Virus record (IMG/VR): IMGVR_UViG_3300020168_000026
Coordinates: 1 to 27,754 of that record
Origin: a virus
Lineage: Duplodnaviria > Caudoviricetes
DNA length: 27,754 nucleotides
Strand: one strand, 5' to 3'
Shown: positions 1 to 27,754 of the stretch, one piece after another
How the letters are laid out: each line of letters opens with the position of its first letter
Position numbering within the stretch: position 1 is the first letter of the stretch
The notes under the pieces: generated by a model
Told to the model about the DNA's origin: nothing
Database searches by the model: none
The model's input: only the letters and a program-made list of their open reading frames with translations
Position numbers and translations under genes: made by a program

Positions 1-1
1 C

Positions 2-490
2 CTCGCTTGTCAGCGTGCGCCGCTCGGTGAACTGCTCGGGCCACTGGCTCGGGTCGGACGGCCCGATCAGAGCCGGAGATCCGGCCCTCTGCATCCTGAT
101 CCGCCCCAGGGCGGTCTCGATCGCCACGTCCCGCTCCCCGGTCCGCTGGCGCTCCACCTCGATCAGGGTCGGGAGCACCTCCCGCTTGATCCGATCCACC
201 GCCCGGGAGGCTCGCCGGATCCTGGCGTCCAGGGGTGCCATGAGGGCCTTCTTCGCGGACCGGTGGGACTCCACCTCTCCCTCAACCCTGGCGAGAACGT
301 AGAGAGCCGCCTCCGCCTTCTGGGGCACGTCGGACGCGAGGTCATCCCACCACGCGAGGATCTCCTGCTCTAGAGCCTCGGCCTTGAGGTCTCCTTCGGG
401 GGTCCCCTCCTGGCAGGCGAGAGCCCACCGGGCCTCCAAGTCGAGGACGAACTGGCACTCACTGGCGATCTGGGCTGTGGTCTTGCTCAT
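2..490 (-). CDS. Siphovirus Gp157-like (Gam-like coiled-coil) protein, truncated by the window edge
   Basis: Not in the ORF track because it runs off the edge. ATG at 490 overlaps the ERF stop (ATGA). Translates MSKTTAQIASECQFVLDLEARW...QKAEAALYVLARVEGEVESHRSAKKALMAPLDARIRRASRAVDRIKREVL...IETALGRIRMQR...; this pattern and the position next to ERF fit Gp157. Confidence 0.6.
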   Translation of the reverse strand, partial: MSKTTAQIASECQFVLDLEARWALACQEGTPEGDLKAEALEQEILAWWDDLASDVPQKAEAALYVLARVEGEVESHRSAKKALMAPLDARIRRASRAVDRIKREVLPTLIEVERQRTGERDVAIETALGRIRMQRAGSPALIGPSDPSQWPEQFTERRTLTSE

Positions 491-1140
491 CGTCCCCTCC
501 TGGCGTTCTCGCGGAGTGCGAAGATCACGGCCTCCCGGCCCGTCTTGCTCCCCATCATGTCCTCGATGCCGAGCCCGGTCGTCTCCTGGACCATGCTCTC
601 AGCCTCCGCCCGGTTGGCCTCATCGGAGAGGTCCCCGAACACATGGATCAGCGCATTCGTGACGTGCTGGACGCTGTACTCAGGCACCCGCCCCGCGGGT
701 GGCCGCGGGCGTCCCTGAGAGCGCCCTTGGGAGCGTCCAGACGGTCCGCTCGCGTTCCCGTCGTCGTCCTCCTGGGCCACGCCACAGATCGCCGCCAGAG
801 AGTACCTCCTCAGGTAACTCACAGCCGATCCAAGGGCTTGTGCCTCGTTCCCACCTCGGACGGTGGCAGTTGTGGCGACCGTGCCACAGTCCAGGCTCCC
901 AGACTCATGGAGGAGGACGGTCTGGATTGTGACCCTCCCGTGCTCGTCGTTCCCTGGCATCTGGACCACCGCGATCCCCTGCTCCGCGAGGGCGGGGATC
1001 ACCACGTCCCGCACGGCGGCGAGGGACGCGAAGCGGCTCTTGAAGTGGGGGTTGGCCGAGTCCTTCACCACGTTGTCCATCGCGGCTTGGGCTTTGGCGA
1101 GGGCGGCAAAGAGCGCCCCCGGGTGTGTCTTGTCTTCCAT
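487..1140 (-). CDS. erf: ERF-family single-strand annealing protein
   Basis: Motifs ALAKAQ..VVKDSANPHFKSRFASL and QALGSAVSYLRRYSLAAICGVAQEDDDGN; SD GGAGAGAGAG. Confidence 0.93.
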   Translation of the reverse strand: MEDKTHPGALFAALAKAQAAMDNVVKDSANPHFKSRFASLAAVRDVVIPALAEQGIAVVQMPGNDEHGRVTIQTVLLHESGSLDCGTVATTATVRGGNEAQALGSAVSYLRRYSLAAICGVAQEDDDGNASGPSGRSQGRSQGRPRPPAGRVPEYSVQHVTNALIHVFGDLSDEANRAEAESMVQETTGLGIEDMMGSKTGREAVIFALRENARRGR

Positions 1141-1152
1141 CTCTCTCTCCTA

Positions 1153-1380
1153 TCAGATGGCGTTTCTACAGTGCGGACCTTCCGTGATCACCGGAAGGCG
1201 TCCGAACCTCTGAGGCATCGGTGGACCCGCGAGCCACTCCCGCACCATCTCCTTCTCATGCTCGAAGGCCACGCCCTCCAGAACGGCGAGGACCGTCTGG
1301 ACCCGCTCCCGCTCCTCGGGGGTTAGCTCCGCGAGGAGGAGGAAGGCGCGCAAGGCGGAGCACAGGTCATCGCGTCTCAT
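1153..1380 (-). CDS. hypothetical protein (75 aa)
   Basis: ATG at 1380 follows SD GGAGAGAG; first gene of the leftward operon. The longer ORF-track extension overlaps a plus-strand gene. Confidence 0.6.
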   Translation of the reverse strand: MRRDDLCSALRAFLLLAELTPEERERVQTVLAVLEGVAFEHEKEMVREWLAGPPMPQRFGRLPVITEGPHCRNAI

Positions 1381-1403
1381 CGTTTCTCTCTCCATCGGTG
1401 TGA

Positions 1404-1483
1404 ACTGTACACCTACAGGCGAGGGGGTCAAGTGGTGAAGTGGAAAAAAGTCCACCCCACGCCGGGGGCCTCTGGTGTACAGT
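1404..1483. promoter_or_regulatory. divergent promoter/operator region with 10-bp inverted repeat ACTGTACACC / GGTGTACAGT
   Basis: Arms at 1404-1413 and 1474-1483; each supplies a TACAGT -10-like hexamer; minus-strand TTGACC at 1431-1426 (16-bp spacer). Confidence 0.5.
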
Positions 1484-1503
1484 CCAGCCAGGAGGTGAGA
1501 GAG

Positions 1504-1791
1504 ATGCAGATCGAGATCAAGCCAGAGGACGGAGTGGTCCTCCCGCACATCGGCCCGGTTCGAGGCGTGGTGAGCTATGCCCCCGGATACCCGAGCACAT
1601 ATTGGGAGCCAGAAGAGGGTCCAGAGGTGGAGAGAGCGGACCTGATCGACTCCTACGGTCGGCCCCTGGTGTGGGACTCGATGCCGGATGAGATGTGGGA
1701 CGCGGCATGGTGCGCCTTGGAAGAAGCGGTGAGCGAGATCTACGGGGCGATGTATGACGAGGCCATGACGAGGAGCCTCGAAGATGCATAG
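1504..1791 (+). CDS. acidic hypothetical phage protein (95 aa)
   Basis: SD GGAGGTGA before ATG 1504; about 21 D/E versus 5 K/R. Confidence 0.75.
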   Translation: MQIEIKPEDGVVLPHIGPVRGVVSYAPGYPSTYWEPEEGPEVERADLIDSYGRPLVWDSMPDEMWDAAWCALEEAVSEIYGAMYDEAMTRSLEDA

Positions 1792-1999
1792 CAAGTGTCT
1801 ACAAGCCGCGGCCCTGTACGGTCCCCGCGCCGCGTGCGGGCCGGAGTGCCTCGTGGTGGAGCGTTACGCATGGGCGATGGGTGCCCGCGGGGAGGCTCTC
1901 CCGGAGAAGGTCCCGCCCCTGGCTCGGGAGGCGTGGGAGCACGGGCGGAGGTCCGTGAGGAGGCCGCTTGACCGCAAGCGGATCCCCTGCATAGACTGA
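1784..1999 (+). CDS. hypothetical protein (71 aa)
   Basis: ATG overlaps the end of the upstream gene; GAGGAG upstream. Confidence 0.55.
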   Translation: MHSKCLQAAALYGPRAACGPECLVVERYAWAMGARGEALPEKVPPLAREAWEHGRRSVRRPLDRKRIPCID

Positions 2000-2172
2000 T
2001 CGAGTCCGAGAGGACACACCGCCGAGCGCGGGTTTCGTGAACGCCCCCTCCCCCACTGCTGGCCAGCAATCCGGGGGAGGGCGGCGGAACCCCGCCTCGA
2101 AGACGAACCCCGCGCCGCCCACCTACAGGCGAGCGCATGACACCCGCGACAGCGGGAATGGAGAGGTGCGCC

Positions 2173-2373
2173 GTGAACGAAAACAGAGACGGTATCGAGA
2201 TGGGCACGGTGATCAACTGCACGGTGGAGCAACTGCTCAACGCCATGTGGGACCACGTCACCGGACACGGAAACGATCCCGTGGCGAGCATCGTGGAGAT
2301 CCGGGTCCGTTGCGCTGGTGGGCGCGTCGTGGTCTTCCGCGACGACGAGAAGGCAGAGGTCCACGGTGGCTGA
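2173..2373 (+). CDS. hypothetical protein (66 aa)
   Basis: GTG 2173 after GGAGAGGT; stop overlaps the replication gene start. Confidence 0.6.
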   Translation: MNENRDGIEMGTVINCTVEQLLNAMWDHVTGHGNDPVASIVEIRVRCAGGRVVVFRDDEKAEVHGG

Positions 2374-3472
2374 CGTTCAGCCAGACCGGGCGATGCCGGT
2401 CCACCGGGACCTCTTCGCGGTCCTCAACAATGCCGACCTGACCCCGAGCGAGTTCCGTATGGTCCTCGCGCTGATCCGCGCCTCCTGGGGCTGGGGAAAG
2501 ACCACGACCGAGCACAGGTTCTCCCATGCGGTGATCGAGTCCTTGACCGGGATCCGCGATCGGAAGCAGCGCAAGCGAGCCTTGGACGGCCTCAGGCGGA
2601 AGGGCGTGATCGTCCTCGTCCGTGAAGCTGACCCGCGCGCCTCCAGGCCCGCCGAGTGGGCTCTGGTCAAGGATTACGATTCGTGGGACTGCGCCCCGCT
2701 CGGGTGCCCCATATGGAGACAAGCCCCCGGGGGTGCGGAGCCCCCCGGGGTGGAGAGCCCCCAGGGGCACGAAGCCCCGCATGGTGTAGCCCCCCCGGGA
2801 CCCCCGGGGTGCGGAACCCCCCAGCCCCCGGGGGTGCGGAACCCCCCACATGAAGCACAAGAAGAAGCACAAGAAGAAGCACAAGACTTGAACGTCGGCG
2901 GAGCGCCGACCCTGTTTCCGATGCCGAAGGCTAAAACGGCGGCTCAGGTTCGGGCAGAGCAGGCGGAGACGCTGATCGCCCGGTGGCATGAACTCGCCAA
3001 GACTCGGCGGTCCAAGGGCTCGAAGGCTGACGGACTGAGGCTCTCTAGTGCGAAGAAGGCGATCCAGGCCCACGGCTACGAAGCGATCGCGGAAGATCTG
3101 GAGGCTCTCGCCGTCGATGAGTGGTGGCGGGGGAAGAACGACCGAGGATCCGACGCATTCAAGGTCAACGGCCCAGAGGCCATGTGGGGCTTCAACTCCG
3201 AGTACAAGCGGAACACGCTGATCAAGCGGCTGGACAAGAGGGCGAGGGGCGTCCTCTCCGCTCCAAGCGTCCCCTCGGTCAAGGTCGAGCGGTGGTGGCG
3301 GGAGGTTGACGGGCACGCCCAGAAGGCGCGGGGCGACATCGACACTCTCCGCGTATTGGGTCAGATCCAGACGTTCGATCAAGCCCTGGACTACATCGCC
3401 CGCCAGGAGGGAGCGCCCTCGGTCCAAGCCCTTCGTCCCATCGTGGCGCGGTGGTGGGAGGATCAGCGGTGA
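2366..3472 (+). CDS. lambda O-like phage replication initiator
   Basis: N-terminal winged helix ADLTPSEFRMVLALIRASWGWGK...FSHAVIESLTG; Pro/Gly repeat linker; directly upstream of DnaB (GTGA overlap). Confidence 0.8.
   Translation: MADVQPDRAMPVHRDLFAVLNNADLTPSEFRMVLALIRASWGWGKTTTEHRFSHAVIESLTGIRDRKQRKRALDGLRRKGVIVLVREADPRASRPAEWALVKDYDSWDCAPLGCPIWRQAPGGAEPPGVESPQGHEAPHGVAPPGPPGCGTPQPPGVRNPPHEAQEEAQEEAQDLNVGGAPTLFPMPKAKTAAQVRAEQAETLIARWHELAKTRRSKGSKADGLRLSSAKKAIQAHGYEAIAEDLEALAVDEWWRGKNDRGSDAFKVNGPEAMWGFNSEYKRNTLIKRLDKRARGVLSAPSVPSVKVERWWREVDGHAQKARGDIDTLRVLGQIQTFDQALDYIARQEGAPSVQALRPIVARWWEDQR
2722..2886. repeat. putative replication origin: iterons plus A-rich tandem repeat inside the initiator gene
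   Basis: GGGGTGCGGA(A/G)CCCCCC at 2730, 2806 and 2831 plus degenerate copies, then GAAGCACAAGA(A) three times at 2852-2886; same layout as lambda ori inside gene O. Confidence 0.65.
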
Positions 3473-4770
3473 TCATCTCGGACAAGATCCCCCACGACGT
3501 GGGAGCGGAGCGGGCTTGCCTCGGGGCGGTCCTGATGTCACCGGACACGCTCTGGGACCTACAGGCCCAGGGAGTGGTCCCGGAGTCGTTCTACTCCGAG
3601 CCCCATCGTCTGATCTGGCGGACCTATCTGGAGTGCTCCCAGGCGAACGAGCCGATGGATCCGGTGGGAGTGGCTGGACGCCTGGAGCGGGCGGGGATGC
3701 TCGACAAGATCGGCGGGTACCCGTATCTCGTCGGCCTCCTGGGCTCCTGTCCGATGACCTCGGAGGTGGACAAGTACGCAGCCCGCGTCCTCATGGACGC
3801 CCGAGCCCGCGCCCTGATGACCTCGTGTGTGATGGCTCACGCCAACCTGAGCCGGGGCGGGGACTTCGAGGGAGCGGCCAAGATGCTCGGGGACACCATC
3901 GAGGAGGGCTCTCCCAAGCCCCCCACGTGCTCTCCCGTCTCCGATACGGCCCACCGGGTGGTGGACCGGCTGATCCGCGACGAGCCGGGGGCTCAGGCCC
4001 TCCCAACGGGGATCCGCGAGCTAGACGAGGAGCACGGACGGCTGATCGTGCTCGGGAAGGTGATCCTCATCCTCGGAGCGTCCGGTTTGGGGAAGTCCGC
4101 CCTCATGGGCCAGCTAGCGAAGGGACTCGCCGCCAACGGTCATCCCGGGTGCCTGTTCGGTCTGGAGATGACCCGGGACGAGTACATGGAGCGGGACCTC
4201 GCGAACGAGGGCCGGATCAGTTACAGCCGGATCCAGCACGGAAGCCTCACGGACGAGGAGAAGGCGATCTTGGTCGGAGCCCACGAGCGGATCGACCGGC
4301 TCCCGTATTGGGTGGACGACGACCTCCCGACCATGCCCGAGATCTACGCCAGGACCCGCCGAGGGGTCAGGACCGAGGGCTGGCAGTGGATCGGGATCGA
4401 TCACGCCCACATCGTCCCCGCCTCCGACGACAGGATGACCGAGCCCGAGCGGATCTCCGAGATCGCGGAGTACGCCCAGAGGATCGGGAAGAAGTGCGGG
4501 GTGGCCGTGATCCTGTGCGTACAGATGAACTCCGACGTTAAAAAGCGGACCGACAAGCGGCCCAAACTCGGAGACATCGACTATGGGAAGAAACTCGTTC
4601 AGGCGGCGTCCACCGCTCTCGGGCTCTACAGGGACGATTACTACAACCCTGAGTCAGGCGTGAAGGGACTGGCGGAGGTGTCGATCCTTAAGGCCCGGTT
4701 CGGACGCCTGGGGCGGGCCAAGATGAGGTGGCGGGGAGAGTTCCAGAGGTTCGATCCGGTCGTGGGCTGA
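3469..4770 (+). CDS. dnaB: DnaB-like replicative helicase
   Basis: IPHDVGAERACLGAVL N-terminus, Walker A GASGLGKS, FGLEM, IDHAH, CVQMN, KRPKLGDI, ILKARFG. Confidence 0.95.
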   Translation: MIISDKIPHDVGAERACLGAVLMSPDTLWDLQAQGVVPESFYSEPHRLIWRTYLECSQANEPMDPVGVAGRLERAGMLDKIGGYPYLVGLLGSCPMTSEVDKYAARVLMDARARALMTSCVMAHANLSRGGDFEGAAKMLGDTIEEGSPKPPTCSPVSDTAHRVVDRLIRDEPGAQALPTGIRELDEEHGRLIVLGKVILILGASGLGKSALMGQLAKGLAANGHPGCLFGLEMTRDEYMERDLANEGRISYSRIQHGSLTDEEKAILVGAHERIDRLPYWVDDDLPTMPEIYARTRRGVRTEGWQWIGIDHAHIVPASDDRMTEPERISEIAEYAQRIGKKCGVAVILCVQMNSDVKKRTDKRPKLGDIDYGKKLVQAASTALGLYRDDYYNPESGVKGLAEVSILKARFGRLGRAKMRWRGEFQRFDPVVG

Positions 4771-4882
4771 TCGTGGTGCGTCTCGCCTTTTTCGGAAAAA
4801 GCGCGCTATCCGCTTGTGCTGGGATGAGGCTTGTCCTATAAATAATCCAACGGGGGGCAACGAAGCCCCAAGGAGAGAGACC
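4771..4882 (+). promoter_or_regulatory. promoter cassette P1
   Basis: CTCGCCTTT box; TTGTGC 4814 - 17 bp - TATAAA 4837; hairpin GGGGC-AACGAA-GCCCC; SD AGGAGAGAGA. Confidence 0.85.
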
Positions 4883-5095
4883 ATGACCAACGCCGACATC
4901 GCGACCCGAGACCTCATCGCCGCCATCCGCACCGCCGTTGCCGCGCCCAAGGGATGCGCCTTCAACTCGGTGAGCCGCTACATGGCCGAGGCGGACTACC
5001 TCCTCGCCAACACCGACCTCAACACGGACGCCGCGCGCCGTCGCGCCGGGAGCATCCGCCGCGCCGTGGAGACCAACGTCGCTCTCTACGCCTAA
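4883..5095 (+). CDS. small cassette protein (70 aa)
   Basis: ATG directly after the P1 SD. Confidence 0.8.
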   Translation: MTNADIATRDLIAAIRTAVAAPKGCAFNSVSRYMAEADYLLANTDLNTDAARRRAGSIRRAVETNVALYA

Positions 5096-5105
5096 CCACT
5101 CCAGC

Positions 5106-5132
5106 GCCCCGCCCGGGGCCTCGTACCGGGCA
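5106..5132 (+). ncRNA. 27-nt pseudoknot-like intergenic motif, copy a
   Basis: GCCCC GCCCGG GGC CTCGTA CCGGGC A. Confidence 0.6.
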
Positions 5133-5142
5133 AGGAGGAGAC

Positions 5143-5307
5143 ATGGACACCGCCACCGCTCGCGGAATCTTCCGCACCTACATCACCGAGGCCGCGTTCT
5201 ACGCCCGGTCCCTGCGCTCCCAGCGCAACCCCTCCACCCGCCTGTGGCTCGCCACGCGGGTCCACAAGTACCGGACCCTGGCCCGAGAGGCCGCGCGGGA
5301 CCTGTAG
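5143..5307 (+). CDS. small basic cassette protein (54 aa)
   Basis: SD AAGGAGGAG; MDTATARGIFRTYITEAAFYARSL... Confidence 0.75.
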   Translation: MDTATARGIFRTYITEAAFYARSLRSQRNPSTRLWLATRVHKYRTLAREAARDL

Positions 5308-5320
5308 GAGGGGCGGCTGA

Positions 5321-5433
5321 CCGCTACACGGCTCGCCTTTTTCAAAAATAGTTCGATATGCGCTTGCGCTGAGAATCACCCGGGCCTATAAATAGTCCAA
5401 CGGGGGGCAACGAAGCCCTAGAGGAGAGAGACC
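5321..5433 (+). promoter_or_regulatory. promoter cassette P2
   Basis: CCGCTACACGGCTCGCCTTT box; TTGCGC 5364 - 17 bp - TATAAA 5387; hairpin; SD GAGGAGAGAGA. Confidence 0.85.
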
Positions 5434-5736
5434 ATGTACCCCAGCTTGACCGGATACGACGCCTGGAAGACCGCGACCCCGCCCGAGGGCGCGTGCGAGC
5501 ACTGCGACCACGTCTACTGTCCCGAGGTGTGCGAGGTGTGCGGCGAGTGCCTCCACGCTGGAGACTGGACGGAGGTCCAGGGGCACGAGGTTTGCGCCTC
5601 GTGCGTCGAGGGCGGGTGCCCGACCCAGGACTACCAGCCGTGCGAGGTGTGCGGCGAGTGGGCCACCCTCAAGATCGGCTCCGTGACGATCTGCACCATG
5701 CCCGAGTGCGACACCCACAAGCGGCGGGAGGCTTGA
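5434..5736 (+). CDS. Cys-rich multi-zinc-finger protein (100 aa)
   Basis: Repeated CxxC (CEHC, CEVC twice, CASC); cassette SD. Confidence 0.8.
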   Translation: MYPSLTGYDAWKTATPPEGACEHCDHVYCPEVCEVCGECLHAGDWTEVQGHEVCASCVEGGCPTQDYQPCEVCGEWATLKIGSVTICTMPECDTHKRREA

Positions 5737-5738
5737 CC

Positions 5739-5924
5739 ATGAGCAACGAAAACCATCACCCACGCTGCGCCACCCTGATCGACAGCGTGCTCCGCTGCAC
5801 CTGCGCCCAGGAGGACGCCTGGGACGACAAGATGGCGGAGGAGGAGGAGATCCTTAGCTGGGTGCCCTGCGACTGCCATCGGGGGTGCGAGCGATGCGGC
5901 GGCGAAGGGTACGTCTACGAATGA
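5739..5924 (+). CDS. small Cys-rich protein (61 aa)
   Basis: ATG 5739 after GGGAGG; ends with CERCGGEG, a DnaJ-type zinc knuckle. Confidence 0.7.
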   Translation: MSNENHHPRCATLIDSVLRCTCAQEDAWDDKMAEEEEILSWVPCDCHRGCERCGGEGYVYE

Positions 5925-6295
5925 GCCGGGCGATCTTGACCAACCTGCGCCCCTTCGGGGGCTCCTTCCGAGCCACGGCCACCCTCCTCCCCGGAGGACG
6001 CCACGAGGTGGCCCTGGAGGCCCGAGCGGGGCGCGTGTTCCTGGCGAAACCATACCCCGAAGGGCTCGGGGGCTCGGGCTTGTACGACCTCTCCACGGCC
6101 CTCCACCGTCTCAGGCTGGACCCCTCGGACACGCGGCCCCGGTACGTCTGGGCTTGCGGACACGAAGAGCCGGACCGGTGGTCCGTGGTGGTGGACCTGG
6201 GGCGGAAGTGCCCCGGGTGCATGGCCGAGGACAAGACCCGAGAGGCGGGCGGACGGGATCTGTTCGGGGAGGGCGTGCGAGCCCTGCACGATTAG
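5921..6295 (+). CDS. hypothetical protein (124 aa)
   Basis: ATGA overlap with the upstream gene; CGH...CPGC zinc-ribbon-like pair. Confidence 0.7.
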   Translation: MSRAILTNLRPFGGSFRATATLLPGGRHEVALEARAGRVFLAKPYPEGLGGSGLYDLSTALHRLRLDPSDTRPRYVWACGHEEPDRWSVVVDLGRKCPGCMAEDKTREAGGRDLFGEGVRALHD

Positions 6296-6388
6296 AGCGC
6301 CCAGGACGCCGCCAGAGCGCGTTTCAGGGCTCGACCCTTGCCGGGGTATGCCTGGAGGTGGAAAGCGCACGAGAGCGGCTCTCAGGCG

Positions 6389-6496
6389 TCCCGGATATTT
6401 TCTTCTCTTTTTCTCTCTTTTCCACTTGCGCCGTGATGGGCGGGTCTAGTACAAATAGTCCAACGGCGGGACACAACGTCCCAGAGGAGAGAGACC
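6389..6496 (+). promoter_or_regulatory. promoter cassette P3
   Basis: T-tracts; TTGCGC 6426 - 18 bp - TACAAA 6450; hairpin GGGAC-ACAAC-GTCCC; SD GAGGAGAGAGA. Confidence 0.8.
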
Positions 6497-6745
6497 ATGA
6501 CCCACGAAGCCCGATACTCCATCCGCGGAACCAACGGACACAACGCTGACGATCTGACGCTTTACGAAGCGGCCAAGGCTCTGATCGCAGCGCGGAAGGA
6601 TGAGGCCCTGACCGACGCGAGCCACATCCGCCGCGGTGGCCGCCCGGTGGCTTTCTTCTGCGAGTGGCTGAACGTGGTACGCCCGATGTACAAGGCCCTC
6701 ACGGAGGAGGCCGAGGTCATCGCGGTGTGGGAGATGGGGAGCTAG
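6497..6745 (+). CDS. small cassette protein (82 aa)
   Basis: ATG after the P3 SD. Confidence 0.8.
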   Translation: MTHEARYSIRGTNGHNADDLTLYEAAKALIAARKDEALTDASHIRRGGRPVAFFCEWLNVVRPMYKALTEEAEVIAVWEMGS

Positions 6746-6767
6746 ATCGGACCGGGGGTTCCTGGGC

Positions 6768-7067
6768 TCACTTCGAGCCTCGGCACCCCTCGCGGACGGC
6801 CTCTCGGACCGTCTCCCGGAGCGGGACGCCGTGCTCTCGGGACCGCTGGATCAGCCTCTCAAGGTCGCGCGGATCTGCCAGGACGCCGAAGGCGACCTCC
6901 CGGATCAGGGTCTGCTCGGAGCACCGGGAGCCGGATCTCATGGCGGGGACACGGAGGCCCCTCTCACGGAGGAACGCCAGCGCGTCCGCGATCATGGCGT
7001 TCTCGTCGTCGGTCTGGCCCCGCTCCTGATCCGCCCCGTATAGCGTGAGTCTGATGTCTCGCTTCAT
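6768..7067 (-). CDS. hypothetical protein, possible regulator, probably leaderless (99 aa)
   Basis: Minus-strand TTGACC-17-TACATT ends 6 nt before ATG 7067; no SD. Confidence 0.6.
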   Translation of the reverse strand: MKRDIRLTLYGADQERGQTDDENAMIADALAFLRERGLRVPAMRSGSRCSEQTLIREVAFGVLADPRDLERLIQRSREHGVPLRETVREAVREGCRGSK

Positions 7068-7073
7068 GCGACA

Positions 7074-7124
7074 AATGTACAGCCCAACCCTTGACCGGTC
7101 AATGTGTGTCCCTGTACTGTACAC
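7074..7124. promoter_or_regulatory. back-to-back promoters sharing the palindrome TTGACCGGTCAA
   Basis: Palindrome at 7091-7102 gives a -35 on both strands; -10 TACATT (minus, 7079-7074) and TACTGT (plus, 7115-7120). Confidence 0.7.
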
Positions 7125-7151
7125 CCCGACCCGTGGAGGACCGAGACCCTG

Positions 7152-7427
7152 ATGGATGACGACGACCGGGAGAAGCTATCCGAGGCCCTGGGGAGATCCC
7201 GCGGATGCTCGATCACGCTTGCGCTCGATCCGCACGAGGCGGAGGCCCTCCGAGAGTGGCGGGACCGGTGCTGTATCGGGTGCGGCCACTTCTACGTGGG
7301 CGGGATCAACTGCTCGCGGTGTGGAGAGCCTGGGGAGCCCCTAGAGAGGCCCCAGGACGGCCAACGGTCGGACGCCACGGCCCTGGCCCTTGGGCTGGAG
7401 GTCATGGGGATCGGAGGGGACGGATGA
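7152..7427 (+). CDS. zinc-ribbon hypothetical protein (91 aa)
   Basis: SD GGAGGA; CIGC...CSRC. Confidence 0.7.
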   Translation: MDDDDREKLSEALGRSRGCSITLALDPHEAEALREWRDRCCIGCGHFYVGGINCSRCGEPGEPLERPQDGQRSDATALALGLEVMGIGGDG

Positions 7428-7687
7428 TCCCCCGGGACTGGATCAACCTGTGGCGGGACGAGGATCACATCGTCCTGGAGGCGGTGATCGAACTCGGCGG
7501 AGGTCCTCTCTTGGCGATGGAGGTAGCGGGCCACTGTGAGATCGAAGCGGAGCGAGTGTGGCAAGCCCTGAGACGGCTCGTCTGGCGGGGTGTCCTCCAG
7601 TACGGGCCAGCCCTGAGAAACCGCGCCCGGTGGGAGCTATCCCGCGAGACGCGGCGACGACTTGAGGAGATGGAGGAGAGAGCATGA
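7424..7687 (+). CDS. winged helix-turn-helix protein (87 aa)
   Basis: ATGA overlap; AMEVAGHCEIEAERVWQALRRLVWRGVL. Confidence 0.7.
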   Translation: MIPRDWINLWRDEDHIVLEAVIELGGGPLLAMEVAGHCEIEAERVWQALRRLVWRGVLQYGPALRNRARWELSRETRRRLEEMEERA

Positions 7688-7983
7688 GGCACGAAGCGAG
7701 GATCACCGTCTGCTCGGTCATGCGGGACCTGAGCATGGACGCGGGGAGCGACACCGGGAAGCGTGTCGCGTGGTCGGCGGGCTCCCGGGTGCGGGATATG
7801 TGGGAGGCGGAGCACGACCGACGCCCCGAGATGCGTCTGGTCCAGAAGACCAGCGGCAGCGGGACGCATGACAAGGCCGTCTATCCCGAGTCATGGCGGG
7901 GGCGGATCGAGGAGGCGATCTACACCGCCGAGGTGGAGGTAGGCGCGGTGCCTGATCCGCGTCAAGTGGGCTTGTTCGGGTGA
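7684..7983 (+). CDS. hypothetical protein with C-terminal QVGLF
   Basis: Overlapping start/stop codons at both ends; SD GGAGGAG. Confidence 0.75.
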   Translation: MRHEARITVCSVMRDLSMDAGSDTGKRVAWSAGSRVRDMWEAEHDRRPEMRLVQKTSGSGTHDKAVYPESWRGRIEEAIYTAEVEVGAVPDPRQVGLFG

Positions 7984-9125
7984 TGCTCCAGGCACACCAC
8001 GGCGATGGGCTCGCGATCTACCCGACGCTCCCCTCCGACGCCTACACGCTGATCGTCTCGGACGGCGCTTATGGGATCGGCGGGTTCCCAGGGGATCCGA
8101 AGTCCCCGAAGGGTCTGGCGGAGTGGTACCGGCCACACCTCGAAGCGTGGGACCGTCTAGCGGCCCCGTCGTCGTCGCTCTACTTCTGGTGTACCCCCGA
8201 GGGGTGCGCGCGGATGCTGCCGGTGGTTGAGGAGTACGGGTGGCGGTTCTACTCGTCGGTTCGGTGGCACAAGGGCATGGCGGCGCTTGCCGGTCGGCTT
8301 GACTCTGAGGCAATCCGAGGTTGGCCGGTATCGTCGGAAGACTGCTACTTCTTCGTCCGCGAAGCCGTGGATATCAGCGCGCTCGCGGCGCAAGGGGTCG
8401 CGCCAGGGCATGACGGACTCGCGCACAAGTCACTAATCGAAGCGGCGGGGGCGGACGAGCGGAACACGGTGAGGACGTTCCTCCGCGCGGAGTGGATGGA
8501 GCGCGCGGGGTTGACCATCGGAGACGCGACGGATCGCGCCTATCGTTCGTCGGCCTCGCACTACTTCACACGCTCCCAGTGGGCGTTCCCGACGTGGGAG
8601 GGGTTCTCAGCCCTTGCCGCCTACGCCCGCGAGCACGGACCACCGACCGAGCGCCCCTACCTCGTGACCGAGGACGTGTGGGCACGACGCGGCGGGCTCC
8701 GGGAGTCGTACGAGGCTCTCCGGGAGTCGTACGAGGCTCTCCGGGAGGAGTACGAGGCTCTCCGGGAGGAGTACGAGGCTCTCCGGGAGGAGTACGAGGC
8801 TCTCCGCTACCCCTTCACCCTCCCGCAAGGTGTAACTGACGTGTGGAGCGCGCCACCTGTTAGCGCCAAGCGGCGGCACTCATGCGCGAAGCGACCCGAG
8901 CACATCGAGCGGATCGTGAAGGCGAGCAGCCGCCCGGGGGATCGCGTTCTAGAGCCATTCGGCGGCGGGGCTCCGGTCTTGCGGGCGTGTCAGAAGTTGG
9001 GCCGGTCTTGCGATTCGATCGAGCGGGTGGAGGAGTGGCACCGCTGGGCTCTGGCGATCTTGGGAGATCACGGCGCGGTGGCCGAGCCTGGGATCCTCCC
9101 GGGCCAAGGGAGCCTGTTCGGATGA
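7980..9125 (+). CDS. N6A/N4C DNA methyltransferase (beta class) with inserted domain and heptad repeat
   Basis: Motif IV variant LIVSDGAY; C-terminal HSCAKRP..IERIVKASSRPGDRVLEPFGG. Confidence 0.85.
   Translation: MMLQAHHGDGLAIYPTLPSDAYTLIVSDGAYGIGGFPGDPKSPKGLAEWYRPHLEAWDRLAAPSSSLYFWCTPEGCARMLPVVEEYGWRFYSSVRWHKGMAALAGRLDSEAIRGWPVSSEDCYFFVREAVDISALAAQGVAPGHDGLAHKSLIEAAGADERNTVRTFLRAEWMERAGLTIGDATDRAYRSSASHYFTRSQWAFPTWEGFSALAAYAREHGPPTERPYLVTEDVWARRGGLRESYEALRESYEALREEYEALREEYEALREEYEALRYPFTLPQGVTDVWSAPPVSAKRRHSCAKRPEHIERIVKASSRPGDRVLEPFGGGAPVLRACQKLGRSCDSIERVEEWHRWALAILGDHGAVAEPGILPGQGSLFG
8697..8806 (+). repeat. 21-bp coding tandem repeat, 5.2 copies (LRE[S/E]YEA heptad)
   Basis: CTCCGGGAG(TCG/GAG)TACGAGGCT at 8697, 8718, 8739, 8760 and 8781. 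Confidence 0.95.
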
Positions 9126-9811
9126 TCCAGATCCGGCACACGGGCGCGGAAGACCTGATCGCATCGCTAGCTCCGGGGAGCGTCTCGGGCGTGATCGCAG
9201 ATCCGCCCTGGGAGTACGGCAACACCACCACCGGAGGGAGCGGGACATCGTCCGCCGCCCACCTGTACCAGACCGGGTCCGACGCCTGGATCGCCTCGGT
9301 CCTCGCCTCGTGCTGGCCCTTGTGCGGACCCTCCGCCTACCTCGCGATCTGGTGTACGTGGCCGAAGCTGTCCGAGTGGTTCGCCGTCCACCACCTGATC
9401 CCCTGGCGATACGTCACGGGCGGAGCGTGGACGAAGGACGGGGGCTTCGGGATGGGGTACCACCATGCCGGGGACTCGGAGATCTGGCTCCTGTACGTCA
9501 AGGGCTCCCCCAGGCCAGCGGACGGACGCCAGAGCAACGCGATCCACGCCCCCAGGCTCGGACACTCGGAGAAGCCCCAGGAGGCCCTCGATCTGCTCGT
9601 GCGGACCGTCGCCCCGGAGGGCGGGCTGATCCTCGATCCGTTCGCCGGGGAGAGCGCCTCCCTGGCCCGGTGCTGCCTCCGACTAGGCCGGGAGTATGTG
9701 GGGGCGGAGATCGACGCGGAGAGGCACCAGAGGGCGCTCAGGAGGCTCTCAGGCGAGAGCGCGGAGCAGGCGCGGATGAGAAACCAGATCGCGCTATTCG
9801 GGGGCACCTGA
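9122..9811 (+). CDS. MT-A70-like/beta-class adenine DNA methyltransferase (229 aa)
   Basis: ATG 9122 overlaps the upstream stop; VIADPPWEY, AIWCTWP, HSEKP, ILDPFAG, YVGAEID. Confidence 0.85.
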   Translation: MIQIRHTGAEDLIASLAPGSVSGVIADPPWEYGNTTTGGSGTSSAAHLYQTGSDAWIASVLASCWPLCGPSAYLAIWCTWPKLSEWFAVHHLIPWRYVTGGAWTKDGGFGMGYHHAGDSEIWLLYVKGSPRPADGRQSNAIHAPRLGHSEKPQEALDLLVRTVAPEGGLILDPFAGESASLARCCLRLGREYVGAEIDAERHQRALRRLSGESAEQARMRNQIALFGGT

Positions 9812-9841
9812 TCACACGCGAGCGGTGAGGAGTGTGGGCAC

Positions 9842-10366
9842 ATGGCAGGGAAGCCAGCGGAAGAGACAGTCACGCGGAGGCATAAGGTCCTCGCTCAGTA
9901 CCTCTCACCGGGAGGGCTCGGGAAGCACAACTCCGCCGAGGTGGCGCGGGCTCTCAGGGTCTCCGAGCGGACCCTATGGCATGACCTCAAGGTGGTGCGG
10001 GAGCAATGGGCCAAGAGCGGCGCTCCTGTCCACCCGGACGCGGCCACAGTCCACGCCAGGATCGGCGCGGCCCTGGATGTGGCGTGGGGGCTTGTCAGGG
10101 AGGGAGAAGACGCGGAGACGGCTCTGAAGGCCCTGGATCGGGTCTACAAGGGGATCGACCTCCAGGCGCGCGTCTCGGGCGTCTACGCCCCGGAGAAGGT
10201 GGAGCACACCGTAGGAGAGACGGCGGGGATCAACCTGACGCCGGAGGATCTGGCGTGGTTCGCGCACTGGCGGGAGCGGTGGGAGGAGCTATGCGAGAGG
10301 CGGGAGGCGGGGACGCTCACGGAGATGGAGCGCCACGCCCTGGACGTGTTCGAGGCGGGGTTGTGA
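9842..10366 (+). CDS. probable terminase small subunit (HTH)
   Basis: N-terminal HTH SAEVARALRVSERTLWHDL; C-terminal ARVSGVYAPEKVEHT typical of TerS. Confidence 0.65.
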   Translation: MAGKPAEETVTRRHKVLAQYLSPGGLGKHNSAEVARALRVSERTLWHDLKVVREQWAKSGAPVHPDAATVHARIGAALDVAWGLVREGEDAETALKALDRVYKGIDLQARVSGVYAPEKVEHTVGETAGINLTPEDLAWFAHWRERWEELCERREAGTLTEMERHALDVFEAGL

Positions 10367-11610
10367 GCGAGAGGTGTCCTCTCTTCGTCGAGCTATGCGC
10401 GGGGCTCGCGTCCGTCTCGCTCATGCTCCAGGGCGGCAAGTACGCGCGCCCGCCTGTCTCGCGGATGGGCAATAAGCACGGCTATGGGCTCGCGCTGCTC
10501 CGCGTCATGGGCCTGCGACCGGGGCAGGGTGCCGAGCGGTACTTGTGGGCAGAGCCCGACCCGGGATGCCGCGCCCTGCTCCACGCCTACACCGACCGCG
10601 AGTTGATGCAGGAGGCGGCGCGCATCATCCGGTCGTGGAAGGACGAGGAGCCGCGCGCGCTGTGGGAGCGGCTGCGGGCCGAGGGTCCGATACGGGTAGG
10701 GGAGGCGCGGGAGGTGGCGCGGCATTCAGCACTGGCGCAGTGGTCATACCGGAGGTGTGAGCCGGATAGCGGGTGGTGTTCGGTGCATGTGCCGCAAGGC
10801 GAGGAGGCCATCATTGAGGGCGGCAGGAAGCCGGCGCGGAACATTGCGACTGATTACGCAGCCGCCCCCACCCTCCCCGCCACCGTCACCCCCGACGCGC
10901 GAGCGGTAGACCCGAGGGAGGTGGCGCGCTTTAACCTTGTCGCTGCTTGGTGCGCGCAAGGCGACGTCAACGCGCCGGGCTATCGCGGCCCCGGTGGGAA
11001 CCTAGGCGACTTCGGCGGGCCGTTGCTTTGTGCGTCGTCAATGCCAAACCGCATGGAGTCGCCGCCGACCCTCCCCGCCACCGTCACGCCCGACGCGCGA
11101 GCGGTAGACCCGCGGGAGGTGGCGCGGTGGTCCCTGGGGGAAGCGTGGACGAACTCTGGGCGATACATGGGGCCTGACCGCCCCTCCTCGTGCCATGCAG
11201 AGGGATGGGTTGCAAGCATTGAGAGGGCTGGACTTGCGAGGAGGTTTGACGCCGCCCCAGAAGTTCCCGCCACCCAAGCCCCCGACGCGCGAGCCATCGA
11301 GCCCGCCGACCTCCCGCCCGGGACGGTCGTATTCATCGACCCTCCCTACGTCGGCACGACCGGCTATGGGAACGACCTCCCGCGCGAGGACGTGGTGGAG
11401 ATGGCGCGGAGGTGGTCCGAGGCGGGGGCGCGCGTCTACATCAGCGAGGCCGAGCCCATCGGGGCGCTCGTGGCCGAGGGCTGGCAAGCCGTGGAGATCA
11501 CGAGTCAGCGGGTGGGGCAGAGGAGGACGTTCAGCAAGCAACAGCGCGAGTGGGTCACGTGCTCGGAGGATCCAGCCTGGAGGCCACCGGTACAGGTCGG
11601 CCTTTTCTGA
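10363..11610 (+). CDS. Dam/D12-like (alpha class) DNA adenine methyltransferase with tandem variable modules (415 aa)
   Basis: GTG 10363 overlaps the upstream stop; motif I FVELCAG, PPVSRMGNK, YLWAEPD, motif IV VFIDPPY, VYISE. Confidence 0.8.
   Translation: MSERCPLFVELCAGLASVSLMLQGGKYARPPVSRMGNKHGYGLALLRVMGLRPGQGAERYLWAEPDPGCRALLHAYTDRELMQEAARIIRSWKDEEPRALWERLRAEGPIRVGEAREVARHSALAQWSYRRCEPDSGWCSVHVPQGEEAIIEGGRKPARNIATDYAAAPTLPATVTPDARAVDPREVARFNLVAAWCAQGDVNAPGYRGPGGNLGDFGGPLLCASSMPNRMESPPTLPATVTPDARAVDPREVARWSLGEAWTNSGRYMGPDRPSSCHAEGWVASIERAGLARRFDAAPEVPATQAPDARAIEPADLPPGTVVFIDPPYVGTTGYGNDLPREDVVEMARRWSEAGARVYISEAEPIGALVAEGWQAVEITSQRVGQRRTFSKQQREWVTCSEDPAWRPPVQVGLF
10870..11126 (+). repeat. 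59-bp direct repeat pair within the MTase (10870-10928, 11068-11126)
   Basis: 57/59 identical, encodes TLPATVTPDARAVDPREVAR; partial copies at 10708-10722 and 11266-11304. Confidence 0.95.
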
Positions 11611-11770
11611 GGCCCCGAGCGGGAGCGAAGGGGGCAAAAAGGGAGCCGCGAGGATCCTCTATACGACCTCGGGCGCAAGTCCGCGGAAACACTAGGATCA
11701 GGGGGGTCCGTTTTCTTGGCGTTGTGCGTACAAAACAGCACCCTCTACTGTACACACGCCAGGAGGTGCG

Positions 11771-12040
11771 ATGGTTGAGCGATTCCACATGCGAGTCTCC
11801 GAGGAGTGGCGGGAGGTCGTCTCAGGGGCGGCGGACCGTCTGGGGTGCTCTGTATCGGCCTATGTGGCCTCCGCGGCCCATGACGTGGCCGAGGGCCTAA
11901 CGATCCCCGCCGAGAGGCTCAGGGAGGCGATCTCGCTCATCGAGGACGCTCAGAGCTATTCGATGGGGAGGCGAGCACGGCGGACCCTGGACGACGTGAT
12001 CCACGTCCTCCTGGCGGCGATGGACGGCGAGCACCCCTAA
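11771..12040 (+). CDS. ribbon-helix-helix transcription regulator
   Basis: ERFHMRVSEEWREVVSGAADRLGCSVSAYV; SD AGGAGGT; upstream TTGTGC 11722 - 18 bp - TACTGT 11746. Confidence 0.75.
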   Translation: MVERFHMRVSEEWREVVSGAADRLGCSVSAYVASAAHDVAEGLTIPAERLREAISLIEDAQSYSMGRRARRTLDDVIHVLLAAMDGEHP

Positions 12041-12154
12041 ACGCTCGACGCCTCGCCTTTTTCGCTTTTCTTTCGTTTTCCGCTTGCGCCCGAATGTGGG
12101 GTAGTTCTATAACTAACTCATCGGCGGGACACACCGCCACGGAGGAGAGAGAAC
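12041..12154 (+). promoter_or_regulatory. promoter cassette P4
   Basis: ACGCTCGACGCCTCGCCTTT box; TTGCGC 12084 - 18 bp - TATAAC 12108; hairpin GGCGG-GACACA-CCGCC; SD GGAGGAGAGAGA. Confidence 0.85.
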
Positions 12155-12466
12155 ATGACCAACCCCGCCGCCAACGACATCGCGATCAGCGCCAACGAGT
12201 TCCGCACCATCTTCGTGAACGTGCTCAACGACTCCACCACCCTGGGGGATCTTCTCGCGGACTCCGCGACCTTCCGCCGCCAGCGCGGGTTCCACAACAA
12301 GGCGACCGGCGAGTATGTGGCCGCTAAGGACTTCACCCTCCGCGGGATCCGCAAGGGCGGCGCGGGTCACGTCGCGGCCTACCTCGGAATGACCGGGACC
12401 GACATCACCGGACGCCGTGTCTGGCTTCTCGACGGAGCCACGGTTACGGACCTCGGGATTGCCTAG
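12155..12466 (+). CDS. small cassette protein (103 aa)
   Basis: ATG after the P4 SD. Confidence 0.8.
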   Translation: MTNPAANDIAISANEFRTIFVNVLNDSTTLGDLLADSATFRRQRGFHNKATGEYVAAKDFTLRGIRKGGAGHVAAYLGMTGTDITGRRVWLLDGATVTDLGIA

Positions 12467-12477
12467 AGCCACCACGA

Positions 12478-12504
12478 GCCCACCCCGGGGCCTAGTACCG
12501 GGGA
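12478..12504 (+). ncRNA. 27-nt pseudoknot-like motif, copy b
   Basis: GCCCA CCCCGG GGC CTAGTA CCGGGG A. Confidence 0.6.
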
Positions 12505-12517
12505 CGGAGGAGAGACC

Positions 12518-12739
12518 ATGACCAACGCCGCCGACCTTCCCAACAAGTTCGCCACTGATAGCCGCCTGTTCGTGTGGGACGAGATGAACGCCATCCTCGT
12601 CCGCATCGACTCCCGCGGGACCGGTCGGTCCCTCTGCCACCGTTACGCCCCCATTGCCGCCACCCCCAACGGCCTGGACCTCGGGCTCGCCTTCTGGGAC
12701 ACCTGGGGGGAGGTTAAGCCCCGGGAGTGCCAGGGCTAG
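12518..12739 (+). CDS. small cassette protein (73 aa)
   Basis: SD GGAGGAGAG. Confidence 0.75.
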   Translation: MTNAADLPNKFATDSRLFVWDEMNAILVRIDSRGTGRSLCHRYAPIAATPNGLDLGLAFWDTWGEVKPRECQG

Positions 12740-12758
12740 CGGCCCGCCCACCACAAGC

Positions 12759-12783
12759 AAGCCCCGCCCCGAGCGGGGTTTTT
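12759..12783 (+). terminator. intrinsic terminator
   Basis: AAGCCCCGC-CCCGA-GCGGGGTTTTT. Confidence 0.8.
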
Positions 12784-12785
12784 GC

Positions 12786-12882
12786 TTTTTCTGCTCCTTT
12801 TCTCGCTTTTCCGCTTGCGAGTGCATTCGGCCCGGTCTATAAATAATCCAACAGCGGGGACGAGCCCCGGAGGAGAGAGACG
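12786..12882 (+). promoter_or_regulatory. promoter cassette P5
   Basis: TTGCGA 12815 - 17 bp - TATAAA 12838; hairpin CGGGG-ACGAG-CCCCG; SD GGAGGAGAGAGA. Confidence 0.85.
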
Positions 12883-13110
12883 ATGACCACCACCCGCGCC
12901 AACATCTCCACCGTCTCCTTCGCCACCCGCCCCGAGGCCGTGGAGTGGCTCGCGGTCAATGACTTCCGCCGCTTGCCTGTCAAGGGCTCGGAGCGTTGGT
13001 CCGCCACCGAGTGGAGCGACGACGGGCGGAAGGGCGTGACGTTCGCATCCGCAGCGGGTCGCGACGAGATCGGGAACGTTATCGCCTTCGACCTCGTCAC
13101 CTACTACTAG
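12883..13110 (+). CDS. small cassette protein (75 aa)
   Basis: ATG after the P5 SD. Confidence 0.8.
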   Translation: MTTTRANISTVSFATRPEAVEWLAVNDFRRLPVKGSERWSATEWSDDGRKGVTFASAAGRDEIGNVIAFDLVTYY

Positions 13111-13117
13111 CCAGAAC

Positions 13118-13144
13118 GCCCCGCCCGTGGCCTTGTACCGGGCA
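13118..13144 (+). ncRNA. 27-nt pseudoknot-like motif, copy c
   Basis: GCCCC GCCCGT GGC CTTGTA CCGGGC A (one stem mismatch). Confidence 0.55.
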
Positions 13145-13157
13145 GGAGGAGAGAGAG

Positions 13158-13424
13158 ATGAGCAAGCAGATCGGCAAGTGGGAGAACCTGGGGACCTTCG
13201 AGGGATGCACCGAGTGGAGCCTGGAGGTCGGCGGGGAGTGGGTCGCCAGGATCCAGCGGGAGCGCCCCACCCGCTGGCACGCCAACGGGGTCGGCGGACT
13301 CGTGCGGGACCGTGAGGCCCCCTGGGTCTGGTGCGCGGACGTGGACGGAGCCGACGTGGAGATCCCCAACGGGGCCACGGTCCGAGAGGCCAAGGCGATC
13401 GTCCTCCAGGCCCTGATCGCATGA
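13158..13424 (+). CDS. small Trp-rich cassette protein (88 aa)
   Basis: SD AGGAGGAGAG before ATG 13158; MSKQIGKWENLG... Confidence 0.8.
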   Translation: MSKQIGKWENLGTFEGCTEWSLEVGGEWVARIQRERPTRWHANGVGGLVRDREAPWVWCADVDGADVEIPNGATVREAKAIVLQALIA

Positions 13425-13445
13425 GCGCGACCCCAGACACCCATA

Positions 13446-13472
13446 GCCCCGCCCGGGGCCTTGTACCGGGCA
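13446..13472 (+). ncRNA. 27-nt pseudoknot-like motif, copy d
   Basis: GCCCC GCCCGG GGC CTTGTA CCGGGC A. Confidence 0.6.
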
Positions 13473-13482
13473 GGAGGAGACG

Positions 13483-13725
13483 ATGAGGACGAAGATCGAT
13501 CGGGGTTGGTATGAGGTGCGGGGCTCCCACGTCGTGGCGACCTTCCACTATGGCGGGGATCGGTGCCGAGACTGGATCGTGACCCAGGACGCGGAGCAAG
13601 CCAGGGCGATCCACCATGCCGCCCAGCACGCGGATCCGCTGGATCCCCGCTACCGGGTCCACCTCTGCGACGTGGACGGGGTCTTTAGCAGGCTCTCCGA
13701 CGCCACCGCGGCCATCCTGAGATGA
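13483..13725 (+). CDS. small cassette protein (80 aa)
   Basis: SD AGGAGGAG; stop overlaps the terL start. Confidence 0.75.
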   Translation: MRTKIDRGWYEVRGSHVVATFHYGGDRCRDWIVTQDAEQARAIHHAAQHADPLDPRYRVHLCDVDGVFSRLSDATAAILR

Positions 13726-15530
13726 GCGCGACACTAGACCGGATCCGAGCCCAGCGCGCGATCCTCGCGGCCCGAGAGGGCGACGGGGAGACCGCGCGGG
13801 CTCATGCGGCGGGGCTCTCTGGGGAGCCTCGGAGGCTCGTGGAGGAGGCCCTGGAGATGGAGGAGGCCCTGGGGAGCCTGTTCGGGTTCCTGCTGTATGT
13901 GTGGCCGGTCCTCCACGGCGCGCGGCCATTCCTCCCGGCTCCCTACGTGCGCGTGATGTGTGACTGGATCGAGGAGCGGATCACATACCGCCGCCCCAAC
14001 GGCTACCTCGCGGTCCCTCCCGGGTCCATGAAGTCCGTCGTGGGCTCGGTCCTCTCCGCGCCCTTCCGGTGGCTCCACGATCCGACGTGGACGTGCATCT
14101 GGCTCAGTGGCTCGGATCGGGTGGTCTCCCGGGACTCAGGCCGCGCCCGGTACATCATCCGCTCGGAGCGATACCAGCGGCTCCTCCGGTATCAGGTCCG
14201 AAGGCTCCGAGAGCTTGACCAGTGGAGGGGCGGACCCTGGGACGAGGTCCTCCAGGCGGGGGATCAGCCGTGGGCCTTCCGCGATGACAAGAATGAGCGC
14301 CTCTGGTTCGAGTTAAACAGCGGCGGGGGCCGTCAGTGCCTCAGCACCCGGAGCACCCAGATCACCGGCCTCCGTGGCGGGATGTGGGGCGTAGACGATG
14401 CCCTGGACGCCTCGGAGGTGATCCGCGGCTCGGAGGATCAGACCGCCCGCCGACTGCTAGAGGTGCGGAGCGTGATCGCGGGCCAGCTATGGAACCGGAT
14501 CGATGACCAGCGGGACGGGCATCACGCCCGCATGGTGATCGGCCAGAGGCTCCACGATCTGGACGTGGGAGGGTGGCTGATCCGCATGGGCTGGGATCAC
14601 CTCTGCCTCCCCGCCGAGTATGACCCCGAGCACCCCCACGCCTCGCCGTCAGATCCGCGATCTGAGCCCGGGGAGTTACTCCACCCGGTCCTCCTATCGT
14701 CTGAGATCCTAAACCGCCAGAGAGAGGTGATGGGGCCGTCACAGTACGCCGCCCAATACCGGCAGGACCCCCAGAAGGAGGGCGGGAACGAACTAGCGGA
14801 GGCCCTGGACGCTTGTCCCCGATTCTTCGAGCACCCGGCCACGATCACGATGGATCAGAGGTGGGCCAGCATTGACGCCACGTTCGGGACCACCAAGGCC
14901 ACCTCCTCCCGCGTGGCGATCGAGGCTATGGGACGCCAGGGCGCGATCCTGTACCTGTACGACCTCGACGCGGACGTGATGACGTGGCACGAGATGCGCC
15001 AGCGGTGTCTCGACTTCGCGCGGGCTCAGTCCCCGGGGCTGGACTCGTTCATCGTGGAGACCAAGGCCCTCGGCCCCGCCCTCGTGGAGGACCTTCAGAG
15101 GGTGATCCGAGGGGTGGAGGGGTTCTCCCCTGGGTCTCAGTCGAAGGAGAGCCGGATCGGCGTCCTCGCGGCCCGTATGCGCTCAGGGCAGGTCTACCTC
15201 CCGCACCCCGACGCCACATGGCTCCGCCGCGTCTCGGTGAGCTACTCGGAGATCGCCACCCTCCTCCCTATCGCCAGGGCGCGCGGGGACCGGTGGCCGG
15301 ATGCACTCGGGAAGGACTCGGGGCGCGTCTCCGTTCCGTGGGTCGTGATGTTCGAGGCTGAGTGCCGAGACGGGACCGGGCGGAACGACCTTCCCGACGC
15401 GGCGGCTCAGGGCGTGATCTGGGAGCAACGGAAGAGGCCGACCGAGCGGATCAAGCTGACGCCCGCGGCCCCGGAGATCGCGTCCCCGTGGTTTTCCGGG
15501 GATATGTGGGACGGATCTGGCGGGTTCTAA
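13722..15530 (+). CDS. terL: terminase large subunit
   Basis: Walker A-like YLAVPPGSMKS, ITGLRGG..VDD, VIGQRLHDLD, YAAQYRQDP; nuclease motifs SIDATF, IVETKALG, NDLPDA. Confidence 0.93.
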   Translation: MSATLDRIRAQRAILAAREGDGETARAHAAGLSGEPRRLVEEALEMEEALGSLFGFLLYVWPVLHGARPFLPAPYVRVMCDWIEERITYRRPNGYLAVPPGSMKSVVGSVLSAPFRWLHDPTWTCIWLSGSDRVVSRDSGRARYIIRSERYQRLLRYQVRRLRELDQWRGGPWDEVLQAGDQPWAFRDDKNERLWFELNSGGGRQCLSTRSTQITGLRGGMWGVDDALDASEVIRGSEDQTARRLLEVRSVIAGQLWNRIDDQRDGHHARMVIGQRLHDLDVGGWLIRMGWDHLCLPAEYDPEHPHASPSDPRSEPGELLHPVLLSSEILNRQREVMGPSQYAAQYRQDPQKEGGNELAEALDACPRFFEHPATITMDQRWASIDATFGTTKATSSRVAIEAMGRQGAILYLYDLDADVMTWHEMRQRCLDFARAQSPGLDSFIVETKALGPALVEDLQRVIRGVEGFSPGSQSKESRIGVLAARMRSGQVYLPHPDATWLRRVSVSYSEIATLLPIARARGDRWPDALGKDSGRVSVPWVVMFEAECRDGTGRNDLPDAAAQGVIWEQRKRPTERIKLTPAAPEIASPWFSGDMWDGSGGF

Positions 15531-15643
15531 CCGCTGTACGTCTCGCCTTTTCCGTCTTTTTTCGCTTTTCCGCTTGCGCCCGTGTGGGTGGTCATCTATA
15601 ACTAACTCATCGACGGGGACGAACCCCGCGGAGGAGAGAGACC
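15531..15643 (+). promoter_or_regulatory. promoter cassette P6
   Basis: CCGCTGTACGTCTCGCCTTT box; TTGCGC 15574 - 17 bp - TATAAC 15597; hairpin CGGGG-ACGAA-CCCCG; SD. Confidence 0.85.
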
Positions 15644-15928
15644 ATGAACATCGCCCGCACCATCCAGACCCAACTCGGCGGCGCTCTCGTGATGATGGGA
15701 GCCTTCAACCTGATCGACCACGGGGACGCCCTGTCCTTCAAGTTCCGCGGGAGCCGAAAGGCCAACTACCTCAAGATCACCCTGGCCGGTGATGACACCT
15801 ACACGATGGACTTCCTCAAGCTGGGCCGGAACTTCTCGATCAAGGAGGTGGCGTCCTTCTCCGGTGTCTACGCCTCGAACGTCAAGAGCGTGATCGAGTC
15901 CACCACGGGCCTCTACACGAGCCTCTAG
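15644..15928 (+). CDS. conserved phage protein of unknown function (94 aa)
   Basis: Pattern IARTIQTQLGG..MMGA...DDTYTMDF...GVY...TGLYTSL, recalled as widespread in phages; cassette SD. Confidence 0.85.
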   Translation: MNIARTIQTQLGGALVMMGAFNLIDHGDALSFKFRGSRKANYLKITLAGDDTYTMDFLKLGRNFSIKEVASFSGVYASNVKSVIESTTGLYTSL

Positions 15929-15949
15929 GCCACAAGCCCCGCTCCGATC

Positions 15950-15974
15950 AAGCCCCGCCCAGGCGGGGTTTTTT
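15950..15974 (+). terminator. intrinsic terminator
   Basis: AAGCCCCGC-CCAG-GCGGGGTTTTTT. Confidence 0.8.
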
Positions 15975-15984
15975 CGTTCTAGAA

Positions 15985-16099
15985 ACGCTGGACGCCTCGC
16001 CTTTCCGATATTTCTTCGCTTTTCCGCTTGCGCTCGATATCGCCCGCGTCTATAAATAGAGCATCGACGGGGCAACGACGCCCCAGGAGGAGAGAGACC
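15985..16099 (+). promoter_or_regulatory. promoter cassette P7
   Basis: ACGCTGGACGCCTCGCCTTT box; TTGCGC 16028 - 17 bp - TATAAA 16051; hairpin GGGGC-AACGAC-GCCCC; SD. Confidence 0.85.
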
Positions 16100-16327
16100 A
16101 TGACCGCACTTGACGCCGACCTCGCCCGCTTCGCCGCCTCTGACCTTCGCCTCGCCCGCAAGCAAGGGGACGCCCTCATCGGCCAGACCCGCCTCGGGAC
16201 GCTCTCGCTCCGCTACGACGCGGGCCACTACTCCCTGACCACCACGGGGATCGCGCCCACGGTGATCGCGGAGGGCAAGGCCGCGACGGTCAAAGCCGCG
16301 CTGGCCGACTGCTACCTGATCGACTAG
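16100..16327 (+). CDS. small cassette protein (75 aa)
   Basis: ATG 16100 after the P7 SD. Confidence 0.8.
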   Translation: MTALDADLARFAASDLRLARKQGDALIGQTRLGTLSLRYDAGHYSLTTTGIAPTVIAEGKAATVKAALADCYLID

Positions 16328-16336
16328 CAACCCAGA

Positions 16337-16363
16337 GCCCGCCCGGGGGCCTTGTACCCGGGA
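16337..16363 (+). ncRNA. 27-nt pseudoknot-like motif, copy e
   Basis: GCCCG CCCGGG GGC CTTGTA CCCGGG A. Confidence 0.6.
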
Positions 16364-16376
16364 GGAGGAGAGAGAG

Positions 16377-16544
16377 ATGAGCAACTGGTCTGTGATGACG
16401 TTCCGCGCCGGGAGCCGTGTCTGGCGCTCCCAGATCCGCCGCAACGGGCGGATCGTGCAAGAGATCGAGTACACCGGCACGAAGCGTGCCGCGGAGACTG
16501 ACGCCCGCGTGACGATGGAGGCCCTCGCTAGGGCCGAGAGCTAG
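16377..16544 (+). CDS. small cassette protein (55 aa, below the ORF-track cutoff)
   Basis: SD GGAGGAGGAG; MSNWSVMTFRAGSRVWRSQIRRNGRIVQEIEYTGTKRAAETDARVTMEALARAES. Confidence 0.75.
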   Translation: MSNWSVMTFRAGSRVWRSQIRRNGRIVQEIEYTGTKRAAETDARVTMEALARAES

Positions 16545-16554
16545 GGAGGGAGCC

Positions 16555-16752
16555 ATGAACAACCCCGGCCATTGCATCACCCCCGGAGGGGAACTCGGAG
16601 CGATCTGGACCTTCACCTCCAGGGCGGACGCCGCCGCGTGGCGGGAGGAGTTGAGGCGGGAGAACCCGGATCAACGTGTGCGGATCGTGCGGCGGACGCT
16701 GGCCGTGCTGGGGTCGTCCACGCCGATCTTCTGCCTCGTGATCGGAGGCTAA
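16555..16752 (+). CDS. small cassette protein (65 aa)
   Basis: SD GGGAGG; FTSRADAAAW motif. Confidence 0.7.
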   Translation: MNNPGHCITPGGELGAIWTFTSRADAAAWREELRRENPDQRVRIVRRTLAVLGSSTPIFCLVIGG

Positions 16753-16767
16753 AGAGGAGACGGAGAG

Positions 16768-16794
16768 GCCCTGGGGAAATCCTCGGGGCTTTTT
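16768..16794 (+). terminator. probable intrinsic terminator
   Basis: GCCCTGGGG-AAAT-CCTCGGGGC-TTTTT (two G-U pairs). Confidence 0.65.
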
Positions 16795-16889
16795 CTTTCG
16801 CTTTTTTTCGCTTTTCCGCTTGCGCCCAATATCGAGGGGGTCTATAAATAATCCAACGGGGGCACGGAGCACCCGGGAGGAGAGAGAAC
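16795..16889 (+). promoter_or_regulatory. promoter cassette P8
   Basis: TTGCGC 16820 - 17 bp - TATAAA 16843; hairpin with ACGGA loop; SD GGAGGAGAGAGA. Confidence 0.85.
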
Positions 16890-17147
16890 ATGACCACGAA
16901 CGCCGCCAACTACGCCGACCTCAACAACTGGTTCTCGATTCGCCGCGGCGATGGTCTCGATGTCCTGCGGTCCAAGGACAGCAAGTGCGAGATCCGTAGC
17001 TATCGTGACGAGGTCTCCGGCGAGCGGGTGTATGACCTGTACTACCAGCGGCCCGGATCGCTCGGTGCGATGGCTTTCGGTGACACCTACCAGAGCAGCC
17101 AGACGGCGGCGGAGGCCGCGCCCGGACTCTTCGAGGTGTCGCGCTAA
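16890..17147 (+). CDS. small cassette protein (85 aa)
   Basis: ATG after the P8 SD. Confidence 0.8.
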   Translation: MTTNAANYADLNNWFSIRRGDGLDVLRSKDSKCEIRSYRDEVSGERVYDLYYQRPGSLGAMAFGDTYQSSQTAAEAAPGLFEVSR

Positions 17148-17159
17148 GTCAACCCACGA

Positions 17160-17186
17160 GCCCCGCCCCGGGCCTAGTACGGGGCA
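17160..17186 (+). ncRNA. 27-nt pseudoknot-like motif, copy f
   Basis: GCCCC GCCCCG GGC CTAGTA CGGGGC A; not followed by an SD. Confidence 0.6.
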
Positions 17187-17189
17187 CCC

Positions 17190-20100
17190 TTGACGGTTGC
17201 GCGATCTTATGCCCGCGCGTACTTTGCTCGCGTGGAAGACAACGGCTCACTCACTTGGACCCTGGCGGTTGACGCGGCGACGGTGGAACGCGCCAAGGCC
17301 ACGGGTCAGCCCCAGATCACCGTCCCGCGCGAGATCACCGCCCTGGCGACTCAGGCCCCAAGCGGGCTCCCTCGGAAGGACTACGCGCCCCCGAGCGTCT
17401 ACGTCTCCGGGGGTGAGGTCCAGCTAGAGCACAACGACCGGCTCGATCAGGATCAGTGGTTCGGGTTCGACGGGTACATCGGCTTCCGGGACAAGATGGT
17501 CCGCGAGTGGCCGATCCTCCAGGCGGGGAAACTGGCCTGGAGCCTCTCCACGCTCTCGCGCCAGTGGCGGATCGATCCCCCGAAGGGCGGCGATTCCCGC
17601 GACCTGATGATCGCGGAGTTCGCCCGCACGGTGATCGATGACCACTACGCGGGCGGCGGCGGCGGGATGATGGGCCTCCTGAGCCAGTTCGCCACGCTCC
17701 CGACGGATGGCTTCGTCCTGGGCCAGCCATACTATCCGGTCGATCCCACGATCACGGTCCGCGATGACTCCGGGGCCGTGGTCCTACAGGGCGCACACAC
17801 GCTCCAGATCGCTCCGATCCCCGCGTGGAACGTCCAGTATTGGCTCCCCGAGCCGGGGCCGCACAATCGGACCGTGTGGGGCGTGGAGGTGTACAACGTC
17901 GGAGGGGACGAGGAGATCGCCAAGGCGACCCGCGCCCGCAACTACGACAACGTGCGATTTAGGGCGGATCAGCTAGTCCACGCGCGCTTTATGCCCCAGG
18001 GGAACGACCCCGCGCCCTATGGCCTCCTCCGGCCCAACTGGAGCCTCTGGGAACAGTGGCGCACCCTGAGCAAGCTCCAGATCAACGGGTGGCAGAAGGC
18101 GGCATTCGGGATCCCACAGATCGAGACGACGGCGGAGGCGAACCCCGGCGATATCGCCACGGTGAATCAGATCGTCTCCAACCTCCGCGCGGGGGCTCTG
18201 GCGAGGTACTCCCTCCCGCCCGGGTTCCGGGTCACCTACCGGGAGGTGCCGTTCAGAGCGGGCGACCTCGACAAGACCAAGCAGCAACTCAAGATGGACG
18301 CCCTCGCCGGGATGTTCGCTCAGCATGTGGCGACCGGCTCCGCCAACGGGACCCAGGCCCTCCACGGGAGCCAGAAGCAGGAGTTCCACGCCCTGGCCGA
18401 GTATGTGGCGCGGACCATCGTCTCCACCCTGACGCGCGGCCCCGTCTCCACGGCCCCCTTGAAGCGTCTGGTCTCGCTCAATTTCCGGGACGTGGAATCC
18501 TATCCGGTCCTGTCCTTCGGCCCCATGCCGGTCTCGGACCCGTCCGAGTTCGTGGCCGCGATCACGAAGGCATCCGACGCGGGCGCGTTGACTCTGGACG
18601 GCGGGATCGAGGCCACGATCCGCGATGCGCTGAACCTGCCTGAGATGCCGATGGAGACCTCGGCCCAGTGGAAGGCGCGACTCCAGAACGAGGCCCCGCC
18701 GAACATCACGCCGACCCAGGCGGACACGGGCGAGGAGGACGAGCCAGACGGACCGGACGAGCCCCCGGAAGGTCCGCCCGATGGGGACGGCGGCGGAGTC
18801 ACTGACTCGGGCGGCGAGGAGGCCGACGAGGCGGAGGATCAGTCCGAGGTCCGAGCGGCGGCGGAAGACCCCGCGAAGACTCCCGCCCTCCCTGAGGAGC
18901 GGGTCCGCGGCTCGAAGAAGAACCCCGAGGGATCCGCCAGTGGAAAGCGAGGCGGGATCGAGGTCTCGCCCGCGGTGGAGGAGGCCCTACGCGCCAAGGT
19001 CGAGGACCACAACGATGGCCGCACCTCGAAGGCTCGACGGGTGGACCTGGGCGCTCTGAAGGCTGTGTATCGACGCGGGGCGGGTGCCTTCTCCGTCTCC
19101 CACCGTCCAGGGATGACCCGGAACCAGTGGGCAATGGGGCGCGTCAACGGGTTCCTCCGCCGCGTGGCTGGCACCGGAGGCCACCCCCAGGACGATGATC
19201 TGCTCCCAGAGGGCCACCCGAACAAGCCACAGGCCGCGGCGGATCTGCTCCCCGAGTCCCGCGTGATGGGGGATCGGATCGTGGCCGGTCCCGGTGGTCG
19301 CGCGGTCCGTCCGATCGAGACGGTGATCCGCCTCTCGGAGACCCTCGCGGTCACGAACGCCGGGAAGGACGAGGTGACGAAGGTCCTCGTGGACTGGCGG
19401 ATGGAGACCGCGAAGGAGTACGGGGACAGGCTGGAGAAGGACGCCGAGACCCTCGGGGACGTGGCGGACATCCCGGTCCCGAACGAGCGCGAGCTAGAGC
19501 GGAACCTGATCACCGCCCTCCGCCGTGTGTACCGCTCGGGGCGGCTCTCCGTCGAGAGCGAGATGGATCGCCTGGAGGATGACCCGTCCTTGGCGGCGGA
19601 CCTCGCAACCGGTGAGGCCAAGGTGGGCTCCCCGGGGATTCCAGCGCCGGAGAGGACCCTGGTGGCCTCCGCGGAGTCAGACACACACATTCCCCCGGAA
19701 TCGGTGCGAAAGGCCGCGAGAGACGCTCTCAGCGCCCGCAAGGACGCACACCCAAGCGAGCGAGGGATGACCGCGGTGGGTCTGGCCCGTGCTCGGGACC
19801 TCGCGAACGGACGCCCGGTCACGATCGCCACGATGCGTCGGATGAGGTCCTACTTCGCCCGCCATGAGGTGGACAAAGAGGGCGCGACTTGGGACGAGAA
19901 GGGCAAGGGCTGGCAAGCGTGGCAGGGCTGGGGCGGCGACCCTGGCCGCGAGTGGGTGGAGCGGATCTTGGAGCGCGAGGACGCCCGCGCGATGGCTGAG
20001 CACGCCGCTTGCCCCGCGGCGACTCAGAGCGTCCAGATCAACACCCGGAACCGGGACGCGACGGTCCGCCAGTTCGGCTATGGGCCGCTCAATGTGGACC

Positions 20101-21014
20101 GCCCTGGGGACTTCTGGGAGGAGATCGCGGAGGCGTGGGACACGTCCGAGGAGGCGGCGCGGGAGAGCCTCTGCGGGAACTGTGTCGCCTTCGATGTGTC
20201 CCCCAGGATGGAGGCATGTATGCCGGGGCCGGTGTCCGACGAGGACGGGCGGCTCGGGTACTGCCACATGCACCACTTCAAATGCCACAGCGCGCGGACG
20301 TGCCGAACGTGGGCGAAGGGCGGACCCATCACCGAGGACGAGGTCTCCCTGGAGTGGCAGGAGCGGTCCTCGGGGGCTGTGGCGTCCTCTGATCACGTCC
20401 ACGGCCCCGGCTGTGGGTGCGGGTCTTCCGGGGCGCTCCTCGACTCTCGGAGGCTCGTGGAGCGGATCCGCGCGATGGCGGATCAGCCCAAGGCCGGAGG
20501 GAGGCGGAAGGTCCGCGCGCCGAAGCCCGCCCCGGCCCAGCCTGAGAGCGAGGTGGACGAGATCGAGCCGAACGAGGCGATCGAGTCCGTGGCGCGGACG
20601 ACCGTGGCGGCGATGGTCGCGCGGCTCCGCAACCGAGCCCAGAGCGTCCTCCAGAACGCCGGGATCGGCGGGGCTCTGCCCACCCTCGGGATCGGGGCTC
20701 TGGTGACGAGCGCGATCCGCGCCCTCTCTCCCGGCACGGAGGCCAATCAAGCGCAAGCGGATGTGAATACCACCTTCGGCCTGGGGCGAGCCCAGCAACA
20801 ACGGGCCGAGGGCGCGGACCGGTTCATCTTCAGCAACCTCTTGGAGAGCCAGACCTGCCAGTTCTGCGATCAGTTCGACGGGACCGTTTTCGGCCCCGAT
20901 GAACTGGACTTCTTCGCCACGCCCTTCCAGCTATGCGAGGGCGGGGACAAGTGCAACTGTCTGATCCTCGCGGTCCCGCCCGAGCAGGAAGAGTTCCGGC
21001 CCGACCTCGGGTGA
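17190..21014 (+). CDS. portal protein (Mu gp29/DUF935-like) fused to a MuF/SPP1 gp7-like head morphogenesis domain with inserted domains; start may be GTG 17232
   Basis: Portal motifs PYGLLRP..W, KAAFGIP, GTQAL, LKRLVSLNF, IRDALNLP; C-terminal TCQFCDQFDG...PFQLCEGGDKCNC typical of MuF; located after terL. Confidence 0.85.
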   Translation: MTVARSYARAYFARVEDNGSLTWTLAVDAATVERAKATGQPQITVPREITALATQAPSGLPRKDYAPPSVYVSGGEVQLEHNDRLDQDQWFGFDGYIGFRDKMVREWPILQAGKLAWSLSTLSRQWRIDPPKGGDSRDLMIAEFARTVIDDHYAGGGGGMMGLLSQFATLPTDGFVLGQPYYPVDPTITVRDDSGAVVLQGAHTLQIAPIPAWNVQYWLPEPGPHNRTVWGVEVYNVGGDEEIAKATRARNYDNVRFRADQLVHARFMPQGNDPAPYGLLRPNWSLWEQWRTLSKLQINGWQKAAFGIPQIETTAEANPGDIATVNQIVSNLRAGALARYSLPPGFRVTYREVPFRAGDLDKTKQQLKMDALAGMFAQHVATGSANGTQALHGSQKQEFHALAEYVARTIVSTLTRGPVSTAPLKRLVSLNFRDVESYPVLSFGPMPVSDPSEFVAAITKASDAGALTLDGGIEATIRDALNLPEMPMETSAQWKARLQNEAPPNITPTQADTGEEDEPDGPDEPPEGPPDGDGGGVTDSGGEEADEAEDQSEVRAAAEDPAKTPALPEERVRGSKKNPEGSASGKRGGIEVSPAVEEALRAKVEDHNDGRTSKARRVDLGALKAVYRRGAGAFSVSHRPGMTRNQWAMGRVNGFLRRVAGTGGHPQDDDLLPEGHPNKPQAAADLLPESRVMGDRIVAGPGGRAVRPIETVIRLSETLAVTNAGKDEVTKVLVDWRMETAKEYGDRLEKDAETLGDVADIPVPNERELERNLITALRRVYRSGRLSVESEMDRLEDDPSLAADLATGEAKVGSPGIPAPERTLVASAESDTHIPPESVRKAARDALSARKDAHPSERGMTAVGLARARDLANGRPVTIATMRRMRSYFARHEVDKEGATWDEKGKGWQAWQGWGGDPGREWVERILEREDARAMAEHAACPAATQSVQINTRNRDATVRQFGYGPLNVDRPGDFWEEIAEAWDTSEEAARESLCGNCVAFDVSPRMEACMPGPVSDEDGRLGYCHMHHFKCHSARTCRTWAKGGPITEDEVSLEWQERSSGAVASSDHVHGPGCGCGSSGALLDSRRLVERIRAMADQPKAGGRRKVRAPKPAPAQPESEVDEIEPNEAIESVARTTVAAMVARLRNRAQSVLQNAGIGGALPTLGIGALVTSAIRALSPGTEANQAQADVNTTFGLGRAQQQRAEGADRFIFSNLLESQTCQFCDQFDGTVFGPDELDFFATPFQLCEGGDKCNCLILAVPPEQEEFRPDLG

Positions 21015-21029
21015 TCTGGGGGGTCTTGA

Positions 21030-21470
21030 GTGTTCACGTCCCACCGCTTTCCGCGGCCCTTCTGGTACCCCACGATCTCCTTCTTCCAGTCCCCGGTGAC
21101 GAAGGACGTGGCCCTAGCTCCGACTCCAGGGACCCTGACGGCGACGGCGGCGGCTGAGTATGGGCGGGTAGGCACCTCGGAGGCGCGGCACATCGCCTAC
21201 GCCCACCTCCACCACGAGGTGGACGGCTCCTCGGGCTCCACCACTATGGAGATGTACCGGAGGCGGGGCGCGGTGGTGACTCTGATCGCGAACGTGACCT
21301 TGGCCGCGGGCTCGGGGGACTTCACGACCGTGGCGTGGACCTTCACCTCCCCCGCGGTCCAGTACCTCCAGGCGGGGGATTACCTCCACGTCCAGGCCAC
21401 GAGCAAGATGGGCGGGAGCCCCGTGGCGTTCATCGACGTGCATTGGGACGCCTTTGAGGGGCTCGGATAG
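21030..21470 (+). CDS. putative beta-rich virion protein (146 aa)
   Basis: Thr/Ala/Gly-rich with LQAGDYLHVQ; follows the portal gene. Confidence 0.6.
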   Translation: MFTSHRFPRPFWYPTISFFQSPVTKDVALAPTPGTLTATAAAEYGRVGTSEARHIAYAHLHHEVDGSSGSTTMEMYRRRGAVVTLIANVTLAAGSGDFTTVAWTFTSPAVQYLQAGDYLHVQATSKMGGSPVAFIDVHWDAFEGLG

Positions 21471-21652
21471 TGGCGCGACCCCCACGGACCACACTCCCAG
21501 ACGGGATCGGCAAGGAGGCGGATCGGGTGGTCGCACTCCGCGAGGGATTGACCGCGGACGCGGTGCGGAAGATGCGCCAGAAAGCGCAGATCCCCTCGGC
21601 CCACGGATGGGGAGGGGATCGGCGCTCGAAGGACTGGCGGGAGAAGGGCTAG
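21470..21652 (+). CDS. small basic DNA-binding-like protein (60 aa)
   Basis: DRVVALREGLTADAVRKMRQKAQIP is HTH-like; GGDRRSK tail; start overlaps the upstream stop. Confidence 0.55.
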   Translation: MARPPRTTLPDGIGKEADRVVALREGLTADAVRKMRQKAQIPSAHGWGGDRRSKDWREKG

Positions 21653-21831
21653 ACGTACCGGCGACCGTGCGAGTCTCGAATGGAGACGGACTCGACGTGA
21701 AGGTTCATGAACTTGAACCCGGACTTCCGATGCCAAGCCACATAGGCGGCGCTCTCCTCGGCCTCTGATTCTGACGGGTACTCCCCCACGAGCACCCAAG
21801 ACCTTCCGGTAAAGAACTCGACACAGAACAT
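21649..21831 (-). CDS. small cassette protein (60 aa)
   Basis: ATG 21831 after the P9 SD; MFCVEFFTGRSWVLVGEYPSESEAEE... Confidence 0.75.
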   Translation of the reverse strand: MFCVEFFTGRSWVLVGEYPSESEAEESAAYVAWHRKSGFKFMNLHVESVSIRDSHGRRYV

Positions 21832-21931
21832 CACTCTCTCCTCCCGCGGCGCTTCGTGCCCCGCTAGTGAGTTAGTTATAGAAACCAGCCAGACCGGACG
21901 CAAGCGGAAAACGGAAGAAAGTTGGAAAAAG
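21832..21931 (-). promoter_or_regulatory. promoter cassette P9
   Basis: Minus strand TTGCGT (21903-21898) - 17 bp - TATAAC (21880-21875); hairpin with ACGAA loop; SD GGAGGAGAGAG. Confidence 0.85.
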
Positions 21932-21944
21932 AGCCCCAAGCACG

Positions 21945-21967
21945 AAACCCCGCACGGGGCGGGGCTT
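21945..21967 (-). terminator. terminator-family hairpin
   Basis: Minus strand AAGCCCCGC-CCCGT-GCGGGGTTT; same family as 12759 and 15950, with a short U-tract. Confidence 0.6.
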
Positions 21968-21986
21968 GTGTGCGGCCCGTGTGGGC

Positions 21987-22349
21987 TCAATCGACGTAGG
22001 ATAGCTGAGCGTCGCAAGCCCGTTTCCAAACCGCCGCCCGGTAAGCCGCGCGCTCGTCCCAATCGCCCCAATCGTCCTCTCCCGCAGCCTCGCAAGCCGC
22101 CTCCCAATCGTCCTCTCCCGCAGCCTTGCGAGCCGCCGCCAGTTCGCCGTCCAGCCAAGCCTCGGCGGCATCGCAGAGCGCCATCGCGGCCTCAACGTCA
22201 CCGCCGCGGGCTGCGGCCTTAACCTCATCCTCGACTCCCCACAAGGCGGCGCGGTTGAACTCGGCGGCGCTAGCGGCGAAACCGGCCTCGATAGCCTCGC
22301 CCTGGAGGTTGCGGTAGAGGCGGCGGAAGATGGTCAGGTCGTTGTTCAT
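21987..22349 (-). CDS. acidic Ala-rich cassette protein (120 aa) with internal 12-aa duplication
   Basis: ATG after P10; about 26 D/E versus 12 K/R; AAGEDDW twice (36-bp period, 22067-22137). Confidence 0.8.
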   Translation of the reverse strand: MNNDLTIFRRLYRNLQGEAIEAGFAASAAEFNRAALWGVEDEVKAAARGGDVEAAMALCDAAEAWLDGELAAARKAAGEDDWEAACEAAGEDDWGDWDERAAYRAAVWKRACDAQLSYVD

Positions 22350-22462
22350 GGTGTCTCTCCGGGCGGGTTGTTGTTGTTGTGTCCCGCTGACGATTTATTT
22401 ATAGAACGCCCCCACATTCAGCGCAAGCGGAAAAGCGAAGAAAGTTGGAAAAAGATCCGGGA
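22350..22462 (-). promoter_or_regulatory. promoter cassette P10
   Basis: Minus strand TTGCGC (22426-22421) - 17 bp - TATAAA (22403-22398); hairpin GCGGG-(ACA-rich loop)-CCCGC; SD GGAGAG. Confidence 0.85.
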
Positions 22463-22526
22463 GCGGGCCTCCGTCCCCGTTTTTTCCGTTTGAATCCGCA
22501 CCCGTTACGCTTGCAACCTTTCCGCG

Positions 22527-23981
22527 ATGCCGTTCCCGAATCAGCACGCCGCACGCCAGAGGGACCCCGAAGGCTTCATCCGGTTTCGGATGGGCAAGCT
22601 CCCAGGGGCTCCCGAGTGGCTCTCCGTCGTCTATGGGGTCCGCGCCGATGGCGGCTCCGAGATCCAGTCCGTCCGCGCTGACGCGGCGCGAGTGGGCGCG
22701 GAGGAGTTCAAGCAATGGCTTCGGGAGCATGGGATGGCTCACCGGATCGAGGAGGCCACTGGCGAGATGGGCGAGCATGAGGAGGAGGAGGCCCACATGG
22801 GCGACCACTCCGACAAGCCACACCAGATGGAGATGGCGTACCACCCCGAGATAGGGATGGCCAACCGGGCCGACTTCACCCAGCCCGAGTACCTCAAGGC
22901 CCCCCGGATGCTCGGGGAGGCGTATGAGCCCCACGCCGTGGCCCTCATGGACGGTCAGCGGGTAGAGGTCGAACTACTCCGCACGGGCGAGCACCGGCCC
23001 CGCATGATGGGCGGGAAGCCGCACTCCGGCCCCTCTGCCCTCATGGTCACCGAGGAGATGATCGACTCCCTGGTTCGGGGCTTCGCGGCTGCGAAGCAAG
23101 CGGATCACTATGTCGGCGGCTCGGTCCCCGTGGGCTATGAGCACGACGAGGTGAGCGCGATCCGGGACGGGAAGATCGACCCCGCGGACGTGAAGCGGCT
23201 GGCGGCGGTCTACCGCGAGGTGCGGAAGCGCATGAACGCGGACGGCTCAGCCTCGCTCATGGGCTCGTTCGAGTACACCGACGAGGGCCGAGGCAAGGTC
23301 CGCGCGGGAGAGTTCCGCGGGTTCTCGCTGGTCTTCGCCCCTCCGGGGATGGCGCTGGACTCGAAGGGACGCCCGATCGACGAGTACGTCCCGATCGGCG
23401 GAACCCTCACGAACCGCCCCTTCGTTCGCACAATGGACCCGATCGCGGCGTCCGAGATCAACCCAAAGGAGGTCCCTCAGATGGACATCAAGCACTTGCG
23501 CGGCCCGCTCGCGCTTTCGGAGAGTGCTACGGAGGCGGACGCTCTGGCCGCTCTCGTGGCCCTCAAGGAGCAGGCCGAGAAGGCCGTGGTCCTTGAGGAC
23601 GAGTTGAAGAACGTGACCGCGGAGCGTGATGCCGAGCGGGAGAAGGTCGCCGCCCTTGGCGAGCGTGACCGCACCCTGACGCTCCGGCAGGCTGTGGCCG
23701 ATGGCCGGATCGCCAAGGCCCAGGAAGACCGCTACTGGCGCGTCCTGACCGCCCTCGGCGAGGAGGAGGCCCACGCCCTCTTCCCCGTCCAGAACATCCC
23801 CACCCAGCCGGTGGCGGACGTGGTGGCGGCTCCCTCCGAGGGGACCGCGCCCAAGGGCGACGACTTCGACGCCACGATGGCCCTGGCGGAGAAGATCCAG
23901 AAAGAGCACGGGATCACCGAGGCGGAGGCATTCGTCCGCGCCTGGGACTCCCTGAGCAGCAACACCCAGGCGGAGGCGTAG
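22527..23981 (+). CDS. prohead protease/scaffold (Mu gpI-like) with extra N-terminal domain
   Basis: VELLRTG, VPVGYEH, FEYTDEGRGKVRAGEFRGFS, GGTLTNRPF; C-terminal coiled coil AVADGRIAKAQ. Confidence 0.85.
   Translation: MPFPNQHAARQRDPEGFIRFRMGKLPGAPEWLSVVYGVRADGGSEIQSVRADAARVGAEEFKQWLREHGMAHRIEEATGEMGEHEEEEAHMGDHSDKPHQMEMAYHPEIGMANRADFTQPEYLKAPRMLGEAYEPHAVALMDGQRVEVELLRTGEHRPRMMGGKPHSGPSALMVTEEMIDSLVRGFAAAKQADHYVGGSVPVGYEHDEVSAIRDGKIDPADVKRLAAVYREVRKRMNADGSASLMGSFEYTDEGRGKVRAGEFRGFSLVFAPPGMALDSKGRPIDEYVPIGGTLTNRPFVRTMDPIAASEINPKEVPQMDIKHLRGPLALSESATEADALAALVALKEQAEKAVVLEDELKNVTAERDAEREKVAALGERDRTLTLRQAVADGRIAKAQEDRYWRVLTALGEEEAHALFPVQNIPTQPVADVVAAPSEGTAPKGDDFDATMALAEKIQKEHGITEAEAFVRAWDSLSSNTQAEA
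23481..23981 (+). CDS. putative internally initiated scaffold protein
   Basis: SD AAGGAGGT at 23466-23473, then an in-frame ATG just after the protease domain. Confidence 0.65.
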   Translation: MDIKHLRGPLALSESATEADALAALVALKEQAEKAVVLEDELKNVTAERDAEREKVAALGERDRTLTLRQAVADGRIAKAQEDRYWRVLTALGEEEAHALFPVQNIPTQPVADVVAAPSEGTAPKGDDFDATMALAEKIQKEHGITEAEAFVRAWDSLSSNTQAEA

Positions 23982-23987
23982 ACCATC

Positions 23988-24368
23988 ATGGGACAGAAGT
24001 GGAAGCCAGAGATCCAGTCCTTTAAGACCAACGCGAACTTCTCGGCCAACTCCTGGCACATCGTCAAGTTTGCCGCGGACGCTGATATCGACCTCTGCGG
24101 AGCCGGTGAACTGATGTTCGGCGCTCTCACCGACGAGGTGGGCGAGGCCAACACCGATGACAAGTACGTCGATGTACAGGTTGGCGGAGTCATCAAGGTT
24201 GAGGCCGGAGCCACCGTCACGGGCGGCACCCTCGTTATGAGCAACGCGGCGGGCGAAGCTATCCCCGTCACCACCGGCAACTACGCCCTCGGACAAGCGA
24301 TCCAGGGCGGCGCAGACGGCGAGTTGATCTCCGTCCTCTGGTCAGTCTCCTACTACGAGGAAGGGTAG
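23988..24368 (+). CDS. capsid decoration/cement protein (DUF2190-like)
   Basis: GVIKVEAGATVTGG..VMSNAAGEA...ALGQAIQGG.DGELISV; lies between scaffold and capsid genes. Confidence 0.8.
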   Translation: MGQKWKPEIQSFKTNANFSANSWHIVKFAADADIDLCGAGELMFGALTDEVGEANTDDKYVDVQVGGVIKVEAGATVTGGTLVMSNAAGEAIPVTTGNYALGQAIQGGADGELISVLWSVSYYEEG

Positions 24369-24374
24369 TCTCCA

Positions 24375-25334
24375 ATGGCCAATCGTAGCGATTTCACACA
24401 GGATCGGTTCCTCCAGCGTTACGCGCGCATGCTCGCGCCGGAGGATGGGTCCTTCATTGCGTACAACAGCGCCGCGTGCCCCGTCATCGACGTGGACACG
24501 ATGAGCGGGAACTTCATCGACGTGGGTCTGGGCTTCGCCGCTGAGTCCCCGTTCGACGATATGGTCCTCGGCCCCGGCATGGACCGCCCCAACGTGATCC
24601 GCACGTCGATCACCGAGGTGGACGGGTGGAACCTTAACGAGCGCGCCCAAGGCGTCCTCGTGAACAAGACCTCCCAGAAGTTCGCGATGGGGAACGGTAA
24701 CGACCTCCGCCGCGCGCACACCGCCCGGCTGATGAAGTACACCTCCATCGTCCGCGAGCGTGTCCTCGCCAACCTCGTCTTCAACGCGACTACCTTCTCC
24801 GGCTTTACCGCCGCGGTGGGTACTCAGTGGGACGCGGCTGGCTCGGATCCGGTGGCGGACGCCCTGACGGCTCAGGACTCCGTCCTGACCAACGCCGGGG
24901 TCAAGCCCAACACCGCGATCATGGGATACGAGGTGTACAAGGCCCTGCGGACCAACGATCGGATCCTCGAACTGTGGAGCCGCACCTCGTCCAGCGGCGG
25001 GATCGTCCCCGACGACGCCCTGGCCGCGGCCCTCGACGTGGATCGGATCATCGTCGGCGCGGCGAGCAGCAACACCGCAGCGGAGGGGCTCACGGAGAGC
25101 AAGTCCTTCATCTGGGGCAAGTTCTGCCTGTTCGCCCACATCGTCCAGAGCCCGACCCCGTACACGCCCCAGTCCTGCATCCAGCGGTTCCGGTTCCGCG
25201 GCGCGGGTGACCCGGAGATCCGTCGCTACGACCTCCCCGGTTCGTACCAGGAGCAGATCGACGCGATTTACTGCGAGCAGTTCACGGTGCCGACCCCGGC
25301 CCTGGGCTACCTGTGGTCCTCGGTCGTCTCCTAA
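24375..25334 (+). CDS. major capsid protein (HK97 fold, lambda gpE/Mu gpT-like)
   Basis: QWDAAGSDPVAD, GVKPNTAIMG..VYKALRTN, LDVDRIIVG, FIWGK; size and synteny. Confidence 0.88.
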   Translation: MANRSDFTQDRFLQRYARMLAPEDGSFIAYNSAACPVIDVDTMSGNFIDVGLGFAAESPFDDMVLGPGMDRPNVIRTSITEVDGWNLNERAQGVLVNKTSQKFAMGNGNDLRRAHTARLMKYTSIVRERVLANLVFNATTFSGFTAAVGTQWDAAGSDPVADALTAQDSVLTNAGVKPNTAIMGYEVYKALRTNDRILELWSRTSSSGGIVPDDALAAALDVDRIIVGAASSNTAAEGLTESKSFIWGKFCLFAHIVQSPTPYTPQSCIQRFRFRGAGDPEIRRYDLPGSYQEQIDAIYCEQFTVPTPALGYLWSSVVS

Positions 25335-25357
25335 TCACACCTGAGAGGAGGTAGGCC

Positions 25358-25780
25358 ATGAGCCTTCCAGTTCTTGTAGATCGGGTGTTCCTCGGTGATG
25401 TGACGATCAACCGGTCCCTGACTGTCACGGGCGATCTGCTCGCTCCGCAGTTGGTGACCGAGGAGATCGACGACCCGGGCGATGCGGGGGCCATTCCGGT
25501 GACCTCCTCGGGCTCGTGCATGTTGACCAGTGGCGGCAGCGGCGAGACGCGAACCCTCGCGATCCCGGCGTTCGTCGGCCAGCGGCTGAACATCGGCTTC
25601 GACACGGACGGCGGTGGCGACATCGTGATCACCGTGGCCCAGCCGGTGAACCAGACCGGGAACAACACCCTGACCGGGCAGGATGCGGGCGACCACATCA
25701 GCCTGGAAGCCATCACCGTGGGAGGTGCCTACCGCTGGCGCGTCCTCGCGAATGACGGCTTCGGCCTGACTACGGTCTGA
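25358..25780 (+). CDS. putative virion structural protein (140 aa)
   Basis: SD GAGGAGG; beta-rich, Gly/Thr-rich. Confidence 0.75.
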   Translation: MSLPVLVDRVFLGDVTINRSLTVTGDLLAPQLVTEEIDDPGDAGAIPVTSSGSCMLTSGGSGETRTLAIPAFVGQRLNIGFDTDGGGDIVITVAQPVNQTGNNTLTGQDAGDHISLEAITVGGAYRWRVLANDGFGLTTV

Positions 25781-25808
25781 TAGAGAGCAACGGATAGGAG
25801 CGCATCCA

Positions 25809-26195
25809 ATGGCTCGCTATAAGGTCGCGCCCGGTCGGGCAGTAGGAAAGCAGAACGGGGGCGGGGTCATCCGCTCGGGTGATCCCCTCCCGGATCTCTC
25901 CCCCGCGGACATCGCCCGCTTTCTAGCGGACGGGTCGATCGTCCTAGACGAAGCGGTGGAGAAGGAGCCCCCCCAGGAGCCCGCACCCTCGCCCATCTCT
26001 CCTCCGGGAGGGGGTGCGGACTCCGCTCCGGGGTTCTCGGTCCCTAGCAAGTGGCCGAGCATCAAGAGCATGCCCGCGTATCTGGAGGGCCTGAGCGCCG
26101 CCGAGGTGCGTTTTCTCCAGGCCAACGACCCCAGGGTCTCCTCGGCCTCGGAACAGGTCTACAGGGACGCCCTGGCGGCTCTGGAGGCGGAGTGA
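25809..26195 (+). CDS. hypothetical head-associated protein (128 aa)
   Basis: SD TAGGAG; LSPADIARFLADGSI pattern common downstream of capsid genes. Confidence 0.7.
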   Translation: MARYKVAPGRAVGKQNGGGVIRSGDPLPDLSPADIARFLADGSIVLDEAVEKEPPQEPAPSPISPPGGGADSAPGFSVPSKWPSIKSMPAYLEGLSAAEVRFLQANDPRVSSASEQVYRDALAALEAE

Positions 26196-26398
26196 TGAAG
26201 GTCCGCCTCTTGTGCCCCATGCGTGGGGCATTCCGAGTGGAGGGCGAGCCTCGCCCGGTCCCGAGCCTCCCGGCTGGGGCTGTGATCGAGGTCTCGGAGG
26301 ATGACGCGGAGCGGATGATCCGCCGTCGTCAGGCGGAGGCCGTCAAGGCTCCCGCGCCGAAGAAGGCGAAGAAGGCAAGCAAGCCGAAGGAGGGCTAA
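26195..26398 (+). CDS. small head-associated protein (67 aa)
   Basis: TGATG overlap; GAVIEVSEDDAERMI...AEAV followed by a Lys/Ala/Pro tail. Confidence 0.7.
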   Translation: MKVRLLCPMRGAFRVEGEPRPVPSLPAGAVIEVSEDDAERMIRRRQAEAVKAPAPKKAKKASKPKEG

Positions 26399-26401
26399 CC
26401 C

Positions 26402-26929
26402 GTGCCGTTTAACGCGAGCATCTCCGAGGCCCTCAGTCACGCGCCCCAGGTCGGAACCCTGACCTCCACGACCACGCCCACGAGCACCCAGGGGACGTTC
26501 CTCTGGGGCCGGGCGTATGACTTCATCCGAACTCAGCTCAAGATGGCGGGCGTCTCCGTCGCCTTCACGGCCTCCAGCGCGGGGGAAGGGTGGGCCAAGG
26601 AGGTGGAGTCCCTCCTCACGTCTGGGCGCGTCCTGGAGGCCAAGGGGAGCGTCGGAGTGCGCGCCCAGGGCGTCCGAGCCGCGGGCCAGGGTGACACGAC
26701 GGCCCAGAGGCTGATCGAGGCCGCGATGGAGATGCTCGCGCAACTCCGCGAGGATCGGCAGTTGCGGCGGGTCTTGATCGCAGACGGCGCGGCAGATGAC
26801 CTCCCGGCCTCTCCCTTCGCCAACTCGGACTGGACGGACGGCAAAGATCCAGACTACTCCGAGACTTGGGGCGGGGATAACGTGGCGTACATCCCCGGGC
26901 CGGTGATCCAAGACGCGGAGCCGCTCTAA
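26402..26929 (+). CDS. putative head-tail adaptor (Mu gp36-like)
   Basis: SD GGAGGG before GTG; synteny; helical EAAMEMLAQLRE. Confidence 0.6.
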   Translation: MPFNASISEALSHAPQVGTLTSTTTPTSTQGTFLWGRAYDFIRTQLKMAGVSVAFTASSAGEGWAKEVESLLTSGRVLEAKGSVGVRAQGVRAAGQGDTTAQRLIEAAMEMLAQLREDRQLRRVLIADGAADDLPASPFANSDWTDGKDPDYSETWGGDNVAYIPGPVIQDAEPL

Positions 26930-27546
26930 TGGTCTCCCGCTCACAGTTCGGCGGGCGCGTCGGGGACGGCTTCACGATCACGATGGAGCCGGGGGGCCTC
27001 AAGTTGCTCCGCGGCATGGAGAAGTGGGCGGATCTGATCGAGGACGCCTCCGAGGCGTGGCCCCACGTCACGACCCTGATCCACCGTCACAACATGCGGA
27101 CCTTCAAGTCAGAGGGCGCGGCCACAGGGAATCGGCGCAAGTGGGCTCCGTTGTCCCCGGCCTATGCGATCCAGAAGGCGCGAGAGTTCCCGGGCCGTCC
27201 GATCCTTGTGCGTACTGGGGCGCTCCGTAGTGCGCTCACGGGCGGTTCCGGGTCTCGTGTCCGCAAGACGAAGAAGACCCTCACGGTGGGGGCGAAGGGC
27301 GAGCAGGCGGAGATCGGCACATACCACCAGTACGGGACGGCGTACATGCCCGCGCGCCCTCCGATCAAGTTCGACCCGAGGATCAAGCCCGGGACGCTCC
27401 CCTATGTGGTGTCCCAGATCCTCCAGGCCATGATCGTCGCTAAGCGACGGCAGGCCCTCGGTGCCGACGCCGGGATCATCGACGCCAAGGACTTCGAGCG
27501 CCGCCAGGGCTCCATGCAGCGCCTCGCGCGCAAGAAGACCCGCTGA
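26929..27546 (+). CDS. virion morphogenesis/tail completion protein (Mu gpG-like)
   Basis: KWAPLSPAY...PILVRTGALRSAL...YHQYGTAYMPARP. Confidence 0.85.
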   Translation: MVSRSQFGGRVGDGFTITMEPGGLKLLRGMEKWADLIEDASEAWPHVTTLIHRHNMRTFKSEGAATGNRRKWAPLSPAYAIQKAREFPGRPILVRTGALRSALTGGSGSRVRKTKKTLTVGAKGEQAEIGTYHQYGTAYMPARPPIKFDPRIKPGTLPYVVSQILQAMIVAKRRQALGADAGIIDAKDFERRQGSMQRLARKKTR

Positions 27547-27752
27547 TGCCGATCGTCGGAGCCAGACTGGTCACGGACGCCCTGTATGCGTTCTTGACGA
27601 CCTCGGACAGCGTCCGCGCGTCCTTCAATGACCACCTCGCAACGTACAGGAGCCAGGAGGGCATCTCCATCGACGAACTCCCGGATGTGGTGCAATGGGA
27701 CAACTACGTCTTTTTGGGCTCTCAGACGGACACCCAGAGCCCCTACGGTGGG
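27546..27752 (+). CDS. partial gene, probable tail terminator/neck protein
   Basis: TGATG overlap; MPIVGARLVTDALYAFL... stays open to the window end; function inferred from synteny only. Confidence 0.55.
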   Translation, partial: MPIVGARLVTDALYAFLTTSDSVRASFNDHLATYRSQEGISIDELPDVVQWDNYVFLGSQTDTQSPYGG

Positions 27753-27754
27753 GT

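Follow-up and report, generated by a model that had tools for sequence, protein, structure and literature searches.

The P element and the genome that carries it

Why does a tailed phage repeat one promoter-like sequence among its packaging and head genes, each time in front of a few small genes? We studied this in a window of 27,754 nt (positions 1 to 27,754 of IMGVR_UViG_3300020168_000026; Duplodnaviria; Caudoviricetes), part of the complete genome of an uncultured phage of 44,013 bp and 67% GC. Judged from sequence comparison, the repeat, here called the P element, is likely (probability about 0.7) a 12-copy module that acts both as a strong sigma-70-type host promoter with translation signals and as a site where small genes are gained, lost, swapped and moved. 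A second, shorter repeat, R2, lies between genes inside the resulting cassettes.

Pfam and PHROGs searches showed that the phage encodes a Mu-like portal, protease and capsid as well as a tape measure protein. It also has bacterial-type DnaB, RepO and ERF genes, and genes for RusA (2e-29) and SSB (1e-16) are situated just beyond the window. The genes to which the cassettes are referred below are:

487..1140, minus strand: ERF-family single-strand annealing protein (PF04404, 1e-19)
3469-4770: DnaB (profile match), directly before P element 1
6768-7067, minus strand: gene convergent with the cargo of element 3
13722-15530: TerL (phrog_38, 1e-50)
17190-21014: portal-fusion gene, with R2 directly upstream

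Of the core genes named in an earlier, sequence-only reading of this DNA, DnaB, TerL, portal and protease stood, whilst no terS was identified with Pfam or PHROGs: the candidate at 11771-12040 has just a weak RHH/TacA-like match and that at 13483-13725 has none. Against cultured phages, megablast with 20 kb found nothing and tblastn with TerL reached 28% identity at most, so a cultured relative is not to be had. The sole match in genome collections, a contig in a MAG titled uncultured Chitinophagaceae bacterium, is the same phage (99.86% over 15.4 kb) and was therefore counted neither as evidence on the host nor as a comparator in its own right. Rfam returned just two matches, both at chance level and under the gathering score; a search for tRNAs yielded none.

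The whole genome carries 12 full P elements and one partial copy. Ten are in the window, where the sequence-only reading had placed ten elements with this architecture; all of them were found at the -35 positions that it gave (4814, 5364, 6426, 12084, 12815, 15574, 16028, 16820, 21903 and 22426, for elements 1 to 10), scattered rather than clustered as it had described. Trained on these window copies, a profile HMM finds them again at E 8e-22 to 6e-28:

4786..4888, plus strand: P element 1 (HMM E 1e-22; -35 variant CTTGTG, N17)
5336..5438, plus strand: P element 2 (2e-24)
6395..6502, plus strand: P element 3 (6e-25; -10 variant GTACAA, N18)
12056..12160, plus strand: P element 4 (1e-27)
12786..12888, plus strand: P element 5 (1e-25)
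15546..15649, plus strand: P element 6 (2e-27), directly after TerL
16000..16105, plus strand: P element 7 (8e-26)
16790..16895, plus strand: P element 8 (6e-28)
21834..21934, minus strand: P element 9 (8e-22), with a terminator-like hairpin at about 21945-21967 before it on the minus strand
22344..22458, minus strand: P element 10 (7e-25)

The module measures about 110-150 bp, of which about 100 bp recur in near-identical form. Its parts follow a fixed order: a hairpin/T-run, a T-rich tract of about 20 nt, CTTGCG-N17/18-CTATAA, a G/C leader hairpin, GGAGGAGAGAG and ATG. The -10 block reads CTATAA(A/C)TA, and strict conservation extends outside the hexamers to the C before TTG and the TA after the -10. 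The 17-18-nt spacers vary, as the earlier reading had noted, and are unrelated between copies; so is the cargo. All 12 full copies are intergenic by gene calls, lie on the same strand as the ORF that they head and end at its start codon after an SD, 42-51 nt from the -10 block.

These signals are far from chance. TAYAAMTA has ten matches in the window, where 100 dinucleotide-preserving shuffles averaged 0.05 and never exceeded 1, and the whole 44,013-bp record gives the same ten matches with 0 and 1 for reversed-pattern controls. GGAGAGAG occurs 16 times against 3.36 expected, nine of these within the ten elements. The leader hairpin (5-bp, G/C), previously proposed for each element, folds in all ten window copies (z -1.0 to -2.8) and in 19/20 copies overall, with 17 distinct stem-loop sequences and A/C-rich loops that are alike among copies; folding energies are just modestly better than those of shuffles. 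When the leaders were aligned with MAFFT, RNAalifold returned no consensus structure, because the stems are out of register in the alignment, and per-copy folds were used in its place. A T-run and hairpin resembling a strong intrinsic terminator are predicted ahead of five of the ten window copies (12759-12781, 15950-15971, 16762-16795 and two more before the minus-strand copies), the remainder having weaker, large-loop hairpins.

Cassettes of small genes with R2 between them

By gene calls the ten window elements lead 18 small ORFs, each 54-124 aa long, one more than the 17 first claimed:

Element 1: 4883-5095 (70 aa), R2, 5143-5307 (54 aa)
Element 2: 5434-5736 (100 aa), 5739-5924 (61 aa), 5921-6295 (124 aa)
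Element 3: 6497-6745 (82 aa)
Element 4: 12155-12466 (103 aa), R2, 12518-12739 (73 aa), predicted terminator 12759-12781
Element 5: 12883-13110 (75 aa), R2, 13158-13424 (88 aa), R2, 13483-13725 (80 aa)
Element 6: 15644-15928 (94 aa; phrog_9437, unknown function), predicted terminator 15950-15971
Element 7: 16100-16327 (75 aa), R2, 16377-16544 (55 aa), 16555-16752 (65 aa), predicted terminator 16762-16795
Element 8: 16890-17147 (85 aa), R2, portal-fusion gene 17190-21014
Element 9: 21649-21834 (61 aa), minus strand
Element 10: 21987-22349 (120 aa), minus strand

None of the 18 has a Pfam match and only one has a PHROG match, of unknown function. Blastp of cargo against cargo gave no match at E<=1e-3, hence there are no paralogues among them. 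In the ESM Atlas the 94-aa protein sits in viral clusters of unknown function and the 120-aa protein gave no hint of function; Pfam/PHROGs searches of the window detected no anti-CRISPR or Aca homologue. Cargo GC (0.665) does not differ from core GC (0.672; p=0.6).

R2 is about 40 bp long and comprises a 6-bp stem, a conserved 9-nt loop GGCCU(U/C/A)GUA, then an SD and ATG. Its copies, which correspond to repeat families D5/D9, occupy six places in the window:

5096..5142, plus strand: R2
12467..12517, plus strand: R2
13111..13157, plus strand: R2
13425..13482, plus strand: R2
16328..16376, plus strand: R2
17148..17189, plus strand: R2 directly before the portal gene, the right end of a cassette indel in runs X12 and X14

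The hairpin folds in 10/10 copies; its stems vary and its loop is constant.

Relatives and natural variants differ at the repeats

We then compared the window with related viral genomes and with contigs from runs X12-X18. From the runs only bridged joints were taken as evidence, and uncovered stretches (e.g. 21969-22215) were left out. Several run joints are short-sided (24-30 nt) and could be repeats, not true junctions; those with sides below 30 nt (4801->5386, 5101->12484, 12858->16078, 15618->16079) were counted as contig ends entering another repeat copy, not as deletions.

Homology between the window and relative L018 ends at element edges in five of seven informative block ends. Relatives L017 and L018 differ by an ORF that has been replaced whilst the P element on one side and the R2 on the other are identical, and by a one-gene indel flanked by two R2 copies. 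The L017 element at about 896 is a chimera whose upstream part is L018 P1900 and whose downstream part is L018 P2295, the crossover lying in a shared T-tract/-35 segment of 22 nt. Natural variants show the same kind of change. In a lagoon variant (X14 contig) 16349-16751 is joined to 17158-17740, and the element 8 cassette is wholly absent. Runs X12 and X14 share a joint 21920->22451 (side 52) between elements 9 and 10 that deletes the element 10 cassette, and an X16 contig has an additional cassette, an insert of about 435 nt between two copies of the element after TerL.

Cargo also changes place. In the distant relative L035, homologues of the window's 94-aa (P15574) and 61-aa (P5364) genes share one cassette, which lies on the minus strand at the portal-protease junction. 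The 94-aa gene with its element is 84% identical in DNA between the two genomes, compared with mostly 67-73% for core genes (80% in one 214-nt portal stretch). Cargo at the same junctions thus differs between relatives, and cargo genes occupy different junctions in different lineages, which supports the mobility proposed earlier; the different cargo, the homology breaks at element edges and the recombinant element likewise uphold the proposed modular, PeSL-like gene shuffling. That relatives differ by whole modules at the repeats suggests that these are likely both expression signals and recombination joints.

The repeats might instead be signals and nothing else, kept as promoter, leader and SD whilst ordinary recombination, illegitimate or at gene boundaries, turns over the cargo (moron accretion); on this view the repeats just survive, so that homology merely appears to end there. 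Breakpoints at plain gene boundaries fit this explanation. Homology between the window and L018 begins exactly at the TerL start codon, outside the repeats, and in X16 the methylase gene is cleanly absent (7980->9123) at a 4-nt stop/start overlap, not a repeat. Variable junctions in L021 and L035 have few or no elements, L021 carrying seven small genes between TerL and portal without any. The L017 chimera is hard to reconcile with it, however, as each side of the shared 22 nt is at least 93% identical to one L018 element, and so is the joint 21920->22451, which was seen in two runs and falls inside two elements. Copies are moreover more alike within than between genomes, as in concerted evolution: positional orthologue elements are 0.57 and 0.63 identical, whereas the best same-genome paralogues reach 0.77 and 0.88, a likeness that could stem from lineage-specific selection instead of exchange. 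Overall, we consider it unlikely that the repeats serve as signals only.

Predicted transcription of the cassettes

The elements and R2 may also act at the RNA level. The leader and R2 hairpins could be sites for a phage protein, as in nut/boxB antitermination or a translational operator, extending cassette transcription past terminators into TerL, portal and beyond at the proper time; this would be compatible with a module that both expresses and exchanges genes. The constant 9-nt R2 loop on covarying stems in 10/10 copies points this way, as do the A/C-rich leader loops that are similar across copies. Cassettes also stand directly upstream of TerL and portal, for neither of which was another promoter-like site called. 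Against it, no N-like or Q-like protein was recognised among the phage genes, the folding z-scores are weak and nothing was found in Rfam. Such read-through control is in our estimate rather improbable.

The P12815 cassette continues into TerL and the P16820 cassette into portal, and no terminator was called in between in either case; the 13483-13725 ORF of the element 5 cassette overlaps the TerL start. One P copy beyond the window heads an endolysin-containing operon. A purely early role of the elements is weakened by both observations. In X24, the one RNA run, low-depth contigs that carry no start or end information are strewn over core and cargo genes; one piece, 12085-12300, covers a -35 region.

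A simple scan for the sigma-70 consensus (TTGACA/TATAAT) calls none of the ten elements, because TTGCGC matches TTGACA at 3/6 positions and the -10 lacks a T at -7. In sequence the P element fits a published alphaproteobacterial sigma-70 consensus, given as CTTGAC-N17-CTATAT (PMC2873474). The departure from TTGACA/TATAAT and the strict conservation outside the hexamers could also suggest a motif read by another sigma or an unrecognised phage factor, or a DNA-level replication or packaging signal. This is very improbable, as the 17-18-nt spacing with variable spacers is of the sigma-70 type, 12/12 copies are co-oriented upstream of SD-ATG, the published consensus fits, and Pfam/PHROGs searches of the 44-kb genome found no phage RNA polymerase or sigma factor. 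The same searches found no integrase or transposase, which led us to reject integron-like and transposon-like readings. An archaeal BRE sits directly upstream of the TATA box; an archaeal TATA-box reading was rejected since, the spacer being variable, no conserved block lies directly upstream of the TATA-like box here and DnaB, RepO and ERF are of bacterial type.

Proposed mechanism and its implications

For the promoter-and-exchange module that we favour, the following scheme can be proposed. The T-run would terminate the upstream transcript and double as an UP-like element, and transcription by host RNA polymerase would begin some 7-9 nt past the -10 block. Lying close to the 5' end, the hairpin would make the mRNA more stable whilst leaving the SD free. 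With its own terminator-like T-run, promoter, leader hairpin and free SD, each cassette may thus be an insulated unit that expresses its ORFan wherever it has landed. As near-identical stretches of about 100 bp (P) and about 40 bp (R2) recur genome-wide, homologous recombination between copies could delete, insert or exchange cassettes and leave the core genes intact. The ERF/RusA/SSB set of the phage would be the probable driver, and exchange could take place within one genome or between co-infecting relatives.

The interpretation in the sequence-only reading is partly supported. Its gene capture as an active process is something we infer, and early timing and a cargo role in host takeover or anti-defence are guesses from analogy.

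A bolder version is possible, though doubtful: an integrase-free cassette grammar run by ERF, in which P starts a unit, R2 links genes and ORFans hop between junctions and between lineages of about 70% DNA identity. If so, the packaging/head module would also be a rack that holds an accessory arsenal with fast turnover and its own expression, made up plausibly of anti-defence genes at the place that corresponds to the anti-CRISPR locus in Mu-like phages. Should R2-like hairpin-SD-ATG sites occur in viral contigs that are unrelated, the linker would be more widely shared; the number of such single sites about equals our own estimate of chance. Viral contigs scanned for the L018-type element variant yielded no match.

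The packaging/head module, inside which the cassettes sit, usually counts as the part of a tailed-phage genome that is most conserved and interrupted least. The repeat itself offers a practical handle by which an uncultured phage group's accessory gene pool can be found.

Comparison with known systems

Integron cassettes resemble these units in being small and single-gene, with structured repeats at their edges and a presence that varies among relatives. Here, however, there is no integrase, R2 is unlike attC and the cassettes bring their own predicted promoter.

The anti-CRISPR region of Pseudomonas Mu-like phages lies just upstream of the protease/scaffold gene, the counterpart of the site that the two minus-strand cassettes occupy here. 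Pseudomonas Mu-like phages, as described in Cazares et al. 2014 (PMC4378225), have regions of genomic plasticity that include an anti-CRISPR locus. They share with our phage Mu-like head genes and small accessory genes at fixed junctions within the morphogenesis module, but the plasticity regions are not reported as bounded by one repeated promoter module.

Lambdoid morons are described as self-contained promoter-gene-terminator units between core genes, late ones included, that are missing in relatives; they have no shared flanks in these accounts, and their composition is usually unlike that of their neighbours (PMC4378225, PMC2839356). The cassettes here likewise stand between two core genes with their own predicted promoter and terminator and are absent from relatives. 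Unlike morons, all units have one module in common and cargo GC equals core GC.

The closest parallel is with the PeSLs of T4-like myoviruses, in the accounts of Arbiol et al. 2010 (PMC2839356) and Comeau et al. 2014 (PMC4122927) an intergenic motif of about 100 bp present in many copies before ORFans and composed of a stem-loop, an A/T-rich tract, sigma-70-like -35/-10 and an SD. Close relatives differ there in that ORFans have been inserted, deleted or replaced, with crossovers within the motif giving rise to chimeric motifs; experiments demonstrated promoter strength, terminator function and mini-circles (PMC2839356; PMC4122927). The repeated composite motif, the association with ORFans and the indels and replacements with crossovers inside the motif all recur here, known in our case from sequence. 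There are also clear differences. The P element has no sequence homology to described PeSLs, and it adds a conserved leader hairpin downstream of the promoter as well as R2 within cassettes. Its cassettes sit one by one between DnaB, TerL, portal and protease, whereas those of PeSLs are grouped in hyperplastic regions. Since the phage is not T4-like (44 kb, 67% GC, Mu-like head, ERF/RusA, TerL so far from cultured phages), the P system is an analogue of PeSLs and not a homologue. In the literature searched, the term PeSL in a phage context gives just T4-like or T4-related phages. PeSL-like logic appears here independently, in a phage that is small and high in GC and has Mu-like head genes, and natural variants from several metagenomes, in which the process is seen at work, suggest that phages of quite different types have in repeat-mediated cassette exchange a general route of accessory-gene turnover.

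Genome and gene order

The window (27.7 kb, GC 67%) comes from a 44,013-bp IMG/VR viral record (G001) with 127-bp end repeats and a completeness rating of 100%. Codon-bias gene calling combined with Pfam and PHROGs gave the following order, in window orientation:

Left arm, first part: operon including a VanY-type endolysin, then small genes on the minus strand
Left arm, second part, minus strand: RusA, SSB, a Gp157-like protein and ERF
RepO-like protein, then DnaB (3469-4770), with small genes next
After these small genes: two DNA methylases and two larger genes
11771-12040: small RHH-like gene, then small genes
13722-15530: TerL (phrog_38, 1e-50), then small genes
17190-21014: portal fusion of 1274 aa (Portal_Mu)
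Between portal and protease: small genes, two on the plus and two on the minus strand
22527-23981: Mu-like protease, then scaffold/decoration protein, major capsid, connector proteins, tape measure and tail genes

Pfam and PHROGs searches of the 44-kb genome turned up no RNA polymerase, sigma factor, integrase or transposase, and neither database recognised a terS. The phage is isolated; among 8,000 candidates scored from a library of 5.8 billion proteins, only two TerL relatives exceeded 30% identity (98% and 58%). A 22.7-kb contig (L022/L023) 99.86% identical to the window phage sits in a MAG titled uncultured Chitinophagaceae bacterium. This membership is probably a binning artefact and was rejected as evidence of a host.

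Several features lie outside the cassettes. Within the RepO-like gene, five iteron-looking repeats of ~17-25 nt (AGCCCCCGGGGGTGCGGAGCCCCCC-like) occupy 2722-2847, so a replication origin may lie within this initiator gene, as it does in lambda O. The first methylase gene carries six tandem 21-nt repeats (8676-8827) under coiled-coil/leucine-zipper Pfam matches. Three ~62-nt repeats spaced ~195 nt apart (10867-11318) point to internal domain duplication in the 415-aa gene 10363-11610, which has no homologue in the related metagenome contig L018. The portal fusion combines Portal_Mu (residues 106-466), DUF5824 and PHROG-2859-like parts and a weak protease-like C-terminus, and is kept in the related contigs L021 and L035. 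The motif CTGTACA occurs six times in the window against 0.62 expected:

1405-1411 and 7076-7082, 7117-7123, 11748-11754: in three intergenic regions heading core operons, 1381-1431 and 7068-7151 (both divergent) and 11611-11770
1476-1482: just within the start of gene 1432-1791
24173-24179: within a head gene

This distribution suggests a second, operator-type control class separate from the P elements.

P elements and their cargo

The sequence-only reading had described ten dispersed promoter-like modules (P elements, named by -35 position), and site inspection and alignment found the described layout at all ten sites. The window has exactly ten TAYAAMTA matches, against 0.05 expected, and the same ten are the only ones in the whole record. 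A profile built from these copies added three more in the left arm, outside the window, two of them full and one partial. One of these two full copies forms a divergent pair with the partial copy near the genome end and stands at the head of the operon that includes the endolysin. Each of the 12 full copies lies between genes, points the same way as the ORF behind it and finishes with SD-ATG. In the window, the ten copies head 18 cargo ORFs of 54-124 aa, whose composition equals that of the core genes. No similarity was found among the 18; none matched Pfam, and one matched a PHROG, itself of unknown function.

The core of the element is C-TTGCG-N17/18-C-TATAA(A/C)TA. A strict TTGACA/TATAAT scan called none of the ten copies because the -35 agrees at three of six positions and the T at -7 is missing. 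The form agrees with the published Sinorhizobium sigma-70 consensus, CTTGAC-N17-CTATAT (PMC2873474), a sequence fit that weakly hints at an alphaproteobacterial host. In five of the ten window copies a terminator-like hairpin and T-run precede the T-rich tract; in the other five, the hairpins are weaker and lie around the stop codon that precedes. A leader G/C hairpin of 4-6 bp stands at a constant place in every window copy (z -1.0 to -2.8); with copies from other sources included, the count is 19 of 20, with 17 distinct stem-loop sequences and some compensatory pair types. The SD is unpaired in these folds. The module would be a sigma-70-type promoter with a UP-like tract; it would also act as a terminator, and its 5' hairpin would be stabilising.

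The second repeat, R2 (hairpin and SD), lies between genes within cassettes at six places, one of them directly 5' of the portal gene. In all ten copies folded, a 6-bp stem closes a 9-nt loop that stays constant, and the stems vary among copies (GCCCGG, CCCCGG, GCCCCG, GCUCCG). R2-like hairpins (CCCGGGGCCTTGTACCGGG) followed by SD and ATG were also seen once each at ~5005 in L027, L029 and L030, viral contigs of GC 52-58% without protein similarity to the window phage; by rough estimate the number of such matches is near chance level, and their context is suggestive.

Cassette differences among relatives

Four metagenome contigs were related by TerL: L017 and L018 at 91-92% identity, L020 and L021 at 58-59%. 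L018 holds seven P elements within 5.7 kb, against three in L017. None was found in L020 or L021, and in L021 seven unrelated small genes separate TerL from portal without elements. Between window and L018, TerL and the following element align at 83% until ten bases beyond the cargo ATG, after which the cargo is unrelated; the content upstream of TerL also differs. The two-gene unit 16100-16327 and 16377-16544 follows TerL in the window, and its homologues (42% and 50%) precede TerL in L017/L018. Cargo gene 12518-12739 is common to window and L018 (72%); in L018 it lies directly behind its element and in the window another gene intervenes.

L017 and L018 are ~96% identical, with three differences, all bounded by repeats. 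The first is a deletion leaving a chimeric element, its 5' part matching L018 P1900 and its 3' part P2295, with the crossover within the shared T-tract/-35 segment. In the second, the P element and the R2 are identical in both contigs and the one ORF between them has been replaced. The third is a one-gene indel flanked by two R2 copies.

Element similarity was 0.54 between the window's genome and L018, against 0.58 inside the former and 0.71 inside the latter. Positional orthologues scored 0.57 and 0.63, against 0.77 and 0.88 for the best same-genome paralogue. Elements are more alike within than between genomes, the sequence pattern of concerted evolution.

The distant relative L035 (G002; 13.7 kb) shares 75% identity in capsid and 58-74% in portal. 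Its TerL-like gene runs directly into portal, and its portal-protease junction holds a single, minus-strand P element. The cassette there reads P element, homologue of the window's 94-aa gene (88.5% aa identity), R2, an unknown gene and a homologue of the 61-aa gene, whose window counterpart belongs to the P5364 cassette. DNA identity with the window is 84% over the 94-aa gene and its element; core genes mostly align at only 67-73%, with one 214-nt portal stretch at 80%. Between TerL-like stop codon and portal start, L035 also has a bare CTTGCG-N16-CTATAC (1065-1100) without T-tract, hairpin or SD, possibly a minimal P element or a relic of one.

Variants in sequencing runs

All runs were examined as contigs. 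In X14, a run with the label lagoon metagenome, 16349-16751 runs straight into 17158-17740 on a single 1000-nt contig; the whole P16820 cassette is thus missing, the right end lying within R2. X12 and X14 share a joint between both minus-strand elements (21920->22451, 52 nt matched beside the joint) and another removing both minus-strand cassettes (21646->22473, 30 nt). Seawater run X18 gave joints 21921->22463 (26 nt) and 16033->16841 (41 nt). In X16, a 1314-nt contig carries an extra ~435 nt between two copies of the element after TerL, and another exchanges the 808-bp minus-strand region for 505 nt of different sequence. The first methylase gene (7980-9125) is precisely absent from X16, the joint (7980->9123, long sides) falling at a plain 4-nt stop/start overlap without a repeat; thus not every indel arises via repeats. 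X16, labelled as a single organism ('organism A'), holds a ~90-95% identical phage relative at depths 5-100 with different cassette content, and the labelled organism could be its host or a co-culture source.

Interpretation and known systems

The phage carries repeats of fixed grammar associated with unrelated ORFans. Cassette differences among its natural relatives mostly end within these repeats, and one element is recombinant. The sequence-only observation holds up and its interpretation does so in part: the last two points support its modular, PeSL-like side. "Immediate-early" as an exclusive label is doubtful, since the lysis operon has a copy at its head and two cassettes continue into TerL and portal. 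Exchange between repeats would probably be driven by the phage ERF/RusA/SSB set, and the cargo may act early, in host takeover or anti-defence.

Like the window cassettes, morons and the plasticity regions of Mu-like Pseudomonas phages are inserted between core genes, but they do not share the common repeat (PMC4378225). The nearest known system is the PeSL (promoter-early stem-loop) cassettes of T4-like phages (PMC2839356, PMC4122927). In titles and abstract openings, a literature search found "PeSL" in phage context for T4-like or T4-related phages only. The window system works alike but is non-homologous and in another phage type; its cassettes are dispersed through the packaging/head module, and the leader hairpin and R2 linker are features of its own.

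What the first reader, a model, noticed from the sequence alone, without database searches (positions are those of the whole stretch)
5106..17186. Six copies of a 27-nt covarying H-type-pseudoknot-like RNA motif linking cassette genes
Seen: at 5106, 12478, 13118, 13446, 16337 and 17160, always GCC-CN-[6-nt stem]-GGC-CTNGTA-[6-nt stem']-A with identical length. The stem covaries: GCCCGG/CCGGGC, CCCCGG/CCGGGG, CCCGGG/CCCGGG, GCCCCG/CGGGGC. The 9-nt loop GGCCTNGTA is invariant except at one position. The 5' GCC can pair with the loop GGC, giving H-type topology (S1 3 bp, L1 2 nt, S2 6 bp, L2 0, L3 6 nt). Each copy lies 7-21 nt after a cassette-gene stop, and five sit right before the next SD. I do not recognise it as a known family. 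Inference: an RNA processing or stabilising element, antiterminator, translational switch bound by a phage protein, or a folded ssDNA recombination site for cassette capture.
Basis: partly seen in the sequence, partly recalled or inferred. Interest (0 to 1): 0.88.

Follow-up and report, generated by a model that had tools for sequence, protein, structure and literature searches.

The report
Tiny pseudoknot before phage ribosome sites
Six copies of a 27-base RNA pseudoknot sit between genes of an uncultured 44-kb phage, directly before ribosome-binding sites; the motif recurs in about 80 other phage DNA stretches, is absent from Rfam, and likely sets up translation of the small gene that follows.

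Summary
All six 27-nt copies are exact pattern matches (0 of 100 shuffles reach six).

The motif is widespread. I collected 99 distinct copies from 80 loci of viral and metagenome contigs with G+C from 38 to 70%.

Both helices of the proposed H-type pseudoknot now have covariation:
- The 6-bp stem is paired in 98.5% of cells, and 5 of its 6 pairs show double changes.
- The 3-bp GCC/GGC helix is paired in 100% of cells. It appears as GCG/CGC in two contexts and as UCC/GGA in one lineage.

Rfam 15 has no match.

The element lies on the sense strand, usually 7-13 nt after a stop codon. A Shine-Dalgarno sequence begins 0-4 nt after it in 25 of 35 copies from a search that did not require one. The genes that follow are small (median 76 aa) and mostly without known families.

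In related phages the mosaic joints fall just upstream of the motif or just after the start codon. The conserved island is therefore pseudoknot + SD + start.

My best reading (about 0.4) is a portable translation-initiation leader and insulator. The rivals are a factor-controlled switch, an mRNA cap or processing signal (some copies abut hammerhead ribozymes or U-tracts), and a recombination linker. Function is inferred, not shown. The scan had not met this sequence before.

The parts
5106..5132 (+). Pseudoknot copy 1. S1 = 5106-5108 with 5117-5119. S2 = 5111-5116 with 5126-5131 (GCCCGG/CCGGGC). Loop 3 = CUCGUA. Stop TAA at 5093-5095 lies 10 nt upstream. GGAGG at 5134-5138.
   Evidence: 52.4 bits
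5143..5307 (+). 54-codon ORF led by copy 1 (ATG 5143). No PHROG or Pfam family.
12478..12504 (+). Pseudoknot copy 2. S2 is CCCCGG/CCGGGG. Loop 3 = CUAGUA. Stop TAG at 12464-12466 lies 11 nt upstream. GGAGG at 12506-12510.
   Evidence: 48.2 bits. In a relative, 12470-12521 stays conserved while both flanking genes are replaced.
12518..12739 (+). 73-codon ORF led by copy 2, followed by an ordinary terminator at 12759-12781.
13118..13144 (+). Pseudoknot copy 3. S2 is GCCCGU/CCGGGC with one U.C mismatch. Stop TAG at 13108-13110 lies 7 nt upstream. GGAGG at 13145-13149.
   Evidence: 47.5 bits. Loose ends of relatives' contigs lie at 13118 and 13160.
13158..13424 (+). 88-codon ORF led by copy 3.
13446..13472 (+). 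Pseudoknot copy 4. S2 is GCCCGG/CCGGGC. Stop TGA at 13422-13424 lies 21 nt upstream. GGAGG at 13473-13477.
   Evidence: 51.6 bits. Joints of three runs end at 13438-13445.
13483..13725 (+). 80-codon ORF led by copy 4, overlapping the start of the large terminase gene (13722-15530).
16337..16363 (+). Pseudoknot copy 5. S2 is CCCGGG/CCCGGG. Stop TAG at 16325-16327 lies 9 nt upstream. GGAGG at 16364-16368.
   Evidence: 50.4 bits
16377..16544 (+). 55-codon ORF led by copy 5.
17160..17186 (+). Pseudoknot copy 6. S2 is GCCCCG/CGGGGC. Stop TAA at 17145-17147 lies 12 nt upstream. No SD follows; the only SD-like run (GGGG) lies inside the 3' strand of S2.
   Evidence: 46 bits. Joints of relatives end at 17158 and 17160.
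17190..21014 (+). 1274-codon portal-fusion ORF. Its first in-frame start (TTG 17190) lies 3 nt after copy 6.

Best explanation
The motif is a 27-nt H-type RNA pseudoknot on the mRNA strand, placed between cistrons, and it likely works as a portable translation-initiation leader for the gene that follows.

Shown directly:
- Two helices, both with compensatory changes.
- S1 is 3 bp (positions 1-3 with 12-14). Loop 1 is 2 nt. S2 is 6 bp (6-11 with 21-26). There are no nucleotides between the helices. Loop 3 is 6 nt, C-U-N-G-U-A.
- The motif has a fixed place, a few bases after a stop codon and directly before an SD and start codon.

Inferred:
- The fold starts far enough from the stop codon that a terminating ribosome would not need to melt it.
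- Pairing GCC with the loop would tie up the C-rich 5' strand, which could otherwise pair with GGAGG. The SD would then be left single-stranded at the foot of the fold, whatever gene lies upstream.
- The downstream small gene would therefore be translated independently of context.
- The near-invariant loop 3, C4, A27 and G-2 would make tertiary contacts or be read by a conserved partner, perhaps the 30S subunit.
- The conserved island of about 45 nt (pseudoknot, SD, start) would also serve as a homology patch where phages swap small genes.
For: Structure.
- On 99 distinct copies, S2 is paired in 98.5% of cells, with double changes at 5 of 6 pairs.
- S1 is paired in 100% of cells, with double changes at 2 of 3 pairs.
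- The covariation score is 0.341 against 0.059 in shuffles (0 of 500 reach it). Slid controls pair only 21-48% of cells.
- The scan that yielded the S1 variants left positions 1-3 and 12-14 free. Of its 23 hits that have an SD plus start codon, 21 keep S1 in register and 2 keep it with a 1-nt loop 1.

Strand. S2 holds 15 G.U cells against 3 A.C cells, and every copy is in the sense orientation of the flanking ORFs.

Link to the SD. In the SD-blind sample, 25 of 35 copies have a purine SD core starting 0-4 nt after A27, followed by a start codon. In the SD-biased sample the figure is 74 of 77 at 0-3 nt.

Link to the downstream gene. Joints and loose ends of relatives' contigs fall just upstream of the motif (12470, 13118, 13438-13448, 17158-17160) or just after the start codon (12521, 12888, 13160). 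None was listed between motif and start.

SD masking. Barring positions 1-5 from pairing lowers the predicted cost of opening the SD from a median of 2.49 to 0.89 kcal/mol over 73 copies.

Gap to the stop codon. It is 7-13 nt in 46 of 77 copies.

Not a promoter or terminator in the window. No promoter-like site lies at any copy, and ordinary terminators lie elsewhere.
Against: - No experiment or RNA-end data bears on function. The one RNA run available is held as assembled contigs and covers only ORF interiors.
- Nearest-neighbour folding of 75-91-nt stretches around the six copies is no more stable than shuffles (z from -0.32 to 0.93). The minimum-energy fold omits the conserved stem in 22 of 73 family members.
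- S1 covariation rests on about three events in five sequences. I separated those from 14 'chance' hits partly by context; an open-frame test did not separate the two groups.
- Some copies are not followed by an SD. Copy 6 here is one, L148, L152/L156 and L172 are others, and three U-tract copies have their SD 13 nt further on.
- Some copies are followed at once by a hammerhead ribozyme (L166, L008) or a U-tract (L178, L152). That places the fold at the 3' end of the upstream RNA.
- An insulator needs no invariant loop. The strict conservation of C15, U16, G18, U19 and A20 is unexplained.
Confidence: 0.4

Rival explanations
1. A factor-controlled translational switch. The 5' GCCC(C) pairs either with the loop GGC (pseudoknot, SD free) or with the GG..GG of the SD (extended hairpin, SD masked). 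A conserved protein, an RNA or the ribosome reads the invariant C-U-N-G-U-A loop (a YUNR U-turn signature, recalled) and tips the balance.
For: - In 45 of 73 copies the minimum-energy fold pairs at least 2 of positions 1-5 with the SD region (also copies 1, 3, 4 and 5).
- Loop positions 15, 16, 18, 19 and 20 are almost invariant while position 17 is free (U 44, C 42, A 12, G 1 of 99).
- The loop stays the same across contigs of 38-70% G+C that share no protein. That fits a universal partner.
Against: - No candidate partner was found. No protein family is shared by more than 5 of the 65 sources compared.
- The only RNA-related hit in the window is a weak PHROG 'RNase E' match for 9842-10366 (E 3.2e-7).
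- The masking helix is weak, at about 1.6 kcal/mol.
- CCCC is an imperfect anti-SD.
- The SD cannot covary, so the alternative helix is untestable by comparison.
Confidence: 0.2
2. An mRNA punctuation element for stability or processing. The compact fold, placed just after a stop codon, blocks exonucleases or marks a cut, so the long message is divided into separately stable gene-sized units.
For: - Hammerhead ribozymes occupy the same intercistronic slots in motif-bearing contigs: L076 481-536 (E 5.8e-6) and L166 81-138 (E 0.0035), and L103 type II at 37.9 bits against a gathering score of 37.
- In L166 the predicted cleavage site lies 4 nt after the motif.
- In L076 a ribozyme ends 11 nt before a copy.
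- Some copies are followed by U-tracts (L178, L152; L096 variants).
- Hammerheads flanking small phage genes are documented (PMC3088659, passages read).
Against: - The mosaic joints keep the motif with the downstream start, not with the upstream gene end.
- The tight spacing to the SD is not needed for a 3' cap.
- The window has no hammerhead core, and its small gene units end in ordinary terminators.
Confidence: 0.22
3. Primarily a DNA-level recombination linker. This could be a short conserved homology patch, or a folded single-strand site, at which small gene cassettes are exchanged, as proposed for PeSL elements and lambdoid boundary sequences.
For: - Joints between this phage and relatives cluster at the copies.
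- The phage encodes an ERF-family annealing protein (487-1140, E 1.3e-19).
- The flanking genes are diverse ORFans.
- PeSL precedent: PMC2839356 (passages read).
Against: - Most other genomes hold only 1-2 copies.
- Helix covariation with a fixed loop, a crossing second helix and a fixed distance to the SD are features of an RNA, not of a homology patch.
- G.U outnumbers A.C by 15 to 3.
- No integrase or HUH/Y1 enzyme was seen among the 60 window ORFs scanned.
Confidence: 0.08
4. A new, very small self-cleaving ribozyme, suspected only because it keeps company with hammerheads.
For: - It shares intercistronic slots with hammerheads.
- It has about 14 near-invariant nucleotides in a compact pseudoknot.
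Against: - At 27 nt it is well below every known natural self-cleaving class (recalled).
- In L166 and L076 a hammerhead sits beside it, which would be redundant.
- No ribozyme family matches.
Confidence: 0.03

Closest known systems
Start-associated sequences (SAS) and extended SAS of Cluster K mycobacteriophages (Pope et al. 2011, PMC3203893; abstract and passages read)
   Same: - A short repeat in one orientation, placed directly at the translation start sites of a subset of mostly non-structural phage genes.
- Half of the SAS have an inverted repeat just upstream.
- Function is unknown; a role in translation initiation is suspected.
   Different: - The SAS is a 13-bp sequence (GGGATAGGAGCCC) overlapping the SD, present in 11-19 copies in one phage cluster.
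- ESAS arms are 17 bp, imperfect, with a variable 4-13 bp spacer and sub-cluster-specific consensus.
- Here there is a 6-bp freely covarying stem, a fixed 9-nt loop and a second crossing helix.
- Here the spread covers contigs of 38-70% G+C, with usually 1-2 copies per genome.
PeSL (promoter-early stem-loop) cassettes of T4-type phages (Arbiol et al. 2010, PMC2839356; abstract and passages read)
   Same: - An intergenic element from stop codon to SD that precedes ORFans.
- It sits at insertion, deletion and replacement joints between related phages.
- It carries a GC-rich stem-loop.
   Different: - PeSLs are about 100 bp and contain a strong sigma-70 promoter, and their stem-loop terminates transcription.
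- The window copies have no promoter and no U-tract.
- PeSL stem-loops have no conserved loop or pseudoknot.
Clustered hammerhead ribozymes between small phage and prophage genes (Perreault et al. 2011, PMC3088659; passages read)
   Same: - A small structured RNA in intercistronic gaps of phage operons, flanking small accessory genes.
- It co-occurs with the motif in at least three contigs.
   Different: - The motif lacks the hammerhead core and matches no ribozyme model.
- Self-cleavage is untested.
Autoregulatory leader pseudoknot of T4 gene 32 (recalled; mentioned in PMC10690425, passage read)
   Same: An H-type pseudoknot in a phage mRNA leader that acts on translation initiation.
   Different: - It is one copy before one gene.
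- It is separated from the start by an unstructured tract on which gp32 polymerises.
- There is no sequence likeness, and no Rfam model to test against.
preQ1-I riboswitch aptamer (recalled; smallest known natural H-type pseudoknot element at an SD)
   Same: A minimal pseudoknot of about 30 nt abutting an SD.
   Different: - In preQ1-I the SD itself forms the second helix and a ligand pocket sits at the helix junction.
- Here the SD is outside the fold and the helices abut with no junction nucleotides.
- There is no Rfam hit, and the genes downstream are unrelated ORFans.
E. coli thrS operator domain 2 / tRNA-Thr anticodon arm
   Same: - A hairpin just before the SD whose loop reads C-U-N-G-U-A.
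- This matches positions 32-37 of E. coli tRNA-Thr(UGU), with the free position at the wobble site.
- The thrS leader has a UUCGUGU-type loop 10 nt before its SD (the domain assignment is recalled).
   Different: - The loop is 9 nt, and its first three bases pair with the 5' strand.
- Position 17 is G in only 1 of 99 copies and A in 12. GGU is a normal Thr anticodon and AGU is not (recalled).
- Mimicry is therefore doubtful.

Membership tests
H-type RNA pseudoknot | Two helices in crossing order: the 5' strand of helix 2 lies between the two strands of helix 1. | tested here: met
   S1 is 1-3 with 12-14; S2 is 6-11 with 21-26.
H-type RNA pseudoknot | Helix 2 (the hairpin stem) is kept by compensatory change. 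| tested here: met
   98.5% of cells are paired; 5 of 6 pairs show double changes; there are 28 stem classes. The search patterns left 4 of these 6 pairs free.
H-type RNA pseudoknot | Helix 1 (5' strand with loop) is kept by compensatory change. | tested here: met
   - 100% of cells are paired. G1-C14 becomes U-A in 3 sequences of one lineage; C3-G12 becomes G-C in 2 sequences with different stems.
- The variants came from scans that left these positions free.
- The events are few, and membership of the UCC/GGA lineage rests on the rest of the motif.
H-type RNA pseudoknot | Loop lengths are able to span the grooves. | not testable with these tools
   - Loop 1 is 2 nt (1 nt in L161, L167, L169 and L172) across a 6-7 bp deep groove.
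- Loop 3 is 6 nt across a 3-bp shallow groove.
- Judged feasible from recalled stereochemical rules only.
Any Rfam 15 family (riboswitch and ribozyme classes included) | Score at or above the family's gathering threshold. | tested here: not met
   No match in the whole window at gathering scores. No match to any copy at E up to 10 in 12400-13560, which holds three copies.
PeSL cassette | A sigma-70-type promoter inside the element. | tested here: not met
   One promoter-like site in 4900-17400, on the other strand at about 7100. Only 7-21 nt separate stop codon and motif.
PeSL cassette | It precedes ORFans and sits at joints between related phages. | tested here: met
SAS/ESAS of Cluster K mycobacteriophages | A 13-bp SAS consensus at the SD, and 17-bp imperfect inverted repeats with a variable spacer. 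| tested here: not met
   The sequence and architecture differ: a fixed 9-nt loop and 6-bp stems.
Intrinsic terminator | A GC-rich hairpin followed by a U-tract. | tested here: not met
   None of the six copies is listed among the terminator-like sites. Sites at 12759, 15950 and 16762 are separate hairpins. A few relatives do carry a U-tract.
Integron attC site | An imperfect palindrome of about 57-141 bp beside an integron integrase (recalled definition). | tested here: not met
   The motif is 27 nt, and no integrase was found among the 60 window ORFs scanned. The other 16 kb of the genome were not scanned for proteins.
Hammerhead ribozyme | The CUGANGA ... GAAA core. | tested here: not met
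   0 matches in the window.
tRNA-Thr anticodon-arm mimic (thrS-operator type) | A 7-nt anticodon-like loop with N-G-U after a U-turn, closed by a stem. | tested here: inconclusive
   C-U-N-G-U-A is present, but in a 9-nt loop whose 5' part pairs elsewhere. G is nearly absent at the wobble-like site.

The most novel reading that the evidence does not exclude
The invariant loop is a piece of molecular mimicry. GGCCUUGUA equals 16S rRNA 1386-1394, the universally conserved 3' strand of helix 28, and C-U-N-G-U-A equals the tRNA-Thr anticodon loop. Through it, phage messages of very different hosts would recruit one universal component of the translation apparatus. The 27-nt pseudoknot would then be a host-independent, factor-read translation switch, the smallest of its kind.
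Probability: 0.1. Interest if true: 0.88.

Novelty: new variant of a known kind. Interest (0 to 1): 0.7.

Why it matters
- It would add a new, very small and widespread structured-RNA family to the phage repertoire. It has clean covariation for both helices and an almost invariant loop that calls for a partner or a tertiary fold.
- It gives a concrete, testable handle on how phages express small, swappable accessory genes whatever their neighbours are, and on where such genes are exchanged.
- It improves start-codon calls for tiny phage ORFs.
- If it insulates ribosome-binding sites, it is a natural 27-nt counterpart of the engineered leader insulators used in synthetic biology.

Tried and rejected
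- Sigma-70 promoter or intrinsic terminator in the window copies: rejected.
- Hammerhead in the window: none.
- Rfam: nothing.
- Isolated phages. Two 40-nt BLAST queries against 50,697 records gave only E of about 7. The two intergenic hits I opened (Klebsiella phage 6993, Enterobacter phage vB_ExiM_F1M1E) are plain GGCCCC...GGGGCC hairpins, not the motif. This search is insensitive for so short a motif.
- Bacterial and archaeal genomes. Of the 45 distinct matches to the SD-bearing pattern that the script listed for these loci, one (L060, in a Saccharibacteria MAG contig) had 6 of 6 stem pairs and the other 44 had 0-4. Copies of this same phage also sit in a MAG labelled Chitinophagaceae. So there is no host assignment.
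- Shared partner protein: none across the loci held, which are mostly short.
- Trans RNA complementary to the loop. There are two exact antisense 9-mers in the window (6689, 24936), one of them inside the capsid gene. I judge them chance matches without a separate test.
- Pairing of the SD with the hairpin loop: rejected on geometry, because there is no linker to span S2.
- Programmed frameshift or readthrough stimulator. The spacing from the stop codon resembles that of retroviral readthrough knots (recalled). However, in copy 1 the readthrough frame does not join the next gene, and no slippery sites precede the six stops.
- CRISPR-repeat mimic (Racr): no array spacing, and no likeness to repeat types I recall. 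This was not tested with a tool.
- RNA run X24: its contigs cover only ORF interiors and say nothing on ends.
- Open-frame test to separate chance hits from members: uninformative at 144 nt.
- Fold energies against shuffles: not distinctive.
- Supplements of PMC10690425: searched for four contig numbers with 0 occurrences, but three files could not be searched.

Full report
**What the window is.**
- The 27,754 bases are part of a 44,013-bp viral contig with direct terminal repeats, rated 100% complete. G+C is about 67%.
- On the - strand at the left end it encodes an ERF-family annealing protein and a weak Gp157-like protein.
- On the + strand it encodes a weak RepO-like protein, DnaB, two DNA methylases and many small ORFs.
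- Further along the + strand come the large terminase (28% identity to Aeromonas phage TerL, E 2e-32), a 1274-aa portal fusion, a Mu gpI-type protease and a major capsid protein.
- No isolated phage is close at the DNA level.
- Public runs that hold it are salt-marsh, lagoon and marine metagenomes.

**The observation.**
- The pattern has six exact matches, all on the + strand. Across 100 shuffles the mean was 1.05 and none reached six.
- A covariance model with filters off finds these six at 46-52 bits and nothing else above 13 bits. The rest of the genome has none.
- Each copy starts 7-21 nt after a stop codon.
- Five copies are followed at 0-1 nt by GGAGG and then ATG. The sixth is followed at 3 nt by the TTG that opens the portal ORF.
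- The copy at 13118 has one U.C mismatch in the stem.

**It is a family, not a local repeat.**
- Pattern scans found it in other viral contigs and in 68 metagenome stretches.
- In the metagenome hits, 62 of 71 distinct matches had all six stem pairs, although four of those pairs were free in the pattern.
- By contrast, 44 of the 45 matches that the script listed for the bacterial and archaeal genome loci had only 0-4 pairs, as chance predicts.
- Model R1, built from ten copies, found 101 hits in 269,753 bases. I kept the 87 best (E below 1.2e-4). After removing duplicates these gave 76 sequences.
- Two further viral scans left positions 1-3, 5, 11, 12-14, 17 and 21 free and asked for no SD. 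They gave 49 distinct hits.
- The final alignment has 101 rows, 99 of them distinct, from 80 loci with G+C of 0.38-0.70 and 28 different stem pairs.

**Structure.**
- The hairpin stem is paired in 98.5% of cells, and five of its six pairs show double changes.
- The helix between the 5' GCC and the loop GGC is paired in every one of the 99 rows.
- Where that helix changes, it changes on both sides. It is GCG/CGC in L162 and L191, which have different stems and flanks. It is UCC/GGA in L144, L164 and L178, which form one lineage.
- The whole-structure covariation score is 0.341 against 0.059 in shuffles (0 of 500 reach it). Sliding the partners by 1-3 columns drops pairing to 21-48%.
- Of the 49 hits from the free scan:
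  - 31 had S1 complementary in register;
  - 4 had GCC one base closer to the stem, giving a 1-nt loop 1 (L161, L167, L169, L172);
  - 14 had neither. Those 14 lacked an SD and start, and 9 of them also lacked the 11-21 pair.
- Using only 'SD plus start codon' as a criterion, which is independent of S1, the two-by-two table is 21 / 2 / 10 / 16.
- I dropped those 14 and the four 1-nt-loop variants from the alignment. One dropped hit (L151) has the full loop and stem but only 2 of 3 S1 pairs, with no SD. It may be a coding-sequence coincidence or a counter-example.
- Other variants: 7-bp stems occur (L072, L098, L128), and C15 can be U or A.
- In the stem, G.U cells outnumber A.C cells by 15 to 3. 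The fold is therefore selected on the sense strand.
- Outside the helices, C4, C15, U16, G18, U19, A20 and A27 are near-invariant. Position 17 is free but almost never G. Position -2 is G in 60 of 76 copies. Positions -13 to -3 are G-poor.
- Thermodynamic prediction alone is unimpressive.

**Context.**
- A purine SD core starts 0-4 nt after the motif, with a start codon behind it, in 25 of 35 copies from the SD-blind sample.
- The downstream ORFs are small: the median is 76 aa over 68 complete ORFs, and 55 of them are 109 aa or shorter.
- 57 of 67 have no PHROG family and 62 of 72 no Pfam family. The few hits are heterogeneous: NikA-like, HTH, Gp157 / Mu Gam-like, and one IS1595 transposase.
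- No protein family is shared by more than five of the 65 sources compared.
- Other genomes carry only one or two copies. Two complete genomes of 44.8 and 82.5 kb have 1 and 2. The six copies here are unusual.
- I laid contigs of four runs on 12000-17500. The joints and loose ends of related phages fall just before a copy (12470, 13118, 13438-13448, 17158-17160) or just after the start codon behind it (12521, 12888, 13160).
- In one relative, 12470-12521 stays while both neighbouring genes are replaced. The conserved unit is therefore pseudoknot + SD + start.
- The window uses ordinary terminators at 12759, 15950 and 16762 and has no promoter-like site at the copies.

**Other company the motif keeps.**
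- In L166 a hammerhead (E 0.0035) begins inside the last bases of the motif and would cut 4 nt after it.
- In L076 one hammerhead (E 5.8e-6) follows a relative of the motif whose loop is a UUCG tetraloop. A second hammerhead-like core ends 11 nt before a full copy.
- L103 has a type II hammerhead above the gathering score.
- L008 has a hammerhead-like core by pattern only.
- A few copies and variants are followed by U-tracts.
- These cases put the fold at the 3' end of the upstream RNA and keep the stability or processing rival alive.

**Mechanism.**
- I commit to a translation-initiation leader and insulator for the downstream gene (0.4). The reasons are the tight SD spacing, the joint positions and the predicted release of the SD when positions 1-5 are engaged elsewhere (median opening cost 2.49 against 0.89 kcal/mol).
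- All of this is inference.
- The invariant loop is not explained by insulation alone, which is why a factor-read switch (0.2) and a cap or processing element (0.22) remain serious.

**Resemblances checked.**
- The loop GGCCUUGUA occurs once in E. coli 16S rRNA, at positions 1386-1394. Seven of 200 shuffles of that 1.9-kb locus had a match.
- C-U-U-G-U-A is the anticodon loop 32-37 of tRNA-Thr(UGU).
- Position 17 is U in only 44 of 99 copies and G in 1, which speaks against strict mimicry of either.

**Literature.**
- I read passages of PMC3203893, PMC2839356, PMC3088659 and PMC10690425.
- Five full-text searches turned up no description of this motif.
- The 10,006 candidate viral RNAs of PMC10690425 may include it. 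The text does not mention it, and part of the supplements could not be searched.
- Earlier notes of this scan describe other uncatalogued pseudoknots after stop codons in phage operons, but no look-alike of this sequence.

Noticed in passing
L076:459-536 and 745-824; L166:58-138; L103:199-265; L008:834-905: Hammerhead ribozymes or hammerhead-like cores lie directly beside the pseudoknot, or beside a UUCG-loop relative of it, in intercistronic gaps. Rfam E-values are 5.8e-6 (L076) and 0.0035 (L166). L103 carries a type II hammerhead above the gathering score. L008 is supported by pattern only.
   Followed up: partly
window 5117-5125 and the five other loops; L132:1545-1553: With U at the free position, the loop GGCCUUGUA is identical to E. 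coli 16S rRNA 1386-1394. C-U-N-G-U-A also equals tRNA-Thr anticodon-loop positions 32-37.
   Followed up: partly
window 12759-12781, 15950-15971, 16762-16795 (+): Three near-identical intrinsic terminators (AAGCCCCGCCC...GGGGTTT + T-run) close small gene units among the terminase and portal genes, a moron-like layout. Weak isrK and leader-like Rfam hits at 12718-12791 are this terminator.
   Followed up: no
window 8709-8801 (- strand reading AGCCTCGTA): Five copies of a 9-mer at exact 21-nt spacing lie inside the methylase ORF 7980-9125. This is the stretch where Pfam reports leucine-zipper/ZapB-like coiled coil, so it is a 7-residue tandem repeat in the protein.
   Followed up: no
window 17190-21014: A 1274-aa ORF joins a Mu-type portal region, a DUF5824 stretch, a PHROG 2859 region and a C-terminal stretch like head-maturation protease. 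Its start has no SD and abuts pseudoknot copy 6.
   Followed up: no
window 9842-10366: A 174-aa protein gives a weak match to PHROG 645, labelled 'RNase E' (E 3.2e-7), and no Pfam family. It is the only RNA-related label in the window.
   Followed up: no
L096:2405-2431 and 2617-2643: Two hairpins carry the loop GGCUUCGUA on a 7-bp stem, followed by U-tracts, in a contig that also has a canonical copy. The same loop is apparently used in terminator-like hairpins.
   Followed up: no
L121:96-640: Four pseudoknot copies lie within about 550 nt, separated by duplicated mini-ORFs of 40-67 codons. It looks like a local cassette duplication.
   Followed up: no
L018, L051-L053 (contigs of one MAG labelled Chitinophagaceae): Contigs with the same motif spacing as the window (4 matches in L051-L053), or a motif context identical to that of viral contig L003/L010 (L018), are binned into a bacterial MAG. 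This is probably a binning artefact, not a host clue.
   Followed up: no

Follow-up and report, generated by a model that had tools for sequence, protein, structure and literature searches.

A portal-MuF fusion protein of an uncultured phage with inserted domains and candidate cleavage sites for its Mu-like prohead protease

In a stretch of 27,754 nucleotides from an uncultured phage (hereinafter, the window), the open reading frame at 17190-21014 encodes, judging by comparison with its relatives, a Mu-type portal in fusion with a MuF-like protein bearing three small inserted domains, here called cassettes. The joints between these parts share the pattern A-x-[A/S]-[E/D] and, on balance, are likely targets of the Mu-like prohead protease that the phage itself encodes; cleavage there would release the MuF unit and the cassettes within the capsid. 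If the joints are truly cut, they would amount to a readable rule, directly testable in phage Mu, for which proteins are packaged and set free in the heads of Mu-like phages; the portal-MuF gene would be a natural loading dock for passenger domains; and two very common phage domains annotated without function, one of them Cys-rich, would be probable components of the capsid interior. If the joints stay uncut, the finding is one more portal/MuF fusion protein of a known type.

Architecture of the portal-MuF protein

The polyprotein gene lies in the head-gene block, between the gene for the large terminase and those for the Mu-like protease, a decoration protein and the capsid protein, the placement expected of a Mu-type portal. 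Portal_Mu (PF06074) matches aa 106-466 with 26.3 bits, above the curated cut-off of 23.9, and is matched by all 19 aligned family members (best E 8.4e-16). Given that both the closest homologue and the Atlas record begin at residue 15, the likely start is GTG 17232 rather than TTG 17190; full-length homologues comprise 1243-1290 aa and are 56-94% identical to the polyprotein. The matches to Portal_Mu, DUF5824 and phrog_2859 and the sub-threshold MuF matches follow one another in this order along a single open frame. The features discussed below are as follows (residues of the polyprotein are counted from TTG 17190).

13722-15530: TerL (large terminase)
17190..21014 (+): portal-MuF polyprotein gene, 1274 aa from TTG 17190, open frame without stop
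17367..18704 (+): Mu-type portal domain, aa ~60-505 (Pfam Portal_Mu; phrog_113, portal)
18705..18854 (+): acidic, Gly/Pro-rich linker, aa 506-555, seen in the sequence; pLDDT <50
18855..18866 (+): site 1, AAAE, aa 556-559, candidate cleavage site separating the portal from what follows
18867..19232 (+): cassette 1, DUF5824-type, aa 560-681 (PF19141 match)
19233..19244 (+): site 2, AAAD, aa 682-685, motif match
19254..19616 (+): conserved block "MuFN", aa 689-809, helical, found in every relative; pLDDT 74-94
19665..19676 (+): site 3, ASAE, aa 826-829, inside the linker aa 810-830 (pLDDT <50)
19680..19988 (+): cassette 2, small helical domain of the phrog_2859 type, aa 831-933
19989..20000 (+): site 4, AMAE, aa 934-937, where the last predicted helix of cassette 2 ends
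20001..20381 (+): cassette 3, Cys-rich domain, aa 938-1064, seven conserved Cys
20382..20393 (+): site 5, ASSD, aa 1065-1068, motif match
20472..20483 (+): site 6, AMAD, aa 1095-1098, the weakest candidate, away from cassette edges
20562..20984 (+): conserved block "MuFC", aa 1125-1265, holding the MuF-like core; pLDDT 72-92
22527..23981 (+): Mu-like prohead protease-scaffold gene, 484 aa (PF10123; phrog_328)
23442..23456 (+): IAASE, aa 306-310 of the protease, candidate self-cleavage site between protease and scaffold parts
24375-25334: capsid protein

The MuF profile matches of this protein are below the curated cut-offs: PF04233 yields 16.6 bits with the whole protein and 20.1 bits with the MuFC segment (cut-off, 29.6) and TIGR01641 yields 17.2 bits (cut-off, 39.65). 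In the family, 14 of the 19 members match PF04233 at E<0.05, the best at E 1.9e-5. Mu gpF is matched by the conserved-block profiles of the family only at E ~0.04. All 42 related viral loci have the MuF-like part in fusion with the portal; 30 ORFs among these consist of portal, MuFN and MuFC only, and in the remaining loci the three cassette domains come, go or switch slot. This comparison backs the sequence-only reading of the protein as a portal-MuF fusion with discrete inserted cassettes, and the three enclosed domains are real units, as indicated by the DUF5824 match, by the phrog_2859 match together with a confident fold, and by stand-alone or embedded homologues.

The suggestion that two cassettes split the MuF domain likewise agrees with structure prediction. 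The predicted binding of MuFN (aa 689-812) to MuFC (aa 1120-1268) scores 0.86, against 0.00 for the best of three controls; 116 of 157 solved complexes and two of 215 mismatched pairs came up to the mark for this score, counts that are only a rough guide here because our own alignment was used as input. Across the runs, at least 92% of the contacts agreed and the pLDDT of the partner was at least 86. Given that the two blocks are predicted to form one unit, cassettes 2 and 3 would indeed split it. The acidic linker varies in length and sequence among relatives, and sites 1 and 3 are both placed between confidently predicted blocks, in segments with pLDDT <50. Cleavage at sites 3-5 would nick a unit predicted as one fold, and at site 4 it would fall on a predicted helix end, not in a loose linker; both observations speak against cutting at these positions.

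The junction motif and the protease of the phage

The motif A-[ASM]-[AS]-[ED] occurs exactly six times in the polyprotein, with the acidic residue at aa 559, 685, 829, 937, 1068 and 1098, and the residue and nucleotide positions originally read for all six sites agree with the translation. Every A-[ASM]-[AS] triplet of the polyprotein (6/6) is followed by E or D. Enrichment over the Ala-rich background was the expectation, and it is found: shuffles of the whole protein hold 0.71 motifs on average and reach six in 0 of 5000 cases, and the C-terminal 774 aa alone contain six against 0.55 in shuffles, figures that exaggerate the significance because the motif was defined post hoc. The strict motif occurs once in the 13 other translated ORFs of the window.

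The sequence-only reading had the motif recurring at each domain boundary. This stands for five of the six sites, which lie within a few residues of the points where cassettes are gained, lost or moved in our alignment of relatives (A1), and falls for site 6, which is also poorly conserved (E/D in 5/16 rows of the column). At the portal-to-MuF junction, 29 of 34 distinct relatives have a site of the form [ALM][ASG][ED] within a 20-aa window, the background being ~0.18 per window. In the seven rows that bear cassette 1, this cassette ends at equivalents of site 2 (AAAD, AASE or EMSE/KMSE). Among the rows that have a residue in the respective column, E/D is found in 7/8 at site 3, 14/15 at site 4 and 4/4 at site 5, and in the minimal relatives the one MuFN-MuFC junction, [ML]-[SCH]-[ED]-H, falls in the site 4 column. 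An acid-ended site analogous to the junction motif follows MuFN in 27 of 38 relatives; the 11 without an acidic residue at this junction (VLSQC, VLDGQ) belong to a more distant subfamily.

These patterns bear on the possibility that site 1 is the only one cut, as in Mu, so that the MuF unit and the three cassettes stay together as an internal protein of ~75 kDa and the other motifs are linker remnants brought along by cassettes when these entered at a site already present. In the family, site 1 shows the strongest conservation, removal of the Mu portal tail provides a precedent (PMC11915804), MuFN and MuFC are predicted to form a single unit, and site 4 sits at a helix end; in addition, the single junction of the minimal relatives aligns alike with sites 3, 4 and 5, as is expected if insertion duplicated that junction. 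Nevertheless, the acidic residue is kept at sites 3, 4 and 5 more often than a neutral remnant suggests and, in one relative described below, that of the MuFN-MuFC junction has been lost along with those of the other two sites, so we consider cleavage at site 1 only to be unlikely.

The protease ORF consists of an N-terminal extra domain, a protease domain at aa ~140-305 and a scaffold-like C-terminus, and matches PF10123 with 54 bits (cut-off, 25.2). His206, kept in 28/30 aligned rows, and Ser267, kept in 30/30, are by analogy taken to be the catalytic pair. The pentapeptide IAASE directly follows TLTNRPFVRTMDP; this and the other related motifs earlier listed for this protein (LALSE, AALGE, MALAE) are all found in the ORF. 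In the 29 non-self rows, the IAASE column reads [VIL]-A-[AP]-[ST]-[ED] in 27, the exceptions being LSASE, in which the acid is kept, and LAATV, such that E/D ends the site in 28/29 rows and A is its second residue in 28/29. The proposed kinship between this motif and that of the portal-MuF junctions is strengthened by its conservation at the end of the protease domain. Herpesvirus proteases of a related fold cleave the Ala-Ser bond, and the AAS[ED] sites would permit such a cut as well.

A weight matrix built solely from the relatives' rows of the post-protease site was scored over the 1270 positions of the polyprotein. Four of the six portal-MuF sites rank 1st (site 5), 5th, 9th and 12th, and the remaining two, RAMAE and RAMAD, rank 84th and 88th. 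Good matches to the matrix show no overall excess: 88 positions reach the score of the lowest site, against 83 in shuffles, and a score of at least 6 is reached by one position, against 2.1 in shuffles. A linked change was detected in one related locus, L018, in which none of the three conserved sites has the acidic residue (LAATV, IALAAG, RLSGSG); its 65%-identical sister, L048, keeps it at each (LAASE, LLAAE, RLSD). This change represents a single lineage.

Alternatively, nothing might be cut, in which case the chain would remain whole and line the inside of the portal with twelve copies of MuF and the small domains, and the motif would be a structural feature of linkers or helix ends, or a recombination joint that eases cassette exchange. 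The Ala/Glu/Asp-rich composition of the polyprotein and the lack of global enrichment with the weight matrix are compatible with this view. It is harder to reconcile with the motif standing right after the protease domain both in the relatives and in Mu gpI, with the concerted loss of the acid from all three sites in L018, with the conserved, presumed active-site His/Ser pair encoded in the nearby protease gene and with the removal of the Mu portal tail ascribed to a homologous protease (PMC11915804), and we regard it as distinctly improbable. Where the same cassettes sit on portals of the lambda family or of PF06381, the motif is mostly absent at the joints, a scarcity that fits a protease-specific code and, equally, a lineage-specific linker.

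Under cleavage by the Mu-like protease, the reading that we favor, twelve copies of the polyprotein would enter the prohead together with the portal ring, and the protease, packaged with its scaffold part, would cut after the acidic residue, the scissile bond being assumed from T4-type proteases. The first cut would separate the portal from the rest at site 1, followed by cuts at the cassette edges (sites 2-5); the two MuF halves would be held together by their large predicted interface, and the freed small domains would stay in the head with the DNA. Their exit with the DNA and a role in the host are speculative.

Phage Mu and other systems with processed or fused head proteins

Phage Mu shares with this phage both the portal family (PF06074) and the protease family (PF10123). 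Ala-rich, acid-ended motifs occur in Mu, too, one where the protease domain ends and one within the portal tail. In Mu gpI, LTALAAD comes right after LTNDPGATGM, 12 residues upstream of the internal start of gpZ, and the family profile aligns it to the IAASE position (E 4.4e-13). In Mu gpH, AALSAE is found at aa 427-432 of 512, within the tail that is missing from the virion: the last 124 residues of this protein (gp29) are absent from the virion structure, which was ascribed to cleavage by protease I (2025; PMC11915804), and removal of the gpH/gp29 tail by gpI is attributed there to Grimaud 1996. The exact site of this cleavage was not found in the literature searched. Unlike here, the MuF protein of Mu (gp30) is the product of a separate gene, and the portal tail that is removed contains no recognized domain. 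A tentative generalization, to which we give clearly less than even chances, is that Mu-like prohead proteases as a family, that of Mu included, use A-A-[S/A]-[E/D] as their cleavage code, and that portal-MuF genes of this family are a slot system in which a domain between two copies of the motif would be loaded twelvefold via the portal ring and freed in the head, the passengers including a very widespread, highly conserved, Cys-rich and probably metal-binding domain.

The prohead proteases of T4 (gp21) and PhiKZ recognize motifs in which P1 is Glu and an upstream position holds a small residue or Ala. The analogy with T4 gp21 drawn from the sequence is upheld for the type of motif; it does not extend to the protease itself, which here is Mu-like (PF10123), whereas those of T4, PhiKZ, 201phi2-1 and SPN3US represent a different Pfam family. 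Moreover, Asp ends three of the six sites here, in contrast to the Glu at P1 of the T4/PhiKZ/SPN3US type. For SPN3US gp245, the cut follows A-X-E, P4 being V or A and P1' being S (PMC10052503). In these four phages, a short motif is common to the protease, the portal and packaged proteins, a pattern that in the present case is read from sequence; however, their substrates, head and ejection proteins, are separate gene products with N-terminal propeptides, whereas here the cassettes are part of one chain.

Fusion of portal and MuF is itself known from Microbacterium phages of Clusters EA3/EA5/EA8 and EB, in which a single gene encodes both portal and MuF-like minor capsid protein, as in this phage (Jacobs-Sera et al. 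2020, PMC7302621). The relevant portion of that paper describes neither inserted cassettes nor a junction motif in these fusions and, unlike this phage, Cluster EA is reported there to lack a maturation protease gene.

Polyvalent proteins with portal- or MuF-fused domains were described by Iyer, Burroughs, Anand, de Souza and Aravind in 2017 (PMC5512222), who also proposed their processing by assemblin-like peptidases. The present protein resembles these, as far as the pertinent part of that article describes them, in that several unrelated domains are combined in one chain, encoded in the head-gene block and anchored by portal and MuF, and in that a 2H phosphoesterase occupies the same slot in one relative (P0017). 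It differs in that the only Pfam match among the three cassettes is DUF5824, with no enzymatic or other named family, and in that two cassettes are inserted inside the MuF unit instead of being appended; the same part of the article gives no junction motif for a Mu-like protease. Portal/MuF-anchored polyvalent proteins and A-X-E protease codes are both already published.

The cassettes and their possible roles

Cassette 1 matches DUF5824 (PF19141) with 25.3 bits in the context of the whole protein and 30.8 bits as a segment alone (cut-off, 25). It occupies slot 1 in 5 of the 19 rows of alignment A1 and another slot in P0006 and P0007, and is missing from the remaining rows; no mention of the DUF5824 family was found in the literature searched. 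Cassette 2 matches phrog_2859 at aa 833-931 (E 1.2e-17) and is confidently folded at aa 831-934 in two predictions, with pLDDT 85-96 in the second; predicted viral structures containing this domain carry the names prohead protease/XkdF, portal, ParB, HAD and Dps. Homologues of the Cys-rich cassette 3 are 60-70% identical and occur stand-alone or embedded in proteins of 94-2100 aa. Its fold is predicted with low confidence (pLDDT 26-60), so that fold searches are uninformative for this domain. The designation "high potential iron-sulfur protein" is a depositor label on relatives of cassette 3 in 7 of 28 phage records; the HiPIP family is absent among the Pfam matches of the cassette at E<=10, which include only a 9-bit match to DUF7140.

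The label "effector", attached to the three cassettes when the sequence was first read, finds no support in Pfam and fold searches, which matched no enzymatic or anti-defence family and no known fold; nor was any conflict-type effector domain family found by Pfam elsewhere in this polyprotein. Whether cut or not, the cassettes could instead be conserved modules for head assembly or DNA handling (for example, anchoring in the capsid interior, binding of DNA ends or binding of metal) that are hung on any head protein and are not directed at the host, an explanation to which we assign nearly even chances. Consistent with such a role, the cassettes are widespread and conserved, and they are joined to portals, to proteases and to multi-enzyme proteins. 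For cassettes 2 and 3, 4162 representative clusters match at E<=0.001; these two are borne by portals of the Mu type, the lambda type and PF06381, by proteins that go under the name prohead protease/XkdF, and by chains that also include kinase, cytidylyltransferase, HAD and ferritin-like domains. Given its high sequence identity across very many phage proteins, the Cys-rich domain resembles a conserved housekeeping module of the head more than an effector shaped by an arms race.

Two observations point in the opposite direction. In P0017, slot 1 holds, in place of the usual cassette, a 2H phosphoesterase (PF13563, E 1.2e-9) with a weak match to Acb1, and the 2H phosphoesterase class is predicted to counter nucleotide-based defence (PMC5512222). 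Furthermore, the partners of the cassettes elsewhere are typical of polyvalent conflict proteins, including a Zeta-toxin-like kinase in 6/56 cases, a cytidylyltransferase in four and a guanylate kinase in three.

Organization of the portal-MuF polyprotein and its relatives

The polyprotein gene comprises 1274 codons without a stop in translation, with the GTG at 17232 as the likely start codon. The gene for the large terminase is located upstream, and the downstream genes encode a PF10123 protease-scaffold protein (54 bits), a decoration/scaffold-like protein, the major capsid protein and a neck protein. The window is part of an IMG/VR virus record, and the same phage is represented, at 100% identity, on a 44-kb contig (L002). 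A close cultured phage was not found: megablast returned nothing, and tblastn alignments span no more than 20% of the protein. The features discussed here, and the domain matches of the polyprotein, are as follows.

17190..21014 (+), portal-MuF polyprotein
21030..22527, stretch with small ORFs
22527..23981 (+), Mu-like prohead protease-scaffold, 484 aa
24375..24413, codons 1-13 of the major capsid protein

Domain matches of the polyprotein
aa 106-466: Portal_Mu (Pfam), 26.3 bits against a cut-off of 23.9
aa 612-656: DUF5824 (Pfam match)
aa 833-931: phrog_2859 (PHROG match, function unknown)
aa 1188-1239: Phage_Mu_F, sub-threshold match

The small ORFs in the ~1.5 kb between the polyprotein and protease genes match no family and have no homologue among the related loci; in the more distant relatives, the protease gene directly follows the polyprotein gene, without this stretch.

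Of 8000 candidates scored in a homologue search of 5.8 billion proteins, 426 matched at E<=0.001. Four full-length homologues share the identical layout, and one or more of the three inserted domains are missing from the shorter ones, these domains being the DUF5824-type (aa 560-681), the phrog_2859-type (aa 831-933) and the Cys-rich (aa 938-1064) domains. The portal, MuFN (aa 689-809) and MuFC (aa 1125-1265) are fused in every copy across 42 related viral loci, and 30 ORFs consist of portal-MuFN-MuFC with nothing further. Comparison of homologous portals for domain gain and loss, a check proposed in the sequence-only reading, revealed that the inserted domains come, go and switch slot between relatives: two homologues (P0006 and P0007) carry the DUF5824 domain in another slot, a third (P0019) has a phrog_2859 domain in the first slot, and a fourth (P0017, from locus L012) has there a 2H phosphoesterase (PF13563, E 1.2e-9; weak Acb1 match, E 0.0024). 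By this comparison of layouts, the inserted domains behave as cassettes that occupy two slots, one between the portal and MuFN and the other between MuFN and MuFC.

Several peculiarities were noticed among these relatives. The 2H phosphoesterase of P0017 is flanked by PVAAAE and VVAAAD. One locus (L048) has an additional insert of ~200 aa, of unknown nature, in the first slot. In another (L019, 7794-11271), the portal-MuF gene lies in two overlapping frames, with the break between the DUF5824 and phrog_2859 cassettes, the cause being a frameshift or else a mistake in the assembly. A hint that the first two cassettes are paralogues came from the misaligned rows of P0017 and P0019 and was abandoned when the clean alignment gave an hhalign probability of 0.2%.

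The AlphaFold models agree with the domain boundaries, with confident blocks at aa 689-809, 831-934 and 1125-1265. Packing of MuFN against MuFC through ~200 contacts is predicted with a score of 0.86, compared to 0.00 for the best of three controls; contact agreement between runs was at least 92% and partner pLDDT at least 86. Of 157 solved complexes, 116 attain the mark used for packing, as do 2 of 215 mismatched pairs; these figures are approximate because our own alignment was used. The predicted packing supports the proposal that the second and third cassettes divide one structural unit; the part of that proposal that names the unit MuF depends on sub-threshold matches of MuFC only. Foldseek searches of the PDB with both models produced no match at E<=0.001, VIA-align detected generic helical bundles only (best Z 7.3 for model 1, rmsd 6.4 over 168 aligned residues; Z 4.3 for model 2), and nothing relevant emerged when the PDB was searched by sequence or profile. 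The Cys-rich domain and the first cassette were folded at low confidence, so that the fold searches are not informative on these two.

A putative protease code at the domain boundaries

The sequence-only reading had described six copies of A-[ASM]-[AS]-[ED] in the polyprotein, and all six were recovered at precisely the reported residues (sites 1 to 6, with the acid at aa 559, 685, 829, 937, 1068 and 1098). Shuffled sequences contain a mean of 0.71 copies, and six were reached in none of 5000 shuffles. The related motifs in the protease ORF were likewise found in place, with IAASE right behind TLTNRPFVRTMDP, followed by LALSE, AALGE and MALAE. Because the motif was chosen post hoc and the polyprotein has a high content of Ala, Glu and Asp, we sought tests that are independent of the original definition. 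The density of the strict motif, 0.27 per 100 aa in linkers versus 0.08 in domains, is a rough value that comes from the first, partly misaligned profile set. In the alignment of the polyprotein relatives, a MAFFT column shift made counting by column unusable for sites 1 and 2, and window counts were used instead. In the models, sites 1 and 3 are inside low-confidence linkers, and site 4 is located where the final helix of the phrog_2859 cassette ends.

The comparison of relatives reveals acid-ended motifs at three places in the two genes. The five residues behind the protease domain conform to [VIL]-A-[AP]-[ST]-[ED] in 27 of the 29 non-self protease rows, the two exceptions being LAATV and the still acid-ended LSASE; the final E/D is present in 28 of 29. 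The candidate catalytic residues His206 and Ser267 are kept in 28 and 30 of 30 protease rows, respectively. In the polyprotein, [ALM][ASG][ED] closes the linker from the portal to the next block in 29 of 34 distinct relatives (chance ~0.18 per window), typically as PVAASE, PMAAAE, EALAE or EKLAE. The junction behind MuFN reads [RT]-[LMF]-[SCH]-[ED]-H in 27 of 38 sequences, the closer relatives, and VLSQC or VLDGQ in a more distant subfamily. In one locus (L018), the acid is missing at the protease-end, portal-linker and MuFN-MuFC sites, whereas it is kept in the sister L048, at 65% identity, and in all others. This loss concerns one lineage only, but it affects two genes in a linked manner.

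A weight matrix derived from the protease sites of the relatives placed four of the six polyprotein sites 1st, 5th, 9th and 12th among 1270 positions, and the other two, RAMAE (site 4) and RAMAD (site 6), 84th and 88th; over the whole polyprotein, the matrix detected no global excess of good matches compared to shuffles. This lack of a global excess, the low ranks of these two sites and the poor conservation of site 6 speak against the code. From sequence comparison, the motif is a probable protease code, and a candidate one for the Mu-like family. The original interpretation is supported in part: the architecture is borne out by the relatives and models, and the protease code stands as probable; cleavage of the polyprotein, release of the cassettes at maturation and their ejection with the DNA are proposed steps.

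The candidate code extends to phage Mu itself. In Mu gpI, LTALAAD (aa ~161-167) occupies the homologous place behind the protease domain, 12 residues ahead of the point where the scaffold protein gpZ starts internally (family profile E 4.4e-13); BLASTP of the window protease against gpI aligned the scaffold part alone, and the remainder was aligned with the family profile. The Mu portal gpH contains AALSAE at aa 427-432 of 512, 80 residues from the C-terminus. According to a 2025 cryo-EM study of Mu (PMC11915804), the virion structure lacks the final 124 residues of gp29, which the authors, with reference to Grimaud 1996, put down to protease I cleavage; AALSAE falls within this missing portion of the portal. 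Literature searches on mass-spectrometric processing of Mu-like portals and on Mu gpH cleavage returned nothing useful and nothing relevant, respectively.

A precedent for this type of motif is the code of SPN3US gp245, which cleaves behind A-X-E with a preference for V/A at P4 and S at P1', and Glu-ended protease codes are established in T4-type jumbo phages (PMC10052503). Also known are multi-domain "polyvalent" proteins anchored by portal or MuF, including 2H fusions (Iyer et al. 2017; PMC5512222), and portal-MuF fusions annotated in Microbacterium phages (PMC7302621). New here are the candidate code for the Mu-like protease family, up to and including phage Mu, the nesting of cassettes within the MuF unit, the linked acid loss in L018 and the very broad distribution of the cassettes.

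The protease ORF has additional features of its own. Its first ~90 aa (22527-22800) form a small N-terminal domain (MPFPN.HAARQ...), and other relatives (among those compared were L017, L019, L026 and L034-L037) have either another N-terminal domain (...LPDSAFLYI...HLRNAI...) or none, so that the protease gene likewise has a variable cassette slot. Behind this slot, and directly ahead of the protease domain, is a conserved L-[AS]-[DE]-G. The 13 residues at aa ~110-122 (22854-22892), MANRADFTQPEYL, resemble, at 9 of 13 positions, the residues with which the major capsid protein begins, MANRSDFTQDRFL (aa 1-13, 24375-24413); among the aligned relatives, this capsid-like stretch is present in this phage only.

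Spread of the cassettes

With aa 826-1068 as the query, a full HMMER scan over 1.84 billion representatives matched 4162 clusters at E<=0.001; 1893 remained at 1e-10 and 203 at 1e-30. The matched proteins are 94-2100 aa long and contain the domains at any position, with 60-70% identity in the Cys-rich domain. A Pfam scan covered 56 of 150 proteins among the matches listed, taken from those of at least 394 aa; 23 of the 56 have no Pfam domain.

Pfam domains in the 56 scanned proteins
DUF5824: 13
Zeta-toxin-like kinase: 6
DUF5754: 5
Cytidylyltransferase-like: 4
Guanylate kinase: 3
YbjQ: 3
Lambda portal, Mu portal, XkdF-type protease, Gp23: 1 each
Ferritin-like, HAD phosphatase, Hva1 TUDOR: 1 each

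The cassette trio is at the C-terminal end in many portals of the lambda family, a group estimated at 1600 IMG/VR stretches, and in PF06381 portals, two of the three domains are placed behind MuF. In cultured phages, these domains adjoin portal or MuF genes, and the names of predicted viral structures with the phrog_2859 domain include prohead protease, XkdF and portal. The Cys-rich relatives bear the depositor label "high potential iron-sulfur protein" in 7 of 28 records, which the Pfam search and structure models neither confirmed nor excluded, and DUF5824 found no mention in the literature searched. Given this spread and head-gene context, and no matching fold, the cassettes are best described as common head-associated modules of unknown action; to call them effectors would be a guess.

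Two observations concern the phages with lambda-type portals. Those that carry the cassette trio share decoration/capsid PHROGs (phrog_673 and phrog_1005) with the window, and the 359-aa protein in the protease position of one of them (L067, 8036-9115) matches neither a PHROG nor the Mu-like protease profile. In six long lambda-family portals (P0023, P0038, P0075, P0078, P0100 and P0110), a short Cys-Gly-rich peptide, ..DCGTGAGGF.EGN.C.., precedes the added modules, sometimes twice per protein, and may be a further module tag.
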